A DNA stretch of 59,111 bases, counting the filler, from Jimgerdemannia flammicorona (taxonomy: Eukaryota), in NCBI GenBank assembly GCA_003990765.1. It is 3 parts of 3 records of this genome, joined end to end, with 100 filler letters (N's around TTAATTAATTAA, not from the genome) between each part and the next. Parts side by side here need not be neighbours in the genome. Positions count along the whole stretch, not along the records: positions 1 to 19,645 come from RBNJ01001888.1; positions 19,746 to 39,378 come from RBNJ01001889.1; 1 more part is not named here. One strand, written 5' to 3'. Positions 1 through 59,111 of the stretch are shown one piece after another. Numbering within the stretch: the first letter of the stretch is position 1; every line of letters begins with the position of its first letter. Both the position numbers and the translations under genes were made by a program. Below the pieces are notes generated by a model that saw nothing but the letters and a program-made list of their open reading frames with translations, searched no databases and was not told where the DNA came from.

Positions 1-91
1 TTTGTTTTTTTTTTTTTTTTTTTTTTTTTTTTCATTAATGAAAATCTACAATGTGTACGTAAACGGTCCATTAACTTTAACTCGTAATTAG

Positions 92-825
92 TATTTTTTG
101 ATCATCTCGAAATGAAAAACCTACCCTGCTCTGAGATGGACGTCTTATGGGTTTTGACGGTTCCCGCAATTTGGGATGATAGCGCAAAGATGCTAATGCG
201 TAAAGCTGCTTTTGCTGCTGGACTGGGAAAAGAAGAAGGCCAACTGATACTCGCATTGGAGCCAGAAGCTGCTTCTCTCTGGTGCCTCGCAAGTGGAGGA
301 CTCGCTTTGAAAAAGAACGACGTTTACATGGTCGTTGATTGTGGTGGCGGTACAGTGGATATCACGATACATGAAGTAGAACTAGCAGACGGACGACGCC
401 CGATGGTGAGAGAGGGTATGTATGATATTTCCTGTTTTTGTATAATTGCCCGATATTATCCCTGTCTAATTTTGAGGTGAATCTATTCATCAAACAGTCG
501 CGCCTGCCAGTGGTGGAGCCTGGGGATCAACATGCATTGATCGTGCTATTTTCAAATTGTTGGAAAATATTTTTGGTCCGATCCAATACAAAGCCATGAT
601 AGAAGATCCCCTTGGTCACACACAACTTCAAGATAATGTTGAGAGAGCCAAACGCTTGTTCAATGGCAGTAACAGTCCTGTCGTCCAACTTTGTGATTCA
701 CTCTTGCAATCGACAGAGAATGATTCGAACACACCAACACAAGCTGTCGAAAACTACAACCGAATTCATAAGACGGGACTTCGGTTGAAAGGTAAGCTAT
801 TGCGTAATGTTCGTTAATGGGGGCT

Positions 826-863
<38 letters not shown>

Positions 864-1673
864 CTGACATAATATGCATGTATTCTACTACAGGATCAAA
901 CCTTCTAATTCCAGCGCTCACATTCTCGGAAATTATCAGCTCTGCCACACAGTCGATCCTAATTCACGTGAAAAGCCTGTTGCAGCAATATGAAAATATC
1001 AAATACGTCGTGATGGTGGGAAACTTTGCAACTTGCATTCCATTGCAAAAGGAAATGGGAGATCTTGTGAAATCATTCAATATCAAATTGATTATCCCAG
1101 ACCAACCGGCGGATGCCATTATGAAAGGTGCTGTAATCTATGGGTTGAATTCCTCTGCTGTTAGCTCCCGTCGTGCCAGAAGAACGTATGGCGTGAAGAT
1201 ATTTGCAGATTTTATCCATGGTGTGCACCCCATAGAACGGCTTGTGATCAAGGAGGGAAGAAGCCTTTGCTCGGATGTGTTTGATGTATTTGTACAAAAG
1301 AATCAAATAATTCCATCGGGTCACATCGTGGAGCGTAATTACGTGAAGTTGGAAACGAACCAAACAGAGATAAGTATAGAGATTCTAATCTGCGATAAAG
1401 CCGAGTCGCCACCATTTGCCGACCACTACTCCGTGGATCTTATTGGAAAACATACCGTCAAGCTTCCTGTGAATGGCGCTGGAAGGTAGGATCTCACTAT
1501 AAAACTTATTTTATTTTATTTTATTTTATTTTACTTGAGTATCTTGATCTAATTGCAATCTCGTATGATTGTCTAGTATTACTACGGGTATGCTGTTTGG
1601 AGACACAGAAATTCATTGCAGAAGTGTAAATGAGTTAGGCCAAGAGGTAGTAACCAATTTGATGTTGACGTAG
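92..1673 (+). CDS. HSPA12-like (Hsp70/actin-like ATPase) protein, 5'-partial, 4 exons (~92-415, 498-791, 894-1485, 1577-1673)
   Basis: Motifs WVLTVPAIW, ALEPEAAS, VVDCGGGTVD, SGGAWGST, MVGNF, AIMKGAVIYG, SRRARRTYG and terminal MLFGDTEI. GT-AG introns 416-497, 792-893 and 1486-1576 join the exons in frame; TAG at 1671-1673. Confidence 0.9.
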
Positions 1674-2080
1674 TGGTGATGTATCCATATCCTGTAATAA
1701 GTTGTAAATCATATTTACCATGTGAAGGGCGTTCTAAAGTACAAAAGGTGCTGAGAAAATCAAATTCGAATATGGTTTATTTCCGATGCAGCAAAAGTAT
1801 GTATATACATGTCATGGATTGGATAAAGAACCAAGGTCATACTTGAACAAACTCCGCTGTTGACCAATATGGATTTTAAATTCTTGAAAGCAAGCTTGCC
1901 GCGTCATTAATCCAACCAAATAATGAGGGAGTTTACGTCCGTCTATCAAAGCACAGGCTAAAGTCATTTCGAGTTATCCACTATCACTTTCACGATAACT
2001 TCCATCATTTCTGCCACCTCGCAATTCAAGCGGACGTAGTTCTCCGTCCGCAGTAAGTTTTATCGTGGACGAATACAATA

Positions 2081-3282
2081 TTACGGACATTCGTCGTCAA
2101 ATTTCTCATGTGTTAGAATTTGTGACATGAACCTGGTTTGTTCCAGTCGAATGACTTCTCTCCCAAAGAACGGTTCGTTTAAATCGGGTAGTTCAAACCC
2201 GGAGTACAAAATTGGTATGTCACTTCTGTATTTGGTTGTCGCGATATCGGTGCGAAAAATACTATGCAACACATTGAAATAGCCATAAACAAAACCGATG
2301 TCATCACATATATCTATTATAAAAATAGGTTTGTTTATGGCTATTTCAATTGTGTTGCATAGTAATAATTCATTATCTTGTGTTTGTGCACATGACTCTG
2401 CCTGCACCCATGAAAAGTTCTGGGAGAATCTTCCTACGATTGCGTGCACTCGCCGCTTTGTTGTTTGATTCAACCATCAGGTTTTTGACCTCATGACGTT
2501 TATGGTCATTCACACGCCGGGCAATACCCCTGTGAGTTGGTGGTGACGCCATAGTCAAAATCCATTGTTTAGGAAAAACAAAGAATGCACACTGCTGGGG
2601 TCCTCTGTGTTTGGTGTATCCCAAGCGGAATGGGCTCTCCATTTACAAATGTCATGTAATCTGCTAAATTCAAGAACCTGCCGATTCGAGCCTTGAATGC
2701 GCGCCATCGGATGAGGAATTTTTTTTTTTTAAAGAAACATAGCTTGTGGAAAGGTGTGCATAATGAGCATATACAAATAAACATTGCACGTGTTCAGTGT
2801 CAAAGGCGACACATGTGGGATCTGATCTAAATTTGCACAGAAAAGGCATCGAAGCTGTCCTGTCTATCAAACAATGCTATCTGGACGCGATGAAACTATG
2901 CTAGATGTTCGAAGAGATAGAGGGATCCGAAAATCTCGCGTTAACCTTTTTTCTCAGATGAAATCTCTTCCGTCTGGTACACACCATGCTTAGCACAAAT
3001 CCACAGTATTAGGCCTAACCATGGCAACATAATTATGCGCAATGATTAAAATGTAAATGTTTGCATTGTTTGTACAATAGATCGCACGTGGTTGAGGTTT
3101 TATGCCAATTCCTGTATTCACTGCGCTAGTATAGTGAGTACCTGTAATTCCCAATTTTCAACTTGACAAAGCGGGGCGACAGAAATGGAAAGGCGTGTGT
3201 ATATACCTGGCGAAGCAACAGGAGAAGAGGCACACGCAAGCAGCGAGGCCCAAAAAACAATGAGGGAGATTGTTTGCACCAT
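2081..3282 (-). CDS. Possible multi-exon gene for a secreted protein of unknown family
   Basis: ATG at 3282 gives signal-peptide-like MVQTISLIVFWASLLACASSPVASP, followed by a GT donor at 3206. A 130-codon open frame lies at 2081-2473. The middle exons could not be resolved. Confidence 0.3.
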
Positions 3283-3945
3283 GGGACGTGTTTTTTTTAG
3301 ATTGTGTTTATTTGGGTGACACAGCTGGATTTCATGGCCACATGGCCGAGTGTGACTTAAAAATCGTGATGCTATAGCCATGGAGCCACATATTCGTTTA
3401 TTCTCTACACACAAAAATAATGACTCCTTCTCTACAAAGTTACAAACCCCATTAGAAATAATGCCTATCAGCCAGATAGTTGACGCGGTCGCATGTCCAG
3501 AGGGTGCCGCGGGCCCTTACTAGTGCTATGTCGTACAAATAGTGCTATCACGAAAGGCGCTCGTTATGGGTCCAGACATGACGATTCAAACCCGAGTGGA
3601 TGAACCGAATCGGGCTCAAATTGGTATGTCATCATCAAATGCTGGCGTTGTTCAGAACGAGGTGCCTTGATTCAGATTGAAATTAGTCCCCAAGGCCCAG
3701 AAGCCCGTACGTGACAGCGCCATGAAGGGGCCGTTAAGAAAGCAATGTACACACGAAGTCCGTGAACTATAATGATTATATTATACTTTGATAACTTATT
3801 GCAAAAATAGAGGAGTACTCTCTGATCCATCGGATACAATTAATACTTATGCAAAATAATCACATTGCCTTCAACAACACCATTGCCTTCAATCCAAATT
3901 CTTGACAATAAATCCACTAAATCCGCCTTCGACACCATATACCCG

Positions 3946-4497
3946 TCACTTTTCTCCAGCATGCGGTACTTGCCCGCATGGGCCACAGGCCTGGCCTGAC
4001 GAGCCCTCAACTCGATGGCCCCATGCGGTGCTTATTGACATGGAGCTTGTGGGGCACGATGTTGTACAAGTGATGCAGTAGGTAGTGAACGTTCGCTGAT
4101 GCCTATGTATGAGACGAAACGACTTGCCGTCTGAGTAAATCTTACCATCCCGCATAGGGTTCGGGATGTTGCTCAGGTTGACAACGCTGCCAGTATGATA
4201 CCGATATAGAGGGATTGAAAAGGGTTTTAGAATCGTGGTACGCAATATATGGGTAATACAATCTCCCAAATCAAACGTGGTCCTCTTTGTACCTATTGCA
4301 GAAAAATATATCTTGGGTATATCTTCGTGGGTGCGCATGTCGCCGGTATATATCCTGGTCTTGTCATCGGCCGAAAGCTGTAGCCAGACATGGTTGCTTA
4401 CAAGCACGCTGACTTGGACCAGCTTACAGGGCCTGGAATGTAGGTTAGTGTCCGCAACTACGGGTGGCTCCGATGACGGCGAGACTTTGATGGTCAT
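3946..4497 (-). CDS. Hypothetical protein (about 183 aa)
   Basis: Long ORF in CpG-normal DNA with ATG at 4497; no motif recognised. Confidence 0.3.
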   Translation of the reverse strand: MTIKVSPSSEPPVVADTNLHSRPCKLVQVSVLVSNHVWLQLSADDKTRIYTGDMRTHEDIPKIYFSAIGTKRTTFDLGDCITHILRTTILKPFSIPLYRYHTGSVVNLSNIPNPMRDGKIYSDGKSFRLIHRHQRTFTTYCITCTTSCPTSSMSISTAWGHRVEGSSGQACGPCGQVPHAGEK

Positions 4498-5649
4498 CGT
4501 TTCGCTTTGGTTTAGTTGGCGTATTTGTATATGAGAATTCGAAAGGCTCCGCAATTGCAAACTATCTCACATGCAAACGGAGACCGAGACAGCCATTGCA
4601 AACAAACTCACCCGCAAATAGAGGCCAAGGTAGCCATTGCAGACCCTCTCTATTGCAAATACGTTTTCGCTTAAACTCCGCCGCCTTCGGATATCTCGCG
4701 TGCTCCGTCAGTAGGCTCGATTCGACATATCCTCCAGATACGCCTCACCCTTGCCCTTGAGCTCAGGTGCCGAAATCGTTCACATCTGTGTTGTGGCACC
4801 TGCGGCATGGTCTTCTAAAAATTCCCTCGCAACCTATCAACTCGTTCTTAGTCACCTCCTTGTCGATGCGGTGTTCGGATGCCGCCGGGTGTAGGCTTCG
4901 CCACCCTTGAAAGCATAGGACCGGTTAAGTTTGTAGGCGAAGAGAATGTTGTCAGTTTTGGATCGGCCGTACGCTTTTCATTTGTCGTAAGGGCGCATGG
5001 TGAAATTCGGGTTGGAGCGAAGGGAAGTAGGAGAAGAAGATGCGGGAAGGTGCATATGCAACTCGACATCATCAGCTACGCGTAAAAGCGCGTTATTTGT
5101 ATTATCAATAAACGCTGCTCTTTGCCCCATCCTTCGAGATTCCTAACTATAAGGATAACCTAACTAATACCTTAATAGAAGTAAAGCGGCGAGCAAACTA
5201 TCACAAAGTAAACATCACTCACCTAACTGACAATCACGCAAGCTACAAGGTTGTCGATCAGGAGGTGAGTGAGTGACAAAAATACGTATGTGTGTGGTGC
5301 GGAATGGATAGGAGAAAGGTAAGCGCTTATGATGGAAGGCGATAGCATACAAGTACAAAGGCGGGATGGAAACCTATTGTTCGGCAAGAATCCACTTGAA
5401 TGAGAGATGTCAGGAAGCGGAAGGAGAAAGTGGATTGAGGCGATGTAGGTTGTAGAGTGTAGAGCGCGGATATTTAACGAGCGAAAGTCCGTCAGCTAGG
5501 AATACACGAAGAACAAACATGCTGCAGGTTTTCTCCATCCTCTCTCCGCCTCTTCCCCTCCCCTCCCCCCCTTTTATCTTCTTCCCCCACTATCCGGTCC
5601 ATTAAACTATTCGAGACTCACGCTAAAGCATGTCTGCGACCACCACTTC

Positions 5650-8460
5650 CTCTTGATTTGGCATCCCATTCGGCTTCACTTTGGCCAATACCACGTGAGT
5701 CATTATCTGTGGCACCTACGGGTAAGCCAGCGCTGAACCTTTGGGTAAATCTCGTCGCTGGTGGCCACGGATGGAGACGAGGACGTCGTGGTCCAGCAGA
5801 GGGGCCGTGCTTGGCCAGGCGACTTAACAGACATCCGGGTTGTCATCAGGGAGCTAGAAAGGGCCTTCGTCCGTCAGGTCATCGAACCCCGCGCATCGAG
5901 GCGGAGTGTGCTGAACTGGGTCCCAAAACCGTCGACGGCCTTACAAAGGGGGGAGGGGCTATGGTACTTGGAGACATGAGTTGGAAACTCGGCAACGAAA
6001 GGCGACGACAAACGTAATCGAAAGAGAAATGTTCAGCTTACCACCATTGAGGATTAGTCCCCTCAGCTGGCTGTAACCTTCAAGTCCTGTATGGGCGGCA
6101 GCTCGCGCTTTTCGGAACGCCGAGGTGGCTGCAACCCGTCCTCCCACGCGTCGCCGTCGTCCGGCCCAGCTGGCTCCCTTTCTTGCTCCCCCTCCAGCTC
6201 CGGTTCAAGTTCTTCCCCGATCCGGCCTCCTCCTCTTCCTCCTCCTCTTACTCGGCCATCCGAAAGGGTCGTCCGCACCGGGTTCAAGCTGTTTGTACCT
6301 AAACACGTGGTGGTTATCGACTAGCCGTTCCTCATCATCATCCGAGGACAGATGCTGCCCGGGTGCCGCGCGGATCCTCGAGTCCCGAACGCTCGTTGTC
6401 GGAGCGGACGGCAGCGATCGATTTGCGGCGCATCGGGATAGCAGCGCCGAAATACTTGGAGGTGGAGGCGGGATCGTCTAAAATGACTGTGAATAGTGTG
6501 GTCATGGATGTAAACATGATGTCAAAGATGGAAATATACTATAATGAAAAAGAGACCTTTACCGAATTGAAACCCCAGGCTTTGTAACGACTTGACCCTC
6601 TGAAATGTCAATCGGATGTTCTTGGATAGGAGCCTCGATCTGATGCAAGGATAAAAAAGGCACGTTAAACCCGAAACAAATCCAACATACCAATCCCCAA
6701 AAACTCATCCACTATCACCACTAAGCGCCTATCGACAGCTCAATCCTCAAACCAGCCTCACGCTCACCAGGGCACCCCCTTCAAACAAAATAACGCTAAC
6801 ACTTACATTCTTTCCGCATCTCTCTGTCCCAAGGGTACGGCCTGCAAGAAGGCCGAGAGGATCTTGAAAAGGCGGATGATCAACGATCATGACCCTGGCG
6901 TTACGGTTGATAATGAACCGAAAGCCAGCGGCCTTGGATACGGCGTACGTGATGCGGTCGTCGTGAATGTTCACGATGTGCTGCGAGGAGACCCGCGAGG
7001 CCATCGCGTCGACACCGGTGCCATTACCGGATTTTGACCATGTGCTCGAGGAGCTGAACGAGATGCAATGTCGGGTTCGACCGAAGTGTGATGGCCGTCC
7101 ATGTTGAGCTCGAAGAACTGTACGGAAGAAGAGGATTGGGATTGAGAACTAAACCCGGTATTTTTCTTCATCTTAAATAAAACACCTTCAACCAACCGAA
7201 GAACGACAACGAATACAAACCCTTAACCGCCTTCATATAGACCCTACAAACGGCCGCCTGCACAGCCTCAGACACCCAAGAGCAAGGTCTCTACGAGCTG
7301 CTTGATGATGTCATCAACCTCCTGCCGGAACCTGCCGTAATGCGCCAGGAGGGGCACACAATCAAAAACGGCCAGCATGATGGGCCTTGCGAGCGTAGTC
7401 TTGAAATGGAAGAACACGATCGATCTGGCAGTGTCTGCGGTAGCGGCGTTCGTTGCCTCTGTGGAACAATGGAACACACGTGTTAAAGCATTTACCTCCT
7501 TTTACGAACCCACGTTAGGGAAAAAAACATGGCAAAACCCACCTATATCCCACTCCCCTTTTCCCATTGTCGTCTTCTCCTTGCTACTCTCCCCCCCTCT
7601 CGTCACATCCCTTCCCGCTCTCATCTCCAGCTCGCCCTTCACCTGTCAGCCCACCATCTGATCTCGGCCTCGACCAGCGCCGCACACCTCTCTGCATGTC
7701 TGTCAGGATGATCAAACACAGCTGCCGCATGTTTGGCGAGTCAGACGACAGGAATAGGTCGTTCGAGAAGGAGCAATCAGGTGTTGCTGAGGGTCCTGAA
7801 TGCTTGAGAATATGAAGACGAGAAGGTGCCCACAAACATGTCAGTTATATGACCCTCTCCCTCCCCCAATGCGAAGTCGGAAAAAAAATAAAAAGTAAAA
7901 AAAAAACCCACCATTCTCTTCACTGCCTCCATGACCCGGACTGTTGCCCCGACGACAAGTCCGGTGAAACTGCCCAGAGCCCAGTCGCGGCGCTCCGTGC
8001 GCTCCTCGATGACCTTGACGACCTCAGTGGGGGCGTCATTGGCCCGACTCCTCCGGCTGAATGGCGTGGCACTTTCATATGAGATATTGGCGAAGAATGT
8101 TGACGGCTGAAAGAGGATTGGAAATTTATTAGCGACCGAAAGCCCATAAAGTTATGTGCCAAACAAAAGCGAATCTAAAACCACACCTGTTCCTCCTCGT
8201 ACTCCAACCTTCTCTTATTGACGAGACTGACAATGAGGTGTACGGCCTGCTTACCCTTGATGTCGCGAGGAGGTGCTCGATGCGGGAGCTGGCGCTGCTG
8301 AGGGGTTGGAGCTGGTTGTCCGTGAACCGGGCCGTCGGGATGTCTCGCAATGTATACGTTCGCGTAGAAGTTCACAGCCTGAAACACACAATTACGACCA
8401 CCCACCAATTCCTCCCTCAACTCTCCGACAACCTCGTGGTGTTGGGATTACCGCAGTAAG
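5650..8460 (-). pseudogene. Disrupted multi-exon gene; the 7268-7477 segment resembles the C-terminal region of cohesin Scc3/STAG
   Basis: GC-rich coding-like blocks are separated by intron-like stretches and carry stops and frameshifts. LARPIMLAVFDCVPLLAHYGRFRQEVDDIIKQLVE recalls the STAG motif Y...YGDIIKE (from memory, unverified). Confidence 0.3.
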
Positions 8461-11400
8461 CGAAAAGAATGGCGAACCCGCGGTGACGAGGACGGGATAT
8501 GTCGTGAAGTCGGATTGGAACATGGTTGCGGAGAGGGGGTTTAGTTCTAAAGGCTGGGGGCAGAAAGGGTGTGGGGAAGGGGATATAGGTTATAATTCTT
8601 CCCACGAGCAGCCACAAAATTTTACAATGCAACCGGTCAATAAAGGGGGCGTAGATGTCGCGGCGACGAGGTGTCTGCTGTATGCAAATCTATTCATCCT
8701 TTTTGAACGGGGTTGAGCTGTACGAATTAAAAAAAGTAATGGCCCGCCATATTTATAAAGCGCCCTGGCCCGCCATGCCCTCCCGCTCCAGCGCTTGTGG
8801 GTCAGCGTCTTTATAGTGCCCGATGCCGCGACACTGTAAAGCTAAGAGGAAGACGCCAGCTTATCTCTACTAGTTTTGACCCCTGTGGCGTGCGGTTGTG
8901 GGTCAGAGGTGAGTGAACAGAAATTTCACGCCTACAGTCGAGACTGATTGGTGAACAAATGCCGTGATGTGAATCGTGATTTACGCATTTATTGATTCTG
9001 AAAGATCTATTTTAATATAGTGATATCAATAGATATATATAATACTTTATAAAAAATAAAAATAAAAATATTTATTATTTTGAGATATTTTTATAGTAGA
9101 ATGCTCGTTAATTATTAGAAACTAACACTAATTTATTCTAAAAAAAAACTCTAAATATATATCTATTTATTGTTTTAAATAAAGTTAAAATAGAAATATA
9201 TAAGTTTTTATCATAAGTATATTTTAATAAAAATAAAAAATATATTATAATTTTCTTAAAAAAAGTTTATATAAACTTTTACCTTTTTAATATAATATTA
9301 TAAATAAATTATATAATTAAAATTAATTTATAGTATTTTATATTTATAATATGTAATAATACAGTATATCTTAATTATAATATATTTTCATATTATTTTT
9401 TTAGTCTTTTTTTATTCTTTTTTAAATAGCCTATAATATTCTATATAATTTTTTTTTAAATACTTAGAAATTCTTTCTTAATACTAAGAGATTAATAGAA
9501 TATTATAAACTTATATTAGTATAATAAAACTATATACTAATAGAATTACTATATTATAAATAATTAATAGTAATTATTGACTCTAAGTTTGAAATTCTTA
9601 AGAAAGTGTTGAGTTTTAAAATTACCTATTATAGCAAGATCCAAGTATCACTTTTAGGTTCTTGTCTAGGTATAGAAGACTATGCTTATATCTCAAGTTG
9701 ATCAAACTTAGAATAATTAATAAATTAGATCTGAGGTTTTAATAAAAATACTACTTTATTTTTAAATTTAGAAAAGTAGAACTGAGGTTGCAATTTACTT
9801 AGTATAAAAAATATTTATATATTTCAAAGCTATGATCAAATATAGTATACTGGATATGTCTATATATATATATATTATTTTGAGTACTATGACTATTAGT
9901 CAGAAATTCTATAGGAAATTCTTATTGAAAATTTCAGTAGCTTATAATAATTCATTATATCCTTCCCTTCTTTACTTAAACCTACTCATTAGTTTCAGTA
10001 CTAAACTTTAAGTATTTATCAAACTAAAGGACAGTTTACTGAACTACTTAAAAGATAATTTTACTTTATTATTTATTACTCAAGTTGGTAATATTCTTAG
10101 AGAATACTCTACAGAGGTAGTCAAGAACTCAGGATTAGATGCAGAAGAGAATATAGAGTTTTTTGGCAACTATATAAGTATAGTGATTAATGAAAAGGTA
10201 GACTTATTATTTTATAGTACTGAGAGTAGCTTATTGATAGATAAAGTATTCTATCTTATAGTACTCTTTGAGTTCTTATTGATATCAGAATGTCTGGAAA
10301 TACTATATTCTTCTAAGATATTATTGGATTTTATTTGGATCTGGGTCTAGATATTTATATTGATAGATAGTAGTTTGGTAGAGTTTTATTACTCTAAGAA
10401 CTGTAGTAACAATCTTATTTTTGACTTAATCTCAGTATTATTACTAAGTACTTATATTAGAAGAAGTGGGTTATCTATATAAGATTATATCAGAATATTT
10501 ATACTTCTTTTACCAAGATTATTCAAAGATATAACTGTCTTTTGAAAATTCCATCAAAATTTCCATTATATCAAATATTTATATTAGATTACTGCCTCTT
10601 CTATATTTGGTAATAAGTAGTCTTCTTTTTCTCAAATAGTATTATATTTGAGATATTCTTTCCATTTTATAAAATAGTACTAGATAGACTAGGTAGCTCT
10701 TTTAAATTGATGATTTTTATAATCTGGAATATTCAACTTTATATTCTAGCTACTGATCAAATATTATTAGATCTGGGAGTAGTATAGTTCTTTCTTTAAG
10801 GGTGTTTGGAGTATATAGCTGAAGTTGAGATATATGAAACACTGGATAAATTCTTTCTAATATTACTAAGAGATCTAATTTATATATAACAGGTCTATAT
10901 TTTTTAAGAATCTTGAATAGTCTGATATAGTAGGGTCTACATTTCTTTTTTAGACCTATATTACTCAGAATTAGGTTCTAAGTACTGAGTAATACTTATT
11001 CTTCTATTTGTAAGTGACTTCTTTTCTATTCTTATCAGTATATATTATTTGTATTCTTTGTACTTCTATGGGAGTATCTCATACTTGCTAAATATTATCT
11101 TATATAATATCAGTAATTTCTTATACTGCTGATACTATAGTTTGAATAGTAACTATTAGAGTTTGTGGATATTATCCATAGTTCAAGTAGAATGGTATCA
11201 TTTTAGTACTTGTGCTTAGACTATTATTATAGACAAATTTGGCTAGAGTCAGCTTTTCATTCTAATCATTTTACTTATAGCTGTAGTAGATGCTGAGAAT
11301 CTATTTCAGGGTTTGATTAGTTCTTTCTATCTAGCCATCTGTTTGCAGATAGTATACTGTAGATATTTTCAGTTATATTCCTAAACTCTTGAAGAGTACT

Positions 11401-12659
11401 TACTAAAATTACTTATAAACTTTGTATCTTGATCTGAGATAATTGCTAATAGTAGTCTATAAAGACAAAATATGTTATCAATAAATAGCTGAGCTGTTTC
11501 TGATACTATTACCATAGTAGTTATTATAATAAAGTGGATCTGCTTGCTGAGGCAATTAATGCAAATAATGATTGCATCTCTTCTCTTCTTAGTTTTTGAT
11601 AACTGGACAATGAAGTCTATTCTAATATAGTTCTAATTTCAGATAAGAATTAGTAGCAATTATAGAGTACTAGCTGATACTTAATTACTGAACTTATATC
11701 TTTAACAAATATCATAAGATACAATATAGTTCTTAATATTAAATGTCATTTTGGGCCAGTAGAAGTCTTGGGCAATATATTGATATATCTTATCAAAACA
11801 TATATATCTAGTTATAAGTATATCATAAAGTTCTTGTAGGATTCATAAATAGATAGGAATGTCAGAGATCCAAATTCTTATATTGTCAAGGTACAGTATT
11901 TATTTTGAACTAATATATTCTTATAGACTTTGTTTATGATATTATTGTCTTCTTCAAGAATTTGTCTGGTGATTTCTTATATGTATATTAGTATTTTTTG
12001 ACATACTCTTTCTTGAGTTCTTTAAACAGACTGATGATAATAATGTTAATTGCTATAAGATTATCTTTTTGTGTACTTCAGGAGAGTGCATCAGCTATAT
12101 CATTCTTGGTTCTAGCAATGTACTTGATTTTGATGTCAAAGGGTATAAGAATCTATATCTATTGGGCTTATCTTTTAGTAATAATTGGCTGTATCTAGAT
12201 ATATCAGAGGCCTTGATAGTCAGTCTATATATAAGAGAGTTACTTTGTTAGAGTATTATTATATAGTTCTGAAAGGGTTTTCTGGAAGTTCTGGATATTC
12301 TGAACTATTTTCTTTAAGATTAAGATCATTTTCATATAGAGTATATCTTCTATACTTATTGATTTCAAGATTAGATTAATGTCTCAACCAAAGTCCTTTT
12401 TCAGACTTATTCTGGATGTTCAGAAAATTCTGTATTTCAGGAAGTTTAAGAAACTAAGACCAGCTTAGTTGAATTGACATATCACTGCAGATAATATCTA
12501 ATTAGGAAATTTCATAACTTGGTTAGAAGTAGGATCTAATGGGGTACAGATTTACTTAAGAGTAGTTTGTAGATTATTAAATAGATTTAATCACTATTCA
12601 TAATATTACTATATTAGGAGTAGTGTATAAAGAGATATTGTGAAAAAGTATTCAGAAGT

Positions 12660-12830
12660 TCTTATATTCAGATCTGGTACTTGTTTTGTCTAAATTTCTG
12701 AGGTCTGGGAGAGTGGGTATTTATACTAATAGGAGGCTATCTGGACTATACTAAATATGGATATAGTACTTAGTGCTTTGCTGAGTTAGAATACAATCAT
12801 ATAGTATAAGTGTGAACTGATATATCAAGA
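12660..12830 (-). repeat. LTR-like repeat, copy 1
   Basis: About 160 bp aligns by eye with 18525-18676. The minus strand has TATAAATA. Boundaries are approximate. Confidence 0.6.
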
Positions 12831-14118
12831 GATCATCTGACTAATGAGTCAATATATAGTTATATCATATAAAGTTAATTTAACTATACTAATAACTGCT
12901 AAGCTATATATAGATTTAGATTCTATCTGAATAGTCTTTGATGAGGTCACTATTAATGATATTATCTCTGATAAAGTAGTTATCTAAGAGCAGCTTTTAG
13001 ATTATATCTTCTTATTTATTTATATAGTAATAGGTTAGAACTATATCACTATTCTACAGAATAGCATTATCTGTATTATATATTGGATATAGTATTGATA
13101 TATAGAGAAGGAGTGTATCATCTTTGCTTTCATCAAATTTACTATCTGCATATCTTTAGTAAGTATATAATAGTGCTATAAGTTGCAGGGTTATAGTAAG
13201 CTAGTAACTATATTTCATTTCATTTATACTCTATTGGTTTAATCTCAAGGGTTGTCTGGAGATATAGATTATGTTCTCTGATATCTTCATTATAGTTGAA
13301 GTAATCAAATATAAATGTAGGTTAGTACTCATGCCAGTGGTCATTATCTCAATAAGTTTCATAGATAGTTATAAATTATTATAAGTTCATTAATAAGATT
13401 GATAGAGTAATCAGGGCTGGCAGAGAATCTTAACTAAAGGTCATATTATCAGAGATATCATTGTCTTCTTTTTTATCATTATCAAACTAGATTATATTAT
13501 AGATATGTATTCTTCATAGTATATCTAACTTAGGATATTTGCAGAATATGATTATCAGGATGAAAAAAGGATCTGTCTGTAGTTTGAATATACTTAATAT
13601 ACTTGTAGTTGAGTTCTTATACAATATTGTCAATTTGGCCATAAGACAGAATGGTAACCATTTCAGCAGTAGTAACTTGGAGATAGAGAATAAAGATGCT
13701 ATACTTATAAAAGAGTTCTTAGTATTTATAAGTGATGAGTTTCTGGTATTGAGATATTTAGATAATATCTCTATTATAGTAGTGTTCAACTATATCTTCT
13801 AGAAGGTAGCTAATCTAGTAGTAGCTTGAGATTTGTCCAATTCAGTAGACTTTGCTAAGTATGTTCAGGGCATTCCATTGGGCCACTATGAAGTAAAAAT
13901 GTACCAAGCTATAGATATTTATAAGAAGCAGGAGAGATGTAACTTGGTTGACAATAGTATTCCCAATGTTAGTACAGATATAGTTATAGATCTCAGTAAT
14001 CATATTTATATATATATTCAAGAATTATAGTTGTTTGTTTGATTTGTTGTAGTTCTGTATTTCAACATACCTGTGTTTTAAATATATACTTTTTGTTCTG
14101 AATGGTAAGGTTTTATTT

Positions 14119-15884
14119 TATTTTATTTTTTTTTATTTTATTTTATTTTTTTAACAGACTCATAGTCCTGCAGATTTTTATTGAAAGGGAACCTAGACTA
14201 TATAGGCCAAAACCCTCCCCCACTACCCATCAAACAATATCCCCTCATTAATCTAGGCTACTAAACTGTCCAGTAGTCCCACTGCTCCAGCTATGTCTGT
14301 CAAACACTAGCTATATTGACCCCAATGACATAGACTAGACTTGTCTGCTCACCAGGGCTAGATCATCATTTACATGCAAGAGCACACCTATGCATTGGAT
14401 CTAGCAGTACTGGGACTGAATAAAGAATAGCCCCCCAAACCCCAAAAGAAAGCCTGAGGTAAAGAAAAAACCCCCCAACCAATCAATAGAGAACAAAGTA
14501 GATTCAGAGCAGATGAATAAAGGACTTATATGCAGAACCTTCCTCAAAGAACTTATATATACATGGGCTAGGACCAGGAAAGACCCCACTCTCACTCTCT
14601 AAGTCTGTGGGCCTCAATCATATTGCCATATCAGCTCCTAGTTTCAGTTGGGTATAGCCAAATAAGGAAGGCCCCACTCTCCAAGCCTGCAGGCCTTGAT
14701 TGCATTGCCGCATCAGCTCCCAGTTCTAGTTGGGTACAGCTAGGACACCAGCCCCTATACCACCCCACCCCCTATCAGCCAATCAAAAGGTCCCACCAAA
14801 ATATTGTTCATCTTAGCCCCAATGACTGCCCCCAGCCTGGCATCCCACTGGTTCATCATTATTGCCCTTCCTCCTATCTGTGATGGCCATCTCCCCTCCC
14901 ATCCCAACATCACCCAAAAAACAGTCACCTATGTCAGAACTATGCTTGCCAGGAAGCTCGCCAAAGCCAGAGGGCCCCACCACAGATACTAAGGATCTGC
15001 AGGTAACCTATACTGAGCACTTGACACCCAAGGTCAGCCAACTCCCTATGTAGTCTGAGACACACCAAGACAGTACCTTGTTGGCAATAGCAAAAGGAAG
15101 AAGGTGCTGCACCAAAATGGATGCACTCCAGATGCAGCCAAAGGCACCAGAAACCATGAAAAAGTGGAGAAGACACTGATCCAACACCAATAAAGGGGTA
15201 ACTTATCACCATTGCCCTCCTCCCACCATACCTATACAAGGTAGAGGAGGTAATAATAGGTAGTGCTCCTAACGAGTCAATTTAATCCGGATTGGATTCG
15301 GATTGATTCGGATTGAATCCCATCCGAATCAACTTGGATGGGATTCGAATCAACCATTGTTTTGATTTCCAAATTAGATAATTAAATGTTTACATCAATA
15401 ACTCAATGAATAATCATCCAAATTTGATGATCTTGGTGTCATTTGAAAGCCCTCAATAAGGCCTATCTAATGATACCAAGAACATTGAAATCGGATCATG
15501 TGTTGCTGAGTTATGAAGGAAACCGTCTGAATCGCCGATTTTGGAAATTCTTCGATTTGCCAATTTTGGAAATTTCGTCAAATAGAACGTTTTCCTTAAT
15601 ATCTCGGCAACGTGTAATCCGAATTTAATGTTCTTGATATCATTAGGAAGGCCTTATTAAGGGCTTTCAAATGACACCAAGATCATCAAATTTGGATGAT
15701 TATTCATCGAGGTATTGATGTAAACATTTAATTGTCCAATTTGGAAATCAAAACAATGGTTGATTCGAATCCATCCGAATCCCATCCGGATTGACTCGTT
15801 CGGAACACTAATAATAGGGGAAAGGGGACTCAGAAGGTTGCCTACCAAACCTTGTGACTGGTAAGATAGCAGAGAAAGGAGCTC
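14119..15884 (-). mobile_element. Non-autonomous LINE-like retroelement (~1.2 kb without its MITE insert), complete copy
   Basis: 16-bp TSD TGGTAAGGTTTTATTT at 14103-14118 and 15885-15900. AATAAA plus an (AAAAT)n/poly(A) tail lie at the left end on the minus strand. No RT. Other copies at 18677-19395 and 36623-36786. Confidence 0.8.
15261..15810. mobile_element. hAT-family MITE, 550 bp
   Basis: TIRs TAGTGCTCCTAACGAGTCAAT and ATTGACTCGTTCGGAACACTA. 8-bp TSD ATAATAGG at 15253-15260 and 15811-15818. The paralogous host copy (~18735-18760) shows the empty site. CpGs are retained. Confidence 0.95.
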
Positions 15885-16871
15885 TGGTAAGGTTTTATTT
15901 ATGTAAATCTTATATTTTGTGACTTTGAGTTGACTCAGCTTAATGCTCTGTAACTTCAGTTTGACTCAGCTTTGTGATCTTATATGTGATTTTAGTAGCT
16001 TAGAGGTTGTGCACTTATACTATAAAATGAACTTTTTGCTAAAGAGGAAATATCTCTATGCTTGTAGAGATCAGATAATAGCAAAGAGTATCTTATCTTA
16101 TATTATATAATTTCTTTTATACTCATTGAGTTTCTGAGACAGATAGATAATAGAGTATTCATATTGAGTCAGAACTGCTCTAATGGTAATGTTTGAAGCA
16201 TTAGTAGTAACTATGAAGAGTCTAATTAGGTCAGGGCTGATCAGGATTAGTATATTTTTAGTATTCTCTTGAGAGTATTCATAACTATAGTATATGCTTC
16301 TATCTATTCTCTTTCAATTTTAGCTCCTTTTTTTGGCAAGACTTGTGAGTGGGGCAGCAATTGTAGAGAATCTTTGAAAAAATCTCCTGTAATATTCTAC
16401 CAGTTTATTGAATTCTTATAAAAACTTAAGGGTTCTCAGAATGGGTCAATTGCAGATTACTTGAGTCTTCTTGGGGTTAATAGCAATACTATTTTCTGAG
16501 ATAATATGGCCTAAGTATTTAATTTTCTTCTTGAAAAAGTGATATTTCTTTCTTTTTACTAAGAGCTTATATTTGTAGAGTATGTTAAATATCATTTATA
16601 GATATTATTGATTCAAGATATTACTTGTACTGTACACCAGGATATCATCTAGATAGACTAGGATAAATACTCCAAGATATTTTCAAAAGATGTCATTCAT
16701 CAGTATTTGAATGGATACTGATGCATTTGTGAGACTAAATGATATTATACAAAATTCATAATATTCAAATCTTATTTGAAAGACTGTCTTGGGAATATCT
16801 TCTTCTTTGATATATATTAGATAATATCTAGATATATGATTGATGAGTGAGAAGGTCTTGGTCTTATATAT

Positions 16872-17261
16872 ATACTTGGTCAGAGCAATCTTTATCTCTT
16901 TTATTTATATCAATTTCAGTTTGCAAACTCTTGAAGGATAAAGATGATGAAGAAGACAACTTTCAAGAATTACTTAAGGATTATAAAGATATCTTTCAGG
17001 AATCCCAAGAACTGTCACCAGTCTGAGCAGTAGAATATAGTATTGAAACCATTTCCAGTTCTGACCCCTTCTACTATAAAATCTACTGACTAGCTCAACC
17101 CAAGCTAAAGACTCTCATCAAACTTACCATATAGTGCACCAATCCTCTTTATTTATATGAATAATAAAAGTCTTTATTTGTATATTGATTATTAAGCACT
17201 AACAAAGATTTCAATCGAGAATTAATATGTACTTTTAAGAATTGATGAATTACTTGACTAT
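16872..17261 (+). mobile_element. Inverted N-terminal RT segment of a Ty3/gypsy element
   Basis: Plus strand reads FQELLKDYKDIF...PYSAPILF...YIDY*AL...LRIDELLD, which continues naturally into minus-strand IYKTKTFSLI at ~16870. Confidence 0.75.
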
Positions 17262-17299
17262 AAAGTCTACTCAGTTACTGTGAGCTTAAGAAAACTAAT

Positions 17300-18300
17300 C
17301 ATCCAATAGTTCTGCAGCTCTGTCCATATTGCTAAAGTCAGATCTAAGCTTAAGAATCTTCAATTCTATAATGATAAAAATGAAGAACTTCAAGCATTTA
17401 CTACAAGACTAAAACTCCTCCTAAATACAATAAGAGTAGAATACAGCTAACAAGAATAGACTATAAATAGAACCTGAGCTACCTACTTCTTTAATACTAT
17501 CTCTGAATAGTTATTAGAAAAAATTTATGAATAAGAACAACTCTATAATTACTTATATAAACAATAGTTCCTAGGATAAGCTATCACTAAAACATATACT
17601 ATTTTTATAACTTAAAGGCTAAGAGACAACAGAAGTAACAAAGAAGATATCAATTCAAGAAGAAGTGTAAACTTTAGAATAAATTCCCAAGACTATAAGA
17701 TAGATTAAAAAAACTATCTAATAAGGAAATAGAAGAACTCATAAAGAAAGAAGTATGTTTTCACTATAAAAAGAGAGAATATATACATATCTCATAAATA
17801 CTCTGATAAGAAGATCAATATAAATAAAGAACTATCCTCCTCATATACCATTACTATAATAGAAGATAATCTCAAAGAAATCTCTGAAAAAATCAAGATC
17901 AAGAGATTCAATATTGCTGTGAAAATCTCAGACAAAGTATATGAATCTAATACTGACTATAATCTCTACCTAACATAGAAGTAATCATCAAACCAGACAA
18001 GTAAGGGACTATTATCACAGGTATAGAATAGAAGTCTCTAAAGAAACCTATAACTATCTTATAGAAAAGAGTAGTCTGATCAAAGAAGAGAGACTCCATA
18101 TAGCTGAAGGAGTTATAGACCAAGAATTCAAAGATGAAATCAAGGTTCTGCTATATAATACTAGATAGAAGAAAGTTGAAATAACATGTAGAAAATGAAT
18201 CATCTAAGCCATTATTGAGATAATTAATAACCTTAAAGTTGAAGAAATAAATGAACCATTACTCTCTAATATAGGAGAAATTTTTTTCAGATTTATAGAA
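17300..18300 (+). mobile_element. Degenerate LTR-retroelement gag zinc knuckle fused in frame to a dUTPase
   Basis: CFHYKKREYIHISY (17756-17797) reverts by transitions to CX2CX4HX4C. NTDYNLY (17949) reverts to DAGYDLY. Then KSSL, GVIDQEFKDEIKVLL (18109-18153) and FRFIE (reverts to FGSTG, ~18286-18300). Confidence 0.8.
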
Positions 18301-18524
18301 AAGTATCTTGATAAGATCAAGAAAAAGACTAATATACTATAATATACAAAATAGTATATATAACCAGATGATATAAATACTATAGTTACTTTATTGTTAT
18401 AGAAATTTTATAAATAACCAGATAGCTAAAAAGAGAAATAAATAGTTAATATCTACTAGACAGTAGATATCCACTAGATAGCTAATATCTACTAGATAGT
18501 AAATTATCTAATTCTTATCTATAC

Positions 18525-18676
18525 TCTTGTCTGAGTTTCTGAGGTCTGAGAGAGGGAATATTTATACTAATAGGAGGCTATCTAGACTAGGCTAAATATG
18601 AGTATAGCACTTTAGTACTTGATGAGTCAGAATATAGTCACATTGTACAAAGTATGAACTAATATATTAAGAGATG
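18525..18676 (-). repeat. LTR-like repeat, copy 2, cut by the retroelement at 18677
   Basis: Matches 12660-12830. Confidence 0.6.
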
Positions 18677-19395
18677 TCCCCTTTCTCTGCTATCTTACCA
18701 GTCACAAGATTTGGTAAATGACCTTCTGAGTCTCCTTTTCTCTATTATTACTCCTCTACCTTAGGTTGGTTTGCTGTACCTGTATAGACATGGTGGGAGG
18801 AGGGTAATGGTGATGAGTTGCCTCTTTATCAGTGTCAGATCAATGTCTTCTCTACTTTTTCATGGATTCTGGTATCTTCAGCTATATCTGGGGTGTACCC
18901 ATTTTGGTGCAGCATCTTCTTCCTTTTGCCATTATCAATAAGGTATTGTCTTGATACATTACAGATTATATAGAGAGTCGGCCAACCTTGGGCCTTAAGT
19001 ACCTAGTATAGATTACCTACAGGTCCTCAGTACCTGTGGTGGGGCCCTCTGGCTTTGGTGAGCTTTTCAGCAAGTATGGTTCTAGTGTAGGTGACTGTTT
19101 TTCAGATGTTGTTGGAATGGGAGAGAAGATGGCCATTATAGATAGGAGAAAGGATAATTATAATGAACCAGTAGAGTGCCAGACTGAGAGTGGTCATTGA
19201 GGCTAGAGCAGGTACTGCTTTAGTGGGGCCTTTTGATTGATATAGAGCAGTTAGATAGTAGGTATCACTTTCAGCTTCTTTTGGCAATTCAGCAGGTTGG
19301 ACCCCAGTCATTGGGGGAGATCAGGGGGGCCAAGGTTACCTATTTCAGGTATCTTGGCTACACTTAACTAGAACTGAGAGCTGACATAGCAATGT
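18677..19395 (+). mobile_element. Non-autonomous LINE-like element, copy 2 (5' part), interrupted by an L1-like LINE
   Basis: Reverse-complement match to ~14700-15884 without the MITE; begins CCCCTTTCTCTGC. Confidence 0.85.
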
Positions 19396-19407
19396 TATTA
19401 ACATACG

Positions 19408-19645
19408 GATCTTTCTCCGGTAACATTCAGGTTACACAAGACTCAGACAACACTTTCTACAATGTTTTTGGTGTCCGACGACTAACAACATGGATGGCAA
19501 CGATCGATCTGGTGAGCGTACTGGCCAGGGGGGTGGCGGCGCCTTTGGCTGGCAGCAGGTGGGGAGGAGGGGAGATGGTTTGGGGATGCCAGGGGCCTCG
19601 ATGGCTAGCCGGGGCCCCAGCGGCGGAGGGAGGGGAGGTCTGAGG
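19408..19645 (+). mobile_element. L1-like LINE 5' end (copy 1), running into an assembly gap
   Basis: Matches 29804 onward; ORF1 ATG at 19490. Confidence 0.85.
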
Positions 19646-19745
19646 NNNNNNNNNNNNNNNNNNNNNNNNNNNNNNNNNNNNNNNNNNNNTTAATTAATTA
19701 ANNNNNNNNNNNNNNNNNNNNNNNNNNNNNNNNNNNNNNNNNNNN
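19646..19745. other. Assembly gap with artificial TTAATTAATTAA linker
   Basis: N-runs flank a six-frame-stop linker; same structure as 39379-39478. Confidence 0.97.
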
Positions 19746-22088
19746 GACCCAACAGTCAAAGCATTCCAACCAGGCCTCCTCCACACTCCCCATACCAGCC
19801 TACTCCCCCAATGTCCATCGTCCCCAATGTCCCCCATCCCTTTTCTAACCAGGATGCCAACCTGCCCTGTCCATATAGCTGCCCCACCCCATTCCCGAGT
19901 CCAGTCCAGTAGGTCCACATCTGGCTCATACCACACATCCTGCAATAGGAAGAGATCTGCCTCCAGACCCTTCAACCAGCTAAAAATGTTTCTATGCCGT
20001 TTTGCCCCCCTTAGCCCATTGACATTCAAAGAAAAGATTCTAGTTGTACTGTTCATATTGAATAATTTTGGTAGGGATATCACAATCTAGAACTCCATGC
20101 TCCTCCTGTCCCCCTCCATATCCATGCGTCGCTCAGCCTCCAACTCGTCCTCCATCACCTCCTGCACATCCAGTGCCTCCAAGATTTCCTGGCACTCTGC
20201 TCCATCAACTACTTCGAATTCGGTCCGATACTCCCTGCACACTACTCCCCACTTCTCCAACCCTTTCTTCGAGTTCCACAGGTAAGCTGCTCGATCATTC
20301 GCAATCACTCGAAGTTCCTCCTCTCGCTGATCATCGACTTGATACTCCACCGACTCCAGGAGCACCGCCAGAATTTCATTCCGGACCTTCATTGGCATCT
20401 TCTCACCACGCAGAATTTCCTCCCAGTGCCTATCACTCATAACCCAGAAGTCCTCACCTCCCAGCTCCTCAGCTGCCACCCCTTCCAGAGTCTTCCACAG
20501 CAACTTCTCCTCCTCCACCACTGCCTCGGCACTCTGGGCACTCCCTTCCCCCCCAACCACTGGGTCCCCCACTGCGATCCTCCTTCCCGACTCATCCCAC
20601 TCCTCCTCCAGGACATCAAGAAGCTCCTCCTCACCTCCGACTCCTCCCGGGACCCCGTATTGTGGCTGTACTTCTATGCTCATCTCAGCGTCCTCCACCC
20701 CACTGCCCTGCCCTCCTTCCCCATGGACCTCTTGGGCCACCCTTTGATCTACTCTGGGCTCCCCAGCCCAGTCACTTTCCCTCGATCCCCCTCCACTTCC
20801 TCCCTCTCCATCTTCCACCACGCCTCCTCCCAATTTCTCCAACAGCTCCCTCTGAATACGCCTCCCCTGCATCTTCTCCCAAGTTCCTCAATCCATCCTG
20901 ATCTTCTTCCCTTCTACAATTTCCACCACCATCTTGGCCTCATACTCCTTTCAAGCCAATCGTCTCCTCTCGACAGCTCCCGTCAGATCCTCAAGAGCCT
21001 CCAGCAAATTCTCCTCTTCCTCCAGTGTCCCTTTCACCTGAGAGACCCTGCACTCAGCCTGTCCCCACTTCAGCATCGCCGGCCAGTCCCTCGCCTTCCC
21101 CATGTTCTCCCGACTAAACAAGCGTACTCTTACATCAACGTCTCCAGTCCTAAGTTCTGTACCCTCCCAGACTTTGAACCCGATATCAATGACATTCCCA
21201 TACTCCTTTACCACCTCCACAATCAACTCCCTAGCCCTCTCCCATGACACCATAGGAAGATCCAGCACTGTCAACTGCACCACTCTTGGGTCCCAGTGCA
21301 TGCACCTTGCCATAGGAACTACCACTCCACCCACTACTACCCCTTTCTCCATAGCCTCCAGCATCGACACCTCTTCTTCAAACCCAACCTCAATCCCTTC
21401 CTTCCCCTTCATGAACTTGACCGTAGCTGCCCCCTTCACCTCCTGCACCACCAGCCCCAGGATCATCCTCACAGTCACTGCCAAGCCTCAGAAACACAAT
21501 GTGACCACGAATTCTGACCTCGACTTTTTGAGTAACGGTGCCGACACCATGCCTGTCACTCCATCAGCCAGGTCCCCGGGCCTCGTGCCCTCCTTCTGAC
21601 CAGATCCGCCAACCACCGTCACATCTGGATTTTTCTCCAGATTCCCCGTCACAGCCCCATCAGCAGTCACATCTCCAACCCCTACTCCCCCTCCCCCCAT
21701 ACCGACTGAGGCTCCCATGGGGGATCCTCCCTGCCCTCCTTCTGAACCCAGTATCACCTTCCCCAGTCCCAACCAACCATCCAGCCCTGCGGCCATCTTC
21801 CCCATCCTGACCTTGTTGGCAAAGGTCGCCCTCCCCCCACCTCTCTGCCTCAGTCTACCTCTCCCTCCACCTCCAGCGCCACCACCCACCACAGACAGCC
21901 CTGGAATCTCCAAACCATCTCCTCGTTTCCTCCCAACCTGCTGCCAGTCGAAGGCCCGGCTGCCCCCCTGGCCGACCTGCCCACCAGTTTGCTTGTTGCT
22001 CGCCATGTTGATAGTAGCTTTTCACCAAAAACTTCGCAGAAAGTGTTGTCCAAATCTTGTGTCACCTGAATGTTACTAGTGAAAGGTG
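19746..22088 (-). mobile_element. L1-like LINE (copy 2): 5' UTR, ORF1 (22006-20087, ~639 codons, two nonsense changes) and start of the ORF2 APE endonuclease (ATG 20056)
   Basis: Three track ORFs lie in one frame, broken by TGA codons. ORF2 reads IFSLNVNGL...ADLFLLQD. The 5' end CACCTTTC is at 22088. Confidence 0.92.
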
Positions 22089-23849
22089 CTGACCAGAATT
22101 CGATATCAGATAATCCTTGCAGATTATGCTGCTGCTATCCGAGATCAAGTAGCTGAAGCAACCTTCATGAAAGGAGTCCATCCAGAAAAAGCCATGGCCA
22201 TCTGCTCATCACCAGTAATTCTGGATCTACCACAGAAGGTCACCTATGCTCAGCAATACTAGATAGCCAGACATCCACAAGACCATACAATGGAAAGGGT
22301 CACAGGAGTCAGAATCGAGGCACCCAAGGCAACTAGTGTGATCCCTACCACAATGATCAATCGAAATACACCTCAGCCAAAAGTTACAGAGCAGCAAAAG
22401 AACAGTGACCCTATGGAGGAACTTGCCAAAAGGTTTGCCAAAATGACTGCCCACCTGGGAGATGTAGTAAAGGAAATTTGAGAAAGAGACCGCCACTCTG
22501 TCCAGAAGTTCGCCACCACCTCAGACAAGAAGAAAGGCACCTGCTATACTTGTGGAGAAGAAGGCCACTACTCTTATGAATGCATGAGCAAAACCAAGCA
22601 CAAGGCTCAACCAAAGCAATGCTATATGAAACAAAGAGCAGGCCAATATAATTACCTTTGAGGAGATTGGAGATTCTGATGAAGAAGAATGGGAGGCCTA
22701 TCCTGCTCAGACCACCAAGAAGAATGCTTGCAAAGTGCCCTACAAGAGACCACCAGGAAGACCCAAGAAGAACCCAGTGGAAAAGCAGATGGAAACTGCC
22801 ACAGAAAGCCAAGCTGAAGAGATGGACCAAGATATAGAGCTGGAGCAAGCAGTTCAAGATATCATCCGAGGAACCACTCCAGCCAGTGAAGGAGAAAAAG
22901 AAAAGAAGCTTTGCAAGACCAAGACCTTCAAGTATGATATCTTCAAGGACCTCAGCGAACAAAAGGTCAATGCAACCTTTGGTCAGCTTGCAGAAATCCC
23001 AACATTCAGACAGCAAATGAGGTTTGGACTTGCTGAAACAACTAAGAAACAGGGATGGAAGATAACTGAGGCCAATAATATTCAAGAGGACTCAGGAGAA
23101 GAAAGTGAGGACAATCACAAAACCTCTGCATATGCAACATGCCAAATTGAAGATAGAATCTTTGAGGCCATCATTGATACAGGAGCAGGAGGATATCTCC
23201 TCAGCAAGAAGGCAGCAGACTGCCTAGGTTGGGATGTGGAAGAAGCAACTAAGCTAGTGTTCATCACAGCCGATGGCACAAGAGCCACACCTCTGGGAAA
23301 GATCCAAGACATTCCCATCAAGATTGGAGGAGCAACCATCTCAGTAAATGTAATTGTAACCAACACCACCAACTATGACATCCTCATTGGCAATCAATGG
23401 CTTCACAAAGCCAAGGCAGTAATCGATCTCAATGCCCAGAAGATACAGATCACCTACCAGGGACAGAAGATACAAATTCCCATCAATGTTAACAAAGGAG
23501 TCCTGCTCGACATGGAGGAAGAAGAGAGCAAACAAGAGGAAGCTTATATGGTGACTACTCCAAAGAAGAAGAAAGTTGGATGGATGAGTGAAGAAGAATG
23601 GTGCAAGAAGATGGCAAAAGGCTATGCACCACAAGGAGTCTGTCCTCATGGAATCAGGATGTACTATATGGAGCATATCAATGATTGCTACCAGTACACC
23701 ATCAGAATCAGGAAGATCCACCAGGAAAGAAGGCAGAAAGCTCTCAAAAAGCAGATCAGAGAAGAAGAGAAGGAGGAAGATGATGAACCACCAGCTCTCC
23801 TGGAGGACAGTGATGATGAAAAAGAAATCAAGGTCACCCTGATGCAGTC

Positions 23850-24227
23850 TTGCCAGAATACAAGTCAGAAAATGCAGCTGGAATGGACATCACTACAGTA
23901 GAAGAGACTATACTAGAACCCCAGACAACCACCCTACTTGCAACCAGATTGGAGATGACCATCCCAAAGGATCATGTCGGGATTCTCAAGACAAGAAGCA
24001 GCCTGGCTAGAAGCAAAATTACAATTGAAGGAGGAGTCATTGATTCAGACTACACTGGAGAAATTCTACTCATTGCTAGGAATCACAATCCTACAATCCC
24101 ATTTCCAGTCAAGAAGAAGGACCAATTGGCGCAAATGTTGATCTTTCTGATCCTACAACCAAAGATCATAGAAGTTAAGAAGCTGGAGGAAATAAGAAGA
24201 GGAAAGAAAGGATTTGGATCCACAGGA
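23850..24227 (+). CDS. Trimeric dUTPase domain within the retrotransposon pol, in frame with RT
   Basis: All five motifs are present: AGMD, RSSL, GVIDSDYTGEI, LAQ, RGKKGFGSTG. Confidence 0.95.
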
Positions 24228-26922
24228 AGAGGAGTATTTGCCAACATCAAGATCACTGAACTTGAGCATAAGAAGGAGGAAAACACAAGCAAGCACAGCT
24301 ACACCATCAGAAATGAATTTCCACTCAAGAAAGAACTCAAGAAAATACTCCATGAATTTGAAGATGTCCTTGCCACAGATTTCAAGGATATCAAAGGAAA
24401 GACCCCACACTACTATCATGAAGTAGATACTGGAGACACTGAACCAATTTATCAGAAGGCAAGACCTGTCCTGCCAGCCTACCAAGAATGGCTCAGAGAA
24501 GAAATCAAGCAGATGGAAGAAGCTGGCATCATTAAAGAAGCCAGTAGCCCCTGGTCCTCACCTGTTATACTAGCCTCAAAAAAAGGAAGTAAGCCTGGAG
24601 AATTCGCCCCAAGACTCTGTATCAACTACAGAAAACTCAACATGGTTACCAAGAAGGATTGCCAACCACTGCCCCTCATCAATGACATCCTTATAATACT
24701 GGGAGACAAAGCACAATACTACAGCACCTTGGACTTATACTCAGAATTCCACCAAATCGGACTCACAGATATGGCAAGTGAAAAGTCAGCTTTCATCACT
24801 CCAGATAGAACCTATATCTACCTACGAATGCCATTTGGAATGTGCAATGCACCAGCAAGTTTCCAGTGAATGATGAATAAAATCTTCCACTATGACATGG
24901 GAAGATGGATAATGGTCTACATCAATGATGTAATCATCTACAGCAAGACACCTGAGGAATATCTGCAGCACATACAGCAGATAATGGAGAGACTAAGACA
25001 ACATGGCCTTTACATCAAACCCAAGAAGTGCAAGTTCGCAGAAATCGAGATCTCCTATCTTGGCCACATCATCAACCGAGATGGAACATATACAGACCCC
25101 CTCAAGATACAAGCAGTGGCAGCATACCCAAGACCCACCACTGTTATGGAAGCCCAAGCCTTCATGGGACTCACCTCCTATTATCGCAGATTTATTAGAG
25201 AATTTTCTAATATTGCAGGACCAATCTACAAACTTAACAAGAAGGATACCAAGTTTCAGTAGACTGGCAAACAACAAAAAGCATTTGATGAACTCAAGGT
25301 CAGACTGACCCAGGTATCTATCCTCAGAAGACCTGACTGGACTCTAGAATTCATCCTATAGACTGATGCAAGTGCACAAGGACTAGGAGCAGTCTTAGCT
25401 CAAAAGAAAGATAAAGTGGAGTATGTCATTGCATACCTCAGCCGCAGAACCCGAGGAGCTGAAAAAGAATATGAATCCTACAAGTTAGAATGCCTTGCAG
25501 TCATCTAGACCATAGAAAAGTTCCACTACTACTTGGCTGGAAGATACTTCACCATCCAAACAGACCACTCAGCTCTCACCTGACTACTGGCAACTGGACA
25601 ACCCAAAGGAATCTATGCCAGATGGATAATGAAGTTGCAAACTTATGATGTAACTATCATACACCACTCTGGAAGAACCAATGCTAATACCGACACCCTC
25701 TCACGGACACCCTGAAAGACCCCACCCCAACAAAATCATCATGAATAAGAAGCTCTACTACAGAATTATCACATACCTGAGACAGTGAAAGATGCCCCAA
25801 ATCTGGAAGAATGGACACAAACGATTATCAACAGAACATGGAAACAATTCGAAACTGATGGAGAAACACTGAAGAAAGGAAAACTACTAGTCATACCAGA
25901 ACATAAGAAGGAACAAGCAATGAAATCAGTACACAAACTTGGCCATCTAGGAGGAACAAATACATACAACAAGACAAGAAGAACAATATGGTGGCCAGGG
26001 ATGGAGGAAGATATCAGACAATTTGTCAAGACCTGTGACAAATGCCAGAAACAGAAACAAGATCAATGAAATCAAGCCTCAGGATCAGCACACATAGAAT
26101 CAGTACCATTTGCCCACATTGCAATGGATGTAATTAGCCCTCTACCCTTGACTTTGACTGGCAACTGATACATCATCGTTATTGTAGACCTTTTTACAAA
26201 ATGGATAGAAGCAGGACCCCTTATAGAAGCCAATGCACAGTCAATTGCTGATTTCTTCCACAAGGAAATCATCTGCCAGTTCAAAACTCCAACACAAGTA
26301 ACTACAGATAGAGGAATAGAATTTGTGAATCAGTTCTTCGAAGTTCTCTACAAGAAGTACAAGATCCAGCATATTTGGACTACAGCATATCACTCTCAAG
26401 GAAATGGACAAGTAGAAAGGACCAAAAAAACCCTCAAGAATGTTATTGCCAAGATAGGCGATAACTACGAGAACTGGGATCACTATCTACCAATAGCATT
26501 ATCTGCCCTCTGAGATATCCGATCACAAAGTACCCACTTTACCCCTCGAGAAATGCTGTTCGGAGAAGAATGTTCTCAGGGAACCCTGTCATCCAATGGA
26601 GATGCTGTATGGAAACATGTGGACATGGAAATATAGAGACTACACCAAATCAGAAAGAAGGCTGAGGATTACATAATGAAGGCACAGACACTACAATGGA
26701 GAAATGTGGAAAAGACCCACAAACCCTTGGAGATTATCAAGATAGGAGACAAAGTCCTGGTGTATCGGAATATGGTTGAAGCTTCATGGTCATGAAAACT
26801 GGAGCCCAAGTGGAAAGGACCTTACCTTGTGCAAGATATAAAAGAAACCACCTTTTGGCTACGAAAACCCTCAGGCACAATAATCCCCACCACCATTCAT
26901 CGAAACTGACTCAAGAAATATT

Positions 26923-27382
26923 ATGGCCAGTAACACAAGTACTATGATGGCACTCAAGATCACTAGTGCTGCCCAAAGGGCCATTAAGAGACAATGGTGC
27001 ACCACCAAGCCCCTGACCATAGAGGAGTCTTATGACAGTATCCAAAGTATCGTGCAGACTCATCTCTCTTGGATCTCACACTTCAAGGCCTATTAGCATT
27101 GGAATGAATTCCAAGAGTACTTCAAACTTGGCCAAGTACTCAACCAAGACCCAGAAATGACCAAAGAATTGAATCACAGAATGCCAGCTCTCCTATTCCC
27201 AGATCACCATTGTCAAAAGAATCCACAAGCTATTCCGAGAGGATGAATCAGCACTAGCCCACCTGCGAGGAGTGACTCCCTCAGACTTCGACCAAGTCAG
27301 GCAATACCAGTGGAAAACAGTGATACAACAAATCATGCAATATAAGACCATATAGACCATTGAAGCTTGGAAGTTTGAATAG
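26923..27382 (+). pseudogene. Extra ORF (ORF3, ~150 codons) between integrase and PPT
   Basis: ATG at 26923 overlaps the end of the integrase frame (TAA 26931-26933). Codon style matches pol. Two TAGs revert by single transitions, and one frameshift lies near 27190. Confidence 0.6.
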
Positions 27383-27419
27383 ATGCTTTAGAGACGAGAT
27401 CATCTATTCAGGAGGAAGT

Positions 27420-27886
27420 TGTGATGGTATAGCCAGATTCGGAAGAAGGAAATAGGGAATAGATACTTGATCGCACCCAGTCCCAAAGTAGTATAGCCAC
27501 ATAGTTAACAGTCCTCGATTTCGCAACTTGCTAAATATTTTGCAAAGTGCAAGATCGAGCTCTCTGATATAGTATAGTATTTCGCAACTGGCGAAACATT
27601 TTGCAAAGTGTTAAATGACTCATAACTTAGCCATGTAACTCAGTAACCATCTCATAGTTAGCAAACTTGTATAAATAACCCAGTATCTTTAAGTGAATAA
27701 ACCTCAGATCGAAATAGTTCAAAGCAAAGAGATAGTAAAGGAACTAGTAAGCCTGTGGGCAGATATACCTCAAACTCACCCACCCTCTCCTGCAACTTCA
27801 AGAGACTCTGTGAGAGTCAGAACAGTCAAGTTTTCAAGATACAGAAATCCGATGTACTTTCAAGAGTAAGTGTCCACTATATTACA
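27420..27886 (+). repeat. 3' LTR (467 bp) of the dUTPase gypsy element
   Basis: Termini TGTGAT...ATTACA follow the PPT. TATAAATA and AATAAA at ~27670-27700. The hAT sequence resumes immediately after. Confidence 0.85.
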
Positions 27887-30800
27887 ATATATATCCAAAT
27901 TGTCACTGCATTTAGCATATACCTCTTAGTGGTAATAAGATTTATCTAATCAGAGAATATCTGTTTGACAGAAGTATTGGTGGCAGGAATTACCATATAG
28001 TCTCAAGCCATACCATATAGGCTGGAGAAGTCTATTTGATGTAGCTGCAGCCATATACCCCAGTGAGTAGAGTGGTGGTTAGAACAGTAGTTAGGTTAGT
28101 AAATTAAATTGGCCCAACACAACCAATCACCTATCTGAAAACTCACCTTTCACCAATTGAGCACCTCTATGCCCTCCAGCAGGATCATACAGTCACTGAT
28201 AAGATAAATAGTGAGTTTATTTATTGACAGTAGCTCTTCTACTAATTGCTCTCTCTTTCTCTTTCTGCTGAAGTAAATGTGGGACAGGAGGGATCTCTCA
28301 GTATATTCATCCAGACTTCAGCTAGAATCTTGCAGCAGTATATAGTTTTTCTGATATGTTTTAATTATAGCCCACTTAGTTCCCTCAATATAGTAATGCT
28401 CTCAGCTCTTATCTTTACAGTATTGTAGCTTTAAGTATAGGTCCAGCACTGTTTGGAGAAAGAGAGTGAGTTTTGTGGGAGTTTCTCTGTTTTGGAAGAG
28501 ACAATGGCCATATATTGATATACCTATACTGATTGAGTATATGGCAGCATCTGTTTTGAAGTAGTATTTTCTGAGCTTACTTAGAGCAACCTCCACAGTA
28601 TCTCTCTGATCTGAGCATAACTATAAATCACCACTACTCTCTAGTCTATCCTCAAGCTTATCCTCTAGCCAGTTAATCAAAAAGTTGTATACTGGTATTG
28701 TAGAACTTATTGTCAGAGTCATTTATTTGACTATATTCTTTATACAATCATCAAAATACTGTCAGTTATATATGGGAGGTAAAATATTATACAGAGGTAG
28801 ACAAAATAAGTTTAGGGTTAGAGTAATCATTACTTACTTCCGAAAATCTAATAACATTCCTAAGTATATGTCACTCACTTTCATCTGTAGCCTTACTCTA
28901 TATTACCTTGTCAATAGCAACCATTGAATCTATTGGCCTATTTTGTTGTTTTTTTTTTTTTTTAAAAAAAAAAGAAACTTCAATTATCTGAAAGAAGTTG
29001 CTTCAGCCAATTGAAAAAAAGAATGCATACCACAGCAAACTCCAACACATGCTGGATCATTGCAAATATTGAGTTCCAATATATACAGATATCCAATATC
29101 TGTTCTTTTGGGGCTAAACTGATTGCCCTACACTATATAGTAAATTTGTCTCATTGTTGTAGAGATGCAGACCAACATAATCAGTTTGTACAGCTTGGAA
29201 ACTATACTCAGAGCCTCTCCTCTCTCAGATGTTTGGTCTATGTGCATAAGATAGTTCTGAATAGTGAGGTTCAGTATGTGTGCCTGGTATTATATATGGT
29301 AGCTTTCTATATAGAAGACCAAATTTTTCTATTTTGAGGCTGTCTATTATAACTTAGAAAATATTGAGTTGTTTGTAACATTATCTATCATAATGGCCAA
29401 AATCTGTACTTGAAATATTTGGTCAGCAAATTTATATGAAAATAAATAACCAATAAAATCTGTTTTGTTTTTAAACCTCTCTCAAAATACCAATCTGATG
29501 GCAAGCCCCCCTTTTTTATCTTGGTTGTGATACCAAGCTCTCAGATATAACTAATAAAAGCATCTGCAATATTTTCTCCAGAATGAGGGTTAGCAAGTTT
29601 GATGAAGTCAAGAATGAGAGATTTAAGCTGCCAATCAAAGTTAATTCAATTACTAGTAATGCCCAGAAATGAAATTATATTGAGGGATGTCCATGTGTTG
29701 ATTATAAATGAAATTTTGCCTATTAAATTCTGCTTATTGAATATGTATAAGATTAAATTGGTGAGCTCTTTTATAAATATATATATATATATAATTCAGC
29801 TTGCACCTTTCACCAGTAACATTCAGGTGACACAAGACTCAGACAACACTTTTTATAATGTTTTAGGTGTCTGATGACTAACAACACGGATGGCAATAAT
29901 CAAACTGGTGAGCATACTGGCCAGGGGGGTAACAGCATCTTTGGCTGGCAACAGGTGGGGAGGAGGGGAGATGGTTTAGGGATGCCAGGGGCCTCGATGA
30001 CAAGCCGAGGCCCTGGTGGTAGAGGGAGGGGCAGTCTGAGGCAGAGAGGTGGGGAGAGGTTGATCTTTGCTGACAAGATCAGAATGGGGAAGATGGCCTC
30101 TGGTCTAGATAATTGGCTGGGCCTAGGGAAGGCATCAACAGCTGCTGCTGGGGGACTGGGAGGTGTGCCCAGGGGAGCTTCTGATGGTAGGGAAGGAGCA
30201 GGAGTAGGGGCTGGAGATATGACTATTGATGGGGCTATGACTGGGGATCTGGCAAAAAATCCAGATGTGACAGTAGTTGGCAATTCAGGACAAGGGGTGG
30301 GCACAAGGCATAGGGACCTGGCAGATGGGGTGACTGGAATAGTGTTGGCCCCATTACTCAAGAAGTCAAGGTCAGAATTCGCAGTCACAATGTGTTTCCG
30401 GGGCTTGGCAGTAATGACAAGGATGATCTTGGGGCTGGTGGTACAGGAGGCAAAGGGAGCAGCATTGGTGAAGTTCTTAAAGGGGAAGGAAGGGTTTGAG
30501 GTGGGGTTCAAGGAGAAAGATGCCCTGCTGGCAGCCTTGGAGAAAGAGGTGACAGTTGGTGGAGTTGTGGTCCCCATGATCAGGTGTATGTACTGGAACC
30601 CTTGGGTGGTACAGTTGACAGTGTTGGATCTCCCTATGGTGTCGAAGGAGAGGATCAGAGAGTTGGTTGTGGAGGTGATCAAGGAGTATGGATAGATTGT
30701 GGACATTGGGTTCAAGGTATGGGAGGGTACCAAGCTCTAGACTGGTGATGTCGATGTCAGAGTGAGGCTGACTGGAAAGGAGAATATAGAGAAGTCGAGG

Positions 30801-33800
30801 GACTGGCCAGTGATGTTGAGGTGGGGACTAGTGGAGTGCAAGATCACATGGGTGAAGGGGACCCAGGAGGAGGAGGAAGATCTGCTGGAGGCTCTGGAGG
30901 ATCTGGAAGAGGCAGTTGCAAGGAGGAGATTGGCTTGGAAGGAGTTTGAGACCAGAATGGTGGTGGGAGAGGTGGATGGAAAGAGGGTCTGGATGGAGAG
31001 GGGGGCCTGGGAGAAGATGCAGGGGAGGAAAATCCAGAAGGAGTTGTTGGCAAAGTTGGGTGGGGGTAGAGCTGGCAGGAGCTCAGGGGAGAGGGATGCA
31101 GGATTGCAGGAGAGTGCCTGGGCTATGAGGGGCAAGAGGGCCCAGAGTGGGGCTTGGAGTGGATTGGAGGAGGTGAGAAAGGCAATATGGTGGCAGATAC
31201 AGATATGAGCGAAGATGTATGCCCTCAGTATAGTGTCCCAGGTGGTGTAGAGGGGGAGGAGGAGCTGCTGGATGTGCCAGATGAGGAGTGGGATGAGTCA
31301 GTGAGGAGGAGTGCTCTGGTGGACCCTGAGGTGGATGGGGGGCAAATCATCCAGAGTATGGCAGTGGCAGTGGATGAGGAGAAGTGGATGTGGAAGAATC
31401 TGGAAGGAGTAGCGGCAGAGGAGCTAGGGGGAGAGGATTTCAGAGTTATGGAAGAGAGATATTGAGAGGAGATCCTATGGGGGGAGGAGGTGCCCTGGCT
31501 GTTCTCCTGGAGTCAGTTGAGTATCAAGTCGATGATCAGAGAGAAGAGGAACTTAGGAAGATGGCGAGTGACTGGGCTTTATACTTGTGGAACTCAAGGA
31601 AGGGACTGGAGAAGTGGCATGCAGTCTGCCTGAACTACCAGTCAGAGATGGAGATAGTGGACAGGGTGGAATGTCAGGAAATCTTAGAGGTGCTGGATGC
31701 TCAGGCTAATGCCGAGAGTGATTTGGAAGCCGAACAGAACTTGGATCTGGCTGGGGATGAGATGAGCATGGAATACTAGACTGAGATCTCTATTGCAATA
31801 TTTCTTCAATATGAACCGTACAACTAAGATATTCTCTTTGAACATAAATGGGTTATGGGGAGTGGCTAGGTGGAAGTATATATTGGGATGGCTTAAGAGA
31901 CTGGATACAGACCTATTCTTGTTGCAGGATATTCGTTATGAGGCAGATGTAGATTTATAGGATTAGACTAAGGAATGGGGGGGGGTGGCAGTATGGAGGG
32001 GGAAAGTGGGTATTCTTGTTTGGAAAGGGATGGGGGACATTGGGGACATTGGACACTGGGGGTCTAGGGTGGTGTGGGGGGTGTAGAAGAGGCCTGGATG
32101 GGGCTCATTGACAGTTGGGTCTTGTTACTGCCCGGCTGAGAGAGGGGAGAGGGTAGATTGGATTCACAGATTGAAAGAAACTGGTGTCTTAGGTGAAGTT
32201 GGGTTGGACTGTCTGGGGGGTGATTTCAACATGGTGTGGAATAAGGAGATGAATAGGTCAGATGGAGGGAGGGGCATGCAGGGTGAGAGTGGTGGGCTAG
32301 GTGACTGGTTGGAGACAGAGAGGTTGAGCTTGTTAGTGGACTCTGAAAGACAGTTTTGGAACAATAGACAGGTGTATACCCACTGAGCAGCAGGGCTGGG
32401 CTCTAGGATTGGCTGGGTTTTGACAGCAAATTGTTGGGGGGCCGATGTCTGGGTGATACTGGAGGTAGTTTGATGTCTATGGATTGATCACTGGGGGCTA
32501 TTAGGTGGGGGGAGGTTTGGGGGAAGTGAGGAGGGGCCTGGACATTAGTGACTAAATTCTTCCTTATTGGAGGATAGAGCTTTGTGGAAGGGTTGAGAAG
32601 TGGAGATTATTGAGAATATTGGTAGGTGGCAGGAATGGGGCCTAGGGATTGGGGACTGCTGGAGGAGACTGAAGGCGAATGCTCAAGGGTATTGGAGGGA
32701 AGCTGGGAAAGGAAGAGGTGCTCAGTGATGGCAGTGGGTGCTGTGGGCCTCACAGTGTCTGGCAGCACTTATGGGGAGATGGGCAGATGTGCTAGAAGAT
32801 GGGAGGTGATGGATTGGCGTATTGTGAGAATCTGAAAGAAGGTGGAGGAGCTTAGAGGAGTGCTATGTAGTGAGGAGGAGGTAAGACTGCAGGGGATGGT
32901 GGTCTGGCTGTAGTGGCAGGGGCTTGAGGAGGGGGAGAGGCCTACTAGATTTCTGTTACAGTTATTACAAGCAAGATGAACAAAGCAGCAGTGGGAGGGG
33001 GTTCTAGATGCGAATGGTGAGCTGGTGGTGGGGACTCAGGCAATTTTGAGTTTACTGAGAATTTATTGGGAGAATCTATGGAGTAAGGAGGAAGGAGGAG
33101 TAGATGCCTTGGATATTGAATGGCAGCTGGAGGATTGGCACCTGAACCCTGCAATGGGTCTGGGGGATTTGGGGGACCCAGTGAGTGGAGAGGAAATCTG
33201 TAAGGTTGTGGTCTCAATGAGTAAGGGGATAGCTCTGAGGGAGGATGGACTTCCCTGGGATTTTTGGAAGAAGATGGCTGGAGTGGGCGAGGTGCTGGAG
33301 GAAATAACTGCTATGTGTGATGAGGTTCTTCGGTCTGGTACTTGGATTGGGAGACAGTGTCTAGGGCTAGTCTCTTTACTCTACAAGAATAAGGGGAGGT
33401 GGGAAGATTGGAGGAACTAGCATCCGATCATGCTACTTGACATGGACCGCAAACTGGTGATGAAGATCTTAGTGATGAGGTTGCAAGGGATCACTCAGCA
33501 AGTGCTTGGTGTGGAGCAGCATGGGTTTGTAGGTGGTCGGTTGATTCGTGATGGGACAGCTTGGGTCCATGGAGTGATTGAGGGTACCCGGGCTATAGGG
33601 GTGGATAGCCAGTTGGTATTTTTGAATCAGGAGAAGGCATATGATAGGGTGCAGAGGATCTGGCTAGAAGGAGTGCTGAAATGGATCAGTATTCCCCTGG
33701 GGTTCCAAGGGTCGCTGGTCAGCCTCTTGGAGGACAGTTAGGCTGCATTGGTCATCAATGGCCATAGGGGGGTGACCTTTCCCCTGAGTCATGGGGTGCC

Positions 33801-35533
33801 ACAAGGGGATCCCTTGTTGCCCATATTGTATGTGCTCTCCCTGGAGCCCCTACTGGATAGGATTCAGTGTCAGATTGGGGGTTTGGATATTCTAGGGATT
33901 AATTGGAAGGTGGGGGCCTTTGCTGATGACATAGTGGTCAGGCTGGACTCCTTGATAGATATGGGGGAGTTGCAGAGGTCTGTAGAATGGTATGAGAGGG
34001 GATCTGGTGCTAATCTAAACTGCCACAAATGCGAGACTATGGTGCTGGGTGCTGGAATTGTTGGTGGTGATGTAATTGAGATAGTGGTGCCGGCCAGTGA
34101 ATCAGTGTATTACATATTTGGGAATCTACTTCTCAGTATTCGGATCTCTTCTTCCCATGCTTGGTGGAACTGACAACTTCTGGAGTGGAGAAACATTCTA
34201 CTATGATGGGGAGGTCGGCAGATGTCTCTAGCCAGAAGGGTGATGGTGCTGAATGTATATTGAATGCCAAAGCTGTGGTATGTGGGGTATCATTTGGACT
34301 TCCCACCTTGGGTGGTCAGGGGGCTGTTGAAGATGGCGAGGTCATGGATCTGGGGAGAGTGGTGGAGCCAGGTGGGGTGGGAGGTCCTTACACTACCAGT
34401 GAAAAGAGGTGGGCTTGGTTTAGTTGACTTTGCTAAGTGGCTTCATTGTTTGTGAGCTTGGTGGTTGCAGAGGGTGAGTGAGCTGAGGGGTCAGGAGTGG
34501 ATGCCACTTATGCAGAGGGTATGGGAGGTTTGGTACTTGTGGTGGCTCTGGTGACTTGCTGTGATGGTGGCTATGGATGAGAGCTGGAGGGTGCAGTTTA
34601 CAGGCTTTTGGTGGGGAGTGGTGGATGGTGCTAAGAAAATTGGACTTTGGTGGCAAGGTGATGAGGCTGAGGAGGATTGGAGACTGCTGATGTGGAGGTG
34701 GGATAGACTTCTACTAGGTGGTGAGCCAGTGGAGGTGTTTCAGCTTGGCAAGAGTATGGAGTATCTGTGGGGCTTGGGTGGTGACCTATGGCCCGAAGCC
34801 TGGCAGAGGGTTGGAATTGTTGAGGAGTGGGATTGGAATGGACTCTGGCTTTGGAGTAAATGGGTGAGGCAGTGGCTGCTCCCCAAGTTCTGGGTGGTGT
34901 GGTGGCAGATCCTATGGCAGAATGTGATATTGAACTATCAGTCTGGGTACTTGGTGGATGGTGGTGTGTTCGAGTGCAAGGAATGTTTCAATGTTAGTCA
35001 GGAGGGAGGAGTGGTTCAGACACCAGAACATTGGCTTGGTGAGTGTGAGGTTTTGGAGGAGTTTTGGGGATATATCATGGACCGGTTAGGGCTGTATGCC
35101 TTGGAGGGAGGGGAAGGGAGGAGATGGGGAGAGCTCCACTGACAACTGATAGGTGGGGTTGGGGATGAATGGCTGACCCTTGGCTGGGCTCTGGCCATGT
35201 GGGTTGGATTAGCTGAGCATTGGGTTCATGTATTTGAGGAGGGACAGCAGGTTGGGGTTTGGGATAAGGTGGCATGTTGGGAATGGCTATTATTAGACAT
35301 TTGGAATGGCTGGTGGCAAGGGTGGGGGCCAGGTGGGGGGAATTGCAGGGGTTTGGTAGAGTGTATCTCCCAAAAGAGTGATGGGAGGATTTGGGTAGTG
35401 GGTGGCTGGGTGGTACTTGGGCAGAGAGAGGTTGCAGAGAGAGGGATTGGGTCTCTGGGGCATTGGTTGAGGATTTGGAGTGATATTTTATTGTTAGAAT
35501 TTTAGATAGCAGTAATAAAGGGCAGTCCAAGTG

Positions 35534-35571
<38 letters not shown>

Positions 35572-36622
35572 CAGCTTACAAAGATCATAGTGCTGCCCTT
35601 ATTTTACCTAAAGTATTTAGTAGAGATTGTCATGCTCCTTTTTATAAGCCTCCAGGACATCTTTGCAAATATTATCAGCACTTAGAAAATATAAATCATA
35701 CTTGAGGAGGCCAAAGATGCCATGCAATTTATCACTCTTGATAGTTGTGAATGGCTGGTCTATATACACAATCTAGTGAATGAGCTGATTTTGAAATTCT
35801 GCCAAAGAGTATGGCTAAATATTTTTGATTAAATAGGGTTGTTGGTATAGAAATAGTCTGACAATTGGATAAATATATCCACTATAGCTTGGATATTGAT
35901 TTTATTTATCTCTGTATTCTTTTTGATTTTGTCAGAGTACTTGTCTTTTATATATCAATATATGTTCAAAGTTAAACTATCAAGCATTTTGAACTTCTGA
36001 CTGTATAGTTTATGAGGGGTAGATAAAATAGTATCATATGTATATTAAACAAAGTATTAGTTATATTATAGGTATGTCTTTTTTTTTTTTTAAAAATTTT
36101 TTATCTATAATAGTTACAAACAATATCATCTCCCATCTTAGTACAATGTTGCTAGACTCAGAGTGAGGATTATATGGAAGGTGTGGAAATATTGAGGATG
36201 TTTGACTTAAAGCATTATTGATACTGTGAACTGTTGAAGGCTAATCTATTGATATATGTGTTTATATATATATATATTATATATGTGAATATATCTGGCA
36301 TATAAGTCATATAGAGAATTCAGATTAGAGAATTTGAATTAGAGGATTCAGATTAGAGGATTTAGTTGAAGGATTCAGATAAGAATTCAGATTGAAGGAT
36401 TTAAATTGGATGATTTGGATTGAGTGATTCTGATTGAGTAATTTGGATTGAGTGATTCAAATTGAGTAATTTGGATAGAGTAGTTCAGATGAGGTAATTT
36501 GGATGGGATGATTTAGATTAATCTAAGTTGATTCAGATGGCTTCAGATTGAGATTTCAGATCAAACTGTCATGTGATGAATCAAATCCAGATTTGATTTG
36601 AATTGACTTGTTTGGAGCACTA
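27887..36622 (-). mobile_element. Degenerate autonomous hAT transposon with an intron-containing transposase, interrupted by an L1-like LINE; other end not visible
   Basis: TIR TAGTGCTCCAAACAAGTCAATT at 36622-36601 matches the MITE TIR. Subterminal GATT(C/T)(A/G)GATT repeats at 36310-36600. Transposase relics: BED finger, IVYIDQPF, GKISFIINTWTS, HSGENIA, IDNVTNN, LDICIYWNS, LSKLRKYY, LDLYLK, and dimerisation domain MA*DYMVIPATNTSVKQIFS. Confidence 0.9.
29804..35540 (+). mobile_element. Full-length L1/Tx1-like LINE (copy 3, ~5.7 kb): ORF1 ~29886-31779 and ORF2 31811-~35505 (APE endonuclease, RT, C-terminal Cys/His motif); inactivated by stops
   Basis: EN SLNING/LLQD/GGDFN/DH. RT EDGLP, LLDMDRK, QHGF, QEKAYDRV, GVPQGDPL, AFADD. 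C-terminal CKEC...EHWLGEC. AATAAA near the 3' end. TSD (TA)nATTCAGCTT ends at 29802 and 35577. Confidence 0.96.
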
Positions 36623-36786
36623 CTGACACTGATAAAGGGGCAACTTATCACTATTGCCTCCCTCCCACTGCCTTATATCAGGTATAGCAAACCAACCAGA
36701 GATAGAGGGGGTATTAGTTATGGAAAGTGAACTTGGAAGGTCACCTACCAAATCTTGTAACTGGTAAGGTAGCAGAGAAAGGGGTG
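36623..36786 (-). mobile_element. Non-autonomous LINE-like element, copy 3 (5' end), host of the hAT insertion
   Basis: Matches 15180-15260 plus 15811-15880; 5' end CACCCCTTTCTCTGC. Confidence 0.8.
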
Positions 36787-36931
36787 AAAAGAGTAAACCT
36801 CTATAAAATATAAATCGAATTGACTTAGTAATACGTCATCGATTTGTAATGTTTCACAGAAGTCAAATTGGTCCATATTTGGTGCAATATATGCTGCTGC
36901 CTAAAACACGCCCAACCACACCACCACCGCC

Positions 36932-38517
36932 ATGCCCAAACCACACGCAGTCCAACTTAAGAGAAAGCGATCAAAGAACGAAGACAAAGGCCCTGTTATT
37001 CCAATGAAATTAAGGAGCCAAAAGAAACGTAAACTCTCGGATAGTGAGGAGGCCGCTCAAGGTAAATTGTTACCTTGTAACTGACTTGTTCTTTGCAAGT
37101 ATCTCGTGTGCCAAGCGATGATAATGTATGCTATATGCACCAACTCAAACTTACGATTTTCTTTTTATTTCAACAGGCGCCAACCGGCAATCACCTTCGC
37201 CAGGTACGTATAACTTATTCTAACAACTATATTGGTTTAGTCTGAGTATTTGGTGCACTCTGGGAAACGATTGTGGCCTGTTTCTCCTAGTGGTCGTGAT
37301 TTGACTTTGCCTTTGTGGGGTCGAACATGCTGCTCAGCTTTCCAAGAAAGCCCTCTGCAACTTGCCGTCTTTTATTCACATCCCCTCTTAACTCTCTTCT
37401 CTACGCATAGGACTTGAGGGTGAGGCCGGCGATGACCTTGTGATAAAAAAGGCCAGAACGTCCAAAACACGGGGTAAGCGAACAGTCATTCGAATGGTTA
37501 GAGTATCAATTTCTCTTCGGCAGTGCGTTTTCAGCTATGGGAGAAAGCGGCTAGGAACCATAGTTATGTAGAGCTCCATATTCTTGTACGTCCAGTTAAG
37601 ACAACATAGCTGATCATTCGCCCTGGTTTCTTCACTTCACGGCATCATCGATCTCAGGAAAGGCGATCTCAGGAAAGGCGTCGACGAATGAAATGCAGGA
37701 TAGGGGCGAGGTTAGAGCCAAGAGATATCGGCGTAAGGTGTAAAACCTTCATCTCGTTCTATTTGCCGGTTGCACTCCTAACATTCTCTGTTATGGCCTC
37801 ATAGAAGCACAAGACTGTCCTCGTCCCAACCAAGAAAACTACCTCCGACATCGACGATGACCAAATGACGGAAAGCAGTAATATTGCTGCAGAGGTAAAG
37901 TAACAATGAATCTCTCCTCTGTCTTAAACCTGAGAGATATGTTATCGTAACATTATCACAAATACCGTTCGTTGCATTATGTGATGGCTTTGTAGGCATC
38001 CGGAACCCTGGTCACTAAGGCAAGCACAACAGAAACTGGCCAGCCATTAAAGAGACGAAGACCTGCAGCTGCTGAAGAGATCGAGGTGCATTACTGCGTT
38101 ATATGTATTATATGATATACATGTTTCAAAGTATTAAGAGTTAGTAACACTAATTACCTTTGCAAATACAACGTTATGTCATGGCTTGGCAGACTTTCGG
38201 AAAAGCCTCACCCTCAGCCGCGGAATCTTCCTACGCCTCTTTTACCCCCCTCATCCCCGATTTTCTCCAACAAAAAAACGTCCGGGATTGGAACACCGAT
38301 GAGGTTTCTACCTTCCTGGATGCCAACAAAAATACCCAGTTCGGAGAAAAACACATTATAGTCATTCAAGAACAAGAAGTCGCTGGCATAGGCTTACTCG
38401 AGCTGACCGAGACAGACCTTATTGACAAGCCATACCATCTGAAAGGAGGTCCAGCAGCAGGGATCGACAGACTAGTTAAAGATCTAAAAGTTGCCAAGGG
38501 GCTCGTCAGCGGCTCTG
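36932..38517 (+). CDS. Multi-exon Lys/Arg-rich protein with a SAM-like domain, 3'-partial (exons ~36932-37061, 37177-37203, 37411-37473, 37658-37710, 37805-37894, 37997-38086, 38193-38517)
   Basis: Seven exons join in frame through GT-AG introns. NLS-like KRKRSK and KKRK. VRDWNTDEVSTFL...QEQEVAGIGLLELTETDL...GGPAAGI is SAM-like. Probably continues towards the gap. Confidence 0.75.
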
Positions 38518-39378
38518 GTAAGTGTCGCGTACATCTACTTTTTGCTTGGTCGGCGGACAGCCTGCTGCTTACTTTTTTTCATTTAATCACCCATCTCTAC
38601 CGTCATACTTATCCTTCGCCCCGCACACTTACTATCACCTGATTTCTTAACTTCCTGCTTTTCTCCCTCCCATTTCTCCTCAATCCTATCCATCCATCGA
38701 CTCCTCTATCCATGGCATCCATCCTTATCTAAACGTTGTTTTGTACATTCATCCATCCATCCATCCGATTGCTACTTTATCACATACATTTTGAATCGTT
38801 TTTAAACTAATGTTATACTCTTTTGTCTATTTCTTTTGCCTCGTTCGTGAATTGCTCTCTGTCACCATCAGCAGCTCCCCAAGGTATGTATTTCGTTGTT
38901 CCTTTTTGCTATTCTCCTTGGTTTCTATGCTGACTTTGACATCGACGTACTCATCGATTTTCGGCAAGCGGTTGCGTAAAAGAAGATATCTTAACTCGTT
39001 TCGAAACCACTCTCTTACTCTTTCATTTCTTTCCCGCTCGCGCCAATGCTACACTTCTTTCGTCGCCATTTCATTTCTTAACCGTTCACTCTTGCTCTTT
39101 TGCAACTTTGCCTCGCTCTCTCCATTGCCAACTAAGGTAAGCATTTGAATATATCATGCGCCTCTTTCTACGTCTATTTATTTCGGCAAACATGCAAACC
39201 TCATTTCTTTCCTCATTTTCTTAACGGCCCACTCTTTCTATTTCATTTTTGATTTGCGTTTCGCTCGTCTGTCCGTCCATCCACTCCGACTATTCCAGGT
39301 AATATATATAATTGTTATAATTATTCTGGAAAACCCTACTTTTTGAATGTCAGCGAACGGCTTGCTGTTTCGTTTTTT

Positions 39379-39478
39379 NNNNNNNNNNNNNNNNNNNNNN
39401 NNNNNNNNNNNNNNNNNNNNNNTTAATTAATTAANNNNNNNNNNNNNNNNNNNNNNNNNNNNNNNNNNNNNNNNNNNN
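39379..39478. other. Assembly gap with artificial TTAATTAATTAA linker
   Basis: N-runs with the linker. Confidence 0.97.
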
Positions 39479-41516
39479 CCCCATTCTCTAGTCCAATCCT
39501 ATAAGTCTACATCAGCCTCATACTGCACATCCTATAGTAAGAAAAGATCTGCATCCAGTCTCTTGAGGCAACCAAATATATATCTTTACTGAGCTACACC
39601 CCTCAATCCATTCATTTTCAAAGAGAAGATTCTAGTTGTACTGTTCATATTAAATAATATTTGATGTTAAGAGCCCAGCCTATTATTCTATGCTCATCTC
39701 ATCTCTAGCCAAATCTAAGTGCTACTCAGCTTTTAGATTACAGCCTGAGCATCCAATACCTCCAAGATTTCTTGACACTCCATCCTATCCACTACTTCTA
39801 TTTCCACCTAATAATCCACACAGACTACTTGCTACTTCTCCAACCCCTTTCTTGAACCCTACAAGTATGCTACTCAGTCATTTGCAATTACTCAAAGTTT
39901 CTCCTCCCTCTAATCATCCACTTGATATTCAACTGATTCCAAGAGAACTACCAGAATCTTCCTTGGTACCTCCTCACTATAAAGAATTTCCTCTCAATGC
40001 CTATCACCCATAACCCAGAAGTTCTCTCCCCCCAGCTCCTCTGCTGCCACCCCCTCCAGAGTCTTCCACAACCACTTCTCCTTGTCCACTGCCTCTGCAA
40101 CACCCTGGGTGATCCTTTCAACCCCCACCTCCAGGTCCACTAAAGTACTCCTCCTCACTGACTCATCTCACTCATTCTCTGGTACATCCAGTAGTTCCTC
40201 CTCACCCTCTGCTCCACCTAGGATACCATACCAAGAGAGTACTCTCTTGCTCATTTCCACATCTGCCTTCATGCCACCCTGTCCCTCCTCACTCAATCTA
40301 CTCTGGGCCCCACCTTGGGCTGTTCTGTGCTCCCCAGCCCAGGTACTCTCTCACAATCCTGTGCCACCTTCCTCTGCACCACTACCTGCCCCACTGTCTC
40401 CCAACCTCTCCAGTAGCTCCTTCTGGATTTGCCTCCCCTGTATCATCTTCCAGGTTGCCTGGTCCATTCTGATCCTTTTTCCATTGACCATTTCCACCAC
40501 TCTCCTGGCTTCATACTTCTTCTAAGCCAATCTTCTCCTCTCAACTGCTCCTGCCAGATCCTCAAGAGCCTCTAGCAAATCCTCCTCTTCTTTCAGTATC
40601 CCCTTCACCTACAAGACTTTGCACTCTACTAATCTCCACTTAAGAGTCACCAGCCAGTCCCTCATCTTCCCTTGATACCATAGAAAGATCTAATACCATC
40701 AACTGCACCACTCAGGGGTCCCAGCACATATACCTGGCCATAGGGACCACCACTCCACCCACTATTACCCCCTTCTCCATGGCCTCCAACAATGACACCT
40801 CTTTCTCAAACCCAACCTCAACTCCTTCTTTCCCCTTTAAGAACTTCACCGAAGCTGCCCCCTTTGCCTCCTGCACTACCAGTCCCAAGATCATCCTTGC
40901 AGTCACTACCAAGCCCTGGAAACATAATGTGATGACAAATTCTGACCTTGATTTCTTGAGTAACAGTGCTGACACCATACCCATCATGCCATCTGTCAGA
41001 TCTCCAGGCCTTGTGCCCACCCTCTGTCCTGAACTACTAACCACCATCATATCTGGATTTTTTTCCAGATCTCTAGTCATAGCTCCATCAGCAGTCACAT
41101 CTCCAGTCCCTACTCCCCCCCCTCCCCTAGTGCCCAACCCTCCCATGGAGACCCCTCTCTGTCCCCTAGCAGTAGCTGTCAACATCTTCCCCAGGCCTAG
41201 CCAGCTATCTAGACCAGATGTCATTCTCCCCATCTTGACCTTGTCTGCAAAGGTTGTCCTCTCTCCTCCTCATTGTCTCAATCCACCTCTTCCTCTACTA
41301 CTAGTGCTGCAGTCAGTTATAGAAGGCCCTGGCATTCCTAAATCATCACTCCTCCCCTTCTATATATGCTGCCAGCCAAAGGCACTGCCACCCCCCTGAC
41401 CAATATACTCACTAGAATGTATATTACTATCAATATTACTAGTCACCTTTTATTAAAAACATTATAAAAAGTATTGCCTGAGTCTTGTGTCACCTGAATG
41501 GAACTGGTGAAAGGTG
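39479..41516 (-). mobile_element. L1-like LINE (copy 4), more degenerate: 5' UTR, ORF1 with deletions, start of ORF2
   Basis: Homologous to copies 2 and 3; 5' end CACCTTTCACCAG at 41516. Confidence 0.9.
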
Positions 41517-41648
41517 TCCAGCTTTGACTATTATATCACTAAATACTAAGAATATTTTGTTGCTTTTAACAAAGTAACTGGGGGCTCAAGCCAAACTACA
41601 TCAACCCTCAATCTTATAATTTGCCTCTATTGAGCCAGACACATTATA
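41517..41648 (+). repeat. LTR fragment (3' end), inverted relative to the adjacent solo LTR and cut by the LINE
   Basis: About 132 bp is the reverse complement of 41655-41787. Confidence 0.85.
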
Positions 41649-41654
41649 ATATAT

Positions 41655-42922
41655 TGTAACATGCCTGGCTCAATAGAGGCAAATTATAAGGTTGGGGGTT
41701 GATGTAGTTTGGCTTGAGCCCCTAGTTACTTTGTTAAAAGCAATAAAATATTCTTAGTATTTAGTGGTATAATAGTCAAAGCTAGATATCTGCAAGCAAT
41801 TTTTATGTTGATTTCCTTATTGGGATAGTTCTCTGGGTATAGCAGTGATTTATATGTTTTTCCTTCTTAGTTGACAGGTAATTTCTGTATAGCACAGCAT
41901 TTTTCAAAAGTAGGTGATTTCTGTATGATGATCTTGTATAGTGTGACAATCTCTATATAGTATGGTGGGTTCTCTATGTGATTTCTATATGATGATCTCT
42001 GTATAGCACAATAATCTCCAAAAGTATACAATTTCTAGATAACTCAATTTGGGTGCAGATTCTCTGAAATAACTTACTGAGAATTATACTGGCAGCAGAT
42101 TCTTCTATACCAGACTTACTGGGAACAAACTAATGATCCAGATGGTATAGATAGCTCAGATAACTCAGATGACATAGATTCTTCTTGAATCAGCAGAGTT
42201 CTTCTAGGAATATTGAGTAACTCAAATATTACAGATTCTTTCTGAATTAGTAGACTCTTCTGAAAATAATAACTGACAGCAGATTCTTGACAAGGTATGT
42301 CAAAGACTGACTTCATTTGTGTGAAAAAATCACTGTGAAGTTGTGTCTAATAGACTGGCTTATGGCAAGATTTCTATGGGTTCTCTGAGAATGCAGATTT
42401 CTCTTCAAAAGGCAGTGAAGTTCTTTCTTGAACTTAGGTGGTAAACTCAGATTCCTCAGGCTTATCTGACAAGTGAACCAAAAACTGACTCATTCTTTAT
42501 ATCAGAAAGGGGACCAGAGTGGGAAAAGGTAAAGCTCACAATCTCCTAACAGTAGCTGTAGAGTTCCTCTCAAAGTATGGTAGGCAGACTTGTCTTTTGC
42601 TTTGGTTTCAATTTTAGACTAAGGTTTATTCACTCTTGTCTCTGGGGTATTTTATATATTATAGTTGCTATCTGGTTACTATGTTGCTAATTATAGATTG
42701 CTATCTATGATAGGTGTGCAGATTTGGCACAGGTGTGCAGGTCCAGCACATGTGTGCAGGTCCAGCACAGGTGTGCAGATCTGGCACAGATGTATCTTAT
42801 CTGGTAGTTCTGGCTATTTATACAGTTTTCTGCAGTAATGGTTGCTGTGTCAGGTTGCTATACTATGCATTTACATCATCTGACTAAGTTATAATTTGGG
42901 TGGTATGTTTTGGTTTGTCACA
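41655..42922 (-). mobile_element. Solo LTR (~1.27 kb)
   Basis: Termini TGTAAC...GTCACA, flanked by ATAT(AT) on both sides; homologous to 43936-45296. Confidence 0.88.
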
Positions 42923-43139
42923 ATATATAAATTTAGATATATATAATAAGAGAGATTTTTAATAGTTTAAAAATTAAAAAAAAAATTATATTTAACTAAA
43001 TATTAATTATAAGTTTTATTTCTTTAATATATTACTTAAATTTTATTTTTAGAAGAGCTGTAGTAAATAAATTGATAATTATGTACTCTGTTTAGATATA
43101 TAGTATAGTTTTCTATAAATTCTTAAATGAAATATATAA

Positions 43140-43182
<43 letters not shown>

Positions 43183-43234
43183 GTTCTGTTATATTATTTA
43201 AAGTTTTTTACTAGAGTAATTATTGACTAAATAT

Positions 43235-43586
43235 CTTATTTACTGAGCAGACTGACGAGCCCACTGCGAAGAAGACAAAGATGTCCATTTCTATGCCTGT
43301 AGAAGTATCTGTCAGGCAGGCTGATGAGCCCATCTTGAAGACCAAAATATCGGTTCCTATGTTGACCAAGAAGCCGGCTGCGCTATCCAAAGAACCTACA
43401 GAGAAGAAGGCCAAAAAGTCTACCAAGAATGAGAACACGGCACCCACAAATAATGGTGTCATGATACCAACCAAGAAGATGCCAACAAAGGAGGCGGTCA
43501 CATCTGAATCCACGTCTGTACCCACATCATGGCTGCAAAACCCGCAATAGAGAAAATGAAATCGAAGAAACACTGAAAAAATTGAG
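43235..43586 (+). pseudogene. Isolated CpG-retaining Lys/Thr/Pro-rich exon-like fragment
   Basis: Open frame of about 100 codons (TDEPTAKKTK...), followed by stops and a possible donor GAG|GTCGG; embedded in very AT-rich DNA. Confidence 0.45.
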
Positions 43587-43935
43587 GTCGGCGCAATATA
43601 GTACATTTGTATATGTTAGTCCCGTGGAGAAGAAATCCACCTGTAATTATAGTGTCCCAGCCGTTACCCTGTAGTACTCGCAATTTTAGATGAGAATATA
43701 ATGGTAAAAATATATATATATATACATAATCAGATTTCTTTAGTATATATAAATCAGTTAGAGGTAGCTTTTATTAATCTCACAAAATTGGAGAAGAGAG
43801 ACTGACAGGGCTTAAAAGAAGTTAAGAATGATGGTCTGGAGGCATTAGTCAATTCTCTAAGTTAAAATATAAGAGGTAGACATATCTTGAGTTAATTGAT
43901 ATATACTAGAGTTCTCAAGATATTAAACTAAATAT

Positions 43936-45296
43936 TGTAACGTGCCTGACTCAATGGAGGAAAATTACAAGGTTGGGGGTTGATGTAGTTTGGCTTGAGC
44001 CCCCAGTTACTTTGTCAAAAAGCAACAAAATATTCTAAGATTCCTGAGGTCCTTGTTGGTGTTTAGTGGTATAATAGTCAAAACTGGATATCTGCGAGCA
44101 ATTTCCTTATTGGGATGGTTCTCTGGGTGTAGCAGCAATTTGTGTGTGAATGGGTTTCCTTCTTGGGTCAACTGGGAATTGGTAGAAATTCGTGTGTAGC
44201 ATGATGATCTTCTTTATGCGTAACAGTCTGGCAATTTGGTGGTTCTCCTTATGCGATTTCTGCATGACGATCTCTGTATAGCGTGAGTGGATTCCTTATG
44301 TAGTACGATCTGGTAATCTGGCAGATAACTCAATTTGGCATGGATAATTTGAATAACTGGGAATAATGCTGATGGCAGATTCTTCTGTATTGGGCTCACT
44401 GGGAACAAACAACTCAGACGTCGTGGAAACTTGGATGGCACGAATCGGGTTCTTCTGGGAATAATAACTCAGGTGGTGTGGGTTCTTCTGGGAATGCAGA
44501 TAACTTGAAAACAGTGGATGACACAGGTTCTCCTGAATCAGCGGACTTCTTGAAAACAGCAGCTTCAACTGGGAAATAACTTGGATTCTTGGCAAGTTAC
44601 ATCTAGACTGGTTTTGTTTGTATGAATGGATCACTGCAAAGTTGCATCAAGAGACTGGCTTGTGGCAAGAAAGGTGGGCTCTCTGGGAATGCGGCAAATA
44701 ACTTGGAAATGGCAGCGAAGTTCTTCCTTGAACTTGGCGGCAAACTTCAGGCTTAGTCTGGCAAGCGTACCAATAGCGCGGCTTATTCCTTAAGTGGCAG
44801 GTTCTTCAGGCTTAGTCTGGCAAGCATACCAATAATTCCAAAGGCAGCGAAGTTCTTCCTCAAACTTGGCAGCAAATCTTCAAGCTTTGTATCAGAAAGT
44901 GGACCAGAGTGGGAATAAGGGGACAAATGCTCAATCTTTAGAGGCTTCTTTGGTTTGCACTTCAATTTGGACTGAGGTTTATTCACTCTTATCTCTGGGG
45001 TAATTTATACATTGTGGTTGCTATCTGGTTACTATGTGGCTAACTATAGATCTGCTACTTATGACAGATATACAGAGTCTGTACAGTGTACAGGACCTGT
45101 ACAGTGTACAGAGTCTGTATGGGTAAACAGACCCTTTCTGGTATGTCTGGCTAATTATAAGTGTGGTGGGCATGAGTAACTATGATACACTGGAAGTTAT
45201 GTCATGCTGGGAGCCTATGTCATCTGGTTAAGTATGCTAATTGTTCACGTCATCTGGCTAAGTTATAATTCGGGTGGTACATTTTGGTTTGTTACA
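43936..45296 (-). mobile_element. Solo LTR (~1.36 kb), younger copy
   Basis: Termini TGTAAC...GTTACA with 4-bp TSD ATAT. Minus-strand TATAAA...GTGAATAAACCTCAG is shared with the 27420-27886 LTR. Many CpGs retained. Confidence 0.92.
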
Positions 45297-46729
45297 ATAT
45301 AAATACAAGAATTCCACTAAGATAAAAGTAATGTCAACTATAATAAGAAGATTTTTATAGCTTACATAGATGAGATGGTAGTAAATAAGACTAAGACAGA
45401 CTTTGAAATCAATAGCAAAAGAAGTTTAATAGAAATTATTATTATTGTAATAAATATAAATATTATAAAAGTAATTACTATCTTAATAAAAGGAAATGTA
45501 TCTATTAAAATAAAGTTAATAAGAGTATATAAGAGTTCAATATAGTGGTAATATGAGGCTATATAACTGAGACTAACAACAGCAGTAATATATTTTTTTA
45601 TAATATTAAGCTATTTATATATGAACTATACTATAGAATATCTCTTTAAATTAGTGAGAAGTATTAATTCTATCATTTGAGGAATACTTTTAAGCTTACA
45701 AATAATAATAATAATAATATTAACTATATAAGTAATTATTTACATCACTTTTGCCGATTGGTCCATAAAAACGCAGTGCACATCGCCGTCTGTAAAGACT
45801 TCAAGGAAACGTCATATGACTTCGAATCTATATTTCCGATCACGTCCTCAACCACATTCACTCTTGCCTACTCGTCAGCCATGCGGCCACTCGGTTTGTG
45901 ATGCCGATGCATTAAAATTTTGGCAGATACAGGTACCGAAACAAGTCAGATAGAAACGCGTATGTCTTGCGATACCTGCGATCGTGCCTGCATTCTACAC
46001 AAAGGACGCTCGGGCTAGCACAGATGTCAATAGGCCCATCGTCTGACGCCCATCTCGGTGGTTCCGGAGTTCGATCACCAGCCAGTCTGTGTCGTGGGAT
46101 AGATGAATTCACCTATGCACATCGCCGAGAATTTTGGAACCAATCCCGATTCACGAAATTTGATCCTGCGTGACCACCTCGTCCATTTATCGAGGCTTTG
46201 GAGCAGATTGAATTGGATGCCCATGTTCTGGCGGAGGCTACCTGCGTCAATATGTTTGGCACTCTCGCTTGTCGCGCAATCAATTTCCGTCAGTTCACTT
46301 GGCCACGGTATATAAACTTGTGCATTGATCGATAAGAAAGCCTGCGATTTAACTCACATCACCCATAGCCCACAGAACATTCTTATAATATATATCAAAA
46401 TTCCGTTGAAAGAATTCCGTAATTGCTCATTGCAAATCATGCTGCAACCCTGGCCAAAATCTCCGACGTCAAATGCACGCAGAAATGCATACTACAAAAC
46501 TTGCTGCAACACCTGCTGCACCGCTCGCCCACTCCAACATCCAACTGACTAAATATAATTATCATAGCCCGTTTTTACGTATATTCTCAAATTACAGAGT
46601 TGTTTATTTTGCAAACAGCAGGCGTTAATCAAATCTGCAAATTCAATGCTTCAAACGCCGCAAATTAGAAATTCATTCATCCGATGAATATTTCTTGACT
46701 TGGAAATCGGTTGACGAGAGGAAAAATTA

Positions 46730-47404
46730 TCACTTGATATCGACTTGGTTTGTTTGCGTCCCTTGTTCAACGGGATCAAAATTTCCACTTGTCCTTGAAT
46801 CATTCATGTCTCTTCCGATACTAGATTCCGAGCTCACATTCGGCGTAGAAGGTTGGCTAGAGTTCACACCGAATGCGCCATATGGCATTGCCGCCGACGC
46901 TTCTAGAACATCTGTTGGAAAACCACGAATCTCGGTTGGAAATATGCCACCAGACCCGCGACGCAAGATTCCCTTTTGACGAACGTATAGCAAGATGGCG
47001 GGTGTTTCGGTTAACATTCCTCTTATCCTTTTGTAGCCAGTGCTCATGCCGACGAGGTTGTAGTGTGCTTCGCGGAACGATGTTCCCAGTTCATCATCCA
47101 GAGCTTCGTCAAATTCTTTCTGCAAATCTGGTGGGACCGCCATTATATTGTTTGGCGATGGGTCAAAGTCGGTGGATCCTGTCCCTTCTGCAATGAAATA
47201 AATCTTTTGACTATCGGCCATCGCTTCCATCTCGGGATTTGGGTGGTGTAAACCACGGGTCACAACGTAGACATGCCACGGTTTGTTGTCCGAAAGATTA
47301 TTCTCGATTCGACAACCCCAGAATATGTCAACGACGTTATTTTGATCGTACAGTTGGCGAAGGCGAGCCTCTTGTTCATCGCTCCACTCTTCGGTGCTAT
47401 CCAT
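46730..47404 (-). CDS. Protein with a NAL1-like protease N-terminal domain; catalytic trypsin-like domain not seen
   Basis: 224-aa ATG ORF with VGMSTGYKRIRGMLTETPAILLYVRQK...FPTEIRGFPTDVLE, the pattern preceding the protease in NAL1-type proteins (from memory). Confidence 0.65.
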   Translation of the reverse strand: MDSTEEWSDEQEARLRQLYDQNNVVDIFWGCRIENNLSDNKPWHVYVVTRGLHHPNPEMEAMADSQKIYFIAEGTGSTDFDPSPNNIMAVPPDLQKEFDEALDDELGTSFREAHYNLVGMSTGYKRIRGMLTETPAILLYVRQKGILRRGSGGIFPTEIRGFPTDVLEASAAMPYGAFGVNSSQPSTPNVSSESSIGRDMNDSRTSGNFDPVEQGTQTNQVDIK

Positions 47405-47510
47405 ATTCGGTGTTTCTAAATAATATTTATAAAATCGCCATTATTGATAAATGACAAATGTACAAGTAAATTTTAAAACCTAGAATCACCTCCAGGCATA
47501 CCCTGGGGAT

Positions 47511-48096
47511 TCAGCGGAGGCTCGCTTTCGTTTCGCTCCAAAGCCTCGGACAATGCGGGGGTTATCTCCGTGCCAGTCATGTCATCTGAAGATAAAAATT
47601 ATGCCGAAATCGTTAGGATGTTATTGCACAGATGTAAACAATATTATACATAATTCCAACATACCTGTAAGATCCGGCTCGACCATCATATCGTTTGGTT
47701 TCGACATCACGTACGGTGGATCCTGCTGCTCCGTCAGCGAACCGTCGTGCTCATGTTCCTGTCGCTGGCGATTCTCGCGCTCCAGCGGCGAGCCGCAGCG
47801 CTGCAAAGCATTCGCGAGGCTCCGAACTACGGCATCGACTGTCATCGGACCTTCCAGACGGTCCATGACCGACATCTGGGGCAAGCCGTCAGACTCCACT
47901 GTTGGGTACTGCGGGCCGACGATGGCGAAAAAAGGGAAAGATGTTGTTTGGAGCGTCGTGCTTACTAAATATATGGATGTTGGAGTGGGTAAGGTGAAGA
48001 TTGCGGTCGTGGTGTGGAGAGGTGGTGGCGAAGTGGAATATGTTAAATTCAAGAATTTGTTTGATCTTGAATTTTGAACGATTTGAACGAATGTCT

Positions 48097-48149
<53 letters not shown>

Positions 48150-49602
48150 TTCTGAAGGGCTCGGAAATAACCCACCTTCGAACGCCTCGGTTTCGCGTAC
48201 ATTCCCAACCCATATCAAGATGTCGTTGTTGTGTAGGTATGAATTCAGTGTAGGAGAGCTTAATATATCGCTGAAAAATCCGGAACGTTCCCGACAAATG
48301 GATTAGAATTGTAACCCATTTTTGTTCCACATAGAATTTCCCGCATTGCTCCTCTTACCCCATGCGTGATACCGATCCTAGTATGTCTAATCAAGATATA
48401 ACCCAAAGTTCAATACTGTCGTCCCAGTTGTCAACTTACCGGCAGAACGCCTCCGTCTCCACGTTTTCATCGTTGTACAGCGCGACCACGAGGAACGTGA
48501 GCTCGCGCAAGGCGACTTCGAGGGCCTGCAAGTAGCTGCCCTGATAGAAAGTGGAGTTGCAGTACTTCTCAAAGTCGAGCAGGAACGGCGCCGCAACGGG
48601 CGCCGGGTTCTGCGGCGTCACCAACGTTGTCCCAGAGGGCGTTCTGTCCAGGATCGTTTGCTGCGGGAAGAATTCGAAGAATCTTACTAGTATTTGAGAA
48701 GATAGAAGACGGATGAGTTGGTTGCCAAAATAACCAAGCCTTGTGGAAACAGGAAAGGACGAACGAAGGTGCCATCGTCTATGGAAAGAAAAGCAAATAT
48801 TGTTTACGTACAAGCGAGAGACAAAATTGCACATGTGATGTTCCACGCAAAGTCGAAAGGCCACATCAGAATAGTTTTAAGACGTGGGCGGAAGGACGCC
48901 GTTGGCGCTAAATCCCTAGGAAGGGTGAAAAACATGTACGTCCATATTAGAATGAGTTGTTGCGTGTTTCGAGTACGACGATGATGGTGATCGAATAAAG
49001 GGGGAGATGTAACGGCGAGATTGACATCGAAGAAAACAAATATAGCTCATGTGAACACACATGTGATGTTGTCTCCTTTTTGTTCGGGGAATTCCAAAAA
49101 CGCATGTATATTCTAGCGTAAATACTACATCCGTGTCATCATTTTAGCCACTATTATCTTACCTGGGAAGCGCGCTCGACAACAACGGCTCAGTTGTTTC
49201 CGGCGAGAGGGACCTTTGTACTTCCGAATCACCTTCTTGCGTTTCCATACTAGTGCGGTCGGGAACGTAGGCAAACTCCATTGGGCTATTCAAAATGCTT
49301 TGTATGGCGAGCTGGAGGAGGGGTCAGGCGTGTTTGCGAGAGCAAAATCAGAAGGGTGTGGCCAATAAAAGGAAAATCGGGAGTGCTTGGTACAGATGCT
49401 TACCACCAAATTCCAGTCGTAATTATTCAGGGTTTCGAGGGCGCGGTCGAGGTCCTCGATATTGGTTGCGGCCTACAGCGAGCGAGTAAATAAAATACCG
49501 TAGTCGATTCAAAAGGATATAAAACTTGCTTAGGTGGAAAGGTACCTGAAACATGACGAGGAATTCCTTTTGATCATGGGTGAGGTTGTCGAATACGTCC
49601 AT
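47511..49602 (-). CDS. FAF2/UBXD8-like protein (UBA, membrane hairpin, UAS) with no visible UBX domain; multi-exon
   Basis: UBA-like MDVFDNLTHDQKEFLVMFQ|AATNIEDLDRALETLNNYDWNL. Hydrophobic WPFDFAWNITCAILSL. UAS FYQGSYLQALEVALRELTFLVVALY..ETEAFCR|DILSS..ILIWVGNVRETEAFE|VSTTLQTTSFPFFAIV..MDRLEG. Then EQQD. Confidence 0.85.
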
Positions 49603-49759
49603 TTGGTTGGAGAGAGTGAGAGTAGCAAAAGTGAAGACGGGGTCCACCGCTTTTACGGCTAACAGAATGATTTAAAAATTACGTCGCCTGACTGGCCTCT
49701 TACGTCAATTTGATACAGTGCCCATCGGACTCATCGGACTGTCGTTTTACATGTCTCAG

Positions 49760-52700
49760 ATTTACAAATTAATATAACTTAAAACACAAAAAGGAGGAGA
49801 GTTAGGGTAAAATTAGGAGTTAGTATCGTAATTTCTCACAAAACTGGATTTATTTCATATACTAAATTCGATTTATTCTGAGCAGAGATAATGTTAATTA
49901 ATATATAATAGAATTTCTCTAGTAGAAAATTTTCTAATAGATAATTTTTTTTTTTTTTTTTCAAATATTCTTATTTAGTATTATAGTTATTTATATTTTA
50001 TTATTTACAAGTAAATATATTTCTGATATTAATTTTAAAATTATATTTAGAATTAAAAATTGAAATTATAAATTATTAAAAAATTAAAATATATGTAAAT
50101 TAAAATCTAATCTTTCTATTTAATATAATATTTTATTACTTCTGATCTTCTATTTCAGATATATCAGAATATAAATTTGATATATTAATTTACTTTAAAA
50201 ATTATAATTAATATTATTATAAATATGTAATATTTAAAAAATAAAACCAGACTTTATAATTATAATATATAATATAAATAAGATTTATTAGCTTAGAAGT
50301 AAAGCATTTATACAAATAAATAATTATTTTTAAATATCTAAACTAAAGCTAAGCTATAGACTGTAAAGTTGAGATTATATAAATTTTAACTTTATTTCAT
50401 TATAGAAATAATATAAAGCTTTATTAATTTTATACTTTTGAGAGTAAAAATATTTAAAAGCAGTTATAATTTCTTATAGAGTTTGTTATCAGATATATAT
50501 AGAACTCCACAAAATCCGACCCAAACTGAACCCGAGAGTTTAGTTTTATGACTGGCATCCAGACCTGAACCGAAAATCTCGATTTTCTCTACAAATATAT
50601 TTTCGAATTTTATGAAAATTTAAACAGCATATCATCTATATAGTTAATATGCATGCCAAGTTTCTTAAATTTAGACATATTTTCAGGAGATTATTGAATA
50701 TAGGTCAGACAGGTTCGGTTGTTATGACTTTTTGGGGAATAAACGTACGGGGCAAGATAGACGGGTCCAAAACAGTGCTCACACCTTAGGGTGGTAATCC
50801 TTGTCGGGCCCAATCACTAGATCAGGTTTGGAAATAAAAGGACACGAACCAATTAAAATTATCAACAAGGTGGGTGTTCAAAAATATGTGTGAAATACCT
50901 TCCGAGGGTTGGACGACATATTTTGGTTGCTATGCTGAAAATAAAGCATCTTGTTTTTATAACATAGGAAATTTCGTCTACAGTAATGTCGTCGGATCTT
51001 TGGGTTGTAACGAAAATTTGGTCACACAACTCTTAGGTCTATGGCGTGGTGCAACTTAATCAAGACTTTCTATTATCACTTCATATATCTAACCTGGGTA
51101 TCTGGAGCGCAGAGCCAGTTGCCAAAAAATGAAATCAGGTATTAGGCTAGTAGCAAGTTCCATGACAACGAAAATAACTGTCAGTCACGTTAGGTATGCA
51201 CTTGGCTCGAGTGAAGCTCTTACTTCCACGGTAATCATTCCCATGCTGAGGTCATGAGGTTTTTTTACCCCTTCTCAGCCTCTAAATATCTACATTGAAT
51301 TTCCAGATACAATACTGAAGATATTGATATAATCATTTTGCATATCTTGAAAAAATACCATTTAGCAATCATGACTTCTCTCTCATTATACTGGAGTTTA
51401 TAGTGATGACTTTCTATATTTCTATTATGATTTTATACTACAAAATATATTTAAATAACTTCGGTCATCTGGCTACTTGAAGAGTAAAAAATTATACTTA
51501 CTTGTTAGTATAATAATAACTAATATGTAATAGATTAAGTTTTGCAAATTTTAAAATATATACATATTTTAATTTTAAATAGTATGATAAGCCAGCAGAA
51601 GAACATACCAAGTTATCATACAAATTAGTCACTATAATTTAGCCATATACTATATCAGATGTACTAGGCAATCAGAACTGCACTACTGTACCAACTTGTA
51701 TAAATAATCCAGAAAGCCAAATAAGGGCACAAAGTGTTCCTAGCTAGTATATTATATCAAAATTTGAGATTATTATTCTTAGCTGAAACACTATACTAGA
51801 ATTTGAGATCCACATTTCTAATAGAAATAGCTAAATATTATTAGAAATAGTAATCTATAGTTAGCTATATAGCAATTAAATAGCAACTACAACTATATAA
51901 AATACTCTAGAGATAAAAGTAAATAAACCTTAGTCTAAAATTGAAATCAAAAAGCAAAAGACAAGTCTGCCTACTATACTTCAAAGGATATATCCGCCAA
52001 AAGCCACTTGATTCAAGAAGAATTGCAATACTTAGAAGAAATACTTGCTCTAAAGCTATATTTAGAAGATTGTGAGCTTGATATTTGATTTGCACTTCAG
52101 TCTACTTTTTAATATAAAGAAGTCTGCCACATTTTTGATCCACTTGCTAGATAAGTCAGAAGAGAATTCTATTATATCTTATCTGCCAATTCAGAAAGAA
52201 TCTGCATCACTAACTATCTAAGAAAGAATTCTGCACTATTTAGAAAATTGCTGCCTAATTAGAAAATTGCCAAAATCATCTATATTGTATAAAATAGAGA
52301 ACTTGTAAACATTTCTGAGAGAAACTATTGAAGTAACTGGGGGCTCAATTCAATTTATATAGTAGTTCCAAACTTGTAATTTATCTTTATTGAGCTAGTA
52401 TATTATATTTGAAGACTCAACTGAAAAGATTTTCTTTAAATCTATATAACTTTTTAGCTCACAGAAACCAAACAGCCAATCTGGATATATTTGATACAAT
52501 ATCAATCTCTACTATTATAGGAGAATAAGTCAGTACTAGTATTTGGACAAAAAGAGAAGTAATCACCTCAAGACTTGCAAATTACCCAGTATTAGAAGGA
52601 TTCTAACCAAAAGTCAGTACAATACAGAATTCTCAACCAGTACCAACAGACTTACCATCAGAAGACCTGATTCAATCAGATCAATCAGACAATATTAACA

Positions 52701-53050
52701 ACTCTGCCAGAAATATCAACAAGCTTGTATAAGAATTAGAAAATCTCATTATATAATCCTGATTTCTCTCAGAAGCTCCACCAGTCTCCTCCATTGAACC
52801 ACTACCAGAACCAGTAACCACAGAATCAGAAGGACCAGAAATAGCTCCTTCAAGAATACTTAGACCTACTGCATCTTGCCCAAGATCAATAACATCATCT
52901 TCACATCCCAAGCTCTAGCAATAACTCAGAAAATGAATCAGAATCATCCTGAAGTTCAAGATTTCTAATATTCAGAAGTTTTAAGAAATGAAGACCAGTT
53001 TAGTTAAATTGACATATTGTTATAAATAATATAGAATCTAAGATTATTTA
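49760..53050. repeat. AT-rich, CpG-depleted degenerate transposon block
   Basis: Abrupt composition change. Contains a diverged LTR relative (~51526-52407) and a less-decayed CpG-bearing stretch (~50500-51260). Confidence 0.7.
51526..52407 (+). repeat. Diverged solo-LTR relative of the 41655/43936 family
   Basis: Shares AAATAAACCTTAGTCTAAAATTGAAA...AAGACAAGTCTGCCTAC and terminal GTAACTGGGGGCTCAA...ATTGAGC blocks. TSD not resolved. Confidence 0.65.
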
Positions 53051-54118
53051 CTTAAAGGCACGTAGAAAAGGTCGTACTCCTCGAGATTGCATGCGATCCG
53101 CTTCAATGATAAAGATATGTGATACAATAGCGGTCATATTGCCAACACTTGGGACAATGCTCCATATCACCGAAAACAACTTGATATTCACGTTACTGCC
53201 TGGTCACATAGGAATAGGAATAGCATGGGAACATGGGAGCGATTTATTTTCTACGGCAGAAGATTTTGAAAAAAAAAAAAAAAAGAACAGCCTTACTCAA
53301 CGACTCTGATTGAACATGTACACTACCTAACTCACTAACTCACATGGGGTTTGAAAACCTCGACGTATATCGCAATCATCTAATTATCGTCATCATTACT
53401 TCTCTGGCTCCTACCAATATTGCACATAGCTTGCTTGACCACCTCCTTCCCCTTTCCCAATATCGTTTTCTTGGCAACCGGTGGTTTAATGGGGGGCTTC
53501 CGCTGTTGTTTGGTGTAAGCAAAATGATAAAATAGACAATTTGTGAGAAACACGCGAAACTCTTCTATACGAAATTATATCTCGCAAACAAATGACATTG
53601 AACCGTGAGTAAATTTCAACCCCAACAGTAACACGAGAGCCTCCCATAACAACGACATGATTTGCGGAGCGTGCATATATCCACGCTATGACGCGGCGCC
53701 TTGAAGCGACGGCTTTGCTGAGGGAACGGATCTCTGTCAATCATGACAATGTAATCGTATGTGTGAAAATATTTGCCGGAAAGATGAATTCTATTAGAAA
53801 CATTACATGTATAACATACTCATAAACATGCTCACATAAACATACTCACATAAACATACACACATAAACATACTATACATACCTTCATACGAAAGTTCGC
53901 GCAGAAGGAATTCATCAAAAAGTTTGTATACCATCAGCGTGACCCCGTTATCGCGCCCGTAGGATTGCAACTCCTTCTTTGGAAAAGTGGCTCGTCAGGT
54001 ATGAATGTAGGGTTAGTAAGATCAGACAGGGTAACCAAGAAAAAGCGTCGGTGCATTTTCCTATATCTCTTACTGCTCATTTCCTCTCACTTTGCACCCT
54101 CGCCACCCGAAAGTGCAA

Positions 54119-54436
54119 CTACGCGCAAACACCAATATTTACCTCTGTCGGCTCCACCTTTTTGAGATTTTTCTCAGTAGATCCCATTGACTCCCACCAT
54201 CCATCATAGTGGTGTACTAGAGGGAGTTGATGTGGCCCACGAAAGAGCACGTCAATATGTTTATACCCGGCCTCGAAGTCGACGCCAAGCGACGCGAGGA
54301 GGATTGTAGCCGAAGTCTCAGGTGCCTTGGTGATGGGGGAGAGGAGCGTAGATGGCAGTGGGTCCGGAAATACGATAGCAGAGTCAACGAGCTCGACGAT
54401 CTTCCTCAACGCAACCTCATTTTCGTTGTCGGACAT
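54119..54436 (-). CDS. Hypothetical protein or gene fragment
   Basis: 105-aa ATG ORF with protein-like composition; no motif recognised. Confidence 0.35.
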   Translation of the reverse strand: MSDNENEVALRKIVELVDSAIVFPDPLPSTLLSPITKAPETSATILLASLGVDFEAGYKHIDVLFRGPHQLPLVHHYDGWWESMGSTEKNLKKVEPTEVNIGVCA

Positions 54437-54825
54437 ACTTTGGGTTTGGTAAAGTAAAGAAATCCAAAAGTAAATGTCAACGGGTGATCACGTTTGGCTG
54501 AAACTATTGGGTGACGTGTTTGTGTCAGAGTGTCCTCGTGATAGCAGATGATGGCTTCAAAGGCTGGCTGCAAACAACCGCGAATTTCGAATATATGTAT
54601 CTCGTTCAAAAGCTAAAATCTTGTGACCGGCGTAGTTTATAAGTAAAATATCCGAGCAAGCTTGCAAGATGTACAAGCATTGAATTATTTGCATACATAT
54701 TTGTTTACATTGCCATTACAGACATGCAGAGGCGATTCTCGAATCCTGTCAGTAATCAGCTCATAGCTACGACCATTTGCCTATATATTCCGGATATATT
54801 TCCAACTTGACAATAACCAACCAAT

Positions 54826-55317
54826 ATGCCAACTTTCAAAATTATACTCACAGGCCGGACAACATCAATAAATGAGGACATCAAAGATTTTGTGGAGCAC
54901 CAATATGACCCCCAACCAGAAGCATGGGATCACCTAAGACATGAGGAAGGCACTCAAGGTGTCTACACATTTACTGGATCCAGGAATAGTATGCATTCTC
55001 TTTCGTCTGAATCTTTTAAGTCCCTCTGCCGAGATCTTTCTGCCAATTCTCCTCCCGCTGCTGCAATGCATCCGCCGATATCTCTCCCGCTATCGAGCTC
55101 TCTCCATGACATACACCCCGCTGCTGAGCTCGCTTTTGTATGCTATTTTAATTCAATTCTACTTACAGATCTGAACTCATGCATTGCATTTATTCTTCAA
55201 TTAATGCCCAACCTACGTACACAATTTCCTCCTCAAGCAATTACACGACACTTCACTATTGAACATTATTTCAATCGAGTTGATGACGAGACTGAATTGA
55301 TATGGAGAGGAGTATAA
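54826..55317 (+). CDS. Hypothetical protein (163 aa, single exon)
   Basis: ATG ORF in CpG-normal DNA with TATATA about 40 bp upstream. Confidence 0.5.
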   Translation: MPTFKIILTGRTTSINEDIKDFVEHQYDPQPEAWDHLRHEEGTQGVYTFTGSRNSMHSLSSESFKSLCRDLSANSPPAAAMHPPISLPLSSSLHDIHPAAELAFVCYFNSILLTDLNSCIAFILQLMPNLRTQFPPQAITRHFTIEHYFNRVDDETELIWRGV

Positions 55318-56414
55318 CTACATTTGCAATATGTAATACAGTAGCAACACCAATATGCCGTGTTCGAAGATGAAGTTCAAACGAAGCATGGCAAAAATAA
55401 AATAAAGCACAGAAGAAGTAATAGCGCAAGGACTAGAAAAAATATGTAGGCGATGATGATAAAGGAAAGCCGACATGGCGTGCTGTAGCGACGACGAGAC
55501 GAAACCGTGCAGACGATACATAATCCGAAACAACTAGCGATATGCTTGCGATCCACCACTTGTCGTTCGTGGTGCGATGTAAAGTGATGAACTTGTACGG
55601 CAGTTAGAAAAAATCGTTGCCGCCCTGAGTAGGGAAGTCATCTCCGATAAGTATCATAATCCTCAAATCTGAAGGGCAAAATAAATGTACCTTCGACACG
55701 TTGTTGCACGCTTAAAAGATCACGGTCAAATAGCTACAGAGTTCCAAATTGTCTCGTGCATCTGCTAAACCTAACAGTTTTTATTTGATGAATAGTGGTA
55801 TTTTTCGGGTAACTGAATTAACGAAAATCGGGGTGTCCATATCAGAAGAAATACATGCCAGAGAGAAACCGAACACAGCGATGAATCTGAACAGTCTGGC
55901 TATACCTTACAATAAACAGGGCAAGAACGACAAATTTACAAGTAAAGCGCTGTTGAACAAGATATAGCTCTCTGATAGGGTCCATTATTCACCTCCTTCA
56001 TATTTGTCTGCAAAAGAAAAAGAAAAAAAATGCTACAGAAAATGCTACAGAAAATGCCATAATTACATAAACGATGGACAATTGACCGCAAGATAGATGA
56101 GCAGCCGTTGCCTGAGAAATGCCGGCTCTTTTGCGACTCCTTGCTAATGAATTCGAGCGTCGCGGTGGAACTTGTTGAGGCCTAAAATCTGCCGATAAAT
56201 AACCCACTAGCATGTAATTACGTAACCCGCAAGCCCCCGAAATTCCATGTATGTCTCCCGTAAGCTGTGAGAGACCATTTTAATAAGATATTTGTCTCAA
56301 TAAAGACTCAATAATACCCATTCGTTCCCTTGCGTTCGGTACTTTGCAAGCTCTGTAATTACATAGATGTCAAAGGTTCCAGATGTCGAATCAGCAAATC
56401 CGATGAGCGTACAC

Positions 56415-56700
56415 ATTATTCGATGGACTACTAGATAGATGGACGACGAACCGCAGGATAGATGGACGACGGACTGCAGGATAGATGGATAATGGACCGC
56501 AGCATAGATGTGGACGATGGATCGTGATAGACTGCATGACGATGGACCGCAAGATATGATGGATCGCAAGACGACGATGGACGGCATGACGATGGACTGC
56601 AAGACGACGATGGACCACAGAACGACAATGGATGGTGGCGATGAGGGACGGCAGGACGACGATTGACCCCAAGATGATGATAGACCAGCTGGGACCGCAA
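56415..56700. repeat. Degenerate minisatellite of GATGGAC/GACGAC/CCGCAG units
   Basis: Recurrent GATGGAC(C/T)GCA(A/G)GA motif; it explains the three overlapping minus-strand ORFs. Confidence 0.8.
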
Positions 56701-57053
56701 CAGTTGACCGCAGGTAGGCCCAACAACCAAAACCAAGGCCAACATCAACAACCATGATGGATTACGGATGACGGACGGGGATGCTGTTGATGTAAAAAAG
56801 GACCAGATGAACAGGTCGCTGAAAGCTCTCAAGGCTGAGAAGCCCTGAAAACACTTTTAAAACGATAAAATAATATTAAAAATACCTTTGTAAAATAATG
56901 TCATTTACCTGTTGAATATGAGGGACCAGATCCCTGTGCAACGAGGAGCCAGATATCTATGGGACGCAAGAAGCCATATTCCTGTGGAATGCGAGGAGTC
57001 AGATACTCATGGAACATGAGGAGCCCGATACCCATGGAACGCAAGATGTTCAT

Positions 57054-57188
57054 GAGTCTGAACTGTCCAATGCTCTTCACAAGTCCAAACTGTCCGGCAC
57101 TCCTCACAAGTCTGAACTGTCCAATACTCTTCACAAGTCTGAACTGTCCTGAGATCTTCACAAGTTTGAATCATCCAATGCTTTTCAC
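57054..57188. repeat. 27-bp tandem repeat, 5 copies (AAGTCTGAACTGTCCAATACTCTTCAC)
   Basis: Read directly from the sequence. Confidence 0.9.
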
Positions 57189-57743
57189 TGTTCGATGCTG
57201 CTGATGTGATTGCCTGCAAGCTTGAGGTGAATGCCGTTCAACTTGCGACCATTGTCTTTGTGGATTCGGAGGGTTTAACTCAGCTCCTGTTGGGAGGCGG
57301 GAAAAAATATACCAATTAATTCGTGCAAGTATCAAGCATAATTTCGAGCTTTCGCTCCTATTAAACTATCCATAAATTTGATACCAGATAACAAGTTCAA
57401 CCTACTGTGATGATATCCACAAAGTGTCGTGTCTGTACTTCTGATGGTGCTACCTTCATGCTGTTCAGGGTCAATCACAGATATGAGAATAGATGCGAAT
57501 TCTCGATCCAATATACGAAGACTAGTACTAATATACTCGATCATAGCACCCTTACTCTCACCACAATCTCTGAATTCACCGGAACATCCACCAAAGTTAC
57601 TCACCTGCCATACATCGGATCACACCCAAATCGCAAAATGACCCGACTCCCATAATGCCTCTATATGCGCTGGCAGATACTTTTCAATATTTCCTCGCCA
57701 TACCGGTTGAGCAGAGGGCGATCTTTCTAATCTCCTTCTCGGG

Positions 57744-58465
57744 GTCGGGCGCTTGCATGCATTTTATTTCAGCGGTGACCACCTCGGGCGTTTGCTTGCA
57801 TTTTATTTCTGGCCGCGGGCGCTTGCTTACGTTTTATTTCTGCGGTGACCACCTCGGGCGCTTGCTTGCATTTTATTGTTATGGTGAGTGCCTCAGACGC
57901 TTGCTTTTCTGCGTTGACCGATTCGCAATTATCCTTACGCAATGTGCATTGGAATTTTGGTTTGAAATATGAATAAATTCCAGTTGTGTTTGGTGCTGAT
58001 ATGTGACATAAACTATCTCAAAATCTCTTGACTCAAGCTCTATTAAAAAAAATTGAATAATAAAAGATAACAGAATAACATATGTATTTCATATAACAGA
58101 AGTTTTTCGGATAACGAATGACTTTAGATGACTTTCGGATTAATAGACAGCAAATGTCTTACGGATAATAGATGCCTTTCAAGTAATAAACGGCAAACAG
58201 CGTTCAGATAACAGACGGACATCTTTCGGATAATGGACGGCAAACGTCCTTCAGATAACAGGCGGATGGCTTTCAGATTACGGTCAACGAACGTCTTTCG
58301 GATAACGGACGAAACACGGGGTAAATGACAACGAATATTTTTTAGGTATGTGCATCTAACATACATGTTGCAACTTCATCAATCGACGTCATCTAGTTGA
58401 AACATCGTTGAAGAGATTTCGGCTGAGGAATCTCGGCTAAGGAATCTCGGCTAAGGGATCTCGAC
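57744..58465. repeat. Cluster of short dispersed tandem motifs: CGGGCGCTTGCTTGCATTTTATT (~4 copies), TTC(A/G)GATAA repeats, GAATCTCGGCTAAGG repeats
   Basis: Read directly at 57744-57900, 58105-58310 and 58415-58465. Confidence 0.7.
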
Positions 58466-58599
58466 ATTTCGGATCTCGGAAGAGAGGTCTCCGACATACT
58501 CCACCGAAATGACGTATATCAGGTGACACAAAAAAAAGGAACCATGCCAAAGCCATTAGTAATATGGGCAAAAAGCAATATGTTAAACAGTTTTTATTT

Positions 58600-59111
58600 C
58601 ACCTTCTTGGGTGTGCTCTGATAGAGATGAGTCCATATTTTATTTCAGATTACTTTTAATCAGATCAATTAAGTTTTGAGAGTATGGCAAGTCAGGAATT
58701 GACTGGCTCTGAGAGGTTGGAGAGAAGGAGGTCTGGGCTGGAGATGCCCAGGAGCTTTGTAGCTGCAGTGAGCTCTGGAGATATTGGAGAGAGTGTAGAG
58801 GGTAGGAGGTATAGATAGATAGAACTTTCTTTAATTGGCCATATAGTGGTTCTGAATGTTTATTGGCTTTTAAAACTATAGTGTCTGGGATACTATCTGA
58901 ATTTTCCTGGGTAGGTAGTTTAGAGGCTAAAGAAGGCAGTGAAGAGATAGTAGTAAAAAGAGAGGTAGCTCTAGATAAGGTGAGATATTATAGTAATGAA
59001 GATTCTTAATAGTAGTTTGGGGTTGGTGGACTTTTGTCAGTAGTTGAAGATATTGAGAGATTGATAGAATAAAAGAGCTAGGAGAGAAGGAGTGGAGTAG
59101 GTTTTTTTTTT
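58600..59111. repeat. Start of another CpG-depleted degenerate repeat block
   Basis: No CpG seen in about 500 bp; purine-rich; family not identified. Confidence 0.55.

Follow-up and report, generated by a model that had tools for sequence, protein, structure and literature searches.

Layout of the window and its host

The window, i.e. the whole stretch of 59,111 nucleotides analysed here, most likely consists of three pieces of contigs from a fungus of the Mucoromycota. Two synthetic-looking spacers, both of the form N44-TTAATTAATTAA-N44, interrupt it; the one at 19646–19745 is a probable contig joint, and the one at 39379–39478 looks like another. Two host genes bear on the origin of the DNA. 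P0001 (46733–47440, minus strand) yielded 14 protein matches, all eight named ones being from Glomeromycotina (36–76% identity), and an Hsp70-like gene yielded three, the best two from Jimgerdemannia flammicorona (69% and 61%). Among named proteins, both genes match Mucoromycota only (Glomeromycotina and Jimgerdemannia, respectively), which points to a mucoromycote host outside Dikarya rather than to a RIP-competent ascomycete. This agrees with the premise of an earlier, sequence-only reading of the same DNA, whose interpretation was conditional on a Mucoromycota-type fungus. In Jimgerdemannia, repeats have been reported at >77% (PMC10386755).

CpG depletion follows the transposons

CpG occurs at about the expected frequency in positions 1–8984 (487 CpG, observed/expected ratio [o/e] 0.98), falls abruptly thereafter (40 CpG, o/e 0.16, in 8985–19645; 148 CpG, o/e 0.17, in 19746–36786) and is back at 36816 (114 CpG, o/e 0.96, in 36787–39378). 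The sequence-only reading had described 8985–36786 as one CpG-poor block. Both of its edges were confirmed, but the spacer at 19646–19745 splits the block, which therefore probably represents two contig ends rather than a single nest, and three CpG-bearing islands lie inside it (15273–15801, with 22 CpG; 19406–19624; 20127–22140). CpG o/e is 0.95–1.28 in unique segments versus 0.01–0.34 in repeats; unique DNA has a CA/TG ratio of 0.97–1.12 and a CpG ratio of about 1. CpG depletion is accompanied by an excess of TpG/CpA and is limited to repeats, and CpG o/e and GC content both step at repeat edges, transposons being changed and genes spared.

At the left edge of the block, the GC step is abrupt, from 0.47–0.56 just upstream of 8984/8985 to 0.05–0.16 per 100 bp in an extremely AT-rich tract (8985–9600) that is either a transposon end or a native spacer. 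At a GC content of 5–16%, the absence of CpG from this tract is uninformative, and the tract may not be part of a transposon. AT-rich tracts also exist in unique DNA, for example at 50001–51000 (GC 0.25, CpG o/e 1.04). Further AT-rich, CpG-free repeats lie beyond the block at 41517–43250 and are related to 43932–45301 and 51838–51988.

The block contains two Ty3/gypsy elements, E1 and E2, both identified by the order PR-RT-RNase H-IN and by H2C2 and rve integrase domains (Pfam and pol HMM). A search for LTR pairs found none for either element. E2 (22090–29802, plus strand) carries a dUTPase between protease and reverse transcriptase (RT); its pol region (24315–26948) covers pol HMM columns 8–892 in a single frame with 14 stops, and it has a CpG o/e of 0.16 and a CA/TG ratio of 1.26. 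LINE sequences are represented by a CpG-retaining 5′ fragment with which the first contig ends (19409–19645, plus strand; 87% identical to 29805–30041), by the 5′ 2.3 kb of copy A (19746–22089, minus strand; CpG partly depleted, o/e 0.34), by copy B with a decayed tail (29803–36786, plus strand; CpG o/e 0.09, CA/TG 1.25) and by copy C (39479–41516, minus strand), in which one CpG remains and CpA>TpA changes are in excess. The LINE ORF2 has six in-frame stops. A change of YIDD to YIND, previously cited as a non-CpG example, belongs to E2 and not to the LINE. Position 24918 of E2 reads TAC ATC AAT GAT, a CpG-type change, and the LINE RT (33421–34170 in copy B) keeps an intact FADD. The decay of E2 and of LINE copies A and B is mainly of the CpG type.

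E1 is a dead copy on the minus strand that lies in two parts. Integrase and the C-terminal part of RNase H occupy 10926–12229 (pol HMM matches 12230–11943, 11938–11393 and 11423–10926; Pfam SH3_Tf2-1 at 10753–10977), while RT and RNase H occupy 16020–16865 (HMM match 16865–15966, E 1e-72) and are heavily C>T/G>A mutated, with 11 in-frame stops in 280 codons. Together, the matches cover pol HMM columns 134–845 and reveal two frameshifts in addition to an insertion nested in the RNase H region (12230–16019; GC 0.35, CpG o/e 0.02), past which the E1 reading frame picks up again. The TA...TA ends previously noticed for this insertion are present, with one copy of a 5-bp target duplication, CTATA, on either side (12225–12229 and 16020–16024). 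Nested in the insertion in turn is a palindromic, MITE-like element (15322–15791, an inverted self-match) that is not CpG-depleted (o/e 1.26 for segment 15273–15801). From E1 (GC 0.24–0.31) via its insertion (0.35) to the CpG-normal palindrome, decay thus follows nesting, as had been proposed, in the sole nest that is readable. Self-comparison revealed no second E1 copy within the window.

E1 has lost G:C pairs on both strands and outside CpG

As a reference for mutations in E1 and E2, we used a pol profile from 59 gypsy polyproteins and scored fixed codon bases of conserved residues in columns common to both elements. E1 carries GC>AT transitions at 73/190 sites (G>A 46/113, C>T 27/77), AT>GC transitions at 5/206 and transversions at 37/396; the identical columns of E2 gave 26/190, 8/206 and 32/396. 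The elements differ in GC>AT (Fisher test, p=5e-8) and have similar transversions (p=0.61). Both E1 strands are equally affected (G>A versus C>T, p=0.45), GC>AT dominating on each as in RIP-type mutation, and the two kinds of event are interleaved (runs test, p 0.77–0.92), the pattern expected of independent per-site events. Non-CpG changes on both strands had been claimed before and are borne out in this minus-strand copy. Several of the codon changes listed at the time were likewise recovered, namely His CAT to TAT at five of eight conserved His residues, Cys TGT to TAT at two of three, and Trp TGG to TAG or TGA stop codons in E1, with one Trp to TAG change also in E2 (25260).

The mutated fraction in E1 depends on the base 3′ of the cytosine. 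Over all columns, 6/7 CpG-type sites are mutated, 14/31 C before A (about 45%), 11/29 C before C and 11/31 G after G (CpC about 37%), as opposed to 1/41 at CpT/ApG (CpT versus CpA, p=3.6e-6; CpT versus CpC, p=2.3e-5). At 100 of the 168 context sites that this count has for E1 alone, the neighbouring base is the present-day rather than the ancestral one. Non-CpG contexts that are unambiguous within codons gave 12/24 for CpA/TpG and 13/43 for CpC/GpG. The context order in E1 is hence CG > CA > CC >> CT. LINE copy C repeats this order more weakly (CpG 11/25, CpA/TpG 56/289, CpC/GpG 43/354, CpT/ApG 21/306; AT>GC 32/841). Per-strand loss in LINE copies B and C is 0.41–0.58 at CpG versus 0.12–0.18 at non-CpG sites, with CpA in copy C at 0.23–0.27; copy B shows no CpA-over-CpT preference (27/289 versus 28/306). 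The proposed hypermutation beyond CpG therefore applies strongly to E1 and as an echo to LINE copy C, but the rest of the block shows ordinary CpG decay. The strong non-CpG signal comes from one element, E1.

In simulations, CpG decay alone lowered GC from 0.418 to 0.409. A loss of about one point can yield neither the GC of 0.28 in E1 nor its CpA and CpC changes. CpT-spared mutation of E2 coding DNA led to a GC of 0.30 (0.283 observed in E1) and to a 0.525 share of remaining C with T as the next base (0.535 observed). Neither context-free nor Neurospora-like models matched the composition of E1.

It is improbable that E1 is simply a very old element standing at the AT-rich mutational equilibrium of its genome, with CpG methylation on top. 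Such neutral decay would be in line with the AT-rich unique tract at 50001–51000, and its two frameshifts and nested insertion indicate that E1 is not young. Tandem arrays of CpG-normal regions, a small set polarised by majority rule only that we used as a proxy for unmethylated DNA, also lean toward GC>AT (41, versus 18 AT>GC and 17 transversions). However, the 73:5 ratio of E1 differs from theirs (p=3e-4), corresponding to a per-site GC>AT : AT>GC ratio of about 16 versus about 2–3. Furthermore, E1 shows no extra transversions or AT>GC changes relative to E2, spares CpT/ApG while 37–45% of CpA and CpC are mutated, and retains strong protein similarity.

Even less credible, to the point of being very improbable, is editing of retroelement cDNA before integration by an AID/APOBEC-like deaminase. 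The strands of E2 and the LINE are strongly skewed, and at the sampled E2 sites G>A (21/113) exceeds C>T (5/77), as such editing might leave them. However, ten of these G>A changes lie at C|G codon junctions, so that part of the E2 asymmetry stems from sampling, and the G-rich sense strand of the LINE is common to all three copies and thus native. Both E1 strands are affected equally, and specificity resides in the 3′ neighbour, as for a methyltransferase, not in the 5′ neighbour.

Canonical RIP is usually called at TpA/ApT above roughly 0.89–1.15, (CpA+TpG)/(ApC+GpT) below roughly 0.75–1.03 and a positive composite index. E1 coding DNA gave 1.03, 1.20 and −0.17, so that these CpA-centred indices fail there. 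Only windows in 9001–11000 pass (TpA/ApT 1.18–1.22, (CpA+TpG)/(ApC+GpT) 0.62–0.75), and these include the AT-rich tract of possibly non-transposon origin.

Comparison with known systems and a possible mechanism

Methylation decay at CpG, as associated with DNMT1/DNMT5 in arbuscular mycorrhizal fungi (AMF) and Basidiomycota, resembles the present case in the bimodality of transposons and genes, in a repeat CpG o/e near 0 and in the TpG/CpA excess; CG methylation of AMF transposons has been published (PMC8647823, PMC13443276). E2 and LINE copies A and B can be explained in full by such CpG decay, but the GC of 0.28 and the CpA/CpC changes of E1 are beyond its reach. Canonical RIP, as in Neurospora crassa and other Pezizomycotina, shares with E1 the repeat-restricted GC>AT changes on both strands, the many stops and a GC reduced to 25–30%. 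It is reported to prefer CpA, then CpT (PMC4352252, PMC8016269); the changes in E1, by contrast, spare CpT and extend to CpG and CpC, and the host lies outside Dikarya.

A closer parallel is Dim2 of Zymoseptoria tritici, for which transposon 5mC is reported to rank CG>CA>CC and to be nearly absent from CT (Moller et al. 2021, PMC8016269), i.e. the order of mutation in E1. That enzyme is also described as raising C>T in transposons during mitosis (PMC8016269), and the two cases have in common transposon restriction, dominant C>T transitions and no visible need for strand coordination. They differ in that >98% of the Dim2-dependent mutations reported in Z. tritici are at CA, with CG spared (PMC8016269), while in our case hardly any CpG is left and CpC is affected nearly as much as CpA; moreover, our host belongs to the Mucoromycota and not to the ascomycetes, and the likeness is one of sequence signature. 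In Tuber melanosporum, another heavily transposon-laden mycorrhizal fungus, methylated transposons are reported to show a CpG signature plus a CpA signature, C>T bias arising at CpG first and then at CpA (Amselem et al. 2015, PMC4352252). T. melanosporum is, however, an ascomycete with RID and Dim-2, and the available text of that report does not describe CpC involvement or CpT sparing.

Based on these comparisons, we suggest, with a probability of about one half, that E1 reflects methylation directed at transposons, part of it non-CpG and Dim-2-like, and subsequent deamination; methylation, enzyme and timing are what we infer from the mutations. Transposons, but not genes, would be cytosine-methylated, and deamination of 5mC would convert C to T on either strand. 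CpG sites would be lost first, a stage at which E2 and the LINE copies would now stand. A slower non-CpG component would act at CpA and CpC and hardly at CpT, and E1, the oldest and nested element, would have lost about one third of its G:C pairs to it and acquired dozens of stops. The order CG>CA>CC>>CT, being that measured for Zymoseptoria Dim2, suggests a DIM-2-like enzyme, and deamination could be spontaneous or enzyme-assisted. On this view, decay would accumulate in a "mitotic RIP-like" manner, unlike canonical premeiotic RIP. Candidate enzymes are on record in related fungi: DNMT1, DNMT2, DNMT5, DIM-2 and RID have been attributed to AMF, the last of these being reportedly lost in the sister clades of Mucoromycota (PMC8298701), and Dim2 is reported in Phycomyces (PMC7862722).

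True RIP, i.e. one or a few duplication-triggered, RID-dependent, stage-specific enzymatic C>T bursts on E1 and some other repeats, with separate CpG methylation decay of all transposons, appears rather unlikely to us. Since the excess of E1 over E2 is nearly all GC>AT, a fast enzymatic burst is no worse a fit than slow decay; the changes on both strands, the sharp, enzyme-like context specificity, the abrupt GC step at 8984/8985, the windows that pass the indices and the RID homologue reportedly kept in AMF also favour it. On the other hand, the passing windows take in a tract of uncertain origin, the indices fail in E1 coding DNA, G>A and C>T events lack strand clustering, and non-CpG change is slight in LINE copies A and B, which belong to a multi-copy element. 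Published screening, as far as its available text goes, places RIP-like signatures in ascomycetes only (PMC12543289), and the accessible part of another study reports none in Gigaspora or Mucoromycotina (PMC8647823). The sequence-only reading had left a choice between broad-context methylation decay and a RIP-like defence. We arrive at the same pair, with the context order closer to that of a Dim-2-type methyltransferase than to canonical RIP.

The E1-type decay points to a DNA-methylation-driven process; such processes have been documented so far chiefly from ascomycetes. We also raise, tentatively, the possibility of a repeat-targeted cytosine mutator in Mucoromycota, a RID- or DIM-2-dependent, RIP-like defence that would hit CpG, CpA and CpC and exempt CpT, a specificity not described before, and that would strip a third of transposon G:C pairs with almost nothing else changed. 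If the signature holds genome-wide, methylation-linked repeat mutation that obeys a Dim-2-like context rule would be older than Dikarya, and it might explain the very high total 5mC of R. irregularis, reported as 32.5–49.5% of cytosine (PMC8298701). Loss of CpA and CpC with CpT spared would then serve as a sequence-only marker of such decay in other early-diverging fungi. In our literature search, no account of C>T transposon decay outside CpG turned up for Glomeromycotina or Endogonales. Both are mycorrhizal lineages with transposon-swollen genomes.

CpG-poor repeat clusters alternate with CpG-normal DNA

Two kinds of DNA alternate along the 59,111-base window, one CpG-normal and the other almost CpG-free. 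Observed/expected CpG ratios (o/e) were about normal at 1-8984 (0.98) and 36787-39378 (0.96), and likewise at 45751-50516 (1.28) and 53061-59111 (0.95), while CpG was nearly absent from 8985-19645 (o/e 0.16), 19746-36786 (0.17) and 39479-43250 (0.01). The stretch contains two identical 100-base spacers (N44-TTAATTAATTAA-N44; 19646-19745 and 39379-39478), and self-comparison revealed a copy of the same LINE bordering at least one side of each. As a LINE copy at the spacer edges is what is seen at assembly breaks in repeats, we treated the window as a set of three joined contigs; the spacers are probably artificial contig joints, leaving neither the order of the three pieces nor their adjacency fixed. 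The CpG loss that a sequence-only reading had assigned to 8985-36786 therefore stands, but it affects two separate repeat clusters, divided by the spacer at 19646-19745, rather than one continuous block.

Very AT-rich, CpG-free tracts at 42950-43250 and 45350-45750 (GC 0.08-0.24) and at 49869-50517 (a 648-base CpG gap) adjoin CpG-normal gene-like DNA, and may be either decayed repeats or native spacers. An uninterrupted 50-A run within CpG-normal DNA (48098-48147) may be a tail left by retroposition.

Anatomy of the repeat clusters

Elements were delineated by Pfam scans, self-comparison and a pol profile HMM built from 59 gypsy polyproteins. With this profile, the pol region of E1, a dead minus-strand Ty3/gypsy copy, was traced to two segments (16865-16020 and 12229-10926); two frameshifts and, over 698 aligned columns, 40 in-frame stops interrupt it. 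E1 is split by a 3,790-base insertion (12230-16019), whose previously noted TA...TA ends were confirmed and are flanked by a CTATA target duplication. Inside this insertion, a 470-base palindromic MITE-like element (15322-15791) has kept its CpGs, the enclosing segment (15273-15801) showing an o/e of 1.26 within the CpG-free nest. The arms of the palindrome are just 81% alike (20 transitions, 25 transversions), and it seems to escape whatever process targets the neighbouring transposons. Within minus-strand E1, a short plus-strand stretch (17118-17258) matches the pol profile over reverse transcriptase (RT) columns 84-130 (E = 1.4e-7), and may be either an artefact or part of another gypsy element.

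A LINE 5' fragment (19409-19645) precedes the first spacer. Beyond it lie LINE copy A (19746-22089, minus strand), the second Ty3/gypsy element, E2 (22630-26948, plus strand), with its pol in one frame with 14 stops (24315-26948), and LINE copy B (from 29803, plus strand), in which the RT motif FADD is intact. LINE copy C (39479-41516, minus strand) lies outside 8985-36786 and is followed by more CpG-free repeats. The LINE 5' sense strand consists of 35-41% G and 12-14% C in all three copies (29803-32121, plus; 19746-22089 and 39479-41516, minus), a shared skew that is thus native to the family and not a product of post-insertion decay. In E2, protease and RT are separated by a dUTPase domain (Pfam E = 1e-26), and the sense strand is rich in A, with an AT skew of +0.30 to +0.34 over 22-26 kb; its closest relatives are at most 49% identical, the top matches being unnamed metagenome polyproteins of no taxonomic use. 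As searches of the window by blastn, purine/pyrimidine-coded blastn and short-word blastn returned no LTR pair for E1 or E2, LTR-LTR dating was impossible.

E1 carries a one-sided load of GC>AT transitions

E1 lacks close relatives, the best of 150 listed library matches being just 26-40% identical, and we therefore polarised changes on conserved columns of the 59-protein profile. Sites were codon positions with a residue-fixed base in those pol columns whose residue is shared by at least half of the 59 references, and the same columns were used for E1 and E2. GC>AT transitions were found at 73 of 190 sites in E1 (G>A 46/113, C>T 27/77; strands alike, p=0.45), compared with 26 of 190 in E2 (p=5e-8), while the two elements differed neither in transversions (37/396 vs 32/396; p=0.61) nor in AT>GC transitions (5/206 vs 8/206; p=0.57). 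Dinucleotides fixed within one codon, which are certainly non-CpG, were also hit in E1, with 12/24 CpA/TpG and 13/43 CpC/GpG changed. At the protein level, E1 retained 3/19 conserved Gly and 6/20 conserved Pro residues (E2, 15/22 and 19/26), as well as one of five conserved Trp, and five of eight conserved His codons had become TAT. In tandem arrays from CpG-normal DNA, a rough yardstick given the small sample and the possibly coding nature of some arrays, majority polarisation yielded 41 GC>AT transitions, 18 AT>GC transitions and 17 transversions; the 73:5 ratio of E1 is far more one-sided (p=3e-4).

The 3' neighbour governs cytosine loss in E1

For context analysis in E1, the neighbour was taken as the ancestral base if codon-fixed, and otherwise as the present-day base. 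Changes affected 6/7 sites whose CpG partner is still visible, 14/31 C before A and 11/29 C before C (G after G, 11/31), whereas C before T was changed once in 16 cases and G after A never in 25 (CpT/ApG together 1/41; CpT vs CpA, p=3.6e-6; CpT vs CpC, p=2.3e-5). When these rates were imposed on E2 coding DNA in a simulation, the composition of E1 was reproduced, with a GC content of 0.30 (0.283 in E1) and a share of surviving C before T of 0.525 (0.535 in E1; 0.42 under a context-free model). A Neurospora-like CpA model missed the CpA and CpC shares of E1, and GC stayed at 0.41 if CpG loss alone was simulated.

True, duplication-triggered RIP would be in keeping with the excess of E1 over E2 without measurable extra transversions; the RIP indices of E1 coding DNA (TpA/ApT 1.03; (CpA+TpG)/(ApC+GpT) 1.20) lack the CpA-centred signature, and we consider RIP proper possible but less likely than methylation-driven decay. 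Plant-like CHG methylation was ruled out, as CAG/CTG is undepleted in E1 (Markov o/e 1.18-1.25), and so was an APOBEC-like 5'-neighbour rule, there being no selective 5'-side loss of TpC or CpC. Strand-coordinated processive deamination was unsupported, with G>A and C>T randomly interleaved along E1 in runs tests.

E2 and the LINE copies decay to different extents

Hypermutation beyond CpG, as proposed from the sequence alone, was strong in E1, but changes in E2 were mostly CpG-type: G was changed in 10/20 cases after a surviving C, compared with 3/35 after A. Indeed, the YIDD to YIND change of E2, previously cited as a non-CpG example, is of CpG type (TAC ATC AAT GAT, 24918). About half of the CpGs of E2 are gone, a stage at which a CpA loss of about 13% is expected, and the loss observed was within error of background; a two-rate picture, with CpG fast and CpA slower, fits E2 too. 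The G>A excess of E2 was set aside as evidence for cDNA editing, as the method samples CpG on the G side only.

The 5' regions of LINE copies A, B and C are mutually 72-75% alike. With highest-GC polarisation, per-strand losses at CpG and non-CpG sites were 0.23 and 0.05-0.16 in copy A, 0.41-0.53 and 0.12-0.18 in copy B, and 0.55-0.58 and 0.15-0.20 in copy C (CpA 0.23-0.27). Under a majority rule over the three copies, which misassigns a site if the same CpG was lost from two of them, so that what look like A>G and T>C changes in copy A are retained ancestral bases, copy C's own changes comprised 56/289 CpA/TpG, 43/354 CpC/GpG, 21/306 CpT/ApG and 32/841 AT>GC. This context order matches that of E1 (CpA vs CpT, p=5e-6); under the same rule, copy B showed no CpA-over-CpT order (27/289 vs 28/306). 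Pairwise C/T rates between copies inflate the CpA figure, since a single ancestral CpG may turn into CpA in the first copy but into TpG in the second, and were used as net differences only. The non-CpG decay signal rests on one strong element, E1, and one weaker, LINE copy C, in a single window.

A methyltransferase-linked process may underlie the decay

Near-pure C>T change on both strands, its confinement to transposons and the 3'-neighbour rule point to a cytosine methyltransferase-linked process that would act on transposons, rather than to drift or cDNA editing. From these sequence patterns, we favour, with a probability of about one half, a cumulative methylation-driven decay that would include a Dim-2-like non-CpG arm. 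The E1 order CG>CA>CC>>CT is the 5mC preference of Zymoseptoria tritici Dim2 in transposons, reported as CG ~43-61%, CA 10-22%, CC 3-8% and CT <0.01%, with transposon C>T mutation raised more than tenfold in mitotic growth (PMC8016269). A DIM-2 homologue has been reported from Phycomyces (PMC7862722), and DIM-2 homologues and RID from arbuscular mycorrhizal fungi (AMF; PMC8298701). The latter report gives 32.5-49.5% of all cytosine as methylated in R. irregularis; in another study mCG made up 13.8% of cytosines (PMC8647823).

CpG methylation of AMF transposons is established (PMC8647823, PMC13443276). RIP-like signatures are reported as undetected in Gigaspora or Mucoromycotina (PMC8647823); a further report describes such signatures as ascomycete-confined (PMC12543289). 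The portions of the literature searched held no account of non-CpG C>T transposon decay in Glomeromycotina or Endogonales.

Host genes

The premise of a Mucoromycota-type host, not an ascomycete, was borne out by two genes. For an ORF at 46733-47440 (minus strand), 14 relatives were found in the database, and all eight named ones are Glomeromycotina (from Ambispora, Funneliformis, Acaulospora, Glomus and Rhizophagus). An Hsp70-like gene (88-1486) gave three matches, the top two from Jimgerdemannia flammicorona (Endogonales; 69% and 61% identity). Judged by these relatives, the host phylum is Mucoromycota, near Endogonales or Glomeromycotina.

An atlas look-up for the 46733-47440 ORF (P0001) yielded sub-threshold leads only, and a weak NAL1_N-like match (E = 2.6e-4) fell below the Pfam cut-off. 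Some of its AMF relatives possess a Crinkler-type N-terminal domain (PF20147), and the ORF may belong to an effector-like gene family common to mycorrhizal fungi.

Follow-up and report, generated by a model that had tools for sequence, protein, structure and literature searches.

In betaretroviruses, the domains are arranged in the order NC-dUTPase-protease. Among retrotransposons, the dUTPase is described as "rarely found" in one account ("rarely found in retrotransposons", PMC5408684), and in another, "several" elements of Postia placenta are said to carry it, with PosPlaTy3-3, -4 and -5 having the domain at the Pol N-terminus, between protease (PR) and reverse transcriptase (RT), or at the C-terminus (PMC2864245). 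The Postia authors suggest that the domain was acquired independently and serves in cells that do not divide, and its function in fungal retrotransposons is termed unclear (PMC2864245). Tmt1 of Tuber melanosporum and Metaviridae of Phanerochaete chrysosporium are further Ty3 elements with a dUTPase, as cited in PMC2864245, PMC5408684 and PMC2774666, and for the bdelloid rotifer elements Juno, Vesta and TelKA, the domain is located between PR and RT in three of the four lineages present in a single host (PMC5408684). In the working model for betaretroviruses and non-primate lentiviruses, the dUTPase prevents uracil from entering cDNA in cells where host dUTPase is scarce (PMC4531489).

The window analysed here is the whole stretch of 59,111 nucleotides, filler included, from Jimgerdemannia flammicorona, an Endogonales-like fungus. 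An initial annotation had reported two dUTPase-bearing retroelement families in it, 6 kb apart, and had attributed them to repeated capture of the domain under selection against uracil in cDNA. The reading to which we assign a probability of roughly 0.65 is that the window contains two dead copies from two Ty3/gypsy (Metaviridae) LTR-retrotransposon lineages, whose dUTPase would be an old property of Ty3 lineages rather than a recent pick-up from the host, its differing positions stemming from old acquisitions and exchange of parts between lineages, and whose C>T scars would have been added by a later, separate process.

Two decayed Ty3 elements on separate contigs

Contig mapping assigns positions 1-19,645 to contig C1888, which holds dUTPase A, and places dUTPase B on C1889; between them lies a 100-nt spacer made of 44 N, a 12-nt stop linker and 44 N (Table 1). 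The 6-kb distance is thus an artefact, and physical linkage of the family A and family B elements is ruled out by the separate contigs. The two dUTPases themselves are real and are placed as had been claimed, A after the gag knuckle and B after the protease, as judged from PF00692 and locus comparisons.

Table 1. Features of the family A and family B elements in the window.
Feature	Position	Strand	Basis
Family A fragment, decayed, probably chromovirus-type Ty3, gag through dUTPase	17220..18340	+	blastn against 49 family-A loci
Decayed CCHC knuckle of gag, family A	17756..17797	+	aligns with knuckle region of family-A loci
dUTPase A, dead	17892..18300	+	PF00692 match; motif 3 at 18109
Artificial spacer	19646..19745	.	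N runs and contig mapping; joins contigs C1888 and C1889
Family B non-chromoviral Ty3/gypsy, internal region and 3' LTR	22092..27887	+	similarity to L153, L127
CCHC knuckle of gag, family B	22542..22583	+	PF00098 E 5e-7
Aspartyl protease, family B	23110..23470	+	PF13975 E 1.5e-11
48-aa Cys/His module, family B	23587..23730	+	between protease and dUTPase; BLASTP to A2
dUTPase B	23820..24230	+	PF00692 E 1.1e-26; motif 3 at 24033
Reverse transcriptase and RNase H, family B	24399..25715	+	PF00078 E 8.4e-10 and 1.3e-11
Integrase, family B	25749..26930	+	PF17921 E 4.5e-20, PF00665 E 1.5e-11
3' LTR (part), family B	27419..27887	+	90% over 469 nt to stretch upstream of L153 gag

Most blastn alignments of the window copy of family A begin at 17,220-17,259 and stop at 18,300-18,346, and the copy breaks off at about 18,340, just past the dUTPase and upstream of any protease. 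Its dUTPase has three stops and frameshifts near 17,970 and 18,025; the longest stop-free piece (47 aa) yields a weak PF00692 match (E 8.8e-4, 19.5 bits, cut-off 22 bits), and the domain is 42% identical to the less decayed A2 copy L061. Genome-wide, PF00692 was matched by 150/150 scored candidates (2,254 first-look candidates). In fuller relatives (L046, L075, L061) the order is gag knuckle-dUTPase-PR-RT, with the Ty3-type PR and RT that the window copy does not have located 3' of gag, and in L046 a recognisable knuckle remnant is readable. The RT tree joins A to A2 (93.7/95) together with one environmental chromodomain element, and sister family A2 and family D carry a chromodomain-like integrase tail (L061, L137, L151, L144); family A is probably a chromovirus-type Ty3.

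The window copy of family B is 89.9% identical to L153 over 5.8 kb and 86.6% to L127, and it shows the Metaviridae order gag-PR-RT-RNase H-integrase (Pfam and translation). The PF00692 match was obtained with positions 23,820-24,866, 3' of the protease and 5' of RVT_1; the dUTPase stands 5' of RT in 30/30 family-B loci retrieved, the protease upstream being also visible in 28 of them. Long terminal repeats are evident from the recurrence of the 3' end upstream of gag in another copy, and no 5' LTR was seen in the window copy. A 16-nt deletion near 23,835 shifts the dUTPase frame relative to L153, in-frame stops interrupt the translated RT/RNase H region, and the integrase starts 3' of the RNase H stop. 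The frame ends soon after the GPY motif of the integrase, an A2 chromodomain query found no match in any B or B2 element of the sampled stretches, and the RT tree places family B outside the chromoviral group, in a different lineage from family A. Spacing is in frame from knuckle to protease in 17/21 family-B copies and from protease to dUTPase in 19/21; programmed +1 frameshifting at the CTT-TGA that follows the knuckle was rejected, since 11 of 25 aligned copies have CTTCGAG there and most copies are in frame. A single gag-dUTPase-PR-RT frame, point stops aside, is present in L170 (A2) and L092 (family C).

Both motif-3 sequences reported earlier, GVIDQEF in A and GVIDSDY in B, are present, and the contrast drawn between them is overstated, since the E codon varies among A copies. 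Over 30 family-A loci it reads GAA in 15, GGA in 9 and is unreadable in 6, and GVVDQGF occurs in the less-decayed A2 relatives L169 and L170; a G>A change later than insertion is therefore the most likely source of the E.

The 48-residue module and the dUTPase trees

The Cys/His module of family B is common to the chromovirus-type families A, A2 and D, in which it is located 3' of the dUTPase, so that the order is mirrored (dUTPase-module-PR in chromoviral families versus PR-module-dUTPase in B). The A2 module is 48% identical to that of the window (BLASTP, E 2e-17), and the alignment score of 140 compares with at most 56 in 5,000 shuffles. Between chromoviral and non-chromoviral families the module is 46-48% identical, as against 20-24% for PR, 38-43% for RT and 28-33% for integrase; the shared module suggests an exchange of parts between two Ty3 lineages. 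It was found in 29/30 B loci, 13/30 decayed A loci and 0/28 C loci. Of 421 proteins compared, 4 contain it, and each of these has an RSS-type dUTPase.

Searches with the module returned no Pfam family at cut-off (best E 0.046), a best value of 0.85 in the Atlas search, one chance match in a metagenome scan, with no retroelement domain nearby, and nothing among viral contigs. Its predicted structure is confident (pLDDT 89.8), and comparison with known structures gave no clear counterpart (Foldseek, best E 4.7; VIA, best Z 3.2), a result that establishes neither that the fold is new nor that zinc is bound. The literature searched, with subscription papers mostly outside its scope, holds no report of the module.

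A single dUTPase lineage might have spread, together with this module, among A, A2, D, B and B2 when co-packaged RNAs recombined, the order around the protease being rearranged in the process. Besides the distribution of the module, this is favoured by the signature RSS(L)A...GGV[IV]D..[YF]TGEI common to A2, B, B2 and D, in contrast to RSG...GAGVID..[YF]RG in family C, the host DUT and most environmental elements, and by one dUTPase tree with B+D at 99.7/100 and A+B+D at 88/65. That B+D clade is absent from three other trees, and we do not retain it; elsewhere B attaches to P0235 (two runs) or to stand-alone dUTPases (95, one run), while an AU test on the RT tree failed to reject B+D (p-AU 0.18). 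The mirrored order is impossible from one cut-and-paste, dUTPase identity among A2, D and B (34-45%) is not above that to C (33-46%), and all dUTPase trees are limited by long branches and 134-142 columns. We consider such a spread possible, though somewhat unlikely.

On the question of a single or a double origin of the A and B dUTPases, the domain monophyly check gave a divided answer. A single A+B clade was not rejected by the AU test (p-AU 0.75 and 0.55 in two analyses, the latter being the run that yielded B+D), nor was A+B+C+D (0.46 and 0.13), while two mixture-model trees separate A and B, with open forks. All trees after the first mixture-model tree omit reference row P0163, which had been wrongly trimmed there; family E was left out of both AU-tested trees (long branch) and of the RT tree (RT piece of 60 aa). 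Repeated capture by A and B is consequently unsupported, as a single A+B clade stands unrejected and the module is common to both, and independence is not refuted either. The host-like RSG-type dUTPase of family C groups with environmental chromovirus dUTPases (93.6/99; 98 in a second tree), and a B-like protein, P0276, has its dUTPase before RT and no Cys/His module.

Carriage across the genome, host genes and C>T decay

In a systematic 400-kb sample of large contigs (9.8 kb and above), a dUTPase was present in 18/18 Ty3 elements with a visible protease, representing six families; dUTPases occur about once per 19 kb in these contigs. Among copia elements it was found in 0/9 retrieved stretches and 0/4 sampled pieces with a protease in view, and LINE-like elements of the sampled stretches had none. 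The domain is thus far commoner among Ty3 elements of this genome than a curiosity. Environmental polyproteins, mostly without a host label, also include many dUTPase-bearing Ty3 elements, with the domain at four positions; a Phlebia brevispora polyprotein has the order dUTPase-PR-RT-chromo, and 1 match was obtained when longer proteins were searched with the dUTPase B sequence by itself.

Inspection of host genes revealed an intact DUT with three introns (C33350) and two UNG-like loci, and no deaminase expansion (PF00383, 5 matches at 4 loci). Cytosine methyltransferase exons are present (PF00145). The top PF00692 match of the genome, on C6287, is an intronless DUT retrocopy with damaged motifs; loss of host dUTPase as a driver was rejected, the parent gene being intact. 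Because the dUTPases of the elements share no more than 32-44% identity with the host DUT, which groups with Mucoromycota DUTs in three trees, the element domain is, on these comparisons, not a recent acquisition from the host gene and is better regarded as an old Ty3-lineage trait.

Independent capture by A and B under strong host selection against uracil in cDNA, whether through a high dUTP pool or a uracil-based defence, would accord with carriage by all 18 evaluable Ty3 elements, with the coexistence of at least two dUTPase lineages that family C indicates, with the separation of A and B in mixture-model trees and with the two UNG-like loci; the dUTPase of B may predate the module, as P0276 lacks it, and the retrocopy shows that capture material arises in this genome. 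We nevertheless find this history distinctly improbable, given the unrejected A+B clade, copia and LINE-like elements of the same host without the domain, the intact DUT, the few PF00383 matches and the distance of element dUTPases from the host gene. Host-specific uracil pressure is weakly supported at best, the 18/18 count speaking for it, and the copia and LINE-like contrast, the intact DUT and carriage by environmental Ty3 elements against it. That count exceeds published accounts, and a host effect may contribute.

PF00692 scores are 93.5 bits for B, 119.9 for A2, 130.6 for C, 125.9 for D and 81.2 for B2 (cut-off 22). Among 28 readable B copies, motifs 1, 2 and 5 are retained in 26, 27 and 28, respectively, and among 28 C copies in 28, 28 and 25; the motif 4 arginine is retained in just 7/28 B copies. 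Between families, dN/dS is 0.13-0.19 for dUTPase versus 0.10-0.14 for RT, rough values because dS is almost saturated and CpG decay raises it further, and the domain was, as far as codon comparisons indicate, under purifying selection while the families diverged. A neutral passenger or non-catalytic spacer, made common by expansion of a few carrier families, would fit six families that are not 18 independent events and copia elements that thrive without it, yet the retained motifs and a dN/dS near that of RT make it very improbable.

The heavy C>T change noted earlier in these repeats is real, and the earlier annotation was right to caution that deamination is not undone by dUTPase. CpG observed/expected is 0.07 in family-A loci; stretches filled with repeats have 0.01-0.35, the remaining ones about 1. 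Change is similar on both strands (A, CpA 0.69/0.67; B, CpG 0.69/0.56; copia, CpG 0.26/0.23). Unpolarised pairwise counts for A, B, C and copia give a sense C/T at least as high as sense G/A, so that the sense-strand G>A bias expected of APOBEC-like or uracil-based cDNA editing is absent from these four. In the DUT retrocopy, 13/13 changes are CpG transitions. Because the change is strand-symmetric, CpG-led and also seen in copia and the retrocopy, it most likely represents methylcytosine deamination in chromosomal DNA after insertion, which would give T with no uracil intermediate and would be separate from uracil in cDNA. Family A also has strong non-CpG change (CpA 0.68, CpC 0.66), which goes beyond plain CpG methylation and may reflect a RIP-like process.

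Proposed role and comparison with known systems

Under the preferred reading of an old, lineage-borne domain, each lineage encodes a trimeric-family dUTPase in frame with gag, protease and RT. The protease would free the dUTPase inside the particle, where hydrolysis of dUTP would let RT build less uracil into cDNA and so reduce attack by host UNG, as in non-primate lentiviruses in non-dividing cells. A broader proposition, which we hold to be rather unlikely, is that dUTPase is near-obligatory for Ty3/gypsy replication in this early-diverging fungus but dispensable for Ty1/copia and LINE-like elements, one type having spread across chromoviral and non-chromoviral lineages with a possibly zinc-binding Cys/His module and been re-ordered relative to the protease. 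If true, an accessory enzyme would have swept among retrotransposon lineages within one genome, providing a natural test of the need of LTR elements for dUTPase.

The knuckle-dUTPase-protease order of betaretroviruses resembles that of families A, A2, C and D, and the elements differ from retroviruses in that no env was seen and that they have a Ty3-type RT and integrase and one reading frame. Compared by description, Tmt1 and the Phanerochaete elements share PR-dUTPase-RT with family B (PMC5408684), in hosts of other phyla. Juno has an extra Zn knuckle adjoining its dUTPase (PMC5408684); it differs in that this knuckle lies 3' of the dUTPase and in its animal host. Within the literature searched, subscription papers mostly lying outside it, dUTPase-bearing Ty3 elements are unreported in Endogonales. 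The closest likeness is to Postia, where multiple Ty3/gypsy families of one fungal genome have differing dUTPase positions, so that variable placement within one fungus is already published (PMC2864245). Postia is a basidiomycete; here the host belongs to the Mucoromycota, all evaluable sampled Ty3 elements carry the domain, and a non-chromoviral lineage and the Cys/His module are involved. What this genome adds is scale, the contrast of Ty3 with copia and LINE-like elements, and a small shared module, which suggests that distant lineages have exchanged parts.

Positions of the two dUTPases and layout of the window

The two dUTPase (dUT) domains of the window are real features of an already known kind, and their positions differ as the initial annotation claimed, one following the knuckle in family A and the other lying between protease (PR) and reverse transcriptase (RT) in family B. 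The distance of 6 kb assigned to them is an artefact without biological meaning, since the window is assembled from three contigs, of which C1888 (window 1-19645) carries A and C1889 carries dUTPase B, the two being joined by a spacer. The difference in motif 3 (GVIDQEF in A, GVIDSDY in B) holds at the lineage level, although the E of GVIDQEF is itself variable (GAA at 15, GGA at 9 and unread at 6 of 30 loci). Relatives of the family A fragment run on past the dUTPase into protease and RT, and in A2, a less decayed sister family, the element terminates in a C-terminal tail with a chromodomain-like motif. In the genome searched (35,354 contigs, 231 Mb), all 150 scored candidates for dUTPase B match at 87-100% (7,675 first-look candidates), and the window copy of element B is disrupted by stops and indels near 22615 and 23835.

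Features of the window, with side observations
Feature	Position	Description
Fold-back inverted repeat	15322-15791	205-nt arms, 60 nt apart, 87%
Scrambled family A pieces	16020-17260	immediately upstream of the dUTPase A fragment; both orientations
Family A fragment	17220-18340	decayed; gag, knuckle, dUTPase, ends there
Artificial spacer	19646-19745	100 nt, between contigs
Purine-skewed, CpG-depleted repeat	19746-22089; 29803-32121; 39479-41516	~2.3 kb, three copies, 71-76% mutual similarity; one copy adjoins the start of element B; zero Pfam matches among ORFs tested
Family B Ty3/gypsy element	22092-27887	knuckle, protease, spacer, dUTPase, RT, RNase H, integrase, 3' LTR
Cys/His module, element B	23587-23730	
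End of RNase H frame, element B	25715-25760	closed by a stop; integrase starts just downstream in a different frame
Integrase-LTR interval, element B	26930-27420	~500 nt; broken frame of ~150 codons (frame 1), possibly an accessory gene
Artificial spacer	39379-39478	100 nt, between contigs
Fold-back inverted repeat	41512-41791	140-nt arms, no gap, 91%

dUTPase and a neighboring module among the retroelements of the genome

The frequency of dUTPase was assessed in 40 evenly spaced stretches of ~10 kb (399,829 bases, contigs of at least 9.8 kb only), in which the dUTPase profile gave 21 matches, one of them weak. The domain was found beside the protease in all 18 Ty3 elements with protease in view, in the order PR-dUT-RT in 10 (three of B, six of its non-chromoviral relative B2, one of family E) and dUT-PR in eight (four of A2, three of the chromovirus-type family D, one of family C2); outside this count stand six Ty3 pieces that were cut or too decayed (L116, the second in L127, L135, the second in L139 and two in L145) and three dUT matches without protease in view (L128, L136, L141). 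Because the Ty3 queries had been drawn from dUTPase-bearing families, the 139 uncovered ORFs of at least 130 aa were checked by Pfam scan, which returned five additional RT matches and no dUTPase; the three of these that were inspected resemble non-LTR RTs in their motifs. Genome-wide, PF00692 yields 8,265 first-look candidates. Ty1/copia is also plentiful (1,188 first-look candidates), and its own region carries no dUTPase in nine fetched stretches and four sampled pieces with protease in view; two of the nine do contain dUTPase matches, but in flanking Ty3 DNA. A young Ty1/copia family (L160-L168), which has a Thr/Gly-rich N-terminus and whose longest open frames reach 1,522 codons, likewise has no dUTPase. 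The remaining interest lies in this near-universal presence in sampled Ty3 elements versus none in copia and LINE-like elements, together with a shared module.

This module, a Cys/His motif of 48 residues, lies between dUTPase and protease in A, A2, D, B and B2, and the A2 version matches that of the window at 48% identity (E 2e-17; score 140 versus a shuffled maximum of 56). By profile it is present in family B at 29 of 30 loci, in family A at 13 of 30 and in family C at none of 28. It also occurs in 17 of 20 sampled elements whose dUTPase is clear, and 4 of 421 proteins scanned contain it; it was not detected in the decayed long-spacer copy L142. In that copy, of family E (L142:4071-5392), a spacer of ~440 codons with other Cys/His motifs separates protease and dUTPase. 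Between chromoviral and non-chromoviral families the module is 46-48% identical (46 positions, so percentages are imprecise), with lower values for PR (20-24%), RT (38-43%) and integrase (28-33%), and A2 versus D reaches only 35%. Its patchy distribution is more consistent with inter-lineage exchange than with inheritance. The two arrangements, dUT-module-PR and PR-module-dUT, are mirror images, which requires more than one step, and a B-like protein that lacks the module exists (P0276); the module thus demonstrates that the lineages exchanged parts beside the dUTPase but does not demonstrate exchange of the dUTPase itself.

Origin of the dUTPases and the host context

From the two positions, repeated capture under selection against uracil in cDNA had been proposed. 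In the RT tree, A, A2, C and D form one group and B/B2 stand separately. Resolution in the dUTPase trees is low: in the first of them, under a mixture model, A, B, C and D branch from a polytomy, one free tree joins B with D (99.7/100) and A with both (88/65), and with closer relatives added under a mixture model dUTPase B groups with other proteins, not D. The AU topology test rejects neither A+B as one clade (p 0.75 and 0.55, two runs) nor A+B+C+D (p 0.46 and 0.13). The independence of A and B is therefore neither shown nor refuted, and their separate capture, as judged from these trees, stays unproven. The family C dUTPase is host-like at motifs 2-3 and clusters with environmental chromovirus dUTPases, and this distinctness indicates at least two dUTPase lineages in the genome. 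All element dUTPases are distant from the host gene (32-44% identity).

The host-type dUTPase has as its top match a Jimgerdemannia flammicorona protein (96%); Mucoromycota proteins come next, at 70-78%, which identifies the host as an Endogonales-like fungus. Its gene (DUT) is intact, with three introns, on C33350 (L113); a processed retrocopy on C6287 (L082/L112) lacks all three, and its 13 substitutions relative to the gene are all CpG transitions, several within catalytic motifs. UNG-like exons at L171 (C5369) and L172 (C1630) represent two distinct genes, and one exon was found of a TDG/MUG-like gene. PF00383 gave at least five matches at four loci and PF00145 at least four. These exon-wise searches, whose counts are lower bounds and which covered deaminases through PF00383, gave no sign of a missing dUTPase or an enlarged deaminase set.

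The heavy C>T change follows sequence context: pairwise C/T differences peak at CpG (0.63 in B, 0.56 in C; 0.11-0.16 at CpA and CpC), and in family A, where CpG is nearly lost, they reach 0.68/0.66 at CpA/CpC, a non-CpG change that may be RIP-like. Rates are similar on both strands, copia shows the same pattern as the dUTPase-bearing families, and deamination of 5mC is described, in the part of the source consulted, as giving thymine and not uracil (PMC13297926). Taken with the CpG transitions of the retrocopy, these points indicate that the scars are chromosomal, arose after insertion and are uninformative on uracil in cDNA.

Likely role and comparison with known elements

In B, B2, A2, C and D the dUTPase domain exceeds the Pfam cut-off by a wide margin, its motifs are retained in most copies, its reading frame is continuous with gag and pol, and its between-family dN/dS is 0.13-0.19 versus 0.10-0.14 for RT (rough values, dS being near saturation). 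By analogy with non-primate lentiviruses, in which excerpts of one study describe dUTPase as important in non-dividing cells (PMC4531489), the element enzyme would most likely lower dUTP inside the particle while reverse transcription proceeds. Of 1,121 profile matches, the best 120 include many polyproteins that carry dUT, at four positions: before PR, in the PR/RT interval, in the RNase H/integrase interval and after the chromodomain. Comparable arrangements appear in the portions consulted of published work, including Ty3 families of Postia with dUTPase at three positions, for which independent acquisition was proposed and the role called unclear, with prior cases in Phanerochaete and Tuber (PMC2864245); a mention of dUTPase in fungal chromoviruses (PMC2774666); PF00692 enriched alongside retroviral protease domains in Entomophthora (preprint 10.1101/2023.09.13.557621); and the order PR-dut-RT in three lineages of rotifer elements (PMC5408684).

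Follow-up and report, generated by a model that had tools for sequence, protein, structure and literature searches.

The locus described here, in the genome of Jimgerdemannia flammicorona, raises the question of how a nucleocapsid-type zinc knuckle came to be followed by a dUTPase with no protease between the two. It lies in a 59,111-nt stretch of DNA (filler included), hereafter the window, whose first 19,645 nt are contig G000:C1888. The original prediction saw in it the betaretroviral architecture, a nucleocapsid (NC)-dUTPase fusion upstream of the protease, reached independently by a fungal LTR-retroelement lineage. The fungal LTR retroelement was borne out. The locus very probably represents the Gag end and dUTPase of a dead chromovirus-type element, a Ty3/gypsy LTR retrotransposon (family A), whose polyprotein, dUTPase capture and decay are set out below; the assignment to family A leans on sister families.

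A decayed and rearranged copy

The domain order at 17756-18303 is real, and its first wording was inexact. A knuckle-like CFHYKKREY starts at 17756 (+), and KSSL, GVIDQEFKDEIKVLL and FRFIE follow downstream as claimed, up to 18303; in this copy the knuckle and dUTPase indeed lie too close together for a protease to fit in. The claim that one frame runs through the region did not hold, because 17732-18303 consists of four segments separated by three frameshifts, with frames starting at 17732, 17769, 17969 and 18031; two of these shifts lie near 17975 and 18030, 3' of the KIKIKRFN frame start. The quoted string IHISY is absent from the sequence, which reads IHIS and then a TAA stop (17795-17797). 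The segment KIKIKRFN...YESNTDYNLY is present from 17892 (+), but in a different frame from the knuckle and 30 codons 3' of it. Reversing transitions was said to restore a CX2CX4HX4C motif. In the frame used for that claim the codons are TGT, TAT, TAT and TAA, and no position within 17256-18337 is compatible with the motif; in this AT-rich region the test is weak, at least one compatible site arising in 12% of 500 shuffles. With its stops and frameshifts the copy is dead and cannot be active. Its parts are listed in Table 1.

Table 1. Parts of the family A copy in the window, with examples of the Cys/His module (positions are those of the window unless a locus is named)
Feature	Position	Strand	Evidence
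Gag remnant (capsid C-terminal part and spacer), 5' end cut by rearrangement	17248..17755	+	tblastn with sister-family Gag at 17295-17531, E 5e-8; family-copy matches begin at ~17248
Single decayed CCHC zinc knuckle, frame break in TA run at ~17780-17790	17756..17801	+	Ligand counts over 39 copies; zf-CCHC at the corresponding position in families B, D and F
30-codon linker with hydrophobic strand YTITIIE, candidate protease site	17802..17891	+	Similar strands in D, B, F, P0008 and P0122
Trimeric-type dUTPase remnant in three frame segments	17892..18303	+	PF00692, E 3.9e-6 on 18031-18336
Reverse transcriptase (RT) N-terminal part, inverted relative to the rest of pol	16925..17260	+	tblastn, RT 1-123 at 16973-17297, E 3e-15; contiguous with RT C-terminal part in unrearranged copies
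RT C-terminal part (YLDD) and N-terminal RNase H	16020..16883	-	RVT_1, E 1e-13; RT_RNaseH_2, E 7.8e-13
Later insertion(s) of other repeats splitting RNase H, 3.8 kb	12232..16019	.	RNase H 1-73 at 16244-16026, RNase H 76-123 at 12224-12081; same insert elsewhere in L086 and L088
RNase H end, integrase (region 10560-11860), SH3-like domain, probable chromodomain remnant	10560..12231	-	Integrase_H2C2, E 4.5e-8; SH3_Tf2-1, E 8.6e-10
Probable 3' LTR	9513..9940	-	~420-nt repeat shared with other family A loci
Cys/His module, examples	window 23590-23721; L082:561-737; L100:2096-2263		

Most of the element is on the minus strand; the RT N-terminal part and the gag-dUTPase block (17248-18337) are on the plus strand, and about 780 bp containing the Cys/His module and the protease are missing from it. 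The junction between the RT N-terminal end and the gag start (~17250) was found in none of the 39 other scored family A matches. In the window copy, the 42 nt otherwise found just before the gag break adjoin the RT C-terminal part at 16879-16920, so the two joints (16879-16920 and 17248-17260) are reciprocal. A block appears to have been excised and inverted beside its own site (16879-16920, 17248-17260, 18337), which may reflect either a rearrangement resembling reinsertion of a circle or a mis-assembly. RVT_1-type RT, Ty3-type RNase H and an H2C2 integrase are all detected by Pfam in this copy. A sister-family SH3/chromodomain segment matches 10947-10581 (tblastn, E 3e-8); the Pfam Chromo profile has no match in the window copy. 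The ~420-nt repeat taken as the probable LTR occurs, among 10 long loci, upstream of gag in five (L087, L089, L090, L092, L093) and downstream of integrase in two (L091, L095), and never on both sides of one locus.

Several other features share the window. Another abundant repeat family occupies 12232-16019 and 18529-19400, with an internal part at 12230-14118 and LTR-like parts at ~14157-15887 and 18680-19400; it is inserted into the RNase H and beside the dUTPase of the family A copy. The repeat at 18680-19400 was considered as a family A LTR, and the inverted pair 15809-15879/18680-18750 as the mark of a DIRS-like element. Both readings were rejected, since the distance and orientation of the repeat relative to family A copies vary, and it is also found inside a family B copy. 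Within this abundant repeat, 15284-15791 is a MITE-like element with 205-nt inverted arms that are 87% complementary, found also in L004 and L092. The N gaps (19646-19745 and 39379-39478) carry an artificial linker with stops in all frames, the window being made of separate contigs joined together. An ORF at 20087-20442 (-) continues into MNSTTRIFSLNVNGLRG..., which we take to be the start of a LINE AP-endonuclease; Pfam gave no match on its 266-aa frame. A non-element ORF of the window has a relative, P0156, at 63% identity in a Mucoromycota fungus.

Domain order and decay across family A

A DNA search returned 271 candidates for family A, of which 40, the window included, were scored (80-83% identity), and 52 distinct contigs drawn from window-DNA and dUTPase-protease queries were examined for domain order. 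The profile scan that the original prediction had proposed found the dUTPase. The 3' piece of the window copy, with stops read as X, scores 27.1 bits against PF00692 (cut-off 22 bits), and four other copies read in the same way score 35-67 bits (E 2e-18 to 1e-8). Pfam found no dUTPase in the 5' pieces of the window copy and no knuckle in it.

The first knuckle ligand and dUTPase motif 1 are 168-227 nt apart in 51 of the 52 contigs (51 were measurable), with a mode of 192 nt (19 of 51), which is in frame; the window copy has 196 nt. A protease would fit into none of these intervals. We looked for copies with a protease at that place, which would have made the window copy a deletion, and found none. 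A protease lies within 1.3 kb downstream in 39 of the 52 contigs, upstream in none and on neither side in 13. Although the dUTPase-protease query had supplied 25 loci, the 29 loci that came from window DNA only have the protease downstream in 17 cases and upstream in none. Family A therefore has its dUTPase between knuckle and protease, and the window copy carries no deletion at that point. The remaining pol order, protease-RT-RNase H-integrase, is seen in copies L086-L088, L090 and L091, the window copy being rearranged.

The knuckle is degraded throughout the family. In 39 normally spaced copies its four ligands C, C, H and C are retained 13, 6, 19 and 4 times and are otherwise almost always Tyr, and no family A copy listed keeps all four together. 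Pfam matches to the family A protease and knuckle regions of L052 and L065 did not pass, and the protease of L007 reached an E of only 0.066. The identity of the knuckle in the window copy is supported by the family tallies and by the sister families.

The modal knuckle-dUTPase-module-protease spacings are all multiples of three. In 12 of 50 copies the knuckle-dUTPase interval is 1 nt short, with indels at scattered positions, and a subfamily sharing a -1 frameshift was rejected on that ground. The in-frame modes and scattered indels indicate that family A had one reading frame and no conserved frameshift.

The copies diverge by 21% pairwise, 88% of the differences are transitions, and no CpG is left. 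The C/T and A/G differences are equal (20850 vs 20252), and single-strand (APOBEC-like) hypermutation was rejected for this reason. In the younger family B the change rate is 0.24 at CpG vs 0.05 at CpA; family A now changes mostly at CpA. After insertion, the window copy would have decayed by C-to-T change on both strands, at CpG first and then at CpA, a course that fits methyl-cytosine deamination or a RIP-like process in this genome. It would also have received its insertions, undergone the inversion of Gag-dUTPase and the RT N-terminal part and lost the Cys/His module and protease.

Sister families and the Cys/His module

A Pfam dUTPase search of the genome gave 8265 first-look candidates, which are not copy numbers; all of the 150 that were scored exceeded the cut-off. 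Three younger families with chromodomains (B, D and F; Pfam Chromo E 1.9e-9, 2e-13 and 1.2e-16, respectively) encode CCHC-dUTPase-protease in one natural frame. Family B loci L047 (648 aa) and L035 (542 aa) are stop-free with zf-CCHC, dUTPase and protease; in 15 of 20 family B loci the dUTPase shares its frame with an intact knuckle motif, and six of the 20 are stop-free through the protease. Four of 10 family D loci are stop-free through the dUTPase, L082 has a stop-free frame of 665 aa, and in L076 and L096 a single frame with a few stops spans all domains as far as the integrase and, in L096, the chromodomain. The family F protease site reads IMIDSG and was detected by Pfam (0 of 5 by the protease regular expression). 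Domain order, single frame, abundance and the recurrence of this layout in the three younger families are thus direct observations. Many contigs hold near-identical open copies, so the dUTPase-bearing elements have expanded recently. The family D Gag (L076:1068-1895, L077:6871-7635) has an apparent N-terminal extension of ~250 aa with no Pfam match.

Family D is the nearest relative of family A by dUTPase (SH-aLRT 97 and 91, quick trees), and a single origin of the A, B, D and F enzymes was neither supported nor rejected (p-AU 0.37, quick tree, 28 of 72 rows). RT and integrase trees of this genome's families and one environmental protein, with no reference clades, did not resolve the four families. 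Homologue searches gave either no match or one near-identical protein. Outside the genome, among the 150 environmental matches listed, three besides the near-identical P0001 show the layout at least in part: P0008 (knuckle, dUTPase, module and protease start), P0134 (knuckle, dUTPase and protease) and P0122 (knuckle and dUTPase). Other environmental proteins differ in organization. In P0073, P0115 and P0139 the dUTPase follows the chromodomain, an order like that of PosPlaTy3-4, P0002-P0006 have three dUTPase-matching stretches, and P0018 has 11 CCHC repeats. The best-scoring dUTPase of the genome, L031 (G000:C6287:6598-6984, -), lies in CpG-rich DNA with no element domains and in quick trees clusters among cellular-type proteins and away from those of the elements; it is probably a host-type dUTPase gene or a recent copy of one.

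A module of ~45 residues, C-x-H-x12-C-x2-C, adjoins the dUTPase in families A, D and F, in the unrelated family C and in environmental proteins P0008, P0013, P0019, P0097 and P0137; the family A copy of the window has lost it. Its ligand pattern, at C28, H30, C43 and C46 in L082:561-737 numbering, suggests a zinc-binding role. The module has no Pfam match; its best hits are at chance level in the ESM Atlas (score 0.80) and at E 0.38 in a PDB sequence search. An AlphaFold2 model is confident (pLDDT 83, 7 rows), and fold searches with it gave no clear match (Foldseek best E 3.9, VIA-align best Z 4.1), results that do not make the fold new.

The module order is dUTPase-module-protease in families A, D and F and protease-module-dUTPase in family C. 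The latter is represented in the window by a second, less decayed Gypsy element at 22527-26567 (+), with the order CCHC-protease-Cys/His module-dUTPase-RT-RNase H-integrase, in which the last module Cys reads Tyr and no chromodomain match was found. Two placements of the dUTPase, before and after the protease, therefore occur in one window.

Origin and processing of the dUTPase

Family A encoded one polyprotein, Gag-one CCHC knuckle-dUTPase-Cys/His module-aspartic protease-RT-RNase H-integrase-(chromodomain). We infer that the element acquired its dUTPase from a eukaryotic gene of cellular type, at the Gag/protease junction, that the enzyme entered the virus-like particle as part of the polyprotein and that the element's protease most likely cut it free at both ends. 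In A, B, D, F, P0008 and P0122 the knuckle is followed by a hydrophobic strand, the family linkers carrying theirs (ITVI, ISVI, ILVL, VTTL) at a distance of 10-15 residues, and similar strands precede the protease in B, D and F (LNTI, VASI, ITTI). Such strands would mark Ty3-type cleavage sites, and Gag/protease cleavage is expected there in elements of this kind. As a loose hydrophobic pattern they point to cleavage in the linker; the available part of PMC3185560 holds no rules for Ty3-type sites. A role proposed for retroelement dUTPases is to prevent uracil from entering the cDNA in settings of low cellular dUTPase (PMC4531489, PMC2864245). In keeping with that role, which these sources ascribe to retroviral dUTPases, the packaged enzyme may have lowered dUTP during reverse transcription, leaving less uracil in the cDNA.

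The main rival to this account is that the NC-dUTPase junction stayed uncleaved, so that the mature particle would contain an RNA-tethered NC-dUTPase trimer in true functional convergence on MMTV p30 and the M-PMV NC-dUTPase. Four divergent families have a short linker of comparable length, the distance from knuckle end to dUTPase motif 5 is 157-162 residues in B, D and F, and P0008, P0122 and P0134 keep the adjacency. Each linker nevertheless contains a hydrophobic strand resembling the one before the protease, and these elements have a single knuckle and no frameshift. We regard an uncleaved junction as possible though unlikely, and a mature NC-dUTPase fusion in these elements as putative. 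The broader proposal is a fungal chromovirus lineage with an independent, mature, uncleaved NC-dUTPase fusion, made in frame at capsid level and not at frameshift level, together with an undescribed zinc module that moved with the dUTPase between unrelated co-resident Gypsy lineages (dUTPase-module-protease in A, D and F, protease-module-dUTPase in C). This appears rather doubtful to us.

Derivation of the dUTPase, or of the whole NC-dUTPase block, from a betaretrovirus would account for the identical gene order (PMC4531489). The best PDB matches of the family D dUTPase, however, are the yeast (117 bits) and human (114 bits) enzymes, vs 67 and 54 bits for the lentiviral ones of EIAV and FIV; entry 3TRL for M-PMV (named in PMC4531489) does not appear among the best 60 of 78 rows, and the pol, with its SH3 and chromodomain, is that of a Ty3/gypsy element. 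Such a derivation is very improbable. That the knuckle-dUTPase adjacency is a by-product of a rearrangement removing the protease, as the scrambled, protease-less window copy and its private RT-gag junction might suggest, can be given almost no credence, because the lost segment lies downstream of the dUTPase and 51 of 52 contigs, as well as three other families, keep the same spacing.

With capture from a cellular-type gene as the preferred reading, the comparison with betaretroviruses stands in part. In betaretroviruses, ribosomal frameshifting yields the NC-dUTPase as a trans-frame protein, with NC integral to the mature enzyme (PMC4531489). Family A shares with MMTV p30 and M-PMV the order NC-dUTPase-protease, the dUTPase being coded directly after NC, and the homotrimeric PF00692 enzyme (PMC4531489). 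It differs in having one frame, one knuckle, a cellular-type sequence and no env seen, and there is no trans-frame gag-pro junction, given the in-frame modal spacing of family A and the stop-free single frames of B and D. The betaretroviral architecture that had been predicted thus holds for the order, but neither a frameshift nor betaretroviral-type sequence accompanies it. Independent origin, also predicted, fits a dUTPase that does not resemble the betaretroviral type in sequence. The case is not the first in fungi.

A similar layout is already described for PosPlaTy3-3 of Postia placenta, a fungal Gypsy element whose Pol carries the dUTPase at its amino-terminus (Novikova et al. 2010, PMC2864245). 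This basidiomycete element shares a dUTPase before the protease with family A, the likeness being one of description and not of compared sequences; its published text mentions neither a frame common to Gag and Pol nor an adjoining CCHC knuckle nor a Cys/His module. PosPlaTy3-4/-5, Phanerochaete elements and Tuber Tmt1 (as cited in PMC2864245) and the bdelloid Juno, Vesta and TelKA (PMC5408684) also bear dUTPases. Like family A these are Ty3/gypsy elements with a captured dUTPase; unlike it, they carry the enzyme between protease and RT or at the Pol C-terminus (PMC2864245, PMC5408684). Family C of the window has the first of these two orders. Juno also has an extra Zn knuckle after its dUTPase (PMC5408684). 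An Entomophthora preprint reports protease, dUTPase and zf-CCHC domains as co-enriched, their order not being given in the part available, and the available parts of PMC1224870 and PMC3185560 offered nothing decisive for the comparison. In the literature on dUTPase in LTR retrotransposons, chiefly open-access papers and in the parts available, we found no description of an in-frame CCHC-dUTPase or of the 45-residue Cys/His module, the latter a modest detail.

The elements described here add one more case to the recurrent capture of dUTPase by retroelements, at the betaretroviral junction but without a frameshift. Because it holds several divergent dUTPase-bearing families with two domain orders, this genome is good material for testing whether the position of the dUTPase and its fusion to NC affect retrotransposition.

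What the first reader, a model, noticed from the sequence alone, without database searches (positions are those of the whole stretch)
26923..27382. Unknown third ORF in the env position of the dUTPase gypsy
Seen: ATG at 26923 overlaps the integrase end. Correcting two TAGs and one frameshift gives ~150 aa: MASNTSTMMALKI...FQEYFKLGQVL...ITIVKRIHKLFREDESALAHLRGVTPSDF...WKTVIQQI. It ends about 30 bp before the PPT and has no signal peptide, TM segment or chromodomain. Inference: a translationally coupled soluble accessory protein, possibly for targeting or anti-silencing. The R-I-x-K-L-F helix recalls uncharacterised proteins of arbuscular mycorrhizal fungi (from memory, unverified).
Basis: partly seen in the sequence, partly recalled or inferred. 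Interest (0 to 1): 0.7.

Follow-up and report, generated by a model that had tools for sequence, protein, structure and literature searches.

The report
Third gene travelling with retrotransposon enhancer
A dead jumping gene in this probably fungal genome carries a real extra gene of an unnamed protein family that is inherited together with a matching set of short repeats in the element's own promoter, which suggests, but does not show, that the protein regulates its own element.

Summary
Window 26923-27382 is a decayed copy (two premature TAGs, one private 2-nt deletion) of a 153-codon gene between integrase and PPT in a high-copy dUTPase Ty3/gypsy family. All 29 sister copies keep the frame. 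Between subfamilies it is under purifying selection (transversion-only ratio 0.11-0.22). It belongs to an unnamed helical family with three clades: this one, a metagenomic clade with an acidic tail in the same position, and one in a chromodomain-bearing gypsy, also in this window. No Pfam, PHROG, PDB or fold match; the link to mycorrhizal (AMF) proteins is unconfirmed. ORF3 and the U3 enhancer travel as one cassette on shared pol/R-U5 backbones (distance correlation 0.86 against 0.13-0.30). Each of five ORF3 types has its own U3 repeat array, and codon 125 is the most type-specific residue. Best reading (0.45): a subfamily-specific LTR-binding regulator. Simple linkage explains the cassette as well, and no binding, dimer or expression is shown. 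The scan noted this gene and the arrays before on other pieces of this genome.

The parts
26923..27382 (+). ORF3, 153 codons in sister copies; decayed here (premature TAGs at 27094 and 27353, private 2-nt deletion near 27166)
25741..26933 (+). Integrase as a separate, broken ORF; its ATG overlaps the RNase H stop (25746-25748) and its stop overlaps the ORF3 start
   Evidence: Pfam Integrase_H2C2 and rve on an open sister copy
22094..25748 (+). gag remnant, protease (ORF 22630-23901), dUTPase (about 23847-24227), RT, RNase H; 5' LTR and about 440 nt of the internal start are missing
   Evidence: comparison with full-length copy L080
27410..27418 (+). Polypurine tract
   Evidence: sequence; same position in sister copies
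27420..27886 (+). 3' LTR (467 bp)
   Evidence: matches both LTRs of L080
27518..27614 (+). U3 array, type A: two 32-nt direct repeats holding four imperfect 15-nt palindromes (27520, 27539, 27581, 27600)
   Evidence: D6; 7 palindromic words, shuffle mean 1.9, p 0.007
27666..27681 (+). TATA-box-like motif shared by all subfamilies and by clade II; preceded by a TGACTCA word at 27616
   Evidence: function inferred
10039..10329 (-). Remote homologue of ORF3 (clade III) in a second, heavily decayed chromodomain-bearing gypsy element; probably inside its U3
   Evidence: E 3.9e-5; profile-profile probability 98%
19746..22089 (-). LINE-like element abutting and probably truncating the 5' end of the gypsy copy
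   Evidence: ORF text and inverted repeat to 29803-31860; identity judged by eye, not scanned

Best explanation
ORF3 is an element-encoded regulator of the element's own LTR. SHOWN: it is a selected protein-coding gene; it is exchanged together with the U3 enhancer as one cassette; each ORF3 type comes with its own array of short, partly palindromic U3 repeats just upstream of a shared TATA-like box. INFERRED: the protein is made from the genomic RNA by stop-restart after integrase (or from a spliced RNA), enters the nucleus, and binds the cognate U3 array through the short C-terminal helices (residues about 116-135, with 121-129 setting specificity). It then keeps the LTR transcribed against the host's cytosine-directed silencing; in clade II the acidic aromatic tail would be an activation domain. 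New ORF3/array pairs would found new subfamilies on the same pol backbone. The sign (activator or anti-silencer versus repressor) is not determined; activator is my guess.
For: Selection: net pN/pS between subfamilies 0.14-0.30 in 10 of 10 pairs against 0.87-2.13 in four other frames; transversions at 0-fold/4-fold sites 0.11-0.22, interval below 1 in 6 of 7 pairs; no shared indel in ORF3 among 95 copies whereas the LTR has many of all phases. Cassette: divergence between types B and D jumps from about 1-2% to 11-18% transversions at the ORF3 ATG and falls after the TATA-like box; in 24 copies distances correlate ORF3-U3 0.86 and IN-R/U5 0.75, cross pairs 0.13-0.30. Pairing: markers at codons 125-128 are discordant with U3 type in 0 of 128 A/B/C copies, while integrase and R/U5 markers are not tied to it; codon 125 is the most type-differentiated of 153 codons (R, K, H, Y, Q; 9 of 10 type pairs differ); three A-to-B/C chimeras break inside ORF3 upstream of codon 125 and keep the array of their C-terminal part. 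Clades II and III are also followed by a repeat array and a similar TATA-like motif. Clade II tail: 11-12 D/E, 0 K/R and 7-9 W/F/Y/L in the last 30 residues. Decay is C-to-T, CpG far above CpA and CpC, as expected of methylated copies (inference). Precedents: VANC (PMC5735166) and foamy-virus Tas (PMC517496).
Against: One template switch near the integrase/ORF3 junction moves everything 3' of it, so linkage alone predicts the cassette. Only three informative crossovers were seen; the chance that all fall 5' of codon 125 is about 0.16 (my estimate from the table). Codons 76, 59 and 78 are nearly as type-specific (0.86-0.90 against 0.94). Palindrome excess was significant in only 3 of 11 arrays, and not in clade II. 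ORF3 and U3 trees still reject each other in the AU test. U3-restricted subfamily variation occurs in fungal elements with no such gene mentioned in the abstract (crapaud, PMC10787394). No known DNA-binding fold or family was matched. Clade I, the window's own, lacks the acidic tail and is not basic (pI 5.7-6.8). An earlier follow-up (e1-7507788) read the arrays as ordinary host-factor sites.
Confidence: 0.45

Rival explanations
1. ORF3 acts on the element's RNA or particle (RNA export, packaging, nuclear entry, chaperone for integrase). The U3 arrays are host transcription-factor sites and travel with ORF3 only because they are adjacent on the RNA.
For: Linkage predicts the cassette; IN and R/U5 travel together for the same reason (0.75). 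Coupling to integrase suggests a fixed ratio to it. An accessory protein for RNA export is known in C. elegans Cer1 (PMC10309623, search listing only). A conserved TGACTCA word suggests host factors act on this U3 (AP-1 likeness recalled).
Against: A partner of integrase or Gag should travel with pol, yet types B and D share integrase (4-fold transversions 0.005) while ORF3 differs by 0.40. In clade III the gene appears to lie inside the LTR.
Confidence: 0.27
2. ORF3 is a general antagonist of host defence (RNA silencing or methylation machinery) acting by protein contact, not through the LTR sequence; its alleles turn over in an arms race.
For: Heavy C-to-T decay of copies; several divergent alleles on one backbone; shared by distant gypsy families.
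Against: Divergence is mostly synonymous (ratio 0.11-0.22), with no sign of positive selection overall; it does not account for a distinct array beside each type.
Confidence: 0.14
3. ORF3 is an integration-targeting factor that replaces the chromodomain missing from this integrase.
For: No Chromo domain in this integrase; position and possible coupling right after integrase.
Against: A homologue lies in a family whose integrase has a chromodomain (Pfam Chromo over the cut-off in 2 of 3 sister copies); ORF3 is freely exchanged among identical integrases. Insertion sites were not analysed.
Confidence: 0.08
4. ORF3 is an env-like or cell-to-cell movement protein.
For: Position and sense orientation only.
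Against: 153-169 residues, no hydrophobic segment, 1-2 cysteines; no match among viral structures.
Confidence: 0.03
5. The frame is a non-coding stretch that looks open by chance.
For: Most copies are broken (type A: 1 of 50 fully open); within-group pN/pS is also low (0.14-0.60) because decay is transition-rich.
Against: Transversion-only test, frame-specific signal, and homologues at 20-30% identity in the same position.
Confidence: 0.01

Closest known systems
Sense additional ORFs between pol and the 3' LTR of LTR retrotransposons (review PMC7264820, text read through the conclusion; bdelloid ORF3s PMC5408684, search listing only)
   Same: Family-wide extra sense ORF after integrase, conserved in most copies, without a cellular homologue found.
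   Different: No transmembrane segment; start overlaps the integrase stop; no family match; exchanged with U3 as a cassette; homologue apparently inside the LTR of another family.
VANC anti-silencing proteins of Arabidopsis VANDAL DNA transposons (PMC5735166, abstract and section 9 read)
   Same: Element-encoded extra protein; short motifs in fast-changing repeats that differ between subfamilies; methylated host background.
   Different: VANDALs are DNA transposons; VANC carries DUF1985/DUF287, absent here; binding and demethylation are shown for VANC, not for ORF3.
Foamy-virus Bel1/Tas (PMC517496, abstract and passages read)
   Same: Gene near the 3' LTR proposed to bind the element's own promoter; C-terminal acidic region (clade II only).
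   Different: No sequence or fold likeness found; no env; no internal promoter tested; clade I has no acidic tail.
Subfamily-specific U3 variation in fungal LTR elements, e.g. Podospora crapaud (PMC10787394, abstract and outline)
   Same: Subfamilies differ mainly in the 5' half of the LTR on a related internal region.
   Different: Here a coding gene changes along with U3; the abstract names no such gene for crapaud.
CERV of C. elegans Cer1 (PMC10309623, search listing only)
   Same: Extra protein of an LTR retrotransposon with a role in the element's own cycle.
   Different: Homology not tested; CERV acts in RNA export by its title.

Membership tests
Ty3/gypsy LTR retrotransposon | PR-RT-RH-IN order, PPT and LTRs | tested here: met
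   Pfam protease, dUTPase, RVT_1, rve and Integrase_H2C2; RNase H by eye; both LTRs in L080
Additional ORF (sense, 3') of LTR retrotransposons | [quoted passage not shown] | tested here: met
   29 of 29 copies; 29 of 29 integrase-anchored copies
Additional ORF (sense, 3') of LTR retrotransposons | Coding-type conservation | tested here: met
env / env-like | Transmembrane segment | tested here: not met
   highest hydropathy 0.17-0.76 in 8 proteins
env / env-like | Signal peptide | tested here: inconclusive
   no hydrophobic N-terminus by hydropathy; no predictor available
env / env-like | Spliced subgenomic RNA | not testable with these tools
   no reads could be laid; a YAG 50 nt upstream lies in integrase coding sequence and is uninformative
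Chromovirus targeting module | Chromo domain at the integrase C-terminus or in ORF3 | tested here: not met
   met by the second element's family
VANC | DUF1985/DUF287 domains | tested here: not met
   no such Pfam hit at E up to 1 in 34 members
VANC-like or Tas-like function | Element-specific motif repeats paired with the protein type | tested here: inconclusive
   pairing seen but linkage not excluded
VANC-like or Tas-like function | Direct, specific DNA binding and activation or demethylation | not testable with these tools
   needs bench assays
Tas-like | C-terminal acidic region | tested here: inconclusive
   present in clade II, absent in clade I
DUF3102 / DUF1016_N helical domains | Profile-profile similarity | tested here: not met
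   probability 0.04 and 0.46, not above block shuffles; at most 0.61 per clade; small target alignments of 9 and 18 rows
Any solved fold | Structural match | tested here: inconclusive
   model pLDDT 63, best Z 3.5
Uncharacterised AMF proteins with an R-I-x-x-L-F helix | Sequence homology | tested here: inconclusive
   no named hit; none among longer proteins (weak by the tool's own note); the resemblance is recalled and comes from no call

The most novel reading that the evidence does not exclude
A clade of fungal Ty3/gypsy elements encodes its own sequence-specific LTR-binding activator or anti-silencer. Protein and operator array form an interchangeable cassette, specificity is switched by a few residues around position 125, and the same gene has spread into the LTR of a chromovirus: a complex-retrovirus or VANC-like strategy in plain retrotransposons, and a natural set of orthogonal protein-operator pairs.
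Probability: 0.35. Interest if true: 0.82.

Novelty: new variant of a known kind. Interest (0 to 1): 0.57.

Why it matters
Most extra ORFs of LTR retrotransposons have no known function (PMC7264820). Here five natural protein types come with five candidate target arrays and natural chimeras, so a cognate versus non-cognate binding matrix can decide the question directly. If it holds, it shows how a retrotransposon can keep itself active in a methylating genome and explains why U3 and subfamily identity change together. If not, it is still an unnamed, selected protein family shared by distant gypsy lineages.

Tried and rejected
Family searches: Pfam on the open copy (best E 0.079) and on 34 members (best 0.01, scattered); PHROGs best 0.002 to an unnamed family in 3 of 34; PDB sequences best 0.16. 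ESM Atlas: only unnamed or low-overlap look-alikes for P0002, nothing for P0032. Folds: clade I model pLDDT 50, clade II model pLDDT 63, pTM 0.59, a long helix 35-76 plus helices 88-108, 116-120, 124-134; no match in PDB, BFVD or the wide search. Weak rows for DUF3102 and the VirB core led me to a profile test against DUF3102 and DUF1016_N, which failed. Homodimer prediction: no answer, score 0.00, alignment not used, no evidence either way. Expression: no RNA holder listed and no reads were laid, so expression is untested. Viral contigs: no relative, no motif match; six motif matches in prokaryote genomes, within chance by my estimate and not examined. Longer fused forms: none at E up to 1; P0074 joins integrase and a clade II protein and looks like a frameshift artefact. 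Plain pN/pS was not trusted alone because decay gives low ratios too, hence, whose script stopped with an error after the tables used here. Marker +559, between codon 125 and the array, is A-like in 5 of 77 B/C copies; exchange and ancestral state cannot be told apart, so it is not counted. Rows dropped: 6 of 95 copies (L002, L055, L056, L062, L066, L103); 9 of 167 without the TATA motif in reach; L092 and L096, mis-typed, removed; L125 mis-typed and outside the 128. Literature: 8 searches showed no report of this family; the library lacks most subscription journals, and Repbase or GyDB entries and supplements were not seen.

Full report
The element. Window 22094-27886 is a 5'-truncated Ty3/gypsy copy with protease, dUTPase, RT, RNase H (by eye), integrase, ORF3, PPT and a 467-bp 3' LTR. 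Sister copy L080 is full length; its LTRs differ at 34 of 468 sites, 32 of them transitions. The genome is 231 Mb and holds about 2,800 first-look candidates for ORF3, of which 150 were scored.

The observation. ATG 26923 overlaps the integrase stop by 11 nt. The window copy has premature TAGs at 27094 and 27353 and a 2-nt deletion found in no other of 95 unique copies. All 29 other copies from the first search read 153 codons then TAG. A younger type B is often intact (40 of 77 open, a sample biased by ORF3 searches; type A 1 of 50). In an integrase-anchored search 29 of 29 copies carry ORF3 and 4 have private frame-breaking indels, so random-phase indels occur, but only as decay of single copies. 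No indel in ORF3 is shared between copies, whereas LTR indels of all lengths are shared by up to 30 (copies were chosen by ORF3 similarity).

Selection. All statistics are pairwise on natural copies (89 of 95 grouped). Net pN/pS between subfamilies is 0.14-0.30 in the ORF3 frame, 0.87-2.13 in four other frames and 0.36-0.39 in the in-register antisense frame. Because decay is almost all C-to-T (CpG 0.66, CpA 0.15, CpC 0.11, CpT 0.04; 3% transversions in type A), within-group ratios are also low, so I repeated the test on transversions: 0.11-0.22, interval below 1 in 6 of 7 pairs.

The family. A profile search gave 29 proteins, 13 of clade I and 16 of clade II, all unnamed or hypothetical. Clade II (165-169 residues when complete, 20-32% identity over the core) adds an acidic aromatic tail. 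Its one available contig has the same layout: integrase end, overlapping ATG, ORF, LTR with a roughly 21-nt repeat array and the same TATA-like motif; P0074 also joins integrase to a clade II protein. Clade III lies in this window at 10329-10039 on the minus strand (E 3.9e-5), in a heavily decayed family with over 1,100 candidates whose integrase has a chromodomain (2 of 3 sister copies over the Pfam cut-off, the window copy no hit). In L233 similarity starts right after the integrase end, which fits a gene inside U3 (partly tested). Profile-profile probabilities: I-II 97-98%, I-III 98%, II-III 41%. No family or fold match was found. The model is all-helical with moderate confidence.

The cassette. 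Types B and D have nearly the same integrase tail (4-fold transversions 0.005) and very different ORF3 (0.40); B and C show the reverse (0.154 and 0.073). Divergence rises at the ORF3 ATG and falls after the TATA-like box. In 24 copies coded to hide deamination, distances correlate ORF3-U3 0.86 and IN-R/U5 0.75, others 0.13-0.30; every partition rejects the other trees by AU, ORF3 and U3 least strongly. Between conserved borders each type has its own array of short repeats, palindromic beyond shuffles in 3 of 11 arrays tested. Among 128 A/B/C copies markers at codons 125-128 never disagree with array type. Codon 125 is R, K, H, Y or Q by type and ranks first of 153. Three chimeras switch from A to B/C inside ORF3 upstream of codon 125 and carry the B/C array.

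What this does not show. On the RNA, ORF3 and U3 are the last two parts, so one template switch moves both. Three crossovers are too few to show a deficit between codon 125 and the array (about 0.16). Other codons are almost as type-specific, clade I lacks an acidic tail, and no DNA-binding fold was recognised. An earlier follow-up (e1-7507788) favoured host-factor sites plus linkage; I reached the array idea, before seeing it, and my tests neither confirm nor remove its reading.

Expression route. Integrase is itself a separate ORF whose ATG overlaps the RNase H stop (67 of 98 long copies), as earlier notes said. ORF3 keeps ATG in 151 of 163 copies; the integrase stop follows at +9 to +11 in 131 of 163, two codons later in types D2-D4, and about 17 codons later in L126. 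Stop-restart translation is therefore plausible, a spliced RNA is not excluded, and no expression data were obtained.

Comparison. By membership this is a sense additional ORF of a Ty3/gypsy element (PMC7264820, text read through the conclusion). It is not env-like, not a chromodomain and not a VANC by domain content. It may work like VANC (PMC5735166, abstract and section 9) or foamy-virus Tas (PMC517496, abstract and passages). U3-limited subfamily variation is known in fungi (PMC10787394, abstract and outline). Eight paper searches showed no report of this family; repeat databases and supplements were not seen.

Verdict. Real selected gene 0.97; cognate LTR-binding regulator 0.45; RNA or particle role with hitchhiking U3 0.27; general anti-defence 0.14; targeting 0.08; env-like 0.03. 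New variant of a known kind, already noted several times by this scan on other pieces of the same genome. Interest 0.57; 0.82 if the protein-operator cassette is true.

Noticed in passing
window 25741-25748: Integrase starts at its own ATG overlapping the RNase H stop, so integrase is a separate ORF; seen in 67 of 98 long copies.
   Followed up: partly
window about 9500-13500, minus strand: Second gypsy element, extremely AT-rich through decay, with chromodomain-type integrase end and a clade III ORF3 homologue; family of over 1,100 candidates, all 150 listed matches broken.
   Followed up: partly
L226 plus strand near its start; L235 plus strand: Fragments of a possible fourth clade of the ORF3 family (E 1e-4 and 0.01 in a small search).
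   Followed up: no
window 23820-23901: dUTPase-RT frame overlaps the end of the gag-protease frame, suggesting a frameshift between protease and dUTPase rather than between gag and protease.
   Followed up: no
all family copies: C-to-T decay also hits CpA and CpC, not only CpG: non-CpG methylation or a RIP-like process in this host.
   Followed up: partly
window 19746-22089 (-) and 29803-31860 (+): Two related LINE-like copies in inverted orientation, about 75% alike, flanking the gypsy copy.
   Followed up: no
window 44947-45011; 16323-16703: A short match to this LTR around the TATA-like motif (E 3.6e-6) and a distant RT fragment, both on the minus strand.
   Followed up: no
window 19646-19745 and 39379-39478: N-flanked spacers: the window joins three contigs; the element lies on G000:C1889.
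   Followed up: yes
L080:2117-2137: Primer-binding-site-like word beginning TGG a few bases after the 5' LTR; the tRNA was not identified.
   Followed up: no
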